From: Thalia democratica
Lineage: Eukaryota
Direction of reading: 5' to 3'
Length of the DNA stretch: 64,000 nt
NCBI GenBank assembly: GCA_965202585.1
Contig: OZ241827.1
Location: 97,898,001 to 97,962,000 of the forward strand
Part shown: positions 1-64,000 of the stretch, one piece after another
Layout: each line of letters begins with the position of its first letter
Numbering within the stretch: position 1 is the first letter of the stretch
Notes under the pieces: generated by a model
Databases searched by the model: none
What the model saw: the letters and a program-made list of their open reading frames with translations, nothing else
What the model was told of the DNA's origin: nothing
Program-made: the position numbers and the translations under genes

Positions 1-165
1 CATTTAAAGAGTAGTAGAATTATGACTTTCTTAAGCAAAAATATGTTTATTTTATTCTGCAAAATAGCATATATATATTTAAGTGAGTTTCGTGATTTAT
101 ACAATTTTTGTATAAAACCTATTATTTAACTTTACTACAACAAGTCTAACGATTTAAAAAAAAAA
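1..165 (+). repeat. Dispersed direct repeat; uninterrupted paralog of the site into which the 2911-7292 LTR element inserted
   Basis: 1-147 aligns with 2769-2910 with few differences. This copy continues ACAACAAGTC-TAACGATTTAAAAA, while the second copy is broken after AAGTC by the LTR element and resumes AAGTC-TAATAAGTTTAAAAA at 7293. Confidence 0.85.
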
Positions 166-222
166 CAAACTCAAAAAGCACTCAGAAGATAAAAACAAAT
201 CAAAAAAGTAAGGTAGGAAGGG

Positions 223-746
223 TGTATAACAAATAGTAGTTTACTACTTGTTTCTAGAAGTACAATGAAGGAGTCAAAGATAAGTTAATTGGAAATTACA
301 TCAAAGGAGTCAATAAGTTTAAAGTCGAAAATTACAGAAAGACTTTTGCGCGTGACGTAGTAAGTAGAGAAGAGAGTAAAAAAATAAATAAGTTTTTCTT
401 AGTGTGTTGAAATGGTGTTTGGGTTGTTGTGCGGTTGTTGTTGACGGACCGGGCAAAGAGAATAGAAGTACTGCAAAGGATAGTAGAATCTCTCGAGTTT
501 TGTAAATCGTAACCAGCGTACAGTCACTAAGCTTAAGAAAACCTCGAGTCAGTTGTGGTAGAACTTCATCACGTTACTCTATCACATTGTCGTGTTTTGT
601 TTTTAAATGTATATAAAATCACCATTCACTTAAAGCTGTTTTCTAGACACTAGATTATTAGTAAGCTCAATACATTAAAGTTATCGATCGTTCCATTAGA
701 ACGTTTTTATTATATTATTTATATATATAATTCAACTAAAATTTCA
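223..746 (+). repeat. Probable LTR of a decayed sister retroelement
   Basis: Starts TGTATAAC right after a purine run (AAGTAAGGTAGGAAGGG, PPT-like), ends ATTTCA at 746, and is followed by a gag-like frame. Length (~524 bp) and TGT...TTCA ends resemble the 2911-3464 LTR. No second copy in the window, so boundaries are inferred. Confidence 0.55.
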
Positions 747-1980
747 TGTCGTCCAAACGCTTATCGATGGACGACATAAAACGCATGACGCGGTCACAAA
801 CTAAGGCGAAAAGCCAGAATAAGCAATTACCTAACCTAACTACGACCGAGCCATCGGTCAGTGGTTATTCTGGCGTCCTCCCTACAAGCACAGATGTACC
901 ACCTTTCGATGAAACAGCGAATAGCGGACCGAATGAAAGAAATGTCTAAAATCAGGGCGAAGAAGGTATAAAAACTGATATAGAAGGCTATTCTTTTTAG
1001 GTCAATACACCAACTTATGACGAAGCTTGAACTTTATTTAATGATCGAATTATGCAGGCAAATAAAAAAACAGAAACGGAATAAAATACCTTTGACGAAG
1101 TTAGATAATGATCAAAAAAAAATTTTTCAACAGAATAACACTTCGACACAGGATAATTTAAATGTTATTATGAAAACAGACTATTAAATACAAATAGAAG
1201 AAATGAATAAACTATTTAAGATTAGCGAAGAAAACCTTAGAATTCAACAGGCGGAAGAAGAAATTTGTAGAATAAGGGAGAAAATTCATGAAAATAATAA
1301 TAAACTAGAAAATCTGACCACAAGTCAAAACTATATACATACAGATAATAACATGACGCATCACATCAGTAATAACATGTATGCATATAAAAACAACTTT
1401 TGCGATGAAGATTATATGCAGAACCAAAATATTTATAACAGAAATTTTGATAAAATCAACTCAAACCGTACAGTATATGGAAAAGATATGGAAATGGACA
1501 GATTAATAAAGAAATTCAACAGAATAGAGAAAGTAAAAAAATCCTAGAGATGTCTTGGGGTATTTCCAGGAGGAATTTCATCGACTTAACATACGTGATG
1601 ATTACGTGAAGTATAACATACTTATCGAAAAATGGCCAACGGAGGATTTTCTGAATTTTTATAGATTAGTGGACAGGGAACATCGAAACTTCGAATCATT
1701 CTTTTTTTTTTGTTTTAATATGGATGACTCTCTGAGCGAAATCCTCAGTAAGGTACCACATAATGATGCTTCAACCCCGTTTGGTGTATTCCTCGCAGAT
1801 GCAACTAAATTCGCAGAAAGCAGCAAAGTTGACCGCATAAAATTTTTCTGCTTATACTTAAGCCCACTTTCATTGAAAACAAAAATCAGAGAAAACTTCA
1901 ATGAAAACTATGATATCTTCAAGAGAAGGCCACAAGGTATTTGGAATTTACCCGCTAAGATTTTAAAAACTTTAAATTGA
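746..1980 (+). pseudogene. Degenerate Gag-like gene, paralog of 3539-4285
   Basis: ORF fragments 746-949, 1203-1547 and 1555-1980 join across stops and a frameshift in an A-run near 1535. RLIKKFNRIEKVK.PRDVLGYFQEEF...DRIKFFCLYLSPLSLKTKIRENF aligns with RLSKKFKRLDFVREPRDIISFFEDEM...DRIKFFLAYLMPFSIKDKIREHF. Confidence 0.75.
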
Positions 1981-2188
1981 AACCGCGAGCACCAACTGCT
2001 TGCCGACCTCTGTTATATAGCTACCATTAAAATAAAAAAAATAAGTTAAATAATAAACTGAAATCTTTTCACTTCAAATCTTTTTTTATAACCAAAAATA
2101 CTCAAAAATGATAAAATATTTATAACCAAAAATAGTAATAAACTTGTGAGTACGATATTTAGTATAAATAAGAAATAAAGAGAACTTC

Positions 2189-2306
2189 AAACTGCAATTT
2201 GCAGTACAAACTTGGAAAATCAGCAGTGTGTACGCTATACACGATCAAGACTACTTTAAACACGAAACCATTTTAAAATGTTTACGGTTTGACAGTCGTT
2301 ACGTCA
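2189..2306 (+). other. Bipartite module (stem-loop then TTACGTCA)
   Basis: AAACTGC-AATTT-GCAGTACAAA, then TTACGTCA; anchor spacing (C of GTAC to last A of ACGTCA) 99. Confidence 0.85.
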
Positions 2307-2910
2307 TTATATAGTTTTTAAGTAATTTGATTCTGTAGAAATTTGATATTACTAATATTTGTTTACTACTCTTTGAAAAAAACAACATCAGCGTATGTTT
2401 AAGGTTGCATGTAATCTATATGTTACAAAAACATAAGTTTTAATAATTTTAATTGCTTACAATGATGTGAGATTTATAGAAACGGCAACATTATGTGATA
2501 CAAATACGTAGCAGTAACACTTCAGCAAAATATAGTAAGAATACAATTGAATAGTTTCCAAGTATTAATTCTTTCTATAAATATTTAAAAAATACTAAAT
2601 AAAGTATTGTGATTATGTTTTTACATCATTACTACTTGAAATGGGAAAGTACTATAAAAGGTAGACTTATATCTTTTAAAATTGTATTTCATGTCATGAC
2701 TTTGGTATATCTTACTATAATTTGTTTATTTAACAAAAGTAAAACATTACAACATGATACAGAAAACCATTTAAAGAGAAGTAGAATATGACTTTCTTAA
2801 GCAAAAATATGTTTATTTTATTCTGCAAAATACCATATATATATAAGTGAGTTACGTGACTTATACAATTTTTGTATAAAACCTATTATTTAACTCAACT
2901 ACAACAAGTC

Positions 2911-3464
2911 TGTAATGATATTAACATCTCATTTTCGTATTTTAAAGCGGATGTTGTAAACTGTTTTACGCAGATTTCGTGACGTGCTTCCAGTATTAAA
3001 AACAAACATTTTTATTATTTCAAGGAGTTAATTTCATTCCGACGAGTATATATCGGCGTTTGTCTTTCAAATACGCGTTAAAGTTAACTGCAAAGTTATT
3101 CCGCGGTATGATCTAGTTACGATTAAGTTCAACGTTTTACTTCAATTATCGAGAATCAAGAAAACGTCTACATAGCGGAGTTGATGTTAGTATTTATGTA
3201 ACTTTACGATTGTTGATATTTTTTATAGATTTTATTTGTGTCGTGATTTAATAGTTTCTTTCTTCAGAACTAAGAATTATTATTGAAAATAAATTAAATT
3301 GCATTTATTCAAAGTGTGTTTTATTCATAACTTAGGAAATAGTTTTGTAACTTATACTGTTTGTATATTATTTACTTCTCGTAAGTATAGCAGTCAGTAA
3401 GTTACTGGAGACCACGTAGTTAAGACATAAACATAAACATCATTAAAACAACCCTTTTGGTTCA
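2911..3464 (+). repeat. 5' LTR (TGT...TTCA)
   Basis: Direct repeat of 6754-7292 with canonical TG...CA ends; preceded by TSD AAGTC. Confidence 0.9.
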
Positions 3465-3538
3465 AGTGGAAACCACGCAGTGTCTTTTAAGGACCTTGAA
3501 TTTTCTGGTTAGGAATCTTTAAGCAGTCAACAGAATAA

Positions 3539-4285
3539 ATGCACACAAACAACAATGACGATATCAATTTTTATAATTTTCATCAAGCAGAGATGATGAA
3601 AGATAATGCTGAATTTTGTCCGTCAAACAGCATTCAACAACAATTTAGAAAATCAAGCGAAGTTAAGCAGCTAACAAATGAAGAAGTGTTAAGAGTTTTG
3701 CAAATGCAAATAAAAAAACTAAATAATAGATTAAAGCAGTCTAGATCACAACATTTCGAACGTGCGAAGCTAGAAAAACGCGAACCTTTTTACGATGATT
3801 ACGAAAAAAGTAATCAAAATAATTTAAACAACTTTAGCGACACATTTAAGGCGCAAAGACTAAGTAAAAAGTTTAAAAGGTTAGACTTTGTAAGAGAGCC
3901 TCGTGATATTATTAGTTTTTTTGAAGACGAAATGTTAAATGAAAATATTTCTAGTAATACAGAAAAGTATAAATTTTTAACTGGGTTTTGGCCGAGAGAA
4001 GAGTTGTCAGACTATTATAAAATGACAGAACGAGGTGAAAGAAATTACAGTTCTTTAAAAAATTTTTTTATTAAAAGGGACAATCATTTAGCTGAAATTT
4101 TAGATAAAGTTCCAATTTGGGATGATTGTACAAACTTTAATAAAATATTTGCTACAGCCGTTAGTTGGTCCAAATGTCCAGAGCAGGACAGAATTAAGTT
4201 TTTTCTTGCATACTTAATGCCCTTTTCGATTAAAGATAAGATTAGGGAACATTTTGATGAAAGCTTAGAAGTTTTTAAAAGATAA
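3539..4285 (+). CDS. Retrotransposon Gag-like protein, N-terminal part of an interrupted 582-codon frame
   Basis: 248-aa ORF just downstream of the LTR/PBS. Coiled-coil-like N-terminus, then a helical segment (EPRDIISFFEDEM.NENISSNTEKYKFL) reminiscent of Gypsy capsid N-terminal domains (recognised by eye, no HMM run). The frame stays open after the TAA at 4283-4285 through to 5287. Confidence 0.7.
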   Translation: MHTNNNDDINFYNFHQAEMMKDNAEFCPSNSIQQQFRKSSEVKQLTNEEVLRVLQMQIKKLNNRLKQSRSQHFERAKLEKREPFYDDYEKSNQNNLNNFSDTFKAQRLSKKFKRLDFVREPRDIISFFEDEMLNENISSNTEKYKFLTGFWPREELSDYYKMTERGERNYSSLKNFFIKRDNHLAEILDKVPIWDDCTNFNKIFATAVSWSKCPEQDRIKFFLAYLMPFSIKDKIREHFDESLEVFKR

Positions 4286-4522
4286 GGACAAGCCATATGG
4301 AATGCTTATAAAGAAAACGCATTAATACCTAAGCAAGTTAATTACGATAGACTACAGCAGTATGAGCAAAATCATTATAAGTCTAAAATAAATTACCATA
4401 AGCGAGTTTGTCGTAATAATCAACAAAATTTTTATTTAAGAGATAATGGTATTAATCATAATTACAATTATCGTCAACATAATCAAGATAGAGATAATCT
4501 TAAACCAAGAAAATCGTACAAT

Positions 4523-5287
4523 GTGAATAGTAGTAATGCTATTAACATAGCACAGTGTTTGTCATGTCATCAACACTTACTTACAAAAACATCTAATACA
4601 ACCAAAGAGTTTCAAACACCCAAAGAAAAAGCTCAGGTAACCAAAAACACTATAGCATTTGGAGTAACTGGTCAAGTAGTATGGTTTAATGTTCGCAAAG
4701 GTTACGGTTTTATTCATCGTGATGATCGGAACAGCGATATTTTTGTTCAATATACAGCTATTGTCAAAAACAACCCTAACAAATTCTTAAGGTCTCTTGC
4801 ACAAGGAGAAAAAGTCCAGTTTGATATTGTTGTAGGTAAAAATAACATGTCAGAAGCCGCAAACGTGACAGGTCCTAATGGTAAAACAGTTCAAGGGTCT
4901 AAATATGCTGTAGATAAGAATTCAAACTACAACCAAAACTTTCAACAAAAAAGATTAAGCGGAAACTATTATTCAAGTTACCCTCAACAGCGGAAAAGAA
5001 AAGCTAATAGAGCTTATAAGCAAGCTTTTGCTTTTAAAGCAAAACAAGGTAAACTTATCAAAGAAAAACACCAGAAACAACAGCAGAAAAATATCAGTTA
5101 CAATAAAAAGTATGATAGCGAGCCAAAACGTCAGGTGCCAACATTGCAGCTTAAAAGTTATAAACAAGACTCAGGCTATTACAATTCTTTAAAAACAAAA
5201 TCAGAAACTAGGGTATCAAGCAACATATTAGCTAAAGAGAAAAACAGTTTAGCAGTATTTGAATCCTTTCAAAAAAAGAAATTATAA
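4523..5287 (+). CDS. Y-box-type cold-shock-domain (CSD) protein segment with basic, low-complexity C-terminal tail
   Basis: [43 protein letters not shown]...VQFDIVVG...[19 protein letters not shown] closely matches the YBX1-family CSD (RNP1 K-GYGFI, RNP2 DVFVH, KNNP insert, [15 protein letters not shown] extension). Domain at about 4652-4912, intronless, same frame as 3539-4285. Confidence 0.92.
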
Positions 5288-6753
5288 CACAGGATAAAAA
5301 AGAGTCAGAATTACCAATAACAGGTCTAAAACTTTTAACATTTATCATAAAGCCCTTTTGAAAATAAAATATAAATACTTTTACAAAATTTACAAAACAG
5401 ACTTTAATAAAGGCAAAAAATTGTTACTTTTAATTGACATGAAAATCTATTTTAAAATTTTCTAAACTCAGGTAATATTTTTAAGAATTTAAACTGAAAG
5501 AAACTATTAAGTGTATTTATTTTGTATTCTTTTCTGATAAAATTTCTGAATTGTAAAGTTTATAGCTTTTTTACTTTTAATGGTGTTTTATGAAGTTTTT
5601 TATGTTATGAATTACAGTTTGGTAATTCAACTATTAATTAAAAGCTAAGACATAACAATTATACAATAAAAAAGTTTAATAAGCCTATTTTTGTATTGAA
5701 GTTTTAGTAACTACATTTTACTCTAACTTTAAAACAAAACTGGTTTATCAGATATTTTGCTCGTAAAATAATCAAGTTCAAGTTTAAAGCTTTTAAATTC
5801 GACTCTTGATAAATTTTTTCTATAAATTTTGAATTTAAAAGTACTTTCAACTCCCATTTAGTTTTGACTGTTAACGATCGAAAAAAAGCACTCGCTAAAT
5901 GTTTCTCTTTATAAATTTCTATGATGCTTAAGTTTTGTATTGCTTTAATAGAAATATTTTATACTTGAATCCTTTAAAAGTTGTGCATGAAAATACTACT
6001 TATTGTTTTGTAAAATATTTTAAAGAAAATGTTTTCTGTTTTGTTTATTAAAGTTTGCGAGTTGAATATTAAGAACATATGTTTTTCTAAATTAAAAACA
6101 AAATTGAAGTTTTTCATGTTTTTTAAACTATTAAGTTTCTTTTAATGCACCTTAAATGCTTAAAATGTTTTGTTTTGTATAAAATAATAGGTTTAAACAT
6201 AAATACTGATAGTTTCGTTATTGTCTTTTGGCATAATAACATAGTAGTTTTTACTAAACTTTCTTGAAAGAATATCTCAACTTTTTTTTTTGAGCCGCGT
6301 ATTTTTTGGAATGAATTCTTATAAATAATACTACAATGATGGACAATGAAAAGATGAATTTTTTCTATGTCAACAAGTGACTTCGATGAATTTTTGAATT
6401 TGAAGTTTAGAGAAGAAAAAGCGAATTTAACAATTCGTTCCTGCTATATAAACCACCGTAGAAGAAGAAACCGGAAGAGAAATGCCGGAATAGAAAAAGC
6501 CCGAGGACAACAAGCCAGAAGCCAACTAAATGACTCTCATTTTTACTTTGTCCTTATGTTGTATCTTATCTTAATTTTTGTAAATTATGTAATTTTTGAG
6601 ATAATAAGTTATACAGTTTCTTTTTCTTAATTTTTTTTTTGACCCCCCCGTTTTAACACTTATAAAAAAGTTTAAAGTTAAATAGGATTTTAAGGATTTA
6701 AATTATTTAAAACCAGGCTTCAAACGTTAAATTGAAAATTAAAAAAGAAACAA

Positions 6754-7292
6754 TGTAATTATATTAACATCTCATTTTCGTATTTTAAAGCGGATGTTGT
6801 AAACTGTTTTACGCAGATTTCGTGACGTGCTTCCAGTATTAAAAACAAACATTTTTATTATTTCAAGGAGTTAATTTCATTCCGACGAGTATATATCGGC
6901 GTTTGTCTTTCAAATACGCGTTAAAGTTAACTGCAAAGTTATTCCGCGGTATGATCTAGTTACGATTAAGTTCAACGTTTTACTTCAATTATCGAGAATC
7001 AAGAAAACGTCTACATAGCGGAGTTGATGTTAGTATTTATGTAACTTTACGATTGTTGATACTTTTTATAAAATTTCTTTGTGTCGTGATTTAATAGTTT
7101 CTTTCTTCAGAACTAAGAATTATTATTGAAAATAAATTAAATTGCATTTATTCAAAACTTAGGAAATAGTTTTGTAACTTATACTGTTTGTATATTATTT
7201 ACTTCTCGTAAGTATAGCAGTCAGTAAGTTACTGGAGACCACGTAGTTAAGACATAAAACATAAAACCCAATAAAATAACCCATTTGGTTAA
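6754..7292 (+). repeat. 3' LTR
   Basis: Copy of 2911-3464 with a 16-bp deletion between TTATTCA micro-repeats and clustered substitutions near the 3' end (terminal CA reads AA); followed by TSD AAGTC. Confidence 0.9.
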
Positions 7293-7916
7293 AAGTCTAA
7301 TAAGTTTAAAAAAATTTTTTTTTTAAGTTTTTTATTACATTATATTTATAAGTTCATTTAAAAATTTTAATGTTTTAAAATACTTACCTTTTCAAAAGTT
7401 TGCTTTTTTTGTAGAAGCTTGAAAAACTAAGTAAAGATATATAATAAACTTGCTAGACATTTTGTCAGCATAAAGTGAGTAAACTATAAAAGCGTCAAAC
7501 TACTTCAGCTTTTCTACCTTAGCTTACAAATTTTAAGCCGTTTCCGTGTAGCTTTGCTATTTTAGATTTTAATGCTTTATTATAAAAATGAAAGTTTTTG
7601 ATACTTTTGTGTAGATAGTATCAATAAAAACTATATTTTTTGCAAAAAAACATCAAAAATGTTTTAAAGTTAAAGTAAGTATTTACCAGAGTTTATATAA
7701 ACGACCTATAAGTTTGCTTATGTTATTGAAATTTCTTATTAATATATGTTTTTAATGATATTTGCAATCTTAAAACAAGTACGCAACGCGACGTTTGTAT
7801 GTTTTTGAGTTTTACTAAATATTAAATTTTAAATATGTGTATTATTAAAGTTATAATTTAAAAAAACATTGCAATTACATTTAGTTTTAATATAATTGAA
7901 ATCAATAAATTCATTC

Positions 7917-8034
7917 AAACTGCTTTGCGCAGTACAAATACAAATGTGAAACTCAGTGGTGAATCATAAATTTAGGACTGATTTTTATAGACAGTTTTTA
8001 CAAACAAATTTGCTAGAATTGCTTAACTACGTCA
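7917..8034 (+). other. Bipartite module
   Basis: AAACTGC-TTTGC-GCAGTACAAA ... CTACGTCA; spacing 99. Confidence 0.85.
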
Positions 8035-9890
8035 TCACGTCCTTAAGATATAAAATCAACTTTTTGTTTTAAAATTTAAGGTTGAGTAAAAAGAAATTTG
8101 ATTGTATAGAAATAATAAATAATAAACATTTTTGAATAGAGAAAAACATAATATTATAATTTATAATGCTTTACAGCCAGGTGGACATACATTAAACATA
8201 CCATCCAGTTTAAGATACTTTACAGTGTTTACACCAATATTAAGTTATGGTTGGGAAAATTCATGGGTAAAGGGATTATTTTAACTAGTAAAATTAAAAC
8301 TAATTTTAATAAACTAATTTAAATTAAAATGTAAATATACTGAAAGTAGTTACAAAATACAAGATGTATTTCTTTTAAATTGAATCGTTTTTCTGGTTTT
8401 AAGTAACTATTTAATCTTTTTAATTTGTACTAAATGACAAACTACATAAGTGAATATATTTTAATTAGAATTCTGTAGTATAAAATCAGCGAAAGATTTA
8501 TAATAGTAAAAGTTATATCACGCTATGACATTTTATAAGCGCTCAAAAATTTCGGTCTAAGGAATTGGTGTACAACTGAACCTTTCGGTTAACGAGTCGT
8601 ACACCACATGCTTATAAAGTTTCTTACGAGCTATTAAAAATAGTTTTTTTTATCATTTAAATATTACATCTTTAGTAATGAACAATCAGCTAAACGAAAA
8701 GAAACATAAAAGAAAACAAAACTAAACGAAAATTAACTGAATTTCGTGTTTAATTATGTACTATGAATTTTGTTTAGTAATATAAGAACTAAAAAATATA
8801 TATACAACTTTAAATTAACTTTCAAAAGTAGATAAACAACGCTAACAACAAACGTGTCAATACTTAAATTATAGGTTAAAACTTCTTTAAACAAAGTAAA
8901 ATGTAATACGCTGAAATACTTTTTACGAAAAGTTTATTATAAGTATTTTTGTTAAAATGATATTTTTTATTTTATTCAATAACTTAACTTGAACAGTGAA
9001 AACAATTTTACTTTTAAATAGTTTAATAAACTATTAATATTTTTTTATTTTAAAGAAGTGATTTTTACTTTAAATAAACTCAACTTTTATAAAATATGAA
9101 AATACATTTTGTAAAACTTATGCTTTTAATAAGTAAAAAGATACAAAACTATAATAATTTTAACAATAATGATATTATCAGCAATAACAAATTTCCTTCT
9201 TTTTCAGATTTAATCTTTATTTTTATATCTTTTAAATACTAGTTTAAGTCTAAAACTGTAATTATAGAAAGTGAGCAAAATTTGCAAACATAAAAAGAAG
9301 AATTTTTTCTTTAATTTCCTCAAAAAAATAAAAAAAAACTTTAGTTTGCTTAGAACTGTTAACTTAGCTTACTATTTAAATAATTTTAATTACTACTAGT
9401 ATTTTAGTACTATAAGTTTTAGATATATTTTGAAAAAAAAAGCAAAAACTAACATATTGAGAATTAAACAATAAATTTTTAGAGAGCCTTTATATAATTA
9501 AGATAAAACCAAAGTTATACTGAGTTTACTGCTTCAAAATAGTTTCTCATTTACACGATGATCACTAGCAAATAAACTAACAAGTTGCAATTTATAAACA
9601 CCCTATACAGTTATAGCTGAGTGATGAGAAGATTAAGTAATTAATTAGATAATTAAATGATTTTTTAAACAAATTACTCATATAATCTTACTGCTTTCCA
9701 TTAAAGATTTACATACTAGTTTTTTCTTTCATGTAAATTTGTAACTTACCAACAAAAGTACTTTACTGCATATGTATTTTCTGTGAAACAAAAATATATT
9801 TACTAATGTATTAATTCGGTTAATTACTAGTTTATTATTAGATTCTTTTTAGAGAAGCTGTCTAAATTGCTCGAGCGTACAAAATTGCAA

Positions 9891-10440
9891 ACGGGAACAA
9901 AATTGCTAAAAGATACTATTGCACGAAGGGTCACTTTTGTGCGAAGACAATTTTGCACAAAGACAATTTTGCACAAGTTATTTTATCTTTTTTTATTTAT
10001 TAATTTTCTTAAATTTTTTTTTTTAATTTTAATTTTAATTATTATTAATATTTTTTGTTTTATCACTGTTACCCCTAACCATTACCCTCAGTTGATAAGT
10101 TACTTTTTTTAAATTCTTTTTTCATACTATCACTGTTATCCCAAACTTTACCGTAAATCGGTTGCTTATTTTTATATTTTATATTTTTTAATTTATTTTT
10201 TTTATCATATTTTCTATTAGTTATTTTTTTACTTTATTTTTACTAAACTGTTACCTCTAATCCCTACCCTCAAATAGTACTTTTTTTTTTCCTTTTTTTT
10301 TATTAAGTTATTTTTCATTTTTATTTTTAGTTATTTTTTATATGTGTTCTTTTTTTACAATGTTTTACACACATGCAAAAATGTTACTCGTGCAAAAATT
10401 ACCCTTAGTACAAATCGTCTTCGTGTAATTTTGTTCCCTC
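9891..10440. mobile_element. MITE-like element with repetitive subterminal inverted arrays
   Basis: Left arm GGGAACAAAATTGC...(TTTTGCAC)n mirrors right arm ...GTGCAAAAAT...ATTTTGTTCCC. T-rich interior with CCCTAA-like snippets. No TSD identified. Confidence 0.5.
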
Positions 10441-11618
10441 AAGATTTTTTTTTACCTTACAACATATGTAACATACAACAATAATGTTGTAAGTAATACT
10501 TTAAAGTAATTGCAAAACCAAATTTTGAAAGGTACAAGAACAATATAAGTATGTCACTTATGTGAAAAATTTTTTATAATAAACCAATGTTAAAAAGGAT
10601 TTTTATAAATCACTTGTTGAATATCAATAAGTCTATAAATATGTACAGTAAGAGAATTACAAAACTTACGTTAAATAACAATCTTAGAATCTAACAAATA
10701 CAATTTTAATTATTTATACTAAAACTATATAACGACTTAATACGAATATTTAAGTTCATTTCTTGTAAACAATCTTTGCAACTACTGGTGGTTCTGTCAA
10801 CACAACTCCTGGCGGTTATCAACACAACTCCGTTTGTGCTAACAGGTTGTGACCAAACATCACATAAAAATATTTGGTCAGTCAGTTTTGATAATAGGTC
10901 ATAAAAGAGAAATGTGCTCTTATTCTCTTTATTCTCTTTTTCTAACTTTTTGTTTCAACAGACTTTTCCGGGTAAGAATTATAACTGCAATAAACTCTTA
11001 ATTTTCTTTTAAAAACAAAATGGTTTTCAAGTGAGACTTGGAATAGGCGTTAAAAGATCAAAAATTATTAATTTTCATCATGTATCTTTACAAAGCATAG
11101 AAACTTAAAACTTGGTAATTATTTCGCAGTTTAGATAACAATAACCAAAACTGTTACTAAACTATCATTTCTTTTTGTAAAGAAACAAGGCATTAAATTT
11201 AAGTTAAAATAAGTTATAACCTTAAAAAGTGTTACTTAGAATTACATTAAGTGTCCTTGACAAATATAGTTTTTTATTTTGAAACTTTATACGACACAAA
11301 ACAAAAATGTATCTAAATACAAAGTGTTATATGTTAGGAATACTTATCTTTAATGTCTTTGCTAACTTTCGTTTTTAAACTTGTGTTTAAACTAAATTGA
11401 ATGTTTCTTATAAATATATATAAAGAATTATTTTAAAAAGAACAGACAATAAAAAAACTGTTGTTTTAATGATGTAATTAACAAATCAACTTTTCATTTT
11501 TATTTATTGAACTGATATATCTTACCTATATCTTTAAATAATGTTAGCGAGAAATTCATTCATATTGTTTCTAAAATATCTGTAATTTTTAGTAGTTTTT
11601 TATTTAATGTTTTAAGAT

Positions 11619-11734
11619 AAACTGCTTTGCGCAGTACAAATATCAATAAGTTGGCAATATCAAAAGCTTAAGATTTGACTCGAAATTTATAAAAATATTA
11701 AAATAAAGTTTGCTATAATGATGTCGTTACGTCA
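11619..11734 (+). other. Bipartite module
   Basis: AAACTGC-TTTGC-GCAGTACAAA ... TTACGTCA; spacing 97. Confidence 0.85.
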
Positions 11735-12427
11735 TTACAAATTTTAAATAAAAGAATAATTTTTTTTAGCAAACTACATAGTAAAATAAAATAACTTTGA
11801 TTTTTTATAGAATAAACTATTACAAACTTGTATTATCTTTAATGCGAATAAAAAAGTTTTATTTGTAACTTTTATTTTAAATGATTGGCGAATAAACATA
11901 ACAAATATTTAAAAGTAATACAAAAATACGTGTTCAAACAATAAATATGAAGTAATAAACTGTTTAAACATTTTCAAAATTATAATTAACATGTTTCAAA
12001 ATACAAATTTCAATTAACTTTTAGTTATGTTTATTATTCAGTAAATTTAAAATCACTAACTATGTGGTTTAAACTTTAGAATAGTTTCTACCACTTTTGA
12101 CTGAAATCTTACTAATTTTATAAAAACTTTGTCCTAGTTTGTTGTTTCAACGTCTAAATAGTTATTATTTATTTTTTATTATTTTTGTAAAATTAAAGTT
12201 TCTTAATTGTAAAATTACTGGCTGATAAAATAACTGGTATAGTTGTATAAAAAGTTTCAAAACTTTTACAACTACTATTTATTATTCAAAAAAAAAAGAT
12301 AAGTACTGATTTCTCAGTAACTTGGTTAAAACTAATTGAAACTAGTTTGAAATAGTTTAGAAATTTTTGTTTTTATAAACCAATATTTCACATATATTGA
12401 TTAAGGTTATTGTAAAAAATAAAATAA

Positions 12428-14086
12428 ATGTCTATGGAAGCTTAAATCAAAGTATTTATTGAAAGTTCCAAAATAGTAAAATTATTGAAAGAAAAATTGA
12501 TTGCATTTGGATGTAAGAAAGACAATGTATTCAATCACTCCAGGCTAATATTTATAGATTAAAAACTGAGTATAATGAAAAAAGTAAGAGCATTGAAAAG
12601 AATATTGTTGATATTCAGAATGATGACAAATATGTGATGTTTAGTATATGTTAGATGAGTTATTTCCTTAGAAGTAAAAGTAACAGAGTTACAAAGAAGT
12701 TTTTTAAAATTCAAAACAGAGTTTTCTTCTAAATTTGAAAAATTTGAATCAAAGTTTTTTACATATGTTGATGCAATGAAAAAAATGAAACCAAAAGACT
12801 TTTTTTCCAAAATCAATACTAAAATTAACAGTTTTGAAGCAGCTTATGCCGATATTGTTAAAAACAAGCCAGTTGAAGTTCTTACCGACATAAACAGTAA
12901 ACTTGATGTTGTAAAAGATAAAATAGAAGCTGATAACGAACATAAATAGATTGAAAATAAAAGACTAAGTATAATCGAACTTAATATTCCTAAAAATAAA
13001 GGTATTTCTTTACAGTAGGGGTGGGCAACGTACGACCGACGGGCCGGATCCGGCCTGCAAATGAAACTGACCGGCCCGCAAGCAAAGTGACAGGCCCACT
13101 AAGGGTCAGTATAACAAAGTTTTAATAAAACTTTTTATCATATAATTACAAATCAAAACTGTAAGAATTTGACTTTAAAATATGCTAAAAAATGTCTTCG
13201 TAAATTGATGTGTAGTAATAAATATACAATTTAGTCATAATGTTTTGCGTTGTTCTAACTTAGTTGGAATATCGTTTTGTCAAATTACCCCAAGCAAAGT
13301 GTTTTTAAAGTACGATATTTTACATACATACCTTTGTCAATTAAATTTCAATTATATTTATAGACATTGTTCTTACACCTGACGAGTCTTAATATATATC
13401 TTAAGTTGTCAGACTTGAGAAAAAACTTGTGAAATTTAAGGATTCAAAATATGTGAATCCACTGTATCAATATAACTAGATTTTGGTCGGATCCAAAACT
13501 TATATTTTAATTAGATTCCGACCGGATCCGGATATCGACTTAAAATTAGTGTGCAGTCGGATTCGGATCCAAAAAGTCATTTTTCGACTTGATCCGGTAA
13601 TTAACTAATTCAAACTATTCCGGCCCGCAAAAAACTAGATATATCCAGATCCGGCCCGTTAATTGAAAAACTTTGCCCACCCCTACTTTACAGGGTCAAT
13701 TTGATAGCTGCAAGAAAGATTTTAAAGTCCTACAAGAAGTATTAGGTGAAAAAAAAATCGAGAAACACGAACTAAAATCCTTATACCGTATAGGTAAATT
13801 TGAAGTTAGAATAGTTAGACCTATAATTGTAAAACTCAGTGACACAAAAGCTTAAGAAATCATGATTAAACTGAGAAATCTCAAGTATGTGACACATGAA
13901 TTTGAAGTTAAAATCTACATAAATCAGAATCGAGCCATTGAACAACTGACAATGTTTAAGAAGCTACGAGAAGTATTAAAAAGAAAACAAGCTATGGCAG
14001 AACAAAATAATCTCAACATAAAATATGTGATAAAGAACAATAAGATAGTGGAAGTTACAAACCATCTTTTTCGATTCGAGACCTAG
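12428..14086 (+). pseudogene. Decayed LINE (CR1/L2-type) ORF1, split by a hAT MITE
   Basis: Coiled-coil-like region, then IENKRLSIIELNIP.., and after removing the MITE, LYRIGKFEV..RPIIVKL...IYINQNRAIEQLTMFKKLREVLKRK, a typical LINE ORF1 pattern. Multiple stops and frameshifts. Confidence 0.75.
13016..13685. mobile_element. hAT-superfamily (Charlie-like) MITE
   Basis: Terminal inverted repeat TAGGGGTGGGCAA...TTGCCCACCCCTA. Exact 8-bp TSD CTTTACAG at 13008-13015 and 13686-13693. Subterminal GGCCCG/CCGGATCC repeats. Confidence 0.92.
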
Positions 14087-17000
14087 AAGCTCTGGGATTG
14101 ATAGGATACACTGTAAGCCAAGCGTTTTAAACTTTTATAATAAACTTAATCTATCTGCTAGTTTTGGTAAGAATAATCAGTCTTCTTTAAAAAGTTATAT
14201 TAACATTAATATTATTAATTTAATGATTTAGTACAAATAAAGTATATATGTAATAAACAAATCACAAATAAAAGGATATAAAACTGATGAAATTTCTATA
14301 AAAATCTTAAACATATTTACAAAAATATGCCAAAGTTATTTGTGGCAGTTATTTTATTACGTCATTAAAGTTTTTACGTTTCTACCATGTATTTCATGAA
14401 TAGTTTTAATAGTATATCTAAGTTTCGTTTTTGATAATTGTTTTTATTCAATTACAGAAAGAATTCTCTTAGTAAGTACGAACTAAGTTTTGTTGTTTTT
14501 AATTGAAAAAAATTTTGCTTATCGCAATAAAAATTTTGGTACATTTAGAAATGTTTTTTAGTTTTTAGTTTATAAACACTTCTTTGATGTTACTCTTAAA
14601 ATAAACTATTATAAAAAACTTCTTTGCTTAAGATTAACTAATAAAAATGACTTTTGATATTAAAAACTTTACCTTTGGTTTATAGTAGATAAGTATTAAT
14701 ATATGGATAAATTAAAAGCCGTTAGTTTTGAGTTGCAAATAAGATTCATGAAAAACATGCTAAATACTAAGTAATTATCTAATTAAAATGCTATTTTTAT
14801 AATTTTTTCTTGATTTAAAAATTAAAAAAATATTTTAGATGATTAATAAACTTTTTATTATTCAATAATTTAAAATAGCTATTTTCTTTCTGTGACAAAC
14901 TAACAGTTTTTTTAACACCTAGGGTTACTGAAACTTTATATTATTACAAAGAGATGTTTTAGTTTGAGATACATACTTGAAATTATTACTCATTAGCTAT
15001 TAGGGATAACCTTTAAAAAAATTTACACATGATAAATTAATGTTTTTAAAAAAATCTAAAGATACTAATTAAACATTTCGTCTTTAAATTTAAGTTCTTT
15101 GTCCACTAAACCTAAAATATTTAAGTAACCAACTGTTATGAACGATGTAAAAACCTAAACTGTCTATACTGAGTTAGTAATACTATTTTGTAGTAACTCT
15201 CTTGAAAAAATAACATATAGACATGAAACGACAAAATTGTATTAACAGTTTTTAGAAATTTATTATTATAAAATACAGTGATTTGTACCAATTGAAAGCT
15301 TATGTGACAATAAATTAATAAACTTATTTTAAATGATCTATTGTACTAGTTTGATTAGATAATATTTAATTTATAACAATAATAACTTTTGTTAAAACAA
15401 TTTAAAAACAAATTTGTTTAATGTATAAAGTCGAAACCATATTGAGTATAATTTTTACTTACATTAATATTATTACTTGTTTTAATAATTCATAAAAAAA
15501 AAAATTCGAACGTACTTATTTTGTTATAATGTAATTAAAACACGTTTGTTGAAAAAAATTAGGTTTTAAAAATGTTTGGTAGACTACACAAGAATGAACT
15601 TATTTTCATTTTTAATTTTGTATTTAACATAATATTAACATAATCCTAATTTAAATTAAATATCTTATAAACTGATGTCTACAGTATAAATAACAAAAAA
15701 CGATGAAACAAAACTAGTTGTATCAAAACTACCTCTGTTTATATAGAAAAATGCAAAAGAATGAAATGCGGGAATTACCTAGTTTCATCAACACAAGTTT
15801 TACAGGTAAAACTATTTATCGTTATTTTCATAAAAAAGTAGTAAGAATAACAACGTTAGGTTATTTCGTTAGTTTTCTTTATATTTTGAATTTTAGAGCT
15901 GTTTTATATTTTTAAATATGCTAGTACGATAGATTAATTTAAATTATTCTTTATATGTGCTTATCTGTTTAATAAATGCTTTAGCAGTAAAAATTATCAT
16001 CTATGTTTTTAATTGGGTACAAAATGTTCACATGAGTCATAGCTTTATTATCAAAGAGTAAAAGTATATTTAAAATTAAAACACGACTAAAAAATTTACT
16101 TCATCATAGAAAGTTTTTAGTTTTAACTAAATATTACTAAACTTTTCAATAACCACATAATTTTTACTTTTTTCAAAATTAAGTCTTTTTAAAATAAAGC
16201 CTATCGTTTTTTGTTAGAGCGATCTGTGTGACATTACTAAATAATATTGACTTAATTTATACTGTTAGTAATAACATCAGCTAAATTAAAAAAATATAGT
16301 TATAAACAACTACAATTTAATAAAATTATTTATAATGTAAGTCTGAAGAATATTGCCATCAACTTTCAGCTTTACATGTTTATATAAAGACGTTTAAACA
16401 GAAAATTCAATTTAAAATACCTACCCTTCTTTGCTCTTCTTTAAATTAAATCTCGAAACGTGTGATAAAAAAAAATAAAATAAAAAATAAGACGTATAGA
16501 GAAATAATACTAGGCAATTGAAATTTGATCTAAACTAAAAAACAGATACTTCTTAACAGTTAAAAAATGTTGAATATAAACATAAATCTAAAAATATATA
16601 AATTTTTAACTTGAGACTTGTAATCACTTTTTACATTTAATCAAAGTAAAGTAACTAAAACAACAGTTTTTGGTTAACATATTATTAATGATTATGTTGA
16701 TATCAAATTTTATTAACCTTTGTTTTGGCTAATTACTTCAAGTTGTATGAAAAATAGTGTATTATATAAAAAAAATAGCTTAGCTAATCAAAGCAAGCGA
16801 CTAATAAACTAAAAGAACGTGTTTATTTTTGCTGATAAATTTCTAACATAAAGTTATCTTATATTGAAACTTTGTACAAATAACATACCATAGCATTTTT
16901 TAATTTAAGTTTTTAGATCATGCTAAGAATACTTATGATTAAAATGAGTTAGTAAATAATTTAAACTAAAACATTGTCAGCTATAGTTAATCAAATTAAA

Positions 17001-17483
17001 AAGTTAAAACGAAATTAAAGCAACCTTTTTTAACCTGCTAAGTAAAATACTTATGAAATATTTTAGTGATGTAAAAACTTAGAGCTGTTATGTATTTAAT
17101 AAAGTTGTTCATAAACTTCGCTATGGTTTTGAATAAAACTTTTAAAATTCACTAAGTTATAGAAAACTTCATATTTTAAAGTTGATGGTATATTGCTCTT
17201 CAAGATAACTACTAAAGTTAGTAAAGTTTAGTTTTTTACATAAGTTAGTAAAGGTAGTATATAATTATAAACTGATTTGTAATATGCTCAACTAACTTTT
17301 TACTAATGTGTTTAACAAATAACTTTATTTCAATATATCAATAAAAGCAATATTAAATATAAACAAAATACTTTAAAAGATTGTAGTTCAAAAGTAAAAT
17401 AAAAATTGTAATGATTTTCAATGAAGTATTGTATTGATGTTATGTGTTGAAGTATCAATGAAACTCATTCAAAATTTAAAGTT

Positions 17484-17599
17484 AAACTGCTTTTTGCAGT
17501 ACAAATACAAGTATCTGAGCAAAGGAAGAGATTTAATTCTATCACTCTTTCTATAAAAAACTTGACAAAAAAGTTTGCTAGATTAATTTCGTTACGTCA
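17484..17599 (+). other. Bipartite module
   Basis: AAACTGC-TTTTT-GCAGTACAAA ... TTACGTCA; spacing 97. Confidence 0.85.
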
Positions 17600-18093
17600 A
17601 TACGACTCTTTGAGATAAAACCAGTTTTTTGTATAAAAGATTAAACCTATGATTAAGAAAGTACAAAACTATTTTTGAATTGTGTAATTTATATTTAAGG
17701 CAGTATTAAGTTTTTTTAAGAACATCACTTGTGTAAAATGATCAATCAAAAATTCTAAAAACACAATAAAATATTTCATAAAGCTTTGATTTTTACTTAA
17801 AAATTACTAGTAGAAATTTGGATTATTAATCATTTGTATAATATTTTAGTTACTTTTTATTATACGTAGCTTAGCTTTTTCATTGATAAATTTTGGAAGA
17901 TGAATTTTATTTTTATTTTAAAGCATTTTAATAATTGTCAGAAACATCCAAAACTCAAGCAATTTTAACCTGATTTTTGTACTGAATCGTTTAAAACCTC
18001 ACTAATTAAGGGAATGGAAGAAGTTTCTTAAGATTTGAAAAAATAGTTTAAACTCTCCGTAACTGAAATTTTAAGTTAAAATAATAAAATTTT

Positions 18094-18203
18094 AAACTGC
18101 TTTGTGCAGTACAAACATATTGAAGTATATCACCACTTCATTTGAAAAATATTACGATTTTACAGAAAAAAAAAAGTTCTTCGTGAACTTTGTTGTTACA
18201 TAA
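18094..18203 (+). other. Bipartite module, degenerate CRE half
   Basis: AAACTGC-TTTGT-GCAGTACAAA ... TTACATAA; spacing 91. Confidence 0.6.
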
Positions 18204-19145
18204 TTACGATGTTTCATCAAGAAAGTATTTTGTAAAATATCAACTACTATGTTAAACTCCTAGTAAGTTTTGTTTGCAGTTAATATTAAAATTGTCTTTG
18301 AATAAAACATTAAGTTATTTTTACGTTTAGTAATACTCTTCGGATTAAAATGCATTTTCAACATTCGAATTTTATGACAGTACATTTTGATTTACGAAAC
18401 ACTATTTAGTCGGAGTAATGTCGTTAAATAGTTAATAGTAAAATTACAATTACATTTTTACAAACTTTGAGTTTGAAATGATTAGATTAATTAATTAAAC
18501 TTAGTAAGGTTATGACTAAAAAGTGTTAGTGATTTTTTTTGAATTTATACGTATCTCCTAAGCTTAAACCAAATTATCTTAAATTTAGCACCATTACAAC
18601 GATAAGTTAATGACAACATAAATATGAACTTGATACAATAGCTCATACAGTTGAAGTCTACACTCAAAATGTAGTACACCCTTATTTTATTCGTTTAAAG
18701 ATGTTGTTACTAGTTTTTATACTGTATACTTTTATTTTAATTAACAGTTATATATGGATATAAAAAGTCGCTTGTTTTCAATATTTACTAAGTTTATGAA
18801 GCACTTATATTTTAGTCTACGCTTACAACTTAGTACATGAAAGTTAGCAAGTTGTGCAAAAATAGTAAAGATTTTTTTTGAAATAAAACTAGTTCTTTAA
18901 AATATTTATAATCATATAAGATTCATAATTTAAAAATAACTAGATTTTACTACTGAAATTTGATAAGGTGTTAAAAATATTACAATTTATGAAAAATCAT
19001 TATGAACAATAATTTATGAATTTTATTTACCAGTCTATTGTAAACAAACTTACTAATGTAAACAAGTTTATTTATTTATCTAATGATTAAGTATTAAAAA
19101 AAATTGTACCCAGAAATATTGAACTAATACTAAAAAAAACAGTTT

Positions 19146-19263
19146 AAACCGCTTTAAGCAGTACAAATACTGGACCATTCATCTGGATTAGTTTTCTTAA
19201 TTATAGGTTTATATTTATTACAAAAGTTTACAAAATAGATGCAAACTTTTTTTTGATACGTCA
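19146..19263 (+). other. Bipartite module
   Basis: AAACCGC-TTTAA-GCAGTACAAA ... ATACGTCA; spacing 99. Confidence 0.85.
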
Positions 19264-20599
19264 TTACGACTTTACCATGTTTGAAATATTTATTTTTTTA
19301 AATACATTTTAAAAGTTATATTTTTTTCCTCTCTAGTTTGAGGCTTTAATGAAATAATAAAATTTTATCTAAGATTGAAAAACTATGTGTAATATAGTTT
19401 TGTTTAGTTTTTTTTTTGCAAGTAGCTTTATATAAGCTAGAGAAAAAAGAATGTTCATAAAAGTTAAGATTTTTTATGAAAAATAATTATTTAAAAATAT
19501 ATATATAACGATTAATGTTGTATTAGTACTATAAATAATATAACACTTCTCATAGTAGTTTAAATTTTTGATTAAGTATATTATTTTTTATTTACCATAT
19601 TAAAAAATACCGTGATCCTAAGTTTATTCTGAAACTACAGTTTTTTAATGTTTAATTTTAATAAACTTTAAGATGTTAAACTGGCTGTCAACACATTAGT
19701 TAGGCGAGTCAACGCCAATAAAACGCAGTAAAAATTATTTTGAATTAAAACAAAAAAGGTTGAATAAACTTATTACAGTGTGTAATACTACATTAATAGT
19801 TTGTTTACATGAATTTTTAAGCTTTAAGATATTAGTTTAAAACATTTAGTTAAATTAAATCAGTTAAACTTTTACGTAACTCCACACACTAAACGACAAA
19901 AATCAAAGAATTTTTTTTTTATATTCTAATACTTGTAATTATTTATTAGGCTGTTAATTTGAATGTTAATTAATTAATAAGATTATAATTAAACTTAATT
20001 TCTTTCTATTCTTTATTTCTCATCTTTAACTACTTTGTGTTTTTCCCAAACCTTTGGGAATCTAAATTATTTTCTAAATACCCTCGCATTTATAGAGCTT
20101 TTAAGATTTACTATAGTTTGGCGACAAATATAGTCATAAATATCTAATAACATTATTAAGTAAGTAAATATCAATTTTTTTGTTTTTTTAAGTATAAAGA
20201 ATCTTTTAAGATATGTAAGAACAGTCATAGTATGCTTAGACTAAATACATGTTAAACAGTTTATTAAGTTGTTAAGTGTTATTAAATAACTTATGCTTTT
20301 AATTACAGAAAGTTTTTTGAGAATATTTTTTTTTTAATTTGAATTAATCGAAAGTCTCATATAAAACCGATGAATATTAATTTTAAATTATTTTTTAAAT
20401 AAATTTTTATTTTTAATAAGTAATAAAAAAAATACTTTTTGATAAAAATATCTTAACAAATGTTTTATTTAAACTAACTATTATAAATAAAAACTACCGG
20501 AGAGAACCACAATTAATATAAAGAAAAATTTTAAAACTTCAAAAAAGAAATGCAACTTTTTAATAATATGTTTTACTTTTAAAGTTTATGTTAGATTTA

Positions 20600-20714
20600 A
20601 AACTGCAGTTAGCAGTAAAAATTTAGCCTAAAATTAAAAATTAATCATTAACACTGCCTACATTAAATAACGTAATTGTGTTAAATTTATTAATGGACTC
20701 AAGATGTTACGTCA
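20600..20714 (+). other. Bipartite module
   Basis: AAACTGC-AGTTA-GCAGTAAAAA ... TTACGTCA; spacing 96. Confidence 0.8.
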
Positions 20715-21598
20715 CTATAAAGTTTTAATTAAATTTTTCTTTGTTCAAATTTTGTGTGATTCATATTTTCTATTTTTTACTGTTATAGTTCATAAGACAA
20801 AGCAAAATAAGCGTATCTTAAAATTATAAATAACCTGGGCGTCTGAATTAGTTAAAGTTTAAGTAAATTTAGCTTCTAATCATGATACGAGATACAAAAA
20901 AACAACAATTGTATCCGTAAAATTACATGGTTCAGGTTCATGACTATTGTTAATTGATTTTAAAAATTTAAACAATATGAAAAAATAAGATTATTTCAAA
21001 GTTTTTAGTTTTGTAACATTTCACCTTATAACCTTACAAAAACTATAATTAGTAAATAAACCTTTTGACTATATCGCAATTTAATACTATAAATAATAAA
21101 TTTCATAGTGCATAATAAAATCTCATATGCTATATGTAAAGTTTAAATTAAACGACTCGATTAAGTTTCACCTAAAATGAAGTGATTACGTGATTATTTT
21201 TTTGATCATAGAAGTTACGGTTACGATTTGAATGTAATTTGCTTGTGTTTAATTTAATCGTGTTATATAGAGGAAGGAAAACACATTGAACTAACTTATA
21301 CTATCTAGTATAAGAGACAAAAAAGTACACATTGTCTGTTTTACTGTATAAACAAGTTACATAGTTGAAGCAGTTAGGTGATTACTGAGACCTAAAAATA
21401 CACATTGTTTATATATCTGTATAAACAAATTAGATATTTATAACAATTAACTAATTGTTTCACAATTTCGGGTGACAATTTTTTTTGTAGCCTGAAATTT
21501 TGGTTACAATATAATATAAAAAAATCTAATTTAAAAATAAATTTTGATAATTTTCAGCCTAACAAATTAAAGTAAAGTTTTAATCAATTATTTTAGTT

Positions 21599-21718
21599 AA
21601 ACTGCTTTATGCAGTACAAATACAAATCATCAGGGCGTAAACTGGTACTTAAATGCTGTCAGGATTTTTACAAAAAAATTTTGTAAAAGAAATTGCTTGA
21701 AATGATGTAGTTACGTCA
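21599..21718 (+). other. Bipartite module
   Basis: AAACTGC-TTTAT-GCAGTACAAA ... TTACGTCA; spacing 101. Confidence 0.85.
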
Positions 21719-22538
21719 TCGCGCTTATAAAATAAAAATTCAATTTTTCACTTGTATACTATATCGTTGGGTCAGATAACTTTGTGTTGTGTTTAGTACT
21801 ATGTCTTTTTATATACAGGTGAACAGACATAAAAACTACTTATACTATACTTATATAAATTTATAATATTAGTCTATTTTCATGTATAAACAGATCAGAT
21901 AGCTAGAACAGTTAAGTGATTACTTAAAAATTTCAGATTTAAATACTATTTGCTGAAAATTAGTGTGGCAAATATTTTACTTAAAACCATTATTATTAAA
22001 ACCACCATTTAAAACCATGGCTTAAATATGGGATTAGTTTCGAAATGTTACGAAACTTCTTTTATTCTACTTACTTTAATATATAATATTAAAATAATGT
22101 TCAATTTTCAATTTTCTGTCATTCACAATTTTCTTAATTTTTTCTTATCTTATTACTTATTTTATTAATTTATTATCTAGTGAATACTACTTAATATATT
22201 GATCATACTTTTTAGAAAAAAGTGCTTATTATTATAATTAAGGTATAGCAAGTTTTAACTTTAAAATCAAAGTCTAGATTAAGTTAGTTGATTTACGCAT
22301 CACAAATAGCAAGAACTAAATCTTTTTCTTTCCATATCACTGTTTTAATAGAAATATTTACATAAAGATTATAGTGTGAATTTGTGTTTGCGTCATTACA
22401 ACTTGACATTTCAAAACTTAATTTTCATGTTACAAAGAAAATTATAAACAATTAAATAACCATTAGTTGTTATGTAATAATAAAAACAAACCAATCAAGT
22501 CTAATGTGTCATTTTTTCAATATTAGTGTAATCGGTTT

Positions 22539-22655
22539 AAACTGTTTAAAGCAATAAAATTATTTAACCGTACATCTTTCTAATCATTGAAAACAATCGC
22601 TGAAAATATAGAAGATTTCATATTATAAGTTTACAATAATATTTTGCTTACGTCA
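22539..22655 (+). other. Bipartite module
   Basis: AAACTGT-TTAAA-GCAATAAAA ... TTACGTCA; spacing 98. Confidence 0.7.
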
Positions 22656-23693
22656 TCACAACTTTAAAACTTGAAAAAATATTTTAAGAGTTAAACTAAG
22701 TAGAGAGTATAAGGTTGATTAATTTTACTTATGTTATAATTTATGACTATCTAATTACATAATTTATGTGACAAACAAACAAATTATTAGGTCTAAGTCC
22801 ATTCAATTTGTTAATCACAATTATAGCCATGTATAATAGAAAATAACAATAAAGTAAGCGAGCATAAATAAAACTTATAAAACTATTATAATTTAAATAG
22901 AAAATTTTATGAGATAGATTGCTTAAATTATGGCATTAAGTCATAACGCTTTAAGATGTAAAATATTTATTATTTAGTTTTAAACTACAACGATGATTAA
23001 AATGAAGTTCGCTTTTGTTTAATTTGATGTGTTTTTAAACCAATGTACAGTCATTAACTTAGATATATTTTATCATTAGTTTAAGAACACTGTCACTTTA
23101 TTCCTCTATAAGTAGGTTAGATAGTTACAATATTTAAATGACTTTTTTAACATTTCAGGTTTGGATTGTTTCTCTTTTTTACCTAGTTATAAGATTTATA
23201 CTAATATAACTTACATATAGCAACTCTAGCTAAATAATTATGAAATATACAAAATACCATCCGACTCACAACATTCTCCATTTTATAACACTTAATGAAA
23301 AAATATAGTTTATTCTAACCCTGTGTTGTATATATAAAACTTTATTTTATGTAAACGGGTATTAAAAGTATGATTACCATTTTAACTTAAATAGTTTAGA
23401 ATATAAAAACATGCTTTAATCTGTTTTGAAACTTTGACTAACTTTATATAATAAAAATAGGCTGCAAAACTAATAAAAAAAAATTAAAATAACTACAAAC
23501 GACTAATAGCCATTCAAATTAACAAAAAAAAGGTTAAAGTTTTTAAACTTTTTTATGCTGTACATATATAGAATCTTAAAAAATAAATACATAAGTTTAA
23601 TACTTTTAGTTTATATGCAATAACTTGTTTGAAAATTAGTGATTTTGTTCATATTTACTTAATAACTTTATACTATACATATAGTTTTGTTGA

Positions 23694-23910
23694 CAAAGTG
23701 CGGAAGTGACCCCCGTTCTAGAGTGACCCGTGCGAAAGTGACACACCGTTCCAAAATGACGCCGCGATACAGTGTCGTACCATGCTTAATTGACTCTCGG
23801 TACAAAAGTGACGCACCATGCTAAAGTGACCTACTTTAGTAAAGTGACGCACCGTGCTAAGTTGACCCTATGTATAAAAGTGACGCACCGTGCTAAAGTG
23901 ACGTCATCAA
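23694..23910 (+). repeat. Degenerate minisatellite of AAAGTGAC(GCACCGTGCT)-type units, ~17-20 bp
   Basis: About ten AAGTGAC/TTGAC-anchored units of variable length; probably the subterminal array of a DNA transposon. Confidence 0.7.
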
Positions 23911-24528
23911 AAATGAACCTAATTTCTGAAGAGACTTCGTGTAAAAATCATCAACCATGCAAAAATGATGTACCGTCTAAACTTTTTTAAATAACACAAA
24001 GCTAGTGTAACTAACAAAGGATAACAATAAATAATTTAAGCTTTATTTATTTTATGCTGTTAAATTCTATATAAAAATATTTTTAGCTAGAACATTTTGT
24101 TGATGTAACAAAGGATTTTCTGCAATTTATTTAGGATATATTGTACACAAAGTATGATATATTTAATTAGTAGTATTTATTATTACAAAGTATTTTATTA
24201 TTAATCAGTATTTGTTGACATCAAAGCAGTGTGTAAGATATTCTAATATGTTAGCCTGAAGTTATCATAAAAAAAAATATCATTGTACAATTATATTGTA
24301 CATATCTAAAAAGTATTAAAGTTCTGAATACTTGTTTTAGCCATATATATTTTTTGATAACAAAAACAATGATAACATGATTAATCATAATTTTTTAGAA
24401 TGTTTTAAGTTTATATTCTGAATAAAATTGTAAAATATTATTCTATTGCCAGTATAAAAGTTGTATAGAGTAATAGTATTCAAGTTGTAGAAATATTATT
24501 GCAAAAAATTTAAATAAAGATTATTTTG

Positions 24529-24649
24529 TGACGTAATCACGAAAACTCAAACATCTTTTATGAAAACTTTTAAAAAAACTCCTACTAATTTTGTTTCTAA
24601 AGATTCAAAATAAATTTTTATTGTTTGTACCACAAAAATAACGTGGTTT
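24529..24649 (-). other. Bipartite module, ACCAC/GTGGT stem type
   Basis: Top strand TGACGTAA ... TTTGT-ACCAC-AAAAATAAC-GTGGT-TT; spacing 98. Confidence 0.8.
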
Positions 24650-25798
24650 TAAAAACTGAAAATCTGTTTTTAAAATTTTAAACATAAAACTTAACGCAGA
24701 ACAATGTTTATGTAAGTACATAAATCAGTGTTTTGTATATATTCCAAACTATAACACATAGTAATAATGACGTAACAACATACTTCGCTCAGAAACACAT
24801 TGAACTTTTAATTTAAAAATACAAATAGTATCAAGAAATTACGCACTGTTTAATTACATACATACGTATTTATTTACACAAAGGCAACGACACTTAACCC
24901 CTATGAGATATTAAGGCCTGCAAAATAAAATAAACGTAAGACGATGGATAACTCAAAGTTTTTAAAAGCAATACTATAGCTTTTAAAATATCATCTAAAA
25001 ACCGCTTAAATCTAAAACTAAATTATTTATACAAAATTAAGTAATATTAGTTTTGCTAACTTGTATTTTAGAGTCTATAACAGTAATATTTATTTGTAAT
25101 AGTATTTAGAATGGTAAAAATACTTTTTTTAATATATTTATTGTAGTTGTTTTAAAATATAACTTAACAATTTAAACTGTGATACAAAAAAAAACTTTTT
25201 TTATTGTTAAAAATTTCAAAACATTTAATAATATGAACTTGTAGTTAAAATAAAATATTCAAACTTTATTGTTTATTAATAACGCTACTAAATTTATAAG
25301 CATTTTTAACTGCATTATGCAAAAATAAAAAAATGTACAAATAAAGATAAAAAGGCAAATAATTTTAAAATTTAAATTAATATACAAAAATTTTATTGAA
25401 ATAGTCCAGGAATAAGTAGCTACGTCACTAAGAAATTAAAGTTGTAAAAAAAAATATTCCTAGGAACTTAAAAAAAAAATTATTTTTAAAACTACATAAA
25501 GACGATGATACTACTATGTTTACTACTTTGTTTAAATAGTTCTTATACACATATAAATCTTTGTTATCTTTAGCAACATATCGATATTTTAAGAGTTACA
25601 GAATCTTCAAAAATTAAAACTAGTTATTCAAAAGCTAATGCTTGTCTATAAAACAACAATTCTTTTAGGTTTCATATAATAAAATGTAAAGTACAAAAAC
25701 AAACAGTTATAAACATTTTGTACATAAACTTTCATTGTAAATAAAAAAATATTTTTAAAATTTTCTAAATATACTAATGATAGTATATCATTATGTAA

Positions 25799-25903
25799 TG
25801 ACGTTACATAAAATTTTTTGTAAAGAAATTAACAAAATTTTCTACATATTATATTACTACAGTGTTGAAGTGTTCCTGGTTATTGTACTGAGTAAAACAG
25901 TTT
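25799..25903 (-). other. Bipartite module, shortened spacer
   Basis: TGACGTTA ... TTGT-ACTG-AGTAAAA-CAGT-TT; spacing 86. Confidence 0.65.
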
Positions 25904-26371
25904 TAAACTTACTTTAAAAAAAAACTTATTAGTTTTAAACTCAGTAACAAGATAAAACTGAATTTTTAAGACTAAAACATGGTCAATCCTATGAAATTGT
26001 TTTACTTACTGTAAATAAAAACTGTAAAGAAAAAGCTAACTTTTATACAGAGCTCTGTTTATGTTTGTTAAATTGATAGAACACAAAAACATGTGTTAGT
26101 TTAATAAAGAAAGGATATTATGTAATACGTTGTTAATATATTTTTACAGAAATTGTATATTTAAGTCAAAAAAATGTTCAACTGATGTAAGTTTTCTGCT
26201 TTTTATTAACTTAGATACAACAATTTTATGTTTTTTGATTTTTTTTTAAATTACATTAAAAAAATATTCATACTTTTGCCTAAAGACTGTTTTTAAAAAA
26301 ATTAAAATGCAATATGTTTAAAAGTTCCATTTACTATTTATTATTATTATCAAAATGTTGTAGTTTTGTGA

Positions 26372-26487
26372 TGACGGAAAATATTAAGTTAGCAGTTTTT
26401 TTTGACAATTTAGTACATAATTTTATCAAAATATAAAAATTTCTGATGAAACTGGAAGAAACATTTTTACCACTAAAATCCTGGTTT
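26372..26487 (-). other. Bipartite module
   Basis: TGACGGAA ... TTTT-ACCAC-TAAAATC-CTGGT-TT; spacing 95. Confidence 0.65.
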
Positions 26488-29400
26488 TTGTATAACTTTT
26501 AAATAAACACTTGTATTCTTGACTTAAAATTTGATAAATTACTTTTGTTAAGTACTAATATATATTAACAAAAACTTTTTTTATTCTAAAAAACTTCTAT
26601 TAAATAAAAAGTAAACACCGTTTCCTTTTAAAACTAGCATTTAACTTCAGGCTTATTGTACAAACAGACAGAAAGTAAAATACTTAGCGTATTTAAATAC
26701 TAGTTATAATAATTTAATTTTACACATATAGTAGTTTAATAAATTTAGAAAATTAATCTTGTATCCAATTTAATGTGTTAATAATAAATACTTTAAAACT
26801 AATTTAACGTATAATGTATAACTTTGTAATTATATATAATCTAGGTTTTTTGTTAAGAAATATTTAAGTTTGTCGTTTACATTCAAGTTTAGTCAATTAA
26901 TAATATATGTTTTAACAATTTTTTTTTAAATTTTTGCAAATAGATCTTGTATATATTTACAGCATTTCTTAATCAGTATTTGTACATCTGAACATAAAGA
27001 TTTTAATTCAACTCATAACACAACTAGCATGCATCCCTTACTTATTACCGATAAATATATAACAAAACTGAGAGTACTAGTAGTTTGTTGTACTTCGATC
27101 CTTCAAGAAAACTTTTAGTCTTAGATAAATTATCTTAGCTATAAAACAGCATCGAAATGTTCTAGTATTATTAAATTATTATAAACATTATTATAAAAGT
27201 GAATTAATTTTATTAGTAATTTAGTTGTATAAATAGTTTTGTATACAATTATTTCGACCTAAAAACTTACTAGTTGAGCAATTCCAAATTTTTAAACATA
27301 TTACCTTTACAGTTTTGTATAAATTCTTGATAATTTAGGCAAGTTTAGTTTACAAAAGTTTATCAAAATCTTTATAAAGTGTTAATATTTTAAGCTTGAT
27401 TAACAAATATTTGTATTTTAGTCACATAAATTAAACTTTTACTGCTACTAAACTTTTTAAAATTATTGAATTTTACCATTGTAAACTACTAAATGACTTA
27501 CTTAATAAAATACTTCAGGTTTTTTTTCAATTTTTGTACTTTTATTCTTAAAAAATTTAAAATGTTATACATAATGTGTTCAATGTGCTTGTACTTTTAA
27601 GTTTGCAATTATAATTAGCTATCAGGTAATAAAAGTTCATGAAAAATCAAAAATAGGTAAAAAAGTCAGTTTTAGCTACCCTTTATCTGCTAGTGTGGGT
27701 ACTAAAAATATATAAGTAATAAAAAAGTATTGATGCGGTACCTAATAAGAGGTTGTGATTATTATATGTTATTTATACCAAATAGACGATAAAAGTTTGA
27801 AAAACTTGCTCTACTATACAACATTGTAAAGTTTCGCAAGTTTTTAAATTTAATTTGAATATTGATAATATAATAAATTAGATATTCAGTTAATAATACC
27901 AGTTTCTATAATTTTTGAAGATTTTTTTGTTTCTGTTTTTCTTGAAAATAACTTTGAATAATTATTTAACTGGTGTAGAGTATCTAATTTATTAGTTTTA
28001 ATACAATAATTTTATGCTATTGTTTAAGTTTACCTTAAAAAACTATATTTATGTTTTTACTTAACACAGTTTCAATTAAGTTCCAAAACAAATCCGTAAA
28101 AAAACTTAATTGAGTATTTTCTACTAACACCTTAGTTTTTAATGTCGTAATAAACAATAATTATTTTTTTCTCAAAAATGTTTTGCATACATTCTAACTA
28201 ATCCAGATTAAGTGTTCAGATTTAGGTAGTAATTTTTTACTACAACTATCGTGGTTTATCTTGTTATTATAGAAAAAAAAACAAAGTTTTTTATACTTGT
28301 AACTTATTGAAAATTAACTGCTTAAAACAAACTCATGTTGTACTTGAACAAAAAATTACTTTTACCAACATTTACTTTTTTTGAAAACAAAAAAATTAAA
28401 AAAAATTATCATTCATTAATAATATTTAATTCATGCTAGTTTTATAATAACATAAACAATTATAACTTCGCTACTTTAAATATTAAAAAATAAATAGTCA
28501 TACACGTATAAGGAAACATTAAATCTATAAAAACTTTTTTTTTTCTTTTATGTTTATCAATAAGTTCCTAAAAAAAAATAACTATAATTATTTATAGTAA
28601 AATACTTTGTAATTGTAATCAGCTCAAGAAGATCATTTTAGAAACATCTTCACCAGAAATTTTATATTTTTTAGGTGGTTTTACAATTTCAATCATTTTT
28701 TGCTAAAAATATATTCTTTATATTTCAACTAAATTAAAACTTTTTGATTTTTTTTTTGTTTTCCAGTATTTGTACCACAAAATATAGAGGCTTTAATTAG
28801 ACTCTTGAAATAACTAGCATTATACTTGAATAAACCTAATACTCAAATCCATAATGTCTTGCAATAAACTTGTACTTTATATCTTCTAAAAACTTTTATT
28901 AGTAAGTTTAGTTGTGAAAAAGAGTTTAGACACTTTGTAACATTTTCATACTAATATAAAATATTTTTCTATTCTTTTAAATTATCGATACTTAATATAA
29001 TTGTTTTGAAATCAAGTGAGTGGTTTTTTAATTATTTTCATATAAAAACTCACTAATAGAGAAATATTTAGGGTTTAGACGTGTTAGTAATATATTTTTT
29101 AAATAATTAAAAACGTAATTGATAAACAAGACTTTGCACAAAAAGCTTCATTTTTCTTTTGATTTCAATTATCTTTAAACTTTTTTATCATGTTATACAC
29201 TAATCTATATTAAAAATGTATGTTGAGTATAAAGTTTAAATTATTTTATCATATATAAATTGATAATGTTTAAATGCGAATGTGTGTCTTTATAATAAAG
29301 CCGTAGCGCTATATTACCAAAATTATTCAGAATGAAATTTTACCGTGTAAACAATTTGCTTTAAAAATAACTATTACACTAAACTACTAGTATTAAATAA

Positions 29401-30151
29401 AATGCTTTTATTAAATCCTTATACAAAAAAATGTTTAAATGATAAGTTTTTAACTCACTTTTAGTTTAAAAGTACAGTGTTTAAAAAATAATCATTTTTT
29501 TTTAATTATTCAAGATGTTTAATTATTAACCTATGTTAAGCATAATTATCACGAATTAAAAGTTTACTTGAATGAAAAACGTAAAATGAACATCAAGTAT
29601 TTCAATGAATTTAGCTTAATCAGTACAACGTAAGATTTAGCTAAAATTGTATGCTAGTTGTGTATGAGCTTTAATGAAAACATTGTGGAAAAATTAGCGA
29701 ACTAAGAAAATAAAAAACTATAAATGGAGTTAGTATAAATCATATGCCTTTTTGAAAATTTAAAAAACCTTGTTATTAAGTCACAATTAAATAAGGTTTA
29801 ATTTATAATTTCAATTACTTTAAAAAAACAACCTTTATTCGAACATACTTGTAAAGTTTATCTTTGATACTTAAATGTTTTGTTTACAAATTGTTTATAC
29901 TTTATAAATGAAACAAGTCCATTTTTGTACTTTTGTTATACTGTAGATTTAATCCTAATATTCTGACAAGTATTTTTAGTATCGTTTCTCATTTATTAAC
30001 AGTCTAAAATACAATAAGCATGTAGTTTAATATTAGAATTAATTAGTAGCTGTGTTTTGTTTTTTTTCTTTTTCAATTGACTTTCAGAATAAAAAATAAC
30101 CTGTTACAAAATAAGAATGATTAAAAAAGTAACTTATTTTTATTTAGTTTT

Positions 30152-30564
30152 GGTCGCAAGAAACCGCGGCTGTGATCTTACCAAGCGGGCATAAGTACAA
30201 GGTACTGAAGCGACCGTTTGTAAGTAAAGTTGAAAATATTATCGATGGCATTAAACATCTCAACTTTGTTGATTATAGCCGAAATAAATACTGGCTAAAA
30301 CTGATTAAACGAGCGCAGACTAAAATCTCACAATAAGCTGACAATGTCTGAGACTTTGGTCTGTGAATGATTTAGTTGTGTCATTTTTTCAACTCTACCT
30401 ACAAACGGTCGCTTCAGTACCTTGTACTTAAGCCCGCTTGGTTAAGATCACAACCGCGGTTTCATACGACTATGCCTGCCTGATGAGTCCTAATTACGAC
30501 AAAACCGGTCGTAGGATCGTTCTAGATGCTGTTATTGTCGATCTTGCGGTAAAGTTCATTGTTT
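30152..30564 (+). mobile_element. Penelope-like element terminal-repeat fragment with inverted 5' end
   Basis: Homologous to 45370-45730 in opposite orientation. 30152-30237 is an inverted copy of 30384-30471. Carries a minimal hammerhead, a known hallmark of Penelope-like repeats. Confidence 0.7.
30474..30516 (+). ncRNA. Minimal type I hammerhead ribozyme, core G12 mutated to A
   Basis: CCUGC (stem I) CUGAUGA GUCCUAAUUACGAC (stem II) AAAAC (consensus GAAAC) CG GUC, then GUAGG pairing with stem I. Confidence 0.8.
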
Positions 30565-31369
30565 ACTATTTTATTAATAGATAATTTTACATTGCAACTT
30601 GAAATAATGAGCTTTAGTTTTAAGTCAGTTTTGTCGCTGTGTCATTCTGACACCCACCTATTTTTAGTGCTATGCTTGTGAGCTATTAACTTGTGAGTGC
30701 ATCAAACTAAATAAATGGAAGTCAGATGAAAAGAACATCCCTAAATATAACTTTTATCAATTTTGATTATTAACTAATCAAGTTCTGTAGTCTTTAAAAA
30801 ATAAAAAATAAAGTATAACGTAAGTTACTCAGTATAAAACATCATTTAATACTAATAAAGCAGTATAGCTATTATAAATATTTATAAAAAAATAATCATA
30901 AATGTTTATCTTTTTAATCCTTTTTGTATTTTTATCTAAGCTGAATTGTCTATTTTGTTCGTTATTATTTATAAAATAAAAATACACTGGTTAAATTGTG
31001 GGTTATAAGACTTAAATGTCTAAACTAATTAGAATTTTGCTTTGATTGAAAGAATTTAGTTAAACTTGTGTATACTACAACGAATAGTAGCTGATGTTCA
31101 TAATATTGTGAATTTGAATAATTCAAACTTAGATTTTTAATTTGGATATGTTCTTTTAGTTAAACCAATTTGTACATTGACAATATTTTTACAACTTTAA
31201 AGAGAGGTAATATATTAAATAATTTTAAGTTTTTTCCTATTTAAAAGCAAGTCTGTATTCAATTAAGAATATTTGAATTTATTGTTTATAAAATCATTTA
31301 CACTTATAAATAAATTTGGTTATGATGATTTAAATTAAAAACAAAAATACTAAGATGAAACTTATGAAG

Positions 31370-31489
31370 TGACGTAAAATGTTAAAAACTTAGCACTTTT
31401 TATGCAGTATTTTCTATACAAACCATACTAGATTTGCAATGTACATTATCCATGGCATCAAATGCGATTTGTACCGCTTTAAGCAGTTT
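31370..31489 (-). other. Bipartite module
   Basis: TGACGTAA ... TTTGT-ACCGC-TTTAA-GCAGT-TT; spacing 101. Confidence 0.85.
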
Positions 31490-32743
31490 TACACTTTTAT
31501 ATACTTTACTACAAAAGTATTAAAAGTATGTCGGTACAAGAATTAAATAAGCATTTTGAACGTGTATTAGTAATTTCTATAAAAATAACTTATTCACTGC
31601 GATAGGTTGTCGTTGACTCCTCTAATAATGTTTTGACCTAAAAAGTTAGCTGCTTTAAAGTTACTTACATGTTAAAAAATTTTTGCAGTAACCAAACTTC
31701 TACCTTGCTAAACTTATTTAGTTATTTACTTCACTGAACAAATCTGTAAATCATTAGTAGGAAAATATTTATCATCATAAAAATGAACATAAACGAAAAG
31801 AAATTCTTTGAAACGTTTTATTGACTATACACGGGAGTGGGAATCAAGTCGAGCAAGTTTGCTACTTACATGTTTATACAAAAAGAAGGCTATTTATATG
31901 GCGTAGAGACACTTTAAATGAAACAGTTTTGTTTGTTAATAGTTTTTAAGTTAGTAGTTTACAAACTGTCCTTTAATATATGTAGCACAACAACTGACGC
32001 TTAAAACAAATTAAGAGGCACAATGATTGATTGCATCTTAGTTAGTTCTTACAGAAGTTTCATTAAAAAAAAAGCTTCTAAATTGGTTATTTATCGGTTA
32101 CTTAGAAGCAAGGTAGAAAAAAAAGCGACGTTTTTGATATAGTAGATTCTAAAACTACAAATTTAATTTCAAGTACTTATCTTGAGTGTTTTATACACAC
32201 CAATCGGATATAAAAAAACAAAAGTTTCTAAATGTTTTACCTAATTAAAGTTTTTACCTATTTTAGTTTTAAATATTGTGTATAAAATCTTGTTTGTAAC
32301 TTTAAATCACTTCAAATCAGTATAGCTACTAACTATAATCGATAACATAGCAGAAAATAGTATCACTTTTAAGGATTATGATGTTTTTTACACTGTTGAC
32401 TTGCTAATCTTTGAAGTTGTTAAGAAATATATATTTATGATTACTTTTAATAGATGTTTTGTTTGGTTAAAGTTTTTATTTTTTTTAAATATAATGCATA
32501 AATTAGGTTTTATGTTTACTTTCATTATATGAATATATTTAGACTTTTTTCTTTCGTTTTTAAAAGTATATTCAAAATAATATATATTATGAAATACCAA
32601 TATGACTGTCAAAAAGCGTATTATTTTTTTAATCTTACTACAACAACTATTTTGTAAAAACTTTATTTTAATATCAAACTTTATAAACTATGTTACTAAA
32701 AGCAAAAATGATTTTTAAACTGTTTTTTTCAAAAACTAATTAT

Positions 32744-32863
32744 TGACGTCAATTAATCAAAATAATTTATATTTTACAAATAATTTCATATATATTTTTT
32801 CTAAAGTTTTAAAATTTTTCAACTGAATCAGCTTCTATATTTGTACCACAAAACTTGTGGTTT
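32744..32863 (-). other. Bipartite module, ACCAC/GTGGT stem type
   Basis: TGACGTCA ... TTTGT-ACCAC-AAAACTT-GTGGT-TT; spacing 99. Confidence 0.85.
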
Positions 32864-35800
32864 TAAATTATCTTTTAAATCAGTTAGTAGTAAAATATAA
32901 AATGTTTTCGTTTTACTATTAAACGGACTGTTTAAAATTACTTTCATAATAATAATTACTTTTTCTAATATTATACACATTTTTATCTTCATGTTTTAGG
33001 TGGTTAATTTTGAATTGATTATTGGCCTGTTTTAAAAAAATGAGTTAAAAAAAATTTAAATTTTTTTAACAATAAATGTAGTCTAATTATTTGTTTCTAA
33101 TTTACACTTTATGTATTAATAGTCTGTGAATGTTAAAATTGAAAATTAATGCTTAAAAACTAAAAGTATAAACACTGAGTAAAAAAAACTTCACCTAAAT
33201 TATTCATTATTGATGGCGCAAAACATCTCGAGATTATTGATCAAGGCCTAAATAAAAAAGAAAACTAAAGTAAGTTAAAACATGAATACTCTTAAAATTT
33301 TAATAAAATAGAATATTTTAAAATTTGAGTTTATCACTGAAGTAAATAGTTATATAACATTTTATACTTTGTTTTTGTAAGTATAATTCAATCTGATTAA
33401 TTACTTAACCTTAATCTGCCTTCTACAAGCATATTAATCTTAAACTTTTTGTTTTGACTACAGGTAAATTTAACATACTTATTTTGCAAGCAGTTATTAA
33501 AAGATGGAATTATAACAGCAACCTATGTTATTAAATAACTGATGCTTTGTTTCAATCAAATCTTACATTCTGTTGTTCGCTCAAAAAAATGTTGTTCTTA
33601 ATAGTTTTTAATAATTTAGATTAATTAAATTTAGCTTTTATTTGTCTTTGGATTTTCATTTTAAAGATCATTTTCATTTCTATATTAAACTTAAAACCTA
33701 GTCAAGCAACTAACTATTTTTTTCAATTATAAACAACTTAACAGTATTTTTTATTTTATTTATCACATGGCATATGAAAAAGTTATTTTAGTAGTATAGG
33801 TTTGCATTAGTTAATTATTTATTGAAGTACAATATAAAAAAAATAAATATTATAGTTCTGTCAACATAGTTATTAAAACAAAAAAAAAACTATTTTCTTG
33901 ATTGATTGTAAAAACATTATTAAGCCAAGAGTTATAAAAAGATCAATCCTTTCATTGAAAACCTCTTCATCTATGACACGTGACTATGCAAAAAACCTGT
34001 CTTCTCTCGAAAACAAATATTTTATCAAATAACAATTTTTATGCTAAAATAAAAAAGTGGTTAAGTGTAAAGTAACTAAATCAAAAGCCTGCTGGTTGTC
34101 ACTTGTAACTCTACCTCCGCTTTGAAATTAATACTAAACTAAACAAAAAATTGATTCAAAAAACTATCTTTTTAAGTGAAAATAATTATCTTAGTGACAC
34201 TTCATTTTGAAAACACTCACTAGGTTAAAACATCAGCATCAAAAATCACAAAGAGTAAAAAATCATAAAGCTAAAATCTCAAGGTAAGTATCCGCCGATG
34301 CTACAACAAAAAACACATAAACAATACAACCATATGATCACTGCCACCAATGTTTACTCAATCAGCTGTTGCGAACTCAATTAAATCTTTATCTATTTGA
34401 AATTATTAAGTTCTATAAAAAAAACTAGAATAAAGAAATACTACAAGCTGAAAAAAAAGAAATGTTTTTAAGTTAAAAAATATAAATATCAATGATATGG
34501 TCATTAAACTATTAGTATTATATATATTTGTTAGTATTAACTTGACGTTTGATTTAGAAATGATAAAAAAAAAACTTTATGTTAACTTTTAAATTTCCCT
34601 TTAGTTTCTAAAAAAAATAAAAACTAAGTAGTTTAATGCACTAATATAAATCTAACAAAGTAAAAAAAAAAAAAATTAAACAAATAAAAAAATTGTTTAT
34701 ATATAATTAAAAATATATTTTCCGACGTTTACAGTAGGAAATAACTATTAAATATAAAAAACAAAAAGTTTATGAAGTATGATAAAAAACATGTTGTCAA
34801 CAAGGTTTAAGTTAAACAAACTTTATAAGACTTTTTTTTTATATCTTTTTACTAGATTAATTCTTTGTCGTAGTAAATACTACTAAATTATTTAATCAAG
34901 TGTTTTTCAACGTTCTACGGATTTCTTCAAATATAAAAATAATGAGTGTTGTTCTTTTTTCATTTTTTTTTATAAAGAAAGATTTTTCTAAAGAAAACAT
35001 TATTTTAAAAAAGCAGTAAAAAAGATCAAATATTTAATTTATCTTTTTTTTTTTAGTCGATAAATAACACAAGTACTAAATACTTGCTTTGCGCATGTTG
35101 CTAAAACGAAGTGGATTTAAATAATTAAATTTCGAATCAAGTCGACCGGGGTTGGGTTAATAATTACAAGCTTTTACTAAATTATCCTTAAATTTTTATA
35201 AACTGGGCTTTTATTTTACTTATCATGGAGCTAAATGAAATATTTTTAGTTTAAAACTAATACACTTCGACTGTTTTATAAAAATTCTTAAAAAAAAATA
35301 CTTTGTTTTAGTATTTTTAGATGTCTAAAAAATGGCCTTTATCGTGTTCATAATTTTTCAGAATAATTCGCAATTTGTGTTCATAATACTTTAAGATCTT
35401 TATTTAAATGATTTAAAGTTTAAGATTTTTTGGTTTTACAATGTCAATTGGAAGCATCCTCTAACAAAAAGACCACGCGACGTGACTGCATATTGAAAAA
35501 AGCAGATCGACACTTTAAAAGTATTATAATTTATTTTCGTGTAGAGCGAATTATTGAAGATGACGATATACCAGCTCTATTTTTTTCCATAAACTGTAAA
35601 TAAGATATTTTTAGTTTTAAACTGGTAAAAACTTTAAAATCAAAAGTAATTGAAATTTCATTAATTGACACCACTTTTCAAACTTTAGCAAAACTTTTTA
35701 AGTTTTGAATCTTTTAATATACTTATTTAAAAACTATTTCACTTTCAAGAAAATATCAGATATTTACAATTAACAACTACAATTTAAGATTTATTTAAAT

Positions 35801-36000
35801 AAAATAAAAGATTTAAAAGATTTTATTGCAACTTTTTTGTAATCTTGAATGGTTTAGCTGTAAAAAAAGGTAAATCAAATATAAAGTTTTTAAACACTAA
35901 ACTTATTTATCAGTAGCAGTAAAAACTGTATGAGAATTTATTAATCTAACATTTTATCAATGATACTCGTTATCTGCATAAAACTTTTACATTACTTTTT

Positions 36001-36118
36001 AAACCACTATTTTGTGGTACAAACTTTAAATGTAATCTTCAACATGCAATATTTCGAATTCAATAAAGTTTATTTTGAATAAATCGCATAAATTTCTAGA
36101 ACTGTGATGCCACCGTCA
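36001..36118 (+). other. Bipartite module, ACCAC/GTGGT type (mirror copy at 42116-42234)
   Basis: AA-ACCAC-TATTTT-GTGGT-ACAAA ... ACCGTCA; spacing 98. Confidence 0.75.
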
Positions 36119-39100
36119 CTAACAAACTTTTAGGTAAAATAAAGTTGAATTATTTTTTTTTATATACAGTAGTTCTAAGTGAGTAACCACTAAAAGATGT
36201 TATTTAAAAACTGAGTTGTGCAGTATTGGATAATGTATAAAACAAACATTATTGTTATAAATTACAAGCTAATTACATTTTGATTTAACAGATAGACTAA
36301 TTTTAACTAAGTACAGACGCACTTTTCACGTGTGTTGGTAAATATATTGACATTAGCACACTATCCAAATATAACTTTTTTAAGAACTCAAATCAGACAT
36401 ATCTTTGGATATTATATTTATAGAAATAAGGTGATTTTTTAAAATTAATCACTTTCTTCAGAGCCAACTTGAAAACTTTAAAATAATTATCATTAAAATT
36501 AGGTTTTATAAATTTTTGAACATATAATTCAAAAAGACAAAAGAGGTGGTCTTTAATCTTCAACTAATTCAATTTTAAACTATGAAGCACTTTAGTAAAT
36601 AGAGATTCAAAAATTATACAAAACACAAAAAAACAATATGACGTAAGAACTGAATATTGAACAACAAAAAATACACTTAAAATATTTAGTCCTAGGACCT
36701 AGTGTTCGAAAAAACCTTTTGGTTATCGAGTCGCACAACACAGATACTTTATAATATCTTGTCTAGGATCAATCTATTATTTTTTTATATATTATTATAT
36801 ATTTTTATGATAAACATATGTGCAGGACCAAGTTTATTAAAAAAGAAAAACAGAAAAATCAAAAAATTTATAAAAACTAATATATTATTATTATTGGAGG
36901 TTATCTGTGAAAATGGGTTCGGACATTAACACCTGAGCCACTTGAACAATTAATAAGAAGAATAAAATAAACAAATTACATTCAAATAATATTAAAAAAC
37001 TAAACATAACAAGTAAAAATTATAAGTATGTCCAAATATAACTTCAAAAACAAATAGACCTGTATGATCAAATATAATTTAGTATGCACAAAAAACACAT
37101 TATTTATTTAATTTTACATTTGATAAGATCGTTCCAAAAATATCTAATACTACAATTAAACTAATAGTTTCAATAAGTTTTACTGTTTTATGATAATAAA
37201 AATTTCAGTTATAAAAGAGTTTTAATAACATAAAGAAAATTTAGTGATAAATAATGTATGTATAAAATGATAATTTACAATACTTTTTTAAGTCTAAGTT
37301 TTAATAGAAAATTGCACACCAAAACTAACTAACGTTGTAAACTATCAAATAACTTACTGATAGCAAAATGTTAAAACTAAACCTTAAATAAAATTTTGAT
37401 CATAATACATAAATAAGTGTTGTTAAAATATTTAAATCGTAAAAAAAAAGAACAATTGACATGAAGTTGAAGTATAAAACATAAAAATTAATCTTAAATA
37501 TTTGATTAAGTTAAACTAAAATAACTAATAAATTTTATAATTGTATGAGATAATTATATTTCATGTTACAAAGTCTATAGCGGTAAATATCTTAGAACAA
37601 AATTGTCGTTAAAAGTTTTTAAACAAATTGATGTTTTATGTTTATGACACAAAGTAACAAGTAGTACATGTTTTGATGACGTATAAACATTTTTTCTCAA
37701 AAACCTTTTTTCTTCATTGCAATTAAAAGAAAATTAAATTTTAAATAACTGGTTTTTGGCTTGTTCGGATTTTAAAATCGTGAAAAGCGGTTTGGTATTA
37801 TTTTATCGTTATATTTTTTTTATTCCTTTGAATTGAATACATTTTTATATAAAAAATTACTTGGTATTTGTAGAAAAAATAAATGCAAACTTGATTTTCT
37901 TGAATGTGAATTTTTCAGTTTAATTATATACAAAGCTGTACACAGTTTTAGTGAGTATGAATTAATTAACATATAATTTCTAAATTTCTCATTAGCATGG
38001 TTTATTTGAATAAATATAAAAAAATTATTAAGTTAAAACAAATTAAACTATTCACAAAATCTTACAACTTAGAAAAATAAATATTTTCAAATGTTGTTCT
38101 ACAACCTACATTGTAACTTGAAATAAGACTACTATTGTTTTAAACATGCAATTGCTAGATAAAAGATGGTTTAAGATGTTTACTTGCATAGTTTTGTTAG
38201 TTTTGTTTTGTGTTGTTAGTTTTTTTTAGTATCTACTCAATATCAGTATGAAAAAAAATATTGCTATTCACAGAAAAAAAAAAAAATAGGTAGTTAACTT
38301 AACATAACAAATAAGTATTAGTTCATATAAACTTCATTTTTAAAACTTTTCATGTCAGCTGAAGATAATGTTTAGTAAGATATCATAAATATGGAAATAT
38401 TAAAAAGAAATGTTTAACTTGTATTACTTATACTTTTTCTTTTATTTTATATATCTTTTTTTCAAATGCATTTTTTAATTGGAGATAAGAAATACAGAAT
38501 TTCCACAATGCTTTATGAGCAATAAGTTTTAATTTATTAAAGGCTTTATAAATATTTCTACTGTTTTCAAAAATAATTAAGAAAATCTAAATGTCTATTA
38601 AAGCTGAGTTATATTAATTTTTTCTTTGCTGTATAAATTTATTTCATTGTTAATAAACATCGTTATATCTTTATTTCGTGAAGTTTATTTGAGACAAGGT
38701 TGCCAAACAAACAGGCTAGGTTAAGAATTTAAGAAACTTACAATAAGTTGAACCTGTTTGAGAATTTTAAAATAGTTGTAAAGAGCTTTTATTTTTGATA
38801 CTTTCAAATAGTATTTGAATTCTTAAAACATTTTTTTATGACTGTAGTGTAATTTATTAATAGTAATTTGTACAGTTTATTTTCATATTATGTACTTTTT
38901 AATAATGATAATATTTTAGTTAGGTGCGTAAGTTTTTGTTTTTTTAAAGCAGTTCTTTTGCTTGTAAACTTTAAATAAACTTAGACAATACTTGGATAAA
39001 AAAATACTTTGTTTTAGTATTTTTAGATGTCTAAAAAATGGCCTTTATTTCGTGTTCATAATTGGCAGAAGAATTGCCACAAATTAGTAAAGAATCTCTT

Positions 39101-40442
39101 TTAATTTTAAAGACATAAACGTTTATTCAGTATTCAAAAAATAAACTTCTAAAATTTTAACAACATACCATAAACAAACGAACTTAATTAATCCTTTACG
39201 TGGTTGCCACTTTAAAAGAAAAAATGTCTGATTTTCATCAAACCAGTCTAAGTTTATTTAAAGTTTACAAGCAAAAGAACTGCTTTAAAAAACAAAAACT
39301 TACGCACCTAACTAAAATAATATCATTATTAAAAAGTACATAATATGAAAATGAGCTGTACAAACTACAATTAATAAATTACACTACAGTCATAAAAAAA
39401 TGTTTAAAGAATTCAAATATTATTTCAAAGTATTAAAAGTAAAAGCTTTTTACAACTATTTTAAAATTCTCAAACAGGTTCAACCTAATGTGAGTTTCTC
39501 AAATTCTTAAACTAGTCTGTTTTTTTAGCAACTTTGTTTCAAATAAACTTTACGAAATAAAGAATTAAAGATGTTATTAACAATGGAATAAATGTATACG
39601 ACAAAAAAAATAGTATAACTCAGCTTTAATAGATATTAAAGTTTTCTTAATTATAATTGACAACAGTAGAAATATTTATTAAGCCTTTAATAAAGTAGAA
39701 ACTTATTTCTCATAGAGCATAGTGGAAATTATGTATTTCTTATCTGCAATTAAAAAAATAGATTTGAAAAAGAGATATGTAAAATGAAAGAAGAAGTATA
39801 AGAAATACAAATTAAACATGTTTTTTAATAATTCCAAATTTATGATATCTTACTAAACATTTTCTTTAGCTAACATGAAACGTTTTAATAATGAAGAAGT
39901 AAGTGTTTATATGAACTAATACTTAAATGTTATGTTAAGTTAACTACCTAACTTATTTTTCTGTGAATAGCACTATTTTTTTATATTCAAATTGAGTACA
40001 TACTAAAAAAAAAACTAACAACAATAAACAAAACTAACAAAACTATGCCAGTAAACATCTTAAACCACCTTTATCTAGCAATTGCATGTTTAAAAAAATA
40101 CTAGACTTATTTTAAGTTAGAATGTAGGTTGTAGAACAACAATTGAAAATATTTATTATTCTTAGTTTTAATATTTGTTAGTAGTTTAATTAGTTTTAAC
40201 TTTAAACATTTATTTTTTTTCAAATAAACAATGCTAATAGGAAATTTAAAAATTATATGTTAACTAATTTATACTCATTAAAACTGGGTACAGATTTGTA
40301 TATAATTAAAACGGAAAAAAATTTTACATTCAAGAAAATCAAGTTTGCATTTATTCTTTCTACAAATACCAAATACTTTAATATAACAAAAATGTGTTTA
40401 ATTCAAAGGAAATATAGAAAAATATAACGATAAAACAATAAC

Positions 40443-40558
40443 AAACCGCTTTTCACGGTTTTAAATTCCGAACAAGCCATAAACCAGTTATATAAAATTT
40501 TATTTTAATTTAAATGCTATGAAGAAAAAGGTTTTTGAGTAAAAATGTTTATACGTCA
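40443..40558 (+). other. Bipartite module (mirror copy at 37677-37793)
   Basis: AAACCGC-TTTTC-ACGGTTTTAAA ... ATACGTCA; spacing 97. Confidence 0.7.
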
Positions 40559-42115
40559 TCAAAACATGTACCACTTGTTACTTTTCGTCATAAACATAAA
40601 ACATCAATTTGTTTATTAACTTTTAAGGAAAATTTTGTTCTAAGATATTTACCGCTATAGACCGTGTAAATTGATATATAATTACCTCATACAATTATAA
40701 AATGTATTAGCTATTTTAGTTTCATTTAATCAAGTATTTAAGATTGATATTCGTGTTTTATACTTTAACTTTATGTCAATTGTTTTTTTTTTGAATCGTA
40801 TTTGCCGATTTTAATATTTTAATAACATTAAATTATGTATTATAATCAAAATCTTATTTAAGGTTTAGCTTTAACATTTTGCTATCAGTAAGTTATTTGA
40901 TAGTTCACAATGTTATTTAGTTTTGTGGTGCATTTTTCTATTAAAACTTTGACTTAAAAAAGTATTCTAAATTATCATCTTATACGTACAATATTTATCC
41001 CTAAATTTTCTTAATGTTATTAAAACTCTGTTATAATAAAAATTTCTATTATCAAAAAACAGTAAAACTTATTAAAACTATCAGTTAAATTGTAGTATTA
41101 GATATTTTGGGAATGATCTTAATAAATATAAGATTAAATAACCAATGTGTTTTTTGTGCATACTAAGTTATATTTGATCATAGAGGACTGTTTGTTTTTA
41201 AGATTTTACTAAGTTATGTTTAGTTTTTTAATTTTCATTGAACGTAATTTGTTTGTTTCTATTTTCTTGAGTATTGTTAAAGTGGCTCAGGTGTTAATGT
41301 CCGAGCCCATCTTCGCAGATGGACTCCAATAATAATAACGTATTTTTTTTTTAATTATTTATTTTTTTGTTTTTCTCTATTAATATACTTGGTCCTGCAC
41401 ATATATTTATCATAAAAATACATAATAATATAAAAAAAAATAATAGTTCGATCCTAGACAAGATCTTAAAAGGTATCTATGAAGTGCGACCTGATAACCG
41501 AAAGGTTTTGAGTACCTTTTTGAGTACTAGGTCCTTGAACTAATATTTTAAGCGTATTTTTTGTTGTTAAATATTCAATTTTTACGTCCTGTAACTTTTT
41601 GTTTTTTGTATAACTTTTGAACCTCTGTTTACTTAAGTGTTTTTTAATTTTAAAATTAAACTATCCAAAGATTAAAGACAACCTTTTTTGTCTTTATGAA
41701 ACATATGTTCTAAAATTTATATAATTATTTTAATTTTACATATAATTATTTCAAAGCCTTTCAAGTTAGCTTTGAAGAAAGTGATTAAGTTTAAAAAATT
41801 ACCTTATTTCTGTACATATAATATCTAAAGGTAAGTTTGTTTTGAGAGCTTAAAAATTTAGAATTTGCATAGTGTGCTAATGTTAGTATATGTACCAACA
41901 CACGTGAATAATGTAGTTAGTTAAAACTAGTTTGTCTGTTAAACTAAAATTTAATTACTTGTAGTTTATAACAAAATGGTTTGTTTTATACATTATCCTA
42001 TACTGCACAACGCAGTTTTTAAATAACATCTTTTAGTGGTGATTCGCTTATAACTACTGTAAATAAAAAAAGACAAAAAATTAATTCAACTTTATTTTAC
42101 CTAAAAGTTTGTTAG

Positions 42116-42234
42116 TGACGTAGCCATCACAGTTCTAGAAATTTATGCAGTTTATTAAAAATAAACTTTATTGAATTTGAAAAACTGAATGCTGAAGATT
42201 ACGTTCAAAGTTTGTACCACATAAGAAGTGGCTT
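42116..42234 (-). other. Bipartite module, ACCAC/GTGG type
   Basis: TGACGTAG ... TTTGT-ACCAC-ATAAGAA-GTGG-CTT; spacing 98. Confidence 0.8.
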
Positions 42235-44626
42235 AAAAGTAATCTAAAAATTAAATTGAGATAGCAAGCACACTTGATAAAAGAATTAGAATAATTAATT
42301 CTCATACAGTTTTTACTGCTATAAATACATAAGTTTAATATTTTAAAACAAAAACGAGATACACATGATTTACAAAATTTAATAAGTTTCGCTAAAGTTT
42401 AAAAAATGATGTCAGTTAATAAAATTATTAGTACTTTAGATTTTAAAGTTTTTCCGGATTTTATATTCAATTATAAATGAACAAAGCGATATTAGATAAG
42501 TAATTATGAAATATAAGCTCCATCATAAATACCCAATAATGATAAAACTATCATGTAAATAAAACAAGCTCGAAAGACTTAACTTAAGTGATATAATCAA
42601 GTTAATTAAAAATTAAAAAATATATAAACACTAGAATTTATTTCTACACTACTAATACTTAAAACCACAAACAAAAATAGAAAGTTTAATATAGTTTAAA
42701 ATAACTGAAACAATAAAAAAGTATAAATTGATAAATCAGACAAGAACATAAAACTAAACATGAAAAGCGACAGACAAAAAATACGCAATCATAACCAAAA
42801 ACTTTTTATCAGCAAAATTGAAACTAATTAAATACTAAAACAAAGAAAAATTAAACCGTTCATACGAGCAGTTTAATATATTTTTTAAATACAGTTTAAA
42901 ACATTTTTATAATACAACCTTTCCAAACTTATCAAAATGCATAAACTCTTAAGATAATAAGATCAGCGTATTTTTCAAACAAAATTTGCTGTGAAAAAAG
43001 CCTGCATTATTACTACGTCATACTATTCCCAAAAAATACAATTTCAAAATTTCTATATAACATTGTTAATAAACTTTAGCTTAACTAATGAGTATACGAG
43101 GTAGTATATGTCATACACGAAACGTTCGTATAAACTTATTGTTTTTTAAATAGACAAATAAATATATGAATTTAAAAAACAATTGGTTTACTGTTCTAAA
43201 AAATGTGTGTATATATGACTTTTCTTCTAACTTTGGTACTTTCAAATTAATTATCTTTTAGTATTATGTGTATTAAAATTTATTTAGTAAGAATACTTTT
43301 ACTTTAAATCCATATTAAATAAAAATTAAATTTACCCTAATTAAGGACTATAATACTTTTTTATCTTTAGTAATATTTTTAGAATGTAAAACTGTTTATA
43401 GAATTGAATATTAAGTTTGTTTAAATTAATTTTAATTGAATATTTGAAAAAACTTTTCAGTTTATTAAAACCTTTTTTTATGATTGAATTGTATGATTTT
43501 TGTGATTTTTGTGATTGAATTGATTATGATTTAAATTGTATGATTGAATATGTATGAATTCAAAAAATAATTTATTTTTTCAAATTTTGTTATAACTTTC
43601 TTATAAGTTTTACATTTTAGTAAAAAAGCAAGTTTTTTCAATAATTACATTCTTCAGTAAGTTAGAAAATACGAACAATACGAACTAAAGAGTAATAATT
43701 TATGAATTGATAATACAAGCCTGATAACCGTAAACACATTCAGTTATATTTACTATAACACCCTAGTTTTGAAGAAAGTCTTTTTCATTTGAAGCCATTT
43801 TGTACTGCAATACAGTTCTATGCTTAAGTATAACAACCATAAATATAATTATAATATAATGTTATTGTGTATATATAGACAAATCACTAACTATCAAACA
43901 AGTTATTGTATACATTTTGATAGTATTAAAATTATGTATTTAAGATTTATAATTCTATACCGATAAAGCAAAATAATTTTTAAAAACTGTTACCTGCTTT
44001 CGTTAATTTCAATTTTTGTCAGTCGTTTGTATCTAATTTCAGCTATTCTATTAGTTTTGCAGCCAATTTTTACTATAAAAACTTAGTCATTCTTTCAAAA
44101 TAGATTAAAGCATGTTTTTACATTCTTAACTATTTAAGTAATCATAGTTTATCATACTTTTTGTAACCGATAACATAAAATAAAGTTTTATTTATGCATC
44201 ACAGAATTAAAATAAACTATACTTTTTTAATTGAATGTTATAAAATGGAGAATGTTGTAAGTCAGATGGTAATTTAGTATATTTTAATACTAATTTTGCT
44301 AGAATTGTTAGATCATAGTATTGATTTGCTGTATATAAACCATAGTAGTATAAATTTTACAACCAGATAAATAGAGAGATAATTTAAACTTGAAGTGATT
44401 AAAAAATAAATCAACTATTGTAACTATACAACCTATTTATTCAGGAATTAAGATAACCTGTTCTTAAACTAGTCTTAAACTAGGTAGTATAAAAGTTCCA
44501 TGTCTGTCCATCTGTTTATAAATCATGCTAGAATTAAATACAAGCAAGTACAAGTTAGTACATTTTCATCTTAATTAATGATTTAATTTGAAATTAAAAA
44601 TGGATATATTACATGTGAATGCGTAA

Positions 44627-44743
44627 TGACGTAACGACATTATTTAAGCAAACATTTTTATAAAATGTTCTGTAAAAAATCTGATACTTTTATATGTTTC
44701 GTTTAAGCTCATTTACTTTTATTTTTAGTGCGGAAATCAGTTT
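44627..44743 (-). other. Bipartite module, degenerate stem
   Basis: TGACGTAA ... TTTTT-AGTGC-GGAAA-TCAGT-TT; spacing 98. Confidence 0.6.
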
Positions 44744-45042
44744 AATGAAAACTTTTAACTAAAACTAAAACAAGTTTTAATTAGTTTGAAAAAAAATACA
44801 GTTTGTACTTTATTTCCTTATTACAAACTTTAAAAAAATAAGTGTTCTTATCTATTTAAGATAGCAATAGTTGAGATATACAAATTGAATGAAGAAAGAC
44901 AAAATATTATGTTATTTTGTCACATAAATTAGATAAATATTTAAGCATAATATTAAACACAAGAAAAACTAAATAATTTTATAATATCTAGTACCTACCA
45001 AGTTACACTCATAGAAGATATTTTGTAATGTGAAAAATGTGA

Positions 45043-45157
45043 TGACGTAAGAACAATATTACCGTTAACTTACTTAAATTTTCTATATATCTAGCGACTG
45101 TTTTAAAGTTTTGTGTAAATGTTCATTTGAATATTTGTACTCTGTTGTGAGCAGTTT
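45043..45157 (-). other. Bipartite module
   Basis: TGACGTAA ... TTTGT-ACTCTGTTGTGA-GCAGT-TT; spacing 94. Confidence 0.75.
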
Positions 45158-45369
45158 ATATTGGTTACAATAAAACTGGTCAAAAGACTAATTGGGTGTG
45201 CTTGGTTATTTTTATCATCGGATAAAAAGCAATAGTTATCTATTATTTAAGATTTAGTTTATAACATTAAAAGTAGTTTTGAAATGTTCAAATTGTAATG
45301 ACACAAACATAAATTTACACCAAAAGTAATATGTATATTTTTCTATTTAAACAGTGATATGTATATATA

Positions 45370-45730
45370 TAAACAATGAACTTTACCGCAAGATCAACAA
45401 CAACATCATCCGAGACAATCCTACGACCGGTTTCGTCCTTATTAGGACTCATCGGGCAGGAATAGTCGCGAGAAACCGCTATTGTGATCTTAAAAAAGCG
45501 GGCTTAAGTACAAAGTACTAAAGCGACCGTTTGTGGGTAAAATTGAAAAAATGACACAGCTAAATCATTCACAGCCCAACGTCTCAGGCATTGTCAGCTT
45601 TTTGTGAGATTATAGTCTGCGCTCGTTTGATCAGTTTTAGCCGGTATTTATTTCGCCCATTATCAACAAAGTTGAGATGTTATATGAGTTATAACATCTT
45701 AACTTTGTTGATGATGGCCGAAATAAATTC
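45370..45730 (-). mobile_element. Penelope-like element terminal-repeat fragment ending in a fold-back
   Basis: Reverse-complement homolog of ~30240-30564. Hairpin arms at 45646-45683 and 45691-45727. Confidence 0.7.
45419..45461 (-). ncRNA. Minimal type I hammerhead ribozyme, core U4 mutated to C
   Basis: Minus strand reads UCCUGC CCGAUGA GUCCUAAUAAGGAC GAAAC CG GUC GUAGGA: stem I UCCUGC/GUAGGA, stem II GUCC/GGAC, GAAA core, very short stem III, GUC cleavage triplet. Confidence 0.85.
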
Positions 45731-46311
45731 AACAAAATTTCCTTATTCAATGTAGGCAAATATTTAATAATTTTATTTTAACTTCTAGGCAAATTTGTAC
45801 TGATATTTTAAGTCTAAAAATGACATAAATTTTATAAGCAAGATAGCATTATTTATAAGTAGTATTTTTTAGCTTATATTATTTTCAAAGTTTTGTTTAA
45901 TTTGATTGTGGTTCTCTCCAGCTGTTTTTTTATTAAGTGGTAAGGTTTCATTAGACAATTGTTTAGTTTTTTTTTTCCATATTTTTTTTTTACTTAAAAA
46001 ATAATGCATTTATTTTAGAAAATAATTACGTATTAATAACTATACAGATTTTTAATTAAAACTTTCGATTATTTCAAATTAGAAAGAATTATTAAAAAAA
46101 AAAATTTTGGCAATTAAACACATACGTTATTCAAAAATAATAGTTCACAATAAATATATACTGTTCTACATGTATATAGTCTGAACATACTATCACTTTT
46201 TTTTGTTCTTACAAATGTTTCGAATTTTTGATGCAATAATATAAGTAAACTTAGTATTGTAGTGTTATATAAAATACATCAATTACAAATTAGAATAATT
46301 AACTAAAAATA

Positions 46312-46426
46312 TGTATTCTTTGCGCATCACAAATACAATGCCGTTTTACTGATGCAAAATTTAAATCTATAAGAGCATTTATAAAAAAATCTTAAAAATA
46401 AAGCATATTTATCGATCGTTACGTCA
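46312..46426 (+). other. Bipartite module, GCATCACAAATA variant
   Basis: GTATTC-TTTGC-GCATCACAAATA ... TTACGTCA; spacing 96. Confidence 0.65.
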
Positions 46427-46949
46427 TTTAAATGTTTAGGTAACTGAATTAGCTTTGTAGGTTTTCTACAAAATTACTAATAACTTGAATAAATTACTTG
46501 AGTTTAATATTATGCTGAAGTTAAATAAAGAACAACTTTAATAGAGAAACCCACTCAATTGTTGTGCCTTGTTATCTATAGTAGTATTGATATCTAGTAA
46601 TACTAAGTCTAGGGTAAAGTAATGATTATGTCAAATCCCGAAAGTAACGACACACTCAGATTAAGGCCCAAACGTAAACGTTCTAGGGTAAATGGACCTT
46701 TGTTGTTGTTGTGTCACCAACACTCTATGGTTTCAATGGCGACCTCGGACGGTTTAAATGGCGTTCTCGAAAAAATGAATTGACAATCATTTGATAAACA
46801 GTTGATTGAATAAAGTTTCATAGGGGGTCACATCGATCAAAATGCCATAAGGGGATCTAAACAAATTGGCATGAGGGGTGAAAAATAAAATGATTATGCT
46901 ATTACGACACAGCTAGCTGATAGTTAGAGGACTTTTATATAGCTGAGCT

Positions 46950-47300
46950 CCGTAAGCAAGTTGCACGTACCAAAATAAGCCAAGTGTGGCCCTAAGTTCA
47001 AAATCTGCGGCCCGAGAGCTTTTTTTCAGCCAAAAACTTACTGTTTTAAAATAATAAAATTTAAATTTTTTGTTTTAAAAACTTACAGTTAGACTTTTAA
47101 TTCATAAAATACATTTTATTAGTGCTCTATTATTGTTTAATTTGTCAGTTTTTTAACCTAAAATAATATTTTTCTACTAATAACTATAACTTTACCTAAA
47201 TAAATGCGGTCCTTGAAGATATTTTTCTGAATAGTGTGGCCCGCGAGCAACTTTTCCTAGGAAAATTGGCTCGTGAACTTCAAAAGTCAGCCGCTATCTG
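46950..47300. mobile_element. Degenerate hAT-type MITE
   Basis: Repeated TGTGGCCC/TGCGGCCCG subterminal motifs and a worn AAAAGT..GCC.CT..CTG right end; no TSD seen. Confidence 0.5.
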
Positions 47301-47536
47301 ATTTAAGCCATGAAATTTAATATAAGGCTAATCGAATTCGATTTTTATTCAGATATAACAAGCGATTCTAATTATTTTTTTTACAATAATTTATAAAATT
47401 CACAAAGTTGTTCCTTTTTTTATTTATAAATATATTGAAATCTTTATAGGACAAATGGAGCTTAATTTATATTTTATTTTCTAGTCTAGCTTTATATAGT
47501 TTGCAATTATTAACTTTATAGTTTAAGTTTATTTTA

Positions 47537-47651
47537 AAACCGCTTTAGGCAGTACAAATATCTTCATCAAGAATCAAGTCACATTTGTAAGATTATTAAA
47601 CTTAAATTGGAAAACTTCAAATCGTTTTGCGATAGTTTATTTATTACGTAA
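47537..47651 (+). other. Bipartite module
   Basis: AAACCGC-TTTAG-GCAGTACAAA ... TTACGTAA; spacing 96. Confidence 0.8.
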
Positions 47652-47979
47652 CTAAAGTATTTACAAACTAAAACACTTGTAAAACAAATTTTTAATATTC
47701 AAAATAATTTATTTGTGCATACTACTTAAAAAATACTCGGCACAACCTAAACTAATGATAGCTGATTAACTTTTTACTACCTAAATAAGTTATACATCTA
47801 CTTAACTTTTAGAATGTTTGTTAAACTAAAATTGTTAGTAAGTTGTGCAAAAAATTAACTAATTAGTTTGAATTTTTTAAATAAGGAATATGTACACTGT
47901 AACTTAATTTAAAAATTTAGTTGAATTGTATAAATTAAGTAAATAAAAAAAAATGGTTACCAACAAAATTGCACAATTT

Positions 47980-48096
47980 AAACTGCTATATGCAGTACAA
48001 AAATCAGCGGAATGAATAGCGATTAGTTATTAAAATTCTAACTTGATTTAAGCTTAGGCTTACAAACTGTTTTACAGAAATTTTGTTGCTACGTCA
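47980..48096 (+). other. Bipartite module
   Basis: AAACTGC-TATAT-GCAGTACAAA ... CTACGTCA; spacing 98. Confidence 0.85.
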
Positions 48097-48919
48097 TTGA
48101 GTTAAATGTGTAAATAAAACACTTAATGTTACATGAAATTACTTTAAAAATATTTCTCAAATTACGCTAAACCAGATCTAATATTACTGTATAAATACTT
48201 GTAACTTAAGTTATATCATTGGAAAAAACATTATACCAAAAAGTGTAAACAAATGAGAATCGTTGCAGAACGTCCTAAACATTAACGTTAAGCTGGTTCC
48301 AAGTGGCGACACGACAACCGAAAGATTTTTTATATTAGTTAGGTCGTAAAACCAATTATTTTTTTTTTTAATTTATTATCAATAATGATAACTAAATTTT
48401 CTTTTTTTTTTTATTAGAAACAGTTTTTTATAAGACAATTAACTTTTCAAAAGAAAATTTATTACGAAATATAAAACGGTGTACAAACATAACTTTGCCT
48501 TTTGAAGAAATTTGTTTGCTTTTTTATAACGACCGTTTTTTGTTAATTTATAATATGCGCTTAAATACAAATTAACATGAAAATTATGGTAAACCGAAAC
48601 TTTTAAATTTCATAAGTTCATATTTTTGTAGACAACAAGACTTTTAACTGCTCAGGTTTAGTCAATGTCGAAGGGATGCACGATAATTCTAATTCTGATA
48701 TTTAAATCTGAAAATTAGGTGTTTTATTTTTTTATAAATGGCCGCAACTTATAAATAAAGATATTCAAAAAAACGTATGTAGGTTTAATTAATACTCCTC
48801 ATTATTTTTATTTTATTTTGCCAAGCAAACAAATAAAAGGTAATATTTTATTTATTTAGCGTGTTATTACTAGTTAAGGCTTAGTTCGATTTATTGCTAG
48901 TTATGTTATATTTATTTTT

Positions 48920-49039
48920 AATCCACAAATTTTTGTGGTACAAATTTCGTGTGTACTTGTGTAAGTAACATCCATCAAATTAAGTTACATTATATCTTAA
49001 ATGATTATGGAAAGTGATCGAACTTTTGATACTACGTCA
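48920..49039 (+). other. Bipartite module, CCAC/GTGG type
   Basis: CCAC-AAATTTTT-GTGGTACAAA ... CTACGTCA; spacing 98. Confidence 0.8.
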
Positions 49040-49219
49040 TTATTTGTCTTTAATATAATACTAACTGTAAAAAATAAACTTATTTGAAAACTTCAACCAA
49101 TGAATAAAAATAAGTATAATATATTAGTAAGTTAATTAATTGTTAGTTAGGTTACAAAATGTTCAAACTAATACATTTTTGAAAAACAAATTAAATTTAC
49201 TTGTGCTAAATTTTTCTTA

Positions 49220-49222
<3 letters not shown>

Positions 49223-49252
<30 letters not shown>
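49223..49252. repeat. (AT)n microsatellite
   Basis: About 15 consecutive AT dinucleotides. Confidence 0.95.
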
Positions 49253-49258
<6 letters not shown>

Positions 49259-49313
49259 AGGTTATTGTTTAAACGTAAACACTTTCAACTGAGCCCACTT
49301 GAAGGGCTTTTAA

Positions 49314-49833
49314 ATAATTTATTCAAATGGCGATTTTGAAAATTCTGGAACATATGTTTCACAAAGCTTTAATTTTTCATAAAGCTTTGATCATCAGCCA
49401 GTTAAATTCAAAATACAAAGCACTGTACTAAACAAAGATACAAAAGTTATGCAAAAAAAACAAAAAACAGTATGACGTAATATTGTACATTACAAATATT
49501 CAGTACAAAAATCGATCTACCTTCTAACTAATTAAACAACTAAAATTAACGAAAACAACAGTTAATTGACTATAAAATGCTTCAAAATTTGTTATTTTTT
49601 AAAGCTTTTTTTAAGGTAGATTAGAAGGTAGATCGATTTTTGTACTGAATATTTGTAATGTACAATATTACGTCATACTGTTTTTTGTTTTTTTGCATAA
49701 CTTTTGTATCTTTGTTTAGTACAGTGCTTTGTATTTTGAATTTAACTGGCTGATGATCAAAGCTTTATGAAAAATTAAAGCTTTGTGAAACATATGTTCC
49801 AGATATTTTAAAATCGCCATTTGAATAAATTAT
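49314..49833. repeat. Near-perfect fold-back palindrome: ~214-bp arms, 93-bp spacer
   Basis: 49314-49527 is the reverse complement of 49621-49833 apart from a few differences near the outer end and one homopolymer length difference. Confidence 0.95.
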
Positions 49834-50557
49834 ATATATATGTATATATATATCAAACGATGTTGATCGAATATGTTTACGTTTAGATATAGCTTCATGT
49901 TTAATTAAGTTTAATTCATGTTTTATTAAGATATTAAGTTATTATGTAAAAGTACTTACAAACAAAGCACATTTACTTAATTACGACTACATTATTTACA
50001 AATATTTTTGTTTTGTTTTTTTTAAGAATTTTGTTACATCAATAAAATATGACGAAGCGTTTTTATAAGTAAAACATGAATTATTCAAAACTCAAAGTTG
50101 TCTTGAATGAATAAAGTACAAACAAGCTACACGTATTTCAATGATTTTAGCTAAATTAACACTAGGATTAGCTAAAGTGGTATGCTAGTTGTTTGTTGAG
50201 TTTAACTATAATCTTTGTGTTATGTGCTGCAACTTTAAAACTAAGAAAATTTTAGCAAAAACTCTTAACATTTTGCAAATTTATCATAAATAAAGCTATT
50301 AATACAAATATAATGTAAATCAAGGTTCAAAAGATATTTTTAAACAAGGTACTATGTTTTAAATACAATTATAAAACTTATCGATGAAAAGTAAATTTTA
50401 AAGTTAACATTTGTTAATACTTTACAGATAATACAATAAATTTCTTTTCGTATATTCGTTATGCTATTTTAAAAGTAAAAACATATTATTTTGACAAGTT
50501 TTTAAAGTAGGTTTTTTAGTTTGAATGCCTTATGGTATTCGGTCTATTAGAGATTTT

Positions 50558-50675
50558 AAAATGCTTCACGCAGTACAAATTTCTAAAAAGCAAAGATGTG
50601 AAGTATTTGTAACACGTATAATAATATATACACAAGTTTAGTATAAAAAATTACAAACTTTAAACTGTTACGTCA
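50558..50675 (+). other. Bipartite module
   Basis: AAAATGC-TTCAC-GCAGTACAAA ... TTACGTCA; spacing 99. Confidence 0.85.
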
Positions 50676-51310
50676 CTGAAACTTAGATGTAACAAAAAAT
50701 TCTTATAAAGTTTATAAGTACATGCAAATTCTAGTTCACTTAGACTTCATTCATGTTTGAAATTGGAATAAATTAGATTTTTAAATTTTAACTAGCTATG
50801 ATGCATAATATTTATAAGCTACATGATGTTATTACAGCTTGTTAGACAAACTTTAAGGTTACCAATAAAAAATCTGTGTGATTTAAAAACGAACTGATAT
50901 TAGATTAATAAAACCGTTTAGAAATTATTATCGACTGTTAAAGAATTGTTTAGTAAACAATAAATTAGCAAAAATTGCAGTGCGTAAAAAAAAAGCCTTA
51001 GATAAATTCCCAGATAAATCAGTAAAACCAAAATTAAAATTAAAAAATATCTCTAAAAAAAATTAGTATTTAGTTTACGAACAAACGTTTTCAATTTTTT
51101 AAAGGTTAATTATTCGTATATAAGTAACAAAAAAAAAAATTAGTAGTTATAAGATTATTACAAAAAATAGTAATTTTTTTTATAAAATACATGTAAAACT
51201 TTTAAGGGGTAATTAACATTGTTATCAAAAAAATGAAAAATTGTCTATATTCTATTATTTTCCTCGTTATTTTATCACTGTTAAGTAGAATACTTCAAGT
51301 TTATAGAAAT

Positions 51311-51428
51311 TGATATGATTAACATCAGTGTTAAAGCAAATATCTTTGCATAGTATACATAAATCATAGAAACTCAAGTTATATTATTCAATAGTATTCG
51401 GAAATATTTGTACTGCCAAAAGTAGTAT
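51311..51428 (-). other. Bipartite module with CpG-decayed CRE
   Basis: TGATAT (TGACGT after two transitions) ... TTTGT-ACTGC-CAAAA-GTAGT; spacing 99. Confidence 0.6.
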
Positions 51429-51533
51429 TAATAATTTATAATCCAGTTGAAGATTTAAGAATTTAAAAAAAACTCACTACAGAATTCTATTTAGAAACAA
51501 AAAGTAGTTTTTAACATATATTATATAATTATC

Positions 51534-51729
51534 TGTGTAGACTACACAATGTTGCTTTAATTACTAGGAAATGGTTATATCGTGTATTTTATATTCTAAA
51601 AATATAGTTTTAATTAATATTAAATTAAGCTTTTATAATTTTTTATTAGTTAAAACTATATTTTTAAAATATAAAACACAAGATAAAATCATTTCCTAGT
51701 AATTAAAGCAATATTGTGTAGTCTACACA
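51534..51729. repeat. Small fold-back palindrome, ~85-bp arms
   Basis: TGTGTAGACTACACAATGTTGCTTTAATTACTAGGAAATG... mirrors ...CATTTCCTAGTAATTAAAGCAATATTGTGTAGTCTACACA. Confidence 0.9.
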
Positions 51730-52324
51730 AATAAAAGTATAATAAAATAACATTTTTTTTTGTGTTTAAACCAATGATTTAAACAGTAAATAAATTTAAA
51801 ACCAGTTAGAATTATTATACAATCGGGCCATATTTGAAAAAAGTACAATATCTATCGAGAACAACAAAAACCTGAACTAAAAACAGTATAATTATGGGTA
51901 ACTATGTATAAATATTTGAATAACTATTTTTTTCGCCTGATAAGTTTGTATAGTTTTTAAAAATGAAAACAGATAGACATAAGACCAAATAGTCCATCCT
52001 AAGATTTCTAAATTTTATAATACAGTATGTAAAAGTAAATTATTTATTTCGTAATAGGTATTTCTTTATAAACATACTTTATGAACCAAACAATAACAAA
52101 GTCTTAGTTACTCAAAAATAAACAGTAAAAACGATAAATATTTAAATAAATTACTAATCCTACATTTTTTAATCCTACAATTGAAAAACCATTAACACTT
52201 AAGGTTTAAAATTAAAAAGAAAAATTTGAAGTAATAACTTAATATCACATGGGTTGAAAAAAAATTACAAGTGATCTAAAATAATCATCAGAATTTTTCT
52301 TCGCGTTCAATACAAAAAAAAGAC

Positions 52325-52378
52325 GTGTTCGCGGGCTGCAGTTGGCCCACGGACCGCAGTTTGCAAACACATGGTCTA
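52325..52378. mobile_element. Isolated right end of a hAT/Charlie-type MITE
   Basis: GCGGGCTGCAGTTGGCCCACGGACCGCAGTTTGCAAACACATG resembles the common hAT terminus GGCCCGCGGGCCGTAGTTTGCC..CCCTG. Confidence 0.55.
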
Positions 52379-53863
52379 TATCATATTTTATTAATACTAC
52401 TAATTTTTAATAATTAAAAGTTATTTTTATTACTAAATAGAACTAATATAACTAAAATTAGTTCTATTTTAAATATAATTAGTACAAAAAAAAATTTTAT
52501 ATTATATCCAATTTTGGATGCATTTAAAAAAAATGTGCGAAATATAAAATACTTTACAAAGTACGTCAAAATTTTAAATAAAGTGGCTGATAAAGATAAT
52601 TCTAAAATACAAAAGTTGTTCTGTTGTATTAACAAATGACCTTGTAATTTTTTATTTATTATTATTTAACAATCAAAAAGTTATACTATCTTTTTTCTCT
52701 GGGTATTTATAACGCGTAGAGCAATTACTTTTATTATTTATTTTTATTAAATAAATATATCTTTCTTGGTTGAGCTTATTCACAAACTAATTACAAGAAT
52801 GATAAAGTCTGTAATACAAAACATAATTAAAACTAGATAAATACTTATACATCTCCCCCCAGATTTTATCTACGAAGGAGATAAAACAATAAATTTACCT
52901 AGCGAAACAAAATTATTTTAAAACAATTTGTTACAACTTAAACACATTTTTCAGGTCTGAAGTTCAACGAAGTTAAACTCAAAAAATTAAAAACATCTAA
53001 AAAACTACGATTAACTTATTTCAATATTAAATGATTTATTTAATTAAACCACAACTTAAGAAAACAACTGTAACAAAAAGTTTGAAACTTAATCTTTACT
53101 TTTCTTCACTCAGATGCTGAATACAAGCATTCAAAAACTTAATTGCTTCACCGATTTGAACTTTTCAGCATTGAAGAACAAAACGACACGCCATTCATCT
53201 AATTACCTTGAAACTTTACTTAATTTGCTGGTAAACATCTTTACCATAATTTCGACTTCAAACAAAGTAGAAGGTACATTACCGATAGCATTAATTACTG
53301 AGAAATACTGTTACACTTATTTTCCAAACTTTGGTACCAATCAACAGTTCGAATTTTTGAAAGTCAATCTCCGCGTCCTCATCTAAGATTACGTTGAACA
53401 GATGGCTGTTAGACAAGTCTGCTGCAAACTTTATGACGTCACCATTAGACTGAAACTCATTCATTAGTTAGACCATAAAACATTAATTTATAGTGAACAT
53501 TCAAATTTGACAATAAATGAATATCAGCAACATCGGTGTCACGAAGCTTTTGAAAAGCATCATAAAGTCTTACACGGAAACGCTGCAAATAATCCGATAA
53601 TTTCACACACTCATTCAGGACACATTATTGTTCGCAGGTTAACTTTAGTGGTCTGTTTGTTTTTCTGTAGAAAATATAAGTCAAGAAAATATAGATCAAG
53701 GCAAATTTGAGCCATTCCAGTTCAACATCAATTTTGAACAAAACTATTAGTACAGAAGGAAATTACACAATGCTTATTTAAAAAGAATCTTCCTTCTGGA
53801 AATACAGAACATCAAAACTTTTCTTGACATTTTTTTCTCAACTTTACCATAAAAGACAAACTT

Positions 53864-54290
53864 TTACAGTGGTATGTTTGCTTTTCTAAGATAAGGGATA
53901 CTACTTAGATATTTGCAAATAAGAGGGGTAAGTCTTCTTAGAAACTTACGATTTTGAACAGTTAAGCGACCTGATCCATCAACCTTGATCACACATTGAT
54001 GGCAGTCCTTCACTTCCATCACTAATTGACTTTTCTCCCACTTGCTAGGAAACTTAGCTGTTTGGTTTAGTATCACGACATGATCACCGCTATTCAGTGT
54101 TGGCAACGATTTTGTGTTCTCACCTATATTTTCCAAGGCTTAACAAAATGAATATTGAGAAATTCTTCCTTTTTATTCCAAACGTCACGCCACATTTTTG
54201 AGATCTGCGGGTTATTGTAAGCCACAACACTCTTTCTGACGTAAGGTAATGAATTGGACGTAGGTGAGGATTGTTTTTGGATTTGTGCGG
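53864..54290 (-). pseudogene. Gypsy integrase C-terminal (GPF/SH3-like) remnant
   Basis: LPTLNSGDHVVILNQ..FPSKWEKSQLVMEVKDCHQCVIKVDGSGRLTVQNRKFLRRL matches the usual pattern of Gypsy integrase tails. Confidence 0.75.
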
Positions 54291-54419
54291 TTTTTGTCGC
54301 CATCCAGTGTGTAGAAATATATTTTTCTGTCCGTGTACCACCTTTTTCTTCTTTACGTTTTTACACTCAAACATATTCTTCCTACGACCTCGGATGCAAA
54401 AGCTATCAGAATTATTAGT

Positions 54420-55580
54420 AGACAATCCACCAACCAGTAGTGCATTTGACTCATCAACTTTATTTTGGTGACTTTAATTAACTTTTTTACTGCACTTTAT
54501 CCAGCATTGTTTACAGGCAGAACACTCAATATATCTCATGTTTTTACTGCTCCAAACAAATTTATCAGTTGATTTATTACATATACCACAAGTTATTTTA
54601 CCACTTGGTTTTTGTGTGGTTTTCTTTAAGGATTTGTATACATTTGGTGTATATAATCCACTAACTAGAAGTGCATTTGACTCATCAGCATAACTTTGGT
54701 GACTTTGATAATCTTTTTTACAGGACTTTATCCAGCATTATTTACAGGCAGAACACTCATTATACCTCATATTTTTACTGCTCCAAACAAATTTATCAGT
54801 TGATTTATTACATATACCACAAGTTATTTTACCACTTGGTTTTTGTGTGGTTTTCTTTGAGGATTTATATGAGAAAACTGAGGCTGTAACAGCGGGTTTT
54901 GACATTGCATCACGTGCCATCTCTTTACCTTCTATAAAACCGATTGTCTCATTGATATTTTTCTCATCTAGATTTTCCCATCCTAGTACCTCTTTACGGA
55001 TATCCTCATCAGCTAAACCTGTTACCATGAAATCTTTTAGAATTATGTCTGTAAAATCTATCATTTGATTACAGCCATCCTTTGGGCATTTACATGTGTA
55101 CGAGCATGTACTGGCTTTTCTCTTTAAACGTGCAGCAAATGATCTAGTGTTTTCAGTCGAATCCTGTCTTGCACTAAGAAAGTCTGATCGTCGTACAACA
55201 ACTGAAACAGGAATAACTGCAAGCTGCTTGATCATCCTTAAAAGCTCTTGCTCACTTAAATTTACTACATCTTCATGACCCTTCAGAAGAGCATCGCCTA
55301 TATCTTCCTCACAGCACTGGTACAGTTGACGGCCTTTTTCTACTTCTGTCATCTCCATGTTATCTTTGAAAATAGTCCCATTTTGTACAAATATATTCCA
55401 ACCCTCTTCATTGCACTCTGTCCCTATTCAAGGACGGTCCATCTTTTGAGGCTTTGGTTTTGAAGAATTTGCATAAATGTGAACGTTGTTGTGAATGATA
55501 AGCAAAGAAGCAACTACAGAAGCATCGACGTCTGGTGTTTCATATGTGCAACTCTCAAGAGGGCATTTAATCACAGGCAT
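54420..55580 (-). pseudogene. Gypsy gag pseudogene
   Basis: Starts MPVIKCPLESCTYET...LLIIHNNVH (C2H2-like), then has a stop and a frameshift. Continues as ORF 55358-54738 with RRSDFLSARQDSTENTRSFAARLKRKASTC and LKDFMVTGLADEDIRKEVL, then a duplicated Cys-rich tail. Confidence 0.85.
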
Positions 55581-56164
55581 TGTTGATTTAATTTAGCTAG
55601 ACTTTATCATAAATAAATATATCTTTCTTGGTTGATTTTATTCACAAACTAATTACAAGAATGATAAAGTCTGTATACAAAACATAATTAAAACAAGGTA
55701 AATACTTATACAATACTGATTTCAAACTGAAAGTAAACAGATTCAAACTATGTGACAAACATAAATTTTGTATTTGTACTACATAGAATTTGAAAATATC
55801 TTAATCACAATTAGCAGCTCATTTTAGTTAAGCTGTAATTGAGATTTTGACAAACAGCTCACTTTAAAATACTAAGATACTCTAAAAACGATAAATACAA
55901 CAAAACTTTAAAAGTTCACAATAAGAATTTTTGGAATTCTATTGTTACGTTCACGGTTTTACATGTACTATTTTTATTTTAATACAATCAAAATGTATAG
56001 TTTTGCATGCATTTTATTCTCTGCTATAACAAATTAAAACTTTTATATTGTTTGTCAGTGCTAGAACACAAGTACAAATCGTAAACGATAAGCTAAAAAA
56101 ATTTTTCAACCTAGCTTATCGCTTTGATGTAAACCTAAAAAAAAATTACTGGAAATCTCCTTAA

Positions 56165-56283
56165 TGACGTGAAAACAGTAAACCCGTACACTTTTAGTTA
56201 AAATATTAGTATAAATTTTTGCTGACTTTAAAAGTATGTGTAGCATTTCGTTCTCAAGTATTTGTACCAGAGATAATTATGTT
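56165..56283 (-). other. Bipartite module, distal stem arm lost
   Basis: TGACGTGA ... TATTTGTACCAG; spacing 99. Confidence 0.6.
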
Positions 56284-57494
56284 TATAAAAAAGCTGATTT
56301 GTGCAAACAATTGCGTTATTTGTTTATTCTGTCAGTTGTAAAACGTTGCTAAGAGTTAAAAAAAAATATTTAACTGCTGTTTTTACGTTCATTGTAATTG
56401 TTATTTTGGCATTTTGTTTATTAAATGTGTATAAGTGTGTTTTCCATTTTACGACAAAACAGTTAAGCTAAAATTAACAAAAAACAGTTATGATTTGCAA
56501 AAAGACTTTTTCAAATGATCCTTTTTATTTTCATATACGGCAATCTTATACGGCATCTATTCAGACTGATAAATATTTTTTTCAATATATATATGAAAAT
56601 TTGTTAATTACCATTATGACATCAAATACTTTGCTAAGATATTTCTAGATAAACTCTTAATAGTATAAGACGCTTATAGGTTTTTATCTACAACAGATAT
56701 ATTTGGGTTTAAATGATATATAAAAACTAATGTTCGTTTAATATATATTTATTTTGTTCTGTTACAGTTCAAGTTATTTATTAATGTTATTCTAAAATTT
56801 ATTGTTTTGTTTTTAATAATCCTTAATAAATCGCTCAATTTAAAATAGTAATATTAAAACCGTTTTTTAATGTGTTTTATAAATTTATTTGATTCAAGTT
56901 TTGTTTGTGTTATTTTTTAATTTCTATTTTTTGTTCGGTTTACTAATTTGATTAAAATGTTCCAAAAAATCTTATTTTTCTAAACATACAAATTAGTTCA
57001 TTTTAATTAACATTTAGTAATTTTAATAAGAGCTGCTTATACAAAGTAAACTTAATAAAATAACACATATTTACTTCAACTGCGTTTTTTTTCCTTTATT
57101 ACTAACTTATTGTTTCAGTAAACTATATCATTATAAAAAACATAGTTACAAACCCATATAACTAAATCAAAACAAACCTTTATTATACGTTAATAGAGTA
57201 TATACTAATAGTTGTAGTTTTTCCATGTAAAGAATACTAACTAAGCACTACAAAATTTATAATTTCTAATATTTAAATATAAATACATAAATATTTTAGC
57301 AAAAAATATTATCGTAATGACGTAAGTGTAGAACTCCTAAAAAATATTTAAAAACATTAATATATTAATTGCAATAATTTCAATATTTGAGTTATTGATT
57401 GAAAGTATTTTTTTTAAATTAACTTATATTGATAAAAGTAATAGCATATTTATATGTTTGTTTAGTACAAGTTTTATTCACAAAACCCTAGTAG

Positions 57495-57613
57495 TGACGT
57501 AGGATTAAAATTCCAGTTATTTTTTTAAAAGTGTTTTATTTATATTCATACTCAGTGATACAATATCACTGTGCCTTTCGGACTAAAATTTTCACCACAA
57601 AAACAGTGGTTTT
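57495..57613 (-). other. Bipartite module, ACCAC/GTGGT type
   Basis: TGACGTAG ... TTTC-ACCAC-AAAAACA-GTGGT-TT; spacing 97. Confidence 0.8.
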
Positions 57614-58687
57614 ATTTTAACTGGTTTAAAAATTAAAAGTAAAAAAAAAGCCTTATGCTGTATTTCAAACTTACACATCCGTCACTAAAACTTCTGACAA
57701 AAAAATTGATTGACTTGCTTATTTAATTGTTGTATTCTGAACATTGTATCATATGTAAATTAAAAAAAAACTTTTGTATACTTTATCTGAAAAAAATGGT
57801 TTAAGTTTATTTATATAAACAAAACTTAGTTTTTTAAATACTTGATTACTTTTTATTTCTATATTTTTTTTTACAAAAATTTTAGGTTTTAATACTACTT
57901 TTATAAAACGCAAGTATATTTAAATTGATAGAAAGTAATAATAATATGAACGCTTTTAAACTCCTGCGTTTTCTTTGTTTGTATTTTTTGTATGAGAATC
58001 TATAGTTAATGATAAATAATAAACTTTTTAATACAACAAAAAGCAATTGTCTTTGAGACTGTTTTTAAAACAGAGTTTTTGTTTGCTAATTTTTGATTTT
58101 ATTGCTACACTAGTTCGATAAATTTAATACCGAAAAATAATGTTTTTTATTTTTAATTACATTTTAAATTAAGTTGCTTCTAACTTCTTGCTGATATTTA
58201 AATAAAACTAATTCATAGTTTCCAAAACTTGTTTTAAATTGCATTAAACTACATTCAGCTAAACTTATTTATATATATATATCATGTAATTAAATGTTTG
58301 AAGTTACCACTTACTATCTTGGGTAAATACTTTAATATTAGAAATAATCTAATTTCAAAGTCATGTGTTTAAAAACTAAAAGAATAGTAAATTAAAAAAT
58401 TGGTTTGTTTAATGACTTAAAATAATAAAATTTACGATAACAATTTATAATAATCTTAGGCAGATCTTAGTTGTGAACATTAAATGCAGTTGCGATATAA
58501 AAAATCACTTTCTGTTTTTATAATTCATTTTAATTTTAGACGAATCAAGAAATCAAGCAAAAGAGTTCTGAACATTTTGACAAATATCAAACTAAAAAAC
58601 TACTAAAGTTCATGCAACGCTGGTATTTATAAAAAAATTTGAATCACAGTAGACTTTAGTTTGTGTATACTTATAATAGTAGTTTGG

Positions 58688-61600
58688 AAGTACAAGCAAA
58701 TAATACTATAGTATACACTTATGGTTTTAAAAAGGTTGTTTTTATATTTTTTTACAACTAAATAATAAATATAAAAATAAAAAGCTTAACGAACCATTTA
58801 AGATATTTTTCATTCAAATTATAAAACAATTGTAAGTTTCATTGACAAATTTTCGAACTTATCAAAGTAGTAAAATATTTTATGTTATCAAAGATTATTT
58901 ATGTAATCGGTAGATAATTAAGAAACATAAGAAAAATATATTTTTTTTAAATCATATATGTACTTTCATTCAGAACATAATAAATAAATTGTATGGCTTC
59001 ATTGAGTGATGAATACAAGATATTTACTTAATTTGTCTTAAATATAAATTTTAATAAAGTTGAACAAAACTTAAAAAAAAAACAGAAATTATCTTTTTCC
59101 ACCGTTATCAACTTTCAGATTTCTATATAGTTTCAATTATACGTAAACCTAGAAAAGATAAATGTGCTTAGTGTGAAATAAAAATTTTATAGCTGTTTAA
59201 AAACAGCTTTCAAATTTAGTAGAAAACGTAACGACGATTAACATTAATACAGTATTAATAACACTCTTTGCGTTTTGTGTACATTAGCTAAACTCAGATA
59301 ATTACCACGAATTTTTATTTGTGACGTCACAAAACGCTTTATGATGCAACTTTTAATAAAATAAAAAAATTAAATTTAAATAAGCCAAAGTTCTAAATTT
59401 AATCAAAAAACATAAATTTAATAAATTGTGCATTATAAGTGTTATTGAGCTACCTGAAATACCAACTTATTTAAAATGTAATGTTTAATTTAAAATTAAA
59501 ACCAATAATTCATAGTTCTATATCTTAATAAAATAATTTTGGCGTATTTAATAAAATACTTAAAAAACGTGATTTGGTTAGGAAGTTTTACATGAAATAA
59601 ATTTTTTTTAAATATTCTATACAAAAAAATCTTCAATATTTTTATAATGCTTTTCACTATTACTTTTACTATATCAGGCACAAAGTTTATTCTTTCTATA
59701 ACTTAAATGTTATAAAAAAGTAAGTACATTTCGTATTTATGCATAGAATTAAAAAATACTTTTAATCTACAGTTTTAAAAAAAAATTTCTGAGATATTTA
59801 GTTCATATGTTTTAGTATTGAAACTATATATAGTTTTTAAGTTTTTAGATTGATTTGCTACTACTTTTTTAAGACTATCGTGCTTTTTTTATAACATCCT
59901 ATTAATTTGTATATATCATTTTATTCAAAGAAACAAAATAAAATATTTTGCTAATACTTTAATGGTATATAAGGTGATATATAATATGTAAAATTTATTT
60001 TAGCTACAAATATATTTAAAATAATATTCTATTTGTAAGTGTAAAACTTTTAAATAAACGATAATTAACCGTTTTTAAATGAAATTTATTATCATTTATA
60101 GTTTTAATTTGTACTAAAAATACAGAATTTTTTTTGTAAAAAAACATATCAACTTGCAGAAAAAAAAGTTAATAAGTACAAGCAATTAATACTTTAGTAT
60201 ATACTTATGGTTTTAAAAAGGTTGTTTTAATATTTTTTTACAACTAAATAATAAATATAAAAATAAAAAGCTTAACGAATCATTTAAGATATTTTTCATT
60301 CAAATTATGAAACAATTGTAAGTTTGATTAATCAATTTTCGAACTTATCATAGTTGTAAAATATTTTATGTTATCAAAGATTATTTATGTAATCGGTAGA
60401 TAATTAAGAAACATAAAAAAATTATTGTTTTTAAAACATATATGTACTTTCATTCAGAACATAACAAACAGATTTGTATGGCTTTAATGATTGATGAAGA
60501 CAAGATATTTACTTAATTTCTCTTATATAAAACTTTTAATAAAGTTAAACAAACATTAGAAAATACCAGAAATTATCTTTTCCCACCGTTTATCAACTAT
60601 CAGATTTCTAAATAAGTTCAATTATATGTAAACCTAGAAATGATAAATGTCCTTAGTGTGAAATAAAAACTTTATAGCTGTTTAAAAACAGCTTTCTAAA
60701 TTAGTAAAAAACGTAATGACGATTAACATTAATACAGTATTAATAACATAAATTTGCGTTTTGAATATATTAGCTGAATTCAGATATTTACCACGAATTT
60801 TAATTCGTGACGTCACAAAACGCTTTACAATGCAACTTTTATTGAAATAAAAAAAATTTAAACAAGCCAAAGTTCTAAATTTAATCAAAAAACATAAGTT
60901 TAATAAATTGTGCATTATAAGTGTTATTTAGCTACCTGAAATAACAACTTATTTTGAATGTAATGTTTAATTTAAAATTAAAACCGATAATTCTATTTCC
61001 ATATCTTAATAAGATAATTATGGCGTATTTAATAAAATTCTTAAAAAACTTGATTTGGTTAGGAAATTTTAAATGAAAAAAATACTTTTTCAACTATTCT
61101 ATACAAAAAAATCGTTAGTATTTTTATAATGCTTTTCACTATTACTTTTACTATATCAGGCACAAAATTTATTCTTTCTATAACTTAAATGTTATAAAAA
61201 AGTAAGTACATTTCGTATTAATGCATAGACTTTAAATATACTTTTAACCTACTATTAATATATTTTTTTCCGAGATATATAGTTCATATGTTTTAGTTTT
61301 AAAATTATATATAGTTTTTTAGTTTTTAGATTGATTTACTACTACTTAGTATAAGACTATTGCTGTTTTTTTTATAACATCCTATTAATTTGTATATATC
61401 ATTTTACTCACAGAAACTAAACAAAAAATTTTGCTAATACTTGGATGGTATATAAGGTAATATAAAATATGTAAAATTTATTTTAGCTTACAAATATATT
61501 CAAAAGAATATTTTTATTGTAATTGTAAAATCATTTTGTAAAACTTTTTAAGAAACGACAATTAACCGTTTTTAAATGCAGTTTATTATCATTTATAGTT

Positions 61601-63550
61601 GGAATTTGTACAAAAAATACAGAATTTTTTTTTTTTAATATATCAACTTGCAGAAAAAAAAATTAATAAATACAAGCAAATAATACTATAGTATACACTT
61701 ATGGTTTTAAAAAGGTTGTTTTTATACTAATTTTACACTTAATAATAAATATAGAATATGAAGCCTAACAAACCATTTAAGATATTTTTTATTCAAATAC
61801 AAAAACAATTGTAAGTTTGATTGACCAATTTTTGAACTTATCATAGTTGTAAAATATTTTATGTTATCAAAGATTATTTATGTAATCGGTAGATAATTAA
61901 GAAACATAAGAAAAATATTTTTTTTAAATCACATATGTACTTTCATTCAGAACATAACAAAAAGATTTGTATGGCTTTAATGATTGATGAAGACAAGATA
62001 TTTACTTAATTTGTCTTAAATAAAACTTTTAATAAAGTTAAACAAACATTAGATAATATACAGAAATTATGTTTTTCGACCGTTTATTAACTATCAGATT
62101 TCTAAATAATTTCAATTATATGTAAACCTAGAAAAGATAAATGTACTTAGTGTGAAATAAAAACTTTCTAGCTTTTTGAAAGGAGCATTCAAAATTAGTT
62201 GAAAACGTAACGACGATTAACATTAATACAGTATTAATTACATTGCTCTACGCCTAGAATATATTAGCTGAATTCAGATAATTACCACGAATTTTTATTA
62301 GTAACGTCACAAAACGCTATACAATCCAACTTTGTTAAGGAAAAAAAAAAGATAATTTTAAACAAGCCAAAGTTCTAAATTTAATCAAAAAAAGTGCATT
62401 ATAAGTGTTATTTAGCTACCTGAAATAACGACTAATTTTGAATGTAATGTTTAATTTAAAATTAAAACCAATAGTTCATAGTTCTATATCTTAATAAAAT
62501 AATTATGGCGTTTTTAATAAAATACTTAAAAAACGTGATTTGTTTAGGATGTTTTATATGAAAAGAACTTTTTTCTAAATATTCAATACAAAAAAATCTT
62601 TAATATTTTTATAATGCTTTTAACTATTACTTTTACTATATCAGGCACAAAATTTATTCTTTATGTACTTAATTTTTATGAAAAAAGTAAGTACATTTCG
62701 TAATGATGCATAAACTTAAAAACTACTTTTAACTTACAGTTTTAAAATATATTTCTGAGATATATAGTTCATATGTTTTAGTTTTAAAATTATATATATT
62801 TCTTAAGTTTTTAGATTTAATTACTTCTACTTTTTTTAAGACTATTGTTCTCGTTTTGACATCATCCTATATATCTGTATGTAGCATTTTACTCACAGAA
62901 ACTTAATAAAATATTTTTCTAGATACTTGGATGGTATATAATGTGAAATATAATATTTAAAATTTAATTTAGATTCAAAATATATTTAAAATGATATTTT
63001 ATTTCTTATTGCAAAATCTTTTTTAAAACTTTTTAAGAAACGATAATTAACTGTTTTTAAATGCAATTTATTTTCATTTATTGTAATAATTTATACAAAA
63101 AGTAAAGAATTTTTTTTGAAAAAAAATATATCAACTTGCAGAAAAAAAAAGTTAATAAGTACAACCAATTAATACTTTAGTATACACTTATGGTTTTAAA
63201 AAGGTTGTTTTTATATTAATTTTACAACTAAATAGTAAATGTAAAAATAAGAAGCCTAACGAACCATTTAAAATACTATTATTCAAATACAAAAACAATT
63301 GTACATTTAATTGACCAATTTTCAAATTTATCAAAATATAAAAAAAATTTTGTTAACAAAGATTTTTTATGTAATCGGTAGATAATTAAGAAACATAAGA
63401 AAAAAACCTTTTTTTTTAAAATCATATATGTACTTTTGTTCAGAACATAACAAATAGATTTGTATGGCTTGAATCATTGATGAAGACAAGATATTTACTT
63501 AATTTCTCTTAAATAAAATTTTTAATAAAATTAAACAAACATTAGAAAAT
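58688..63550 (+). repeat. Tandem array, ~1.49-kb period, about 3.3 units
   Basis: The anchor TACAAGCAA..AATACT.TAGTATACACTTATGGTTTTAAAAAGG recurs at 58691, 60177, 61671 and 63160 (periods 1486, 1494, 1489). Units are colinear with scattered substitutions; no ORF is conserved between them. Confidence 0.95.
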
Positions 63551-64000
63551 AAACATAATAAAATAAATATTAGAAAAACAATGTTAATCGAAACAGTTCA
63601 AACTTAATCAAAAAAAAGTTAACCATCACCACACAGTTGCAAAGTAATATTATGGTATACGTTTTGTTCAAATAACAATTTTAACAAATCTATTTTTTTC
63701 ATTTAAAATTTTTTTTCAAAGCATAATTGTATGCTTTTGTAACTATGAATTTTTAATATTTATAGTTTAGTCATAAAACAAGTTAGTATAAAAAAAACAA
63801 CGTAGTATATATTACTTTACTCAGGTTTTTGCATTTAATAAAGAAGGCCTTAAGAAAGTATTTGAAGACTTTTAAATAGTAACTTTTTTCAAAAAATAAA
63901 ATTTATTTGCATAAAACTATGAAACCTTAAAACTTAGTAGTGATACAATAACAAAGTTCCAAACTTTTTGATGAACGTTTTTTAAGTGTATTCATACTTA

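Follow-up and report, generated by a model that had tools for sequence, protein, structure and literature searches.

An array of fixed-geometry modules that may encode hairpin-tailed small RNAs in Thalia democratica

A module of ~150 bases recurs ~31 times across 55 kb without genes in a stretch of 64,000 nucleotides of Thalia democratica DNA (hereafter, the window). What do these modules do, and which of their parts matter? A preliminary description proposed a cluster of mini-genes, and its outline survives: the units appear to be individually promoted, their bodies are unrelated and their geometry is fixed. Its assignment of the parts, with the hairpin as the PSE, does not. Here, we propose that each module is an snRNA-type external promoter driving an RNA of ~45–55 nt whose 5′ segment is unique and whose 3′ hairpin handle is constant, a reading to which we give an even chance of being right. 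Since each module is predicted to yield its own 5′ segment joined to the same hairpin, the array would be a bank of guide-like small RNAs, each under its own promoter.

The array of spaced motifs is confirmed as genuine and lies far above chance. Both recurrent motifs are enriched over shuffles of the window: GCAGTACAAA, with ≤1 mismatch, occurs 31 times versus 6.0 ± 2.6, and YTACGTCA occurs 27 times versus 2.8 ± 1.7. The exact spaced pair GTACAAA-N84-94-TACGTCA was observed 13 times in the window, against an expectation of 0.00. A search with an nhmmer profile built on the 148-bp module, with a cut-off of E<0.01, found 31 matches in the window, spanning positions 2180 to 57616, 11 of them outside the training set. 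The spacing of ~98 bp reported earlier also stands: among 27 hairpin boxes curated by hand, 22 have TACGTCA (≤1 mismatch) at 94–100 bp, start to start, the listed distances being 97 (six boxes), 98 (five), 96 (four), and 95, 94 and 100 bp (two each); one further box has TACGTCA at 88 bp. Likewise as first described, there are two types of stem, whose loops measure 5 nt or 6–9 nt. Modules occur on both strands, ~1.8 kb apart, and include decayed copies.

Throughout, the strand given is that of the predicted RNA, i.e., from TGACGTA to the hairpin. On the − strand, copies lie at 2180–2320 (nhmmer E=8e-17, spacing 98), 7905–8049 (E=3e-19, spacing 98), 11608–11749 (E=7e-21, spacing 96), 20591–20728 (E=5e-11), 21587–21730 (E=1e-21), 47968–48102 (E=8e-16) and 50548–50684 (E=8e-15), together with a copy whose box 1 is the variant TTACGTA (47527–47665, E=4e-15). 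On the + strand, the copy at 56154–56268 (E=6e-7), which has TGACGTG and a degraded hairpin, was absent from the earlier list.

The anatomy of the module is best seen in the exemplar, at 17472–17614 on the − strand (E=7e-24). Read in this direction, the first of its parts is box 1, RTGACGTARC, which is CRE-like (ATTGACGTAAC on the − strand at 17591–17601 in the exemplar), followed at +19 by box 2, YWGYAAAC (TAGCAAAC on the − strand, 17573–17580). A TATA box, overlooked in the preliminary description, is sharply positioned at +43 to +46; in the exemplar it is the near-palindromic TTTCTATAAAAA, at 17548–17559 and assigned to neither strand. In 13 of 27 copies, the TATA 4-mer starts within a single 4-bp bin, and in 16 of 27, TATA falls within a 20-bp span (background probability 0.20; binomial p=1e-5). 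About 20 bp beyond it is a weak TTTAAA, which in the exemplar (17532–17537, −) marks the predicted start region. Then comes a stretch of ~26 bp that lacks conservation but has a fixed length and raised G+C (26 bp at 17506–17531, −, in the exemplar), which is predicted to supply the unique 5′ part of the RNA. Last comes a constant handle: RTTTGTA, a 5-bp stem (CTGC/GCAG or CCAC/GTGG) and TTT(A/T)AA, represented in the exemplar by TTTGTA, CTGC-loop-GCAG and TTTAAC (17481–17505, −).

The distances between these parts are also constrained. Box 1 lies 43–46 bp from TATA, and TATA lies 50–51 bp from TTTGTA in 12 of 19 copies. The DNA that separates the predicted start from the hairpin has a G+C of 0.28–0.35, versus ~0.20 for flanking DNA, and is richer in T than in A on the TGACGTA-to-hairpin strand. 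Pairwise identity is ~0.9 at TGACGTA versus 0.2–0.3 in the unique stretch, at or below the random expectation, and the unique stretches have no matches elsewhere in the window beyond their own paralogues. Outside the module, taken as ~200 bp, copies share no significant similarity, segmental duplications excepted. Because conservation is this patchy and nothing is common outside the module, the motifs must be held in place by selection. The preliminary description had called both spacer and flanks largely unalignable; this is true of the flanks, but the spacer holds a positioned TATA, a second block (GTTTRC on the strand read there) and the weak TTTAAA. No initiator is clearly conserved across copies, and no 3′ box is conserved further past the stem.

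The hairpin behaves as a base-paired structure. Its stem is 93% paired, with two positions changed on both sides, and none of 500 shuffles reached its covariation score; in shifted registers, pairing drops to 12–53%. Loops range from 3 to 9 nt, a variability at odds with a rigid protein dimer site. Stems of the CCAC type are found at 24516–24652 (+, E=1e-10; CCAC/GTGG with a 9-nt loop), 32731–32869 (+, E=5e-7; with the full palindrome TGACGTCA), 42102–42242 (+, E=1e-12), 48922–49053 (−, E=1e-11; 8-nt loop) and 57480–57616 (+, E=9e-15), and a CCGC/GCAG stem at 31356–31499 (+, E=4e-16). It was suggested earlier that this proximal box resembles a PSE; given stem covariation and the tolerance of loops of 3–9 nt, a transcribed 3′ hairpin fits better than a protein-bound PSE, and the hairpin is more likely part of a transcript. 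The CRE-like box together with the second block, 43–46 bp upstream of TATA, would make the better PSE equivalent.

Could the module instead act as DNA, as a platform that assembles a bZIP-type factor, TBP and a protein binding hairpins or cruciforms? Such a platform might be an insulator, a site of recombination or replication, or a centromere-like unit. In its favor, TGACGTA(A/G) has the form of a CRE-type half-palindrome, every motif is strand-symmetric and the hairpin has the same stability on either strand. However, compensated stem changes and loops of 3–9 nt favor base pairing over base-specific protein contacts, 31 copies in 55 kb are far too dense for origins or a point centromere, and the spacer is 65–80% A+T, not >90%, with the raised-G+C stretch inside it. 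We consider a DNA platform very unlikely. Copy density and spacer composition, along with absent termini, also dispose of the point-centromere, origin and Helentron alternatives raised in the preliminary description.

If the module is transcribed, its direction is harder to assign. The ACGT core, TATA, TTTAAA and the hairpin are palindromic or nearly so, and the folding energy of the hairpin is nearly equal on the two strands (−4.5 vs −4.7 kcal/mol). Since all motifs are near-palindromic and the hairpin is strand-neutral, direction rests on geometry and composition only. Wobble pairs in two copies favor the TGACGTA-to-hairpin strand and one opposes it; the copy at 19134–19278 (−, E=2e-18) has a U-G pair in its stem on the − strand.

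For the preferred hairpin-tailed RNA, we infer a direction, a start site, a polymerase, the existence of the RNA itself and a guide function. Each module would be a self-contained snRNA/type-3 transcription unit, read from the CRE-like box to the hairpin. Boxes 1 and 2 (RTGACGTARC and YWGYAAAC), ~19 bp apart, would form a bipartite PSE equivalent 43–46 bp ahead of the TATA box, and transcription would start ~22–30 bp past TATA, near the weak TTTAAA motif. The predicted RNA would begin with the ~26-nt segment unique to each copy, which may pair as a guide with a target, and continue through an invariant RUUUGUA into the 5-bp stem with its A-rich loop of 5–9 nt, a putative protein-binding or stabilizing handle. 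A short U-rich tail would mark the point of termination or processing: immediately 3′ of the stem there is a U-rich run, but its T-run is only 3–5 long, a weak Pol III terminator. Three read sets over the region are DNA-like, with continuous cover and haplotype variants.

Read in the opposite direction, the hairpin box would lie upstream, followed by TATA, and the start would fall near GTTTGC, ~10–16 bp ahead of TACGTCA; the RNA, with TACGTCAYYAC close to its 5′ end, would run on into non-conserved DNA. TATA reads equally well on that strand (TATAAAAA, TATAGAAA), GTTTRC lies 21–27 bp past it, a weak ATAAAA and a T-run follow ~20 and ~33 bp beyond TACGTCA, and in one subfamily similarity reaches slightly further on this side, with an E-box-like block ~130 bp on. 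Such a unit, however, gives no role to the covarying stem with its variable loop, to the fixed-length stretch of raised G+C or to the tight 50–51 bp between TATA and the box, and the sequence beyond TACGTCAYYAC is flank-like in composition and non-conserved in most copies. Run X3, from the same sample and of unspecified library kind, contained none of the sampled words of 17400–19400, to which we attach little weight. The opposite direction thus seems unlikely.

The proposed hairpin-tailed RNA gene resembles several known systems without matching any. No Rfam family, no set of transposon hallmarks and no published description that we compared matches the module. U6-type promoters have a PSE, a gap of ~17–20 bp to TATA and a start ~25 bp further. 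As in these type-3 RNA polymerase III promoters (U6, 7SK), the module has a PSE-like element, TATA ~20 bp on, a predicted start ~25 bp further, and a short predicted transcript with a T-run at its end; unlike theirs, the T-run is merely 3–5 long, and to our knowledge the box sequences resemble no known PSE. The Sm site of U7 snRNA is AAUUUGUCUAG, and its counterpart in the module would be the single-stranded U-rich motif RUUUGUA. U7 snRNA has a 5′ antisense segment, an Sm site, a 3′ hairpin and a PSE promoter, and the predicted RNA is similarly short, with the same order of 5′ segment, U-rich motif and 3′ hairpin and an external PSE-type promoter (PMC5112044). U7, however, has one conserved 5′ segment, whereas the module's differs in every copy; the module stem, unlike that of U7, has only 5 bp and lies directly against the U-rich motif. 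With the Rfam U7 model, nothing matched even when E was allowed to reach 10.

Nematode piRNA genes show that tiny units with separate promoters and unrelated sequences can exist in the thousands (PMC6436959, PMC11262695). Like the type-I (21U-RNA) genes, modules each have an upstream motif of their own, set at a constant distance from bodies that are unrelated between copies, are clustered on both strands in protein-gene-poor DNA, and have a unique stretch of ~26 nt, close to the ~28-nt 21U-RNA precursor (PMC6436959, PMC11262695). Unlike 21U-RNA genes, modules have two upstream boxes plus TATA, a constant hairpin after the unique stretch and a spacing of ~1.8 kb, and they lack the Ruby motif: CTGTTTCA occurs three times in the window versus 2.3 expected, never inside a module. 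By analogy only, the array also recalls CRISPR repeat-spacer arrays, with a constant hairpin repeat and a unique, fixed-length segment in many copies per locus. Unlike those, it belongs to a eukaryote, each unit has its own promoter rather than sharing one leader transcript, units are 0.4–6 kb apart, and the window shows no associated protein genes.

Do the modules simply descend from a small selfish element, as copies or remnants whose motifs serve their own propagation? A non-autonomous transposon, a retroelement or a Helitron/Helentron end could be such an element. There are many copies, on both strands and some of them decayed, a hairpin near the end is a Helitron trait, and a hammerhead match at 45402–45473 in the window fits a genome rich in small non-coding retroelements. 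Yet conserved termini, target-site duplications and CTRR past the hairpin on either strand are all absent, copies are unrelated outside the motifs, and read depth argues against a high copy number of the region at ≥90% identity. After insertion, motifs and spacer should decay alike; in fact, the spacer is saturated and the motifs are ~90% kept. Moreover, a transcript does not include the external promoter that drives it, so that such a promoter cannot spread by retro-copying, and the duplications observed are segmental. We therefore regard a selfish element as improbable.

Under the hairpin-tailed RNA model, new copies would come from local duplications of DNA, both tandem and inverted, followed by divergence or decay. 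The copies at 22528–22667 (−, E=9e-15; hairpin weakened) and 45029–45166 (+, E=2e-14; hairpin altered) are paralogues, as are a decayed module at 22859–22950 (−, E=1e-4; TTAAGTCA) and the copy at 44618–44753 (+, E=4e-18; hairpin weakened). An inverted duplicate pairs 42102–42242 with 35997–36132 (−, E=3e-6), whose box 1 is mutated to TGACGGT. Box 1 has also decayed at 18086–18214 (−, E=7e-8; TTATGTAAC), where the hairpin is intact (50 bits), and at 15661–15805 (−, E=3e-6; TGATGAAAC), a decayed module that keeps TATA and the hairpin (hairpin model 22 bits). Conversely, the hairpin has decayed at 46316–46441 (−, E=4e-12) and is disrupted at 25303–25438 (−, E=1e-4; spacing 88), and the partial or decayed module at 14312–14378 (−, E=6e-4) is a promoter half with its hairpin box displaced. 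Other degraded or variant modules lie at 22289–22403 (−, E=1e-3; decayed), 25792–25912 (+, E=2e-4; TGACGTT, a shorter spacer, hairpin 27 bits) and 26362–26487 (+, E=4e-3; decaying, with TGACGGA and CCAC/CTGG). Finally, hairpin handles with decayed promoters occur on the + strand at 28763–28803 (E=0.16), 43793–43833 and 51393–51441 (E=1e-3; TGATTAAC, hairpin 42 bits), the last with box 2 and TATA still recognizable.

The window contains a real, strongly non-random and selectively maintained array of a ~150-bp module. Reading from TGACGTA to the hairpin, which is the direction we propose, each module consists of two conserved boxes (box 1 and box 2), a TATA, a weak TTTAAA, a unique stretch that differs between copies, RTTTGTA, and a hairpin. 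Matches to GCAGTACAAA with at most one mismatch occur 31 times in the window, where 6.0 are expected, and YTACGTCA, which contains the TGACGTA box as it reads on the opposite strand, occurs 27 times, where 2.8 are expected. The spaced pair GTACAAA-N84-94-TACGTCA was found 13 times and was absent from all of 100 shuffles. Among the 27 hand-curated hairpin boxes on which the spacing counts are based, 22 have TACGTCA (at most one mismatch) 94–100 bp away, mostly at 96–98 bp; for one, the distance is 88 bp. A 148-bp profile trained on 20 good copies identified 31 module copies at E < 0.01, spanning 2180–57616, with 11 of the 31 matches lying outside the training set. These numbers confirm the preliminary description of ~30 copies with two motifs at a fixed spacing. 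Some profile matches are decayed, with the stem broken or box 1 worn down to TGATGAAAC, TTATGTAAC or TGATTAAC. The average spacing between modules is 1.8 kb, and their orientations are split 20 to 11. The G+C content of the window is 20–30%. There are no ORFs of ≥120 aa between ~7.3 and 54 kb, and a ciliate-type code rescues no ORFs beyond chance. No tRNA was found in the window, and no Rfam family matched it at gathering or curated thresholds.

With stringent scoring, colinear similarity among the copies is limited to ~200 bp around the motifs, and beyond this island similarity is common only to members of segmental duplications. Per-column pairwise identity is ~0.9 at TGACGTA versus 0.2–0.3 in mid-spacer, the latter being at or below random expectation for sequence of the same composition. 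The motifs have been kept although change has saturated the spacers, which means that selection acts on the motifs in place, as opposed to the passive decay of a transposon family. An ordinary transposon family, with motifs no better kept than their neighbors, is the pattern that the preliminary description had set against function; the motifs here are far better kept than the spacer, and the flanks are unrelated. The spacer and flanks had been considered largely unalignable. This holds for the flanks and for the unique stretch (0.2–0.3 identity) but not for the whole spacer, which contains box 2, a consistently placed TATA and the weak TTTAAA. At ≥90% identity, depth in DNA runs over the modules is not that of a high-copy sequence, meaning that the copies are old and single. 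The CpG observed/expected ratio is 0.92–0.96, and CpG decay therefore has no force as a sign of selection. For duplicated pairs, there is no clear indication of faster change in the unique stretch than in the flanks, with identities of 54% versus ~65% in one pair and 81% versus 82% in the other. Over 17300–23200, three sequencing runs that behave as DNA (X1, X2 and X4) include at least two haplotype-like contig sets, ~5–10% apart, and a second organism, labelled B, differs by ~5% across 2.2 kb; thus, material for a conservation test exists.

Nested inverted duplications occupy 35600–42500 and, more loosely, 20100–46300, with their center near 39.1 kb; identity is 85–91% between the inner arms and 70–79% between the outer segments. 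Module copies are mirror-image paralogues within these duplications, which shows segmental DNA duplication to be the way in which the family expands. A selfish-element origin, in which the modules would have spread by their own activity, fails: the modules have no termini, target duplications or young copies, and an external promoter could not be copied through the element's own RNA. The more specific suggestion of remnant Helentron 3′ ends has to be abandoned as well. A Helitron 3′ end is marked by a hairpin ~10 nt before a CTRR terminus and by numerous near-identical copies that all stop sharply at the same point. In the modules, CTRR does not follow the stem on either strand, the copies are unrelated beyond the module, and depth is not that of a high-copy family.

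The conserved elements on the TGACGTA side of the module are arranged as in a promoter. Box 1 (RTGACGTARC) comes first in the proposed direction, with box 2 (YWGYAAAC) ~19 bp past it. The start of the TATA 4-mer falls inside a single 4-bp bin in 13 of 27 copies, and TATA lies inside a 20-bp span in 16 of 27 (background chance 0.20, p ~1e-5). TATA is 43–46 bp from box 1, ~20 bp from box 2 and, in 12 of 19 copies, 50–51 bp from TTTGTA; the weak TTTAAA-like motif lies 18–24 bp past the TATA start. In snRNA/U6-type external promoters, a PSE-like element is followed by TATA ~20 bp on and by the transcription start ~25 bp later. Type-3 Pol III genes likewise have a PSE and a TATA set a constant distance apart ahead of their start, and the modules resemble them in their box-TATA spacing. 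From this geometry, we infer that boxes 1 and 2 act as the PSE. The CRE/ATF bZIP core is TGACGTCA or TGACGTAA; TGACGTA(A/G) is present in at least 22 copies, with the full palindrome in one, and the CRE-like site noted previously thus stands as a sequence match. In one module subfamily, an E-box-like block (ACAGGTGRACAGACAT) is found ~130 bp beyond TACGTCA as seen from the hairpin (approximately 8160–8185, 11860–11885, 21845–21870 and 44480–44505). On the proposed reading, this places the block ~200 bp ahead of the predicted start, and it could be a distal enhancer.

The unique stretch, between the predicted start and the hairpin, is ~26 bp long and has no conservation; its G+C content is 0.28–0.35 versus ~0.20 in the flanks, with T exceeding A on the TGACGTA strand. 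It is followed by RTTTGTA, a stem consisting of A and CTGC or CCAC with the complement, and TTT(A/T)AA, past which no conserved sequence was found. Loops are A-rich on the TGACGTA strand and are 5 nt long in 14 of 15 copies of the CTGC/GCAG class (3 nt in the other one) and 6–9 nt long in the CCAC/GTGG class. In an alignment fitted to a covariance model, 93% of stem cells hold standard pairs, and two of the five stem pairs have changes on both sides. None of 500 shuffles reached the stem covariation score, and shifted registers pair at only 12–53%. The compensated changes, together with loops of variable length, favor base pairing over recognition of specific bases by a protein. The two stem classes also differ in box 1 (TGACGTAG versus TGACGTAAC) and therefore represent two lineages, meaning that compensation amounts to about one event per pair, not many. 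The module probably functions at the RNA level.

Two alternatives bear on this interpretation. First, the module motifs are all nearly palindromic, a symmetry that fits a purely DNA-level platform; by contrast, the covariation of the stem does not fit such a platform. The DNA-level candidates put forward in the preliminary description, replication origins and a point-centromere-like site, are both ruled out by the density of 31 copies in 55 kb. Point centromeres (CDEI-II-III) occur once per chromosome and have a central element of >90% A+T, while the spacer here has a G+C content of 0.2–0.35. Second, the module might, with lower probability, be read the other way, with a start near GTTTGC and with TACGTCA inside the RNA. 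The symmetric TATA would serve either direction, and a weak ATAAAA and a T-run lie past TACGTCA, but reading the module in reverse leaves the covarying stem and the odd unique stretch unexplained. Folding energy does not differ between strands, the stem being equally stable both ways, and wobble pairs speak for the proposed strand in two copies but for the opposite strand in a single copy.

Reading from TGACGTA to the hairpin, the PSE-like upstream element and TATA would form an external promoter of the snRNA/U6 type, transcription would start near the TTTAAA motif, and the product would be an RNA of ~45–55 nt, comprising ~26 unique nt, RUUUGUA, the hairpin and a short U tail. Every conserved piece is thereby given a role, and the unique stretch would keep its length and distinct composition without sequence conservation because it is part of the transcript. 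The direction of transcription, the start site, the polymerase, the RNA itself and a guide function are all inferred. The type-3 Pol III terminator is a run of at least four T; the T-run after the stem is short, and at least four T are present in the TTT(A/T)AA run in 8 of 24 copies. No complement to the unique stretches was found in the window, where their best matches have 4–8 mismatches of 24 and do not improve on control segments. On this interpretation, to which we give roughly even chances, the array would be a bank of guide-like small RNAs, each transcribed from its own promoter and all ending in a shared 3′ handle (i.e., RTTTGTA and the hairpin).

U7 snRNA consists of a 5′ antisense segment, a U-rich site and a 3′ hairpin, in that order, and has a PSE promoter (PMC5112044); the RNA predicted from the module has a matching order of parts. 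With E values of up to 10 allowed, in scans of the window and of one module, no model for U7, SL, snoRNA or Y RNA matched a module, and the Rfam U7 model had no match at all. The 5′ segment of U7 is conserved and complementary to the histone downstream element, whereas that of the module varies in every copy, with pairwise identity of 0.2–0.3. Where U7 has an Sm-type site and 3′ hairpin, the module has RUUUGUA, a putative counterpart of the U7 Sm site, and a 5-bp stem. A spliced-leader RNA gene was rejected, there being no conserved segment long enough for a common leader on either strand. The histone mRNA 3′ stem-loop was also rejected: the Histone3 model has a 6-bp stem and a 4-nt loop, module stems are 5 bp with loops of 3–9 nt, and the single weak Histone3 match (17099–17145) lies outside the modules.

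The module array is most like a variant of individually promoted small-RNA genes, which to our knowledge exist at scale only in nematodes. Nematode type-I piRNA genes have the Ruby motif CTGTTTCA ~40 bp upstream of the small RNA, and yield capped precursors of ~28 nt and mature 21-nt RNAs that begin with U. The array resembles them in packing many units closely together, each with its own (here predicted) promoter and a body unlike those of the others. The Ruby motif, however, occurs three times in the window, where 2.3 are expected, and never inside a module; there is no clear preference for U at the predicted start. Nematode piRNA genes are organized as numerous tiny units that are independent of one another and differ in their bodies (PMC6436959, PMC11262695), an organization that the array recalls. 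The mini-gene cluster envisaged in the preliminary description is partly supported by the unrelated bodies, the conserved motifs and their fixed geometry, but the hairpin it took for a PSE-like box covaries like a base-paired stem and more likely belongs to the transcript, and the PSE role fits boxes 1 and 2 better. We found no description of the module motifs, or of such arrays outside nematodes, in full-text literature. Searches for relatives in metagenomes returned no matches and then three chance matches lacking TGACGTA.

A bolder reading, less likely than not, is that the germline of this animal encodes hundreds of guide RNAs as a library. Every guide would have an snRNA-type promoter to itself, a unique ~26-nt 5′ segment, and a common 3′ hairpin handle bound by one effector, for example an Argonaute/Piwi protein, a nuclease or a ring of the Sm/LSm type. 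The array would then be a programmable RNA-guided system built unlike piRNA clusters, nematode 21U genes and CRISPR. If so, it would be a second, independently built system, meaning that guide-library encoding of this kind evolved more than once; it would differ from the nematode system in its promoter boxes, TATA and constant hairpin handle, would have a marine invertebrate as its host, and would point to an effector protein not yet known. The fixed geometry predicts the strand, a 5′ end 22–30 bp after TATA, and an RNA of ~45–55 nt or a processed product of ~26 nt. Even without the RNA reading, a 150-bp element under selection at ~31 copies per 55 kb demands explanation.

The window also contains several other elements. 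Fragments of LTR retroelements lie at its ends, among them a Gag-like ORF encoding a cold-shock domain. An LTR retroelement at 2911–7293 has 555-bp direct repeats (2911–3465 and 6754–7293) that are 95% identical, between which two ORFs in one frame are a single stop apart (3539–4285 and 4286–5287); the second bears a cold-shock domain (Pfam CSD, E = 1e-19). Another pair of repeats, 157 bp long, occupies 1–157 and 2768–2924. A tandem repeat at 58657–63558 has a period of ~1485–1494 bp (~1.49 kb) and at least 3.5 units, 86–88% identical to one another, with no ORF and no Rfam match. At 23768–23902, ~7 tandem units of 18 bp share the core AAAGTGACGCACCATGCT. An HH9-type hammerhead ribozyme is located on the minus strand at 45402–45473 (36.8 bits, E = 1e-5 over the window); its core is CCGATGAG...CGAAAC, and its helix III is minimal and palindromic. 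It lies inside a repeat (45261–45706) that has an inverted copy at 30226–30673, and a long, near-perfect hairpin (45656–45718) is found ~190 nt upstream of it. This ~450-bp element resembles a retrozyme or a unit of the Penelope type and is located at the point from which the paralogous arm (20.1–20.7 kb) runs on into a module. Lastly, a near-perfect foldback at 49311–49836, with arms 96–100% complementary and a 93-bp loop, has relatives at 36399–36646 and 41570–41861; each foldback arm carries a TACGTCA site in a sequence context unlike that of the module.
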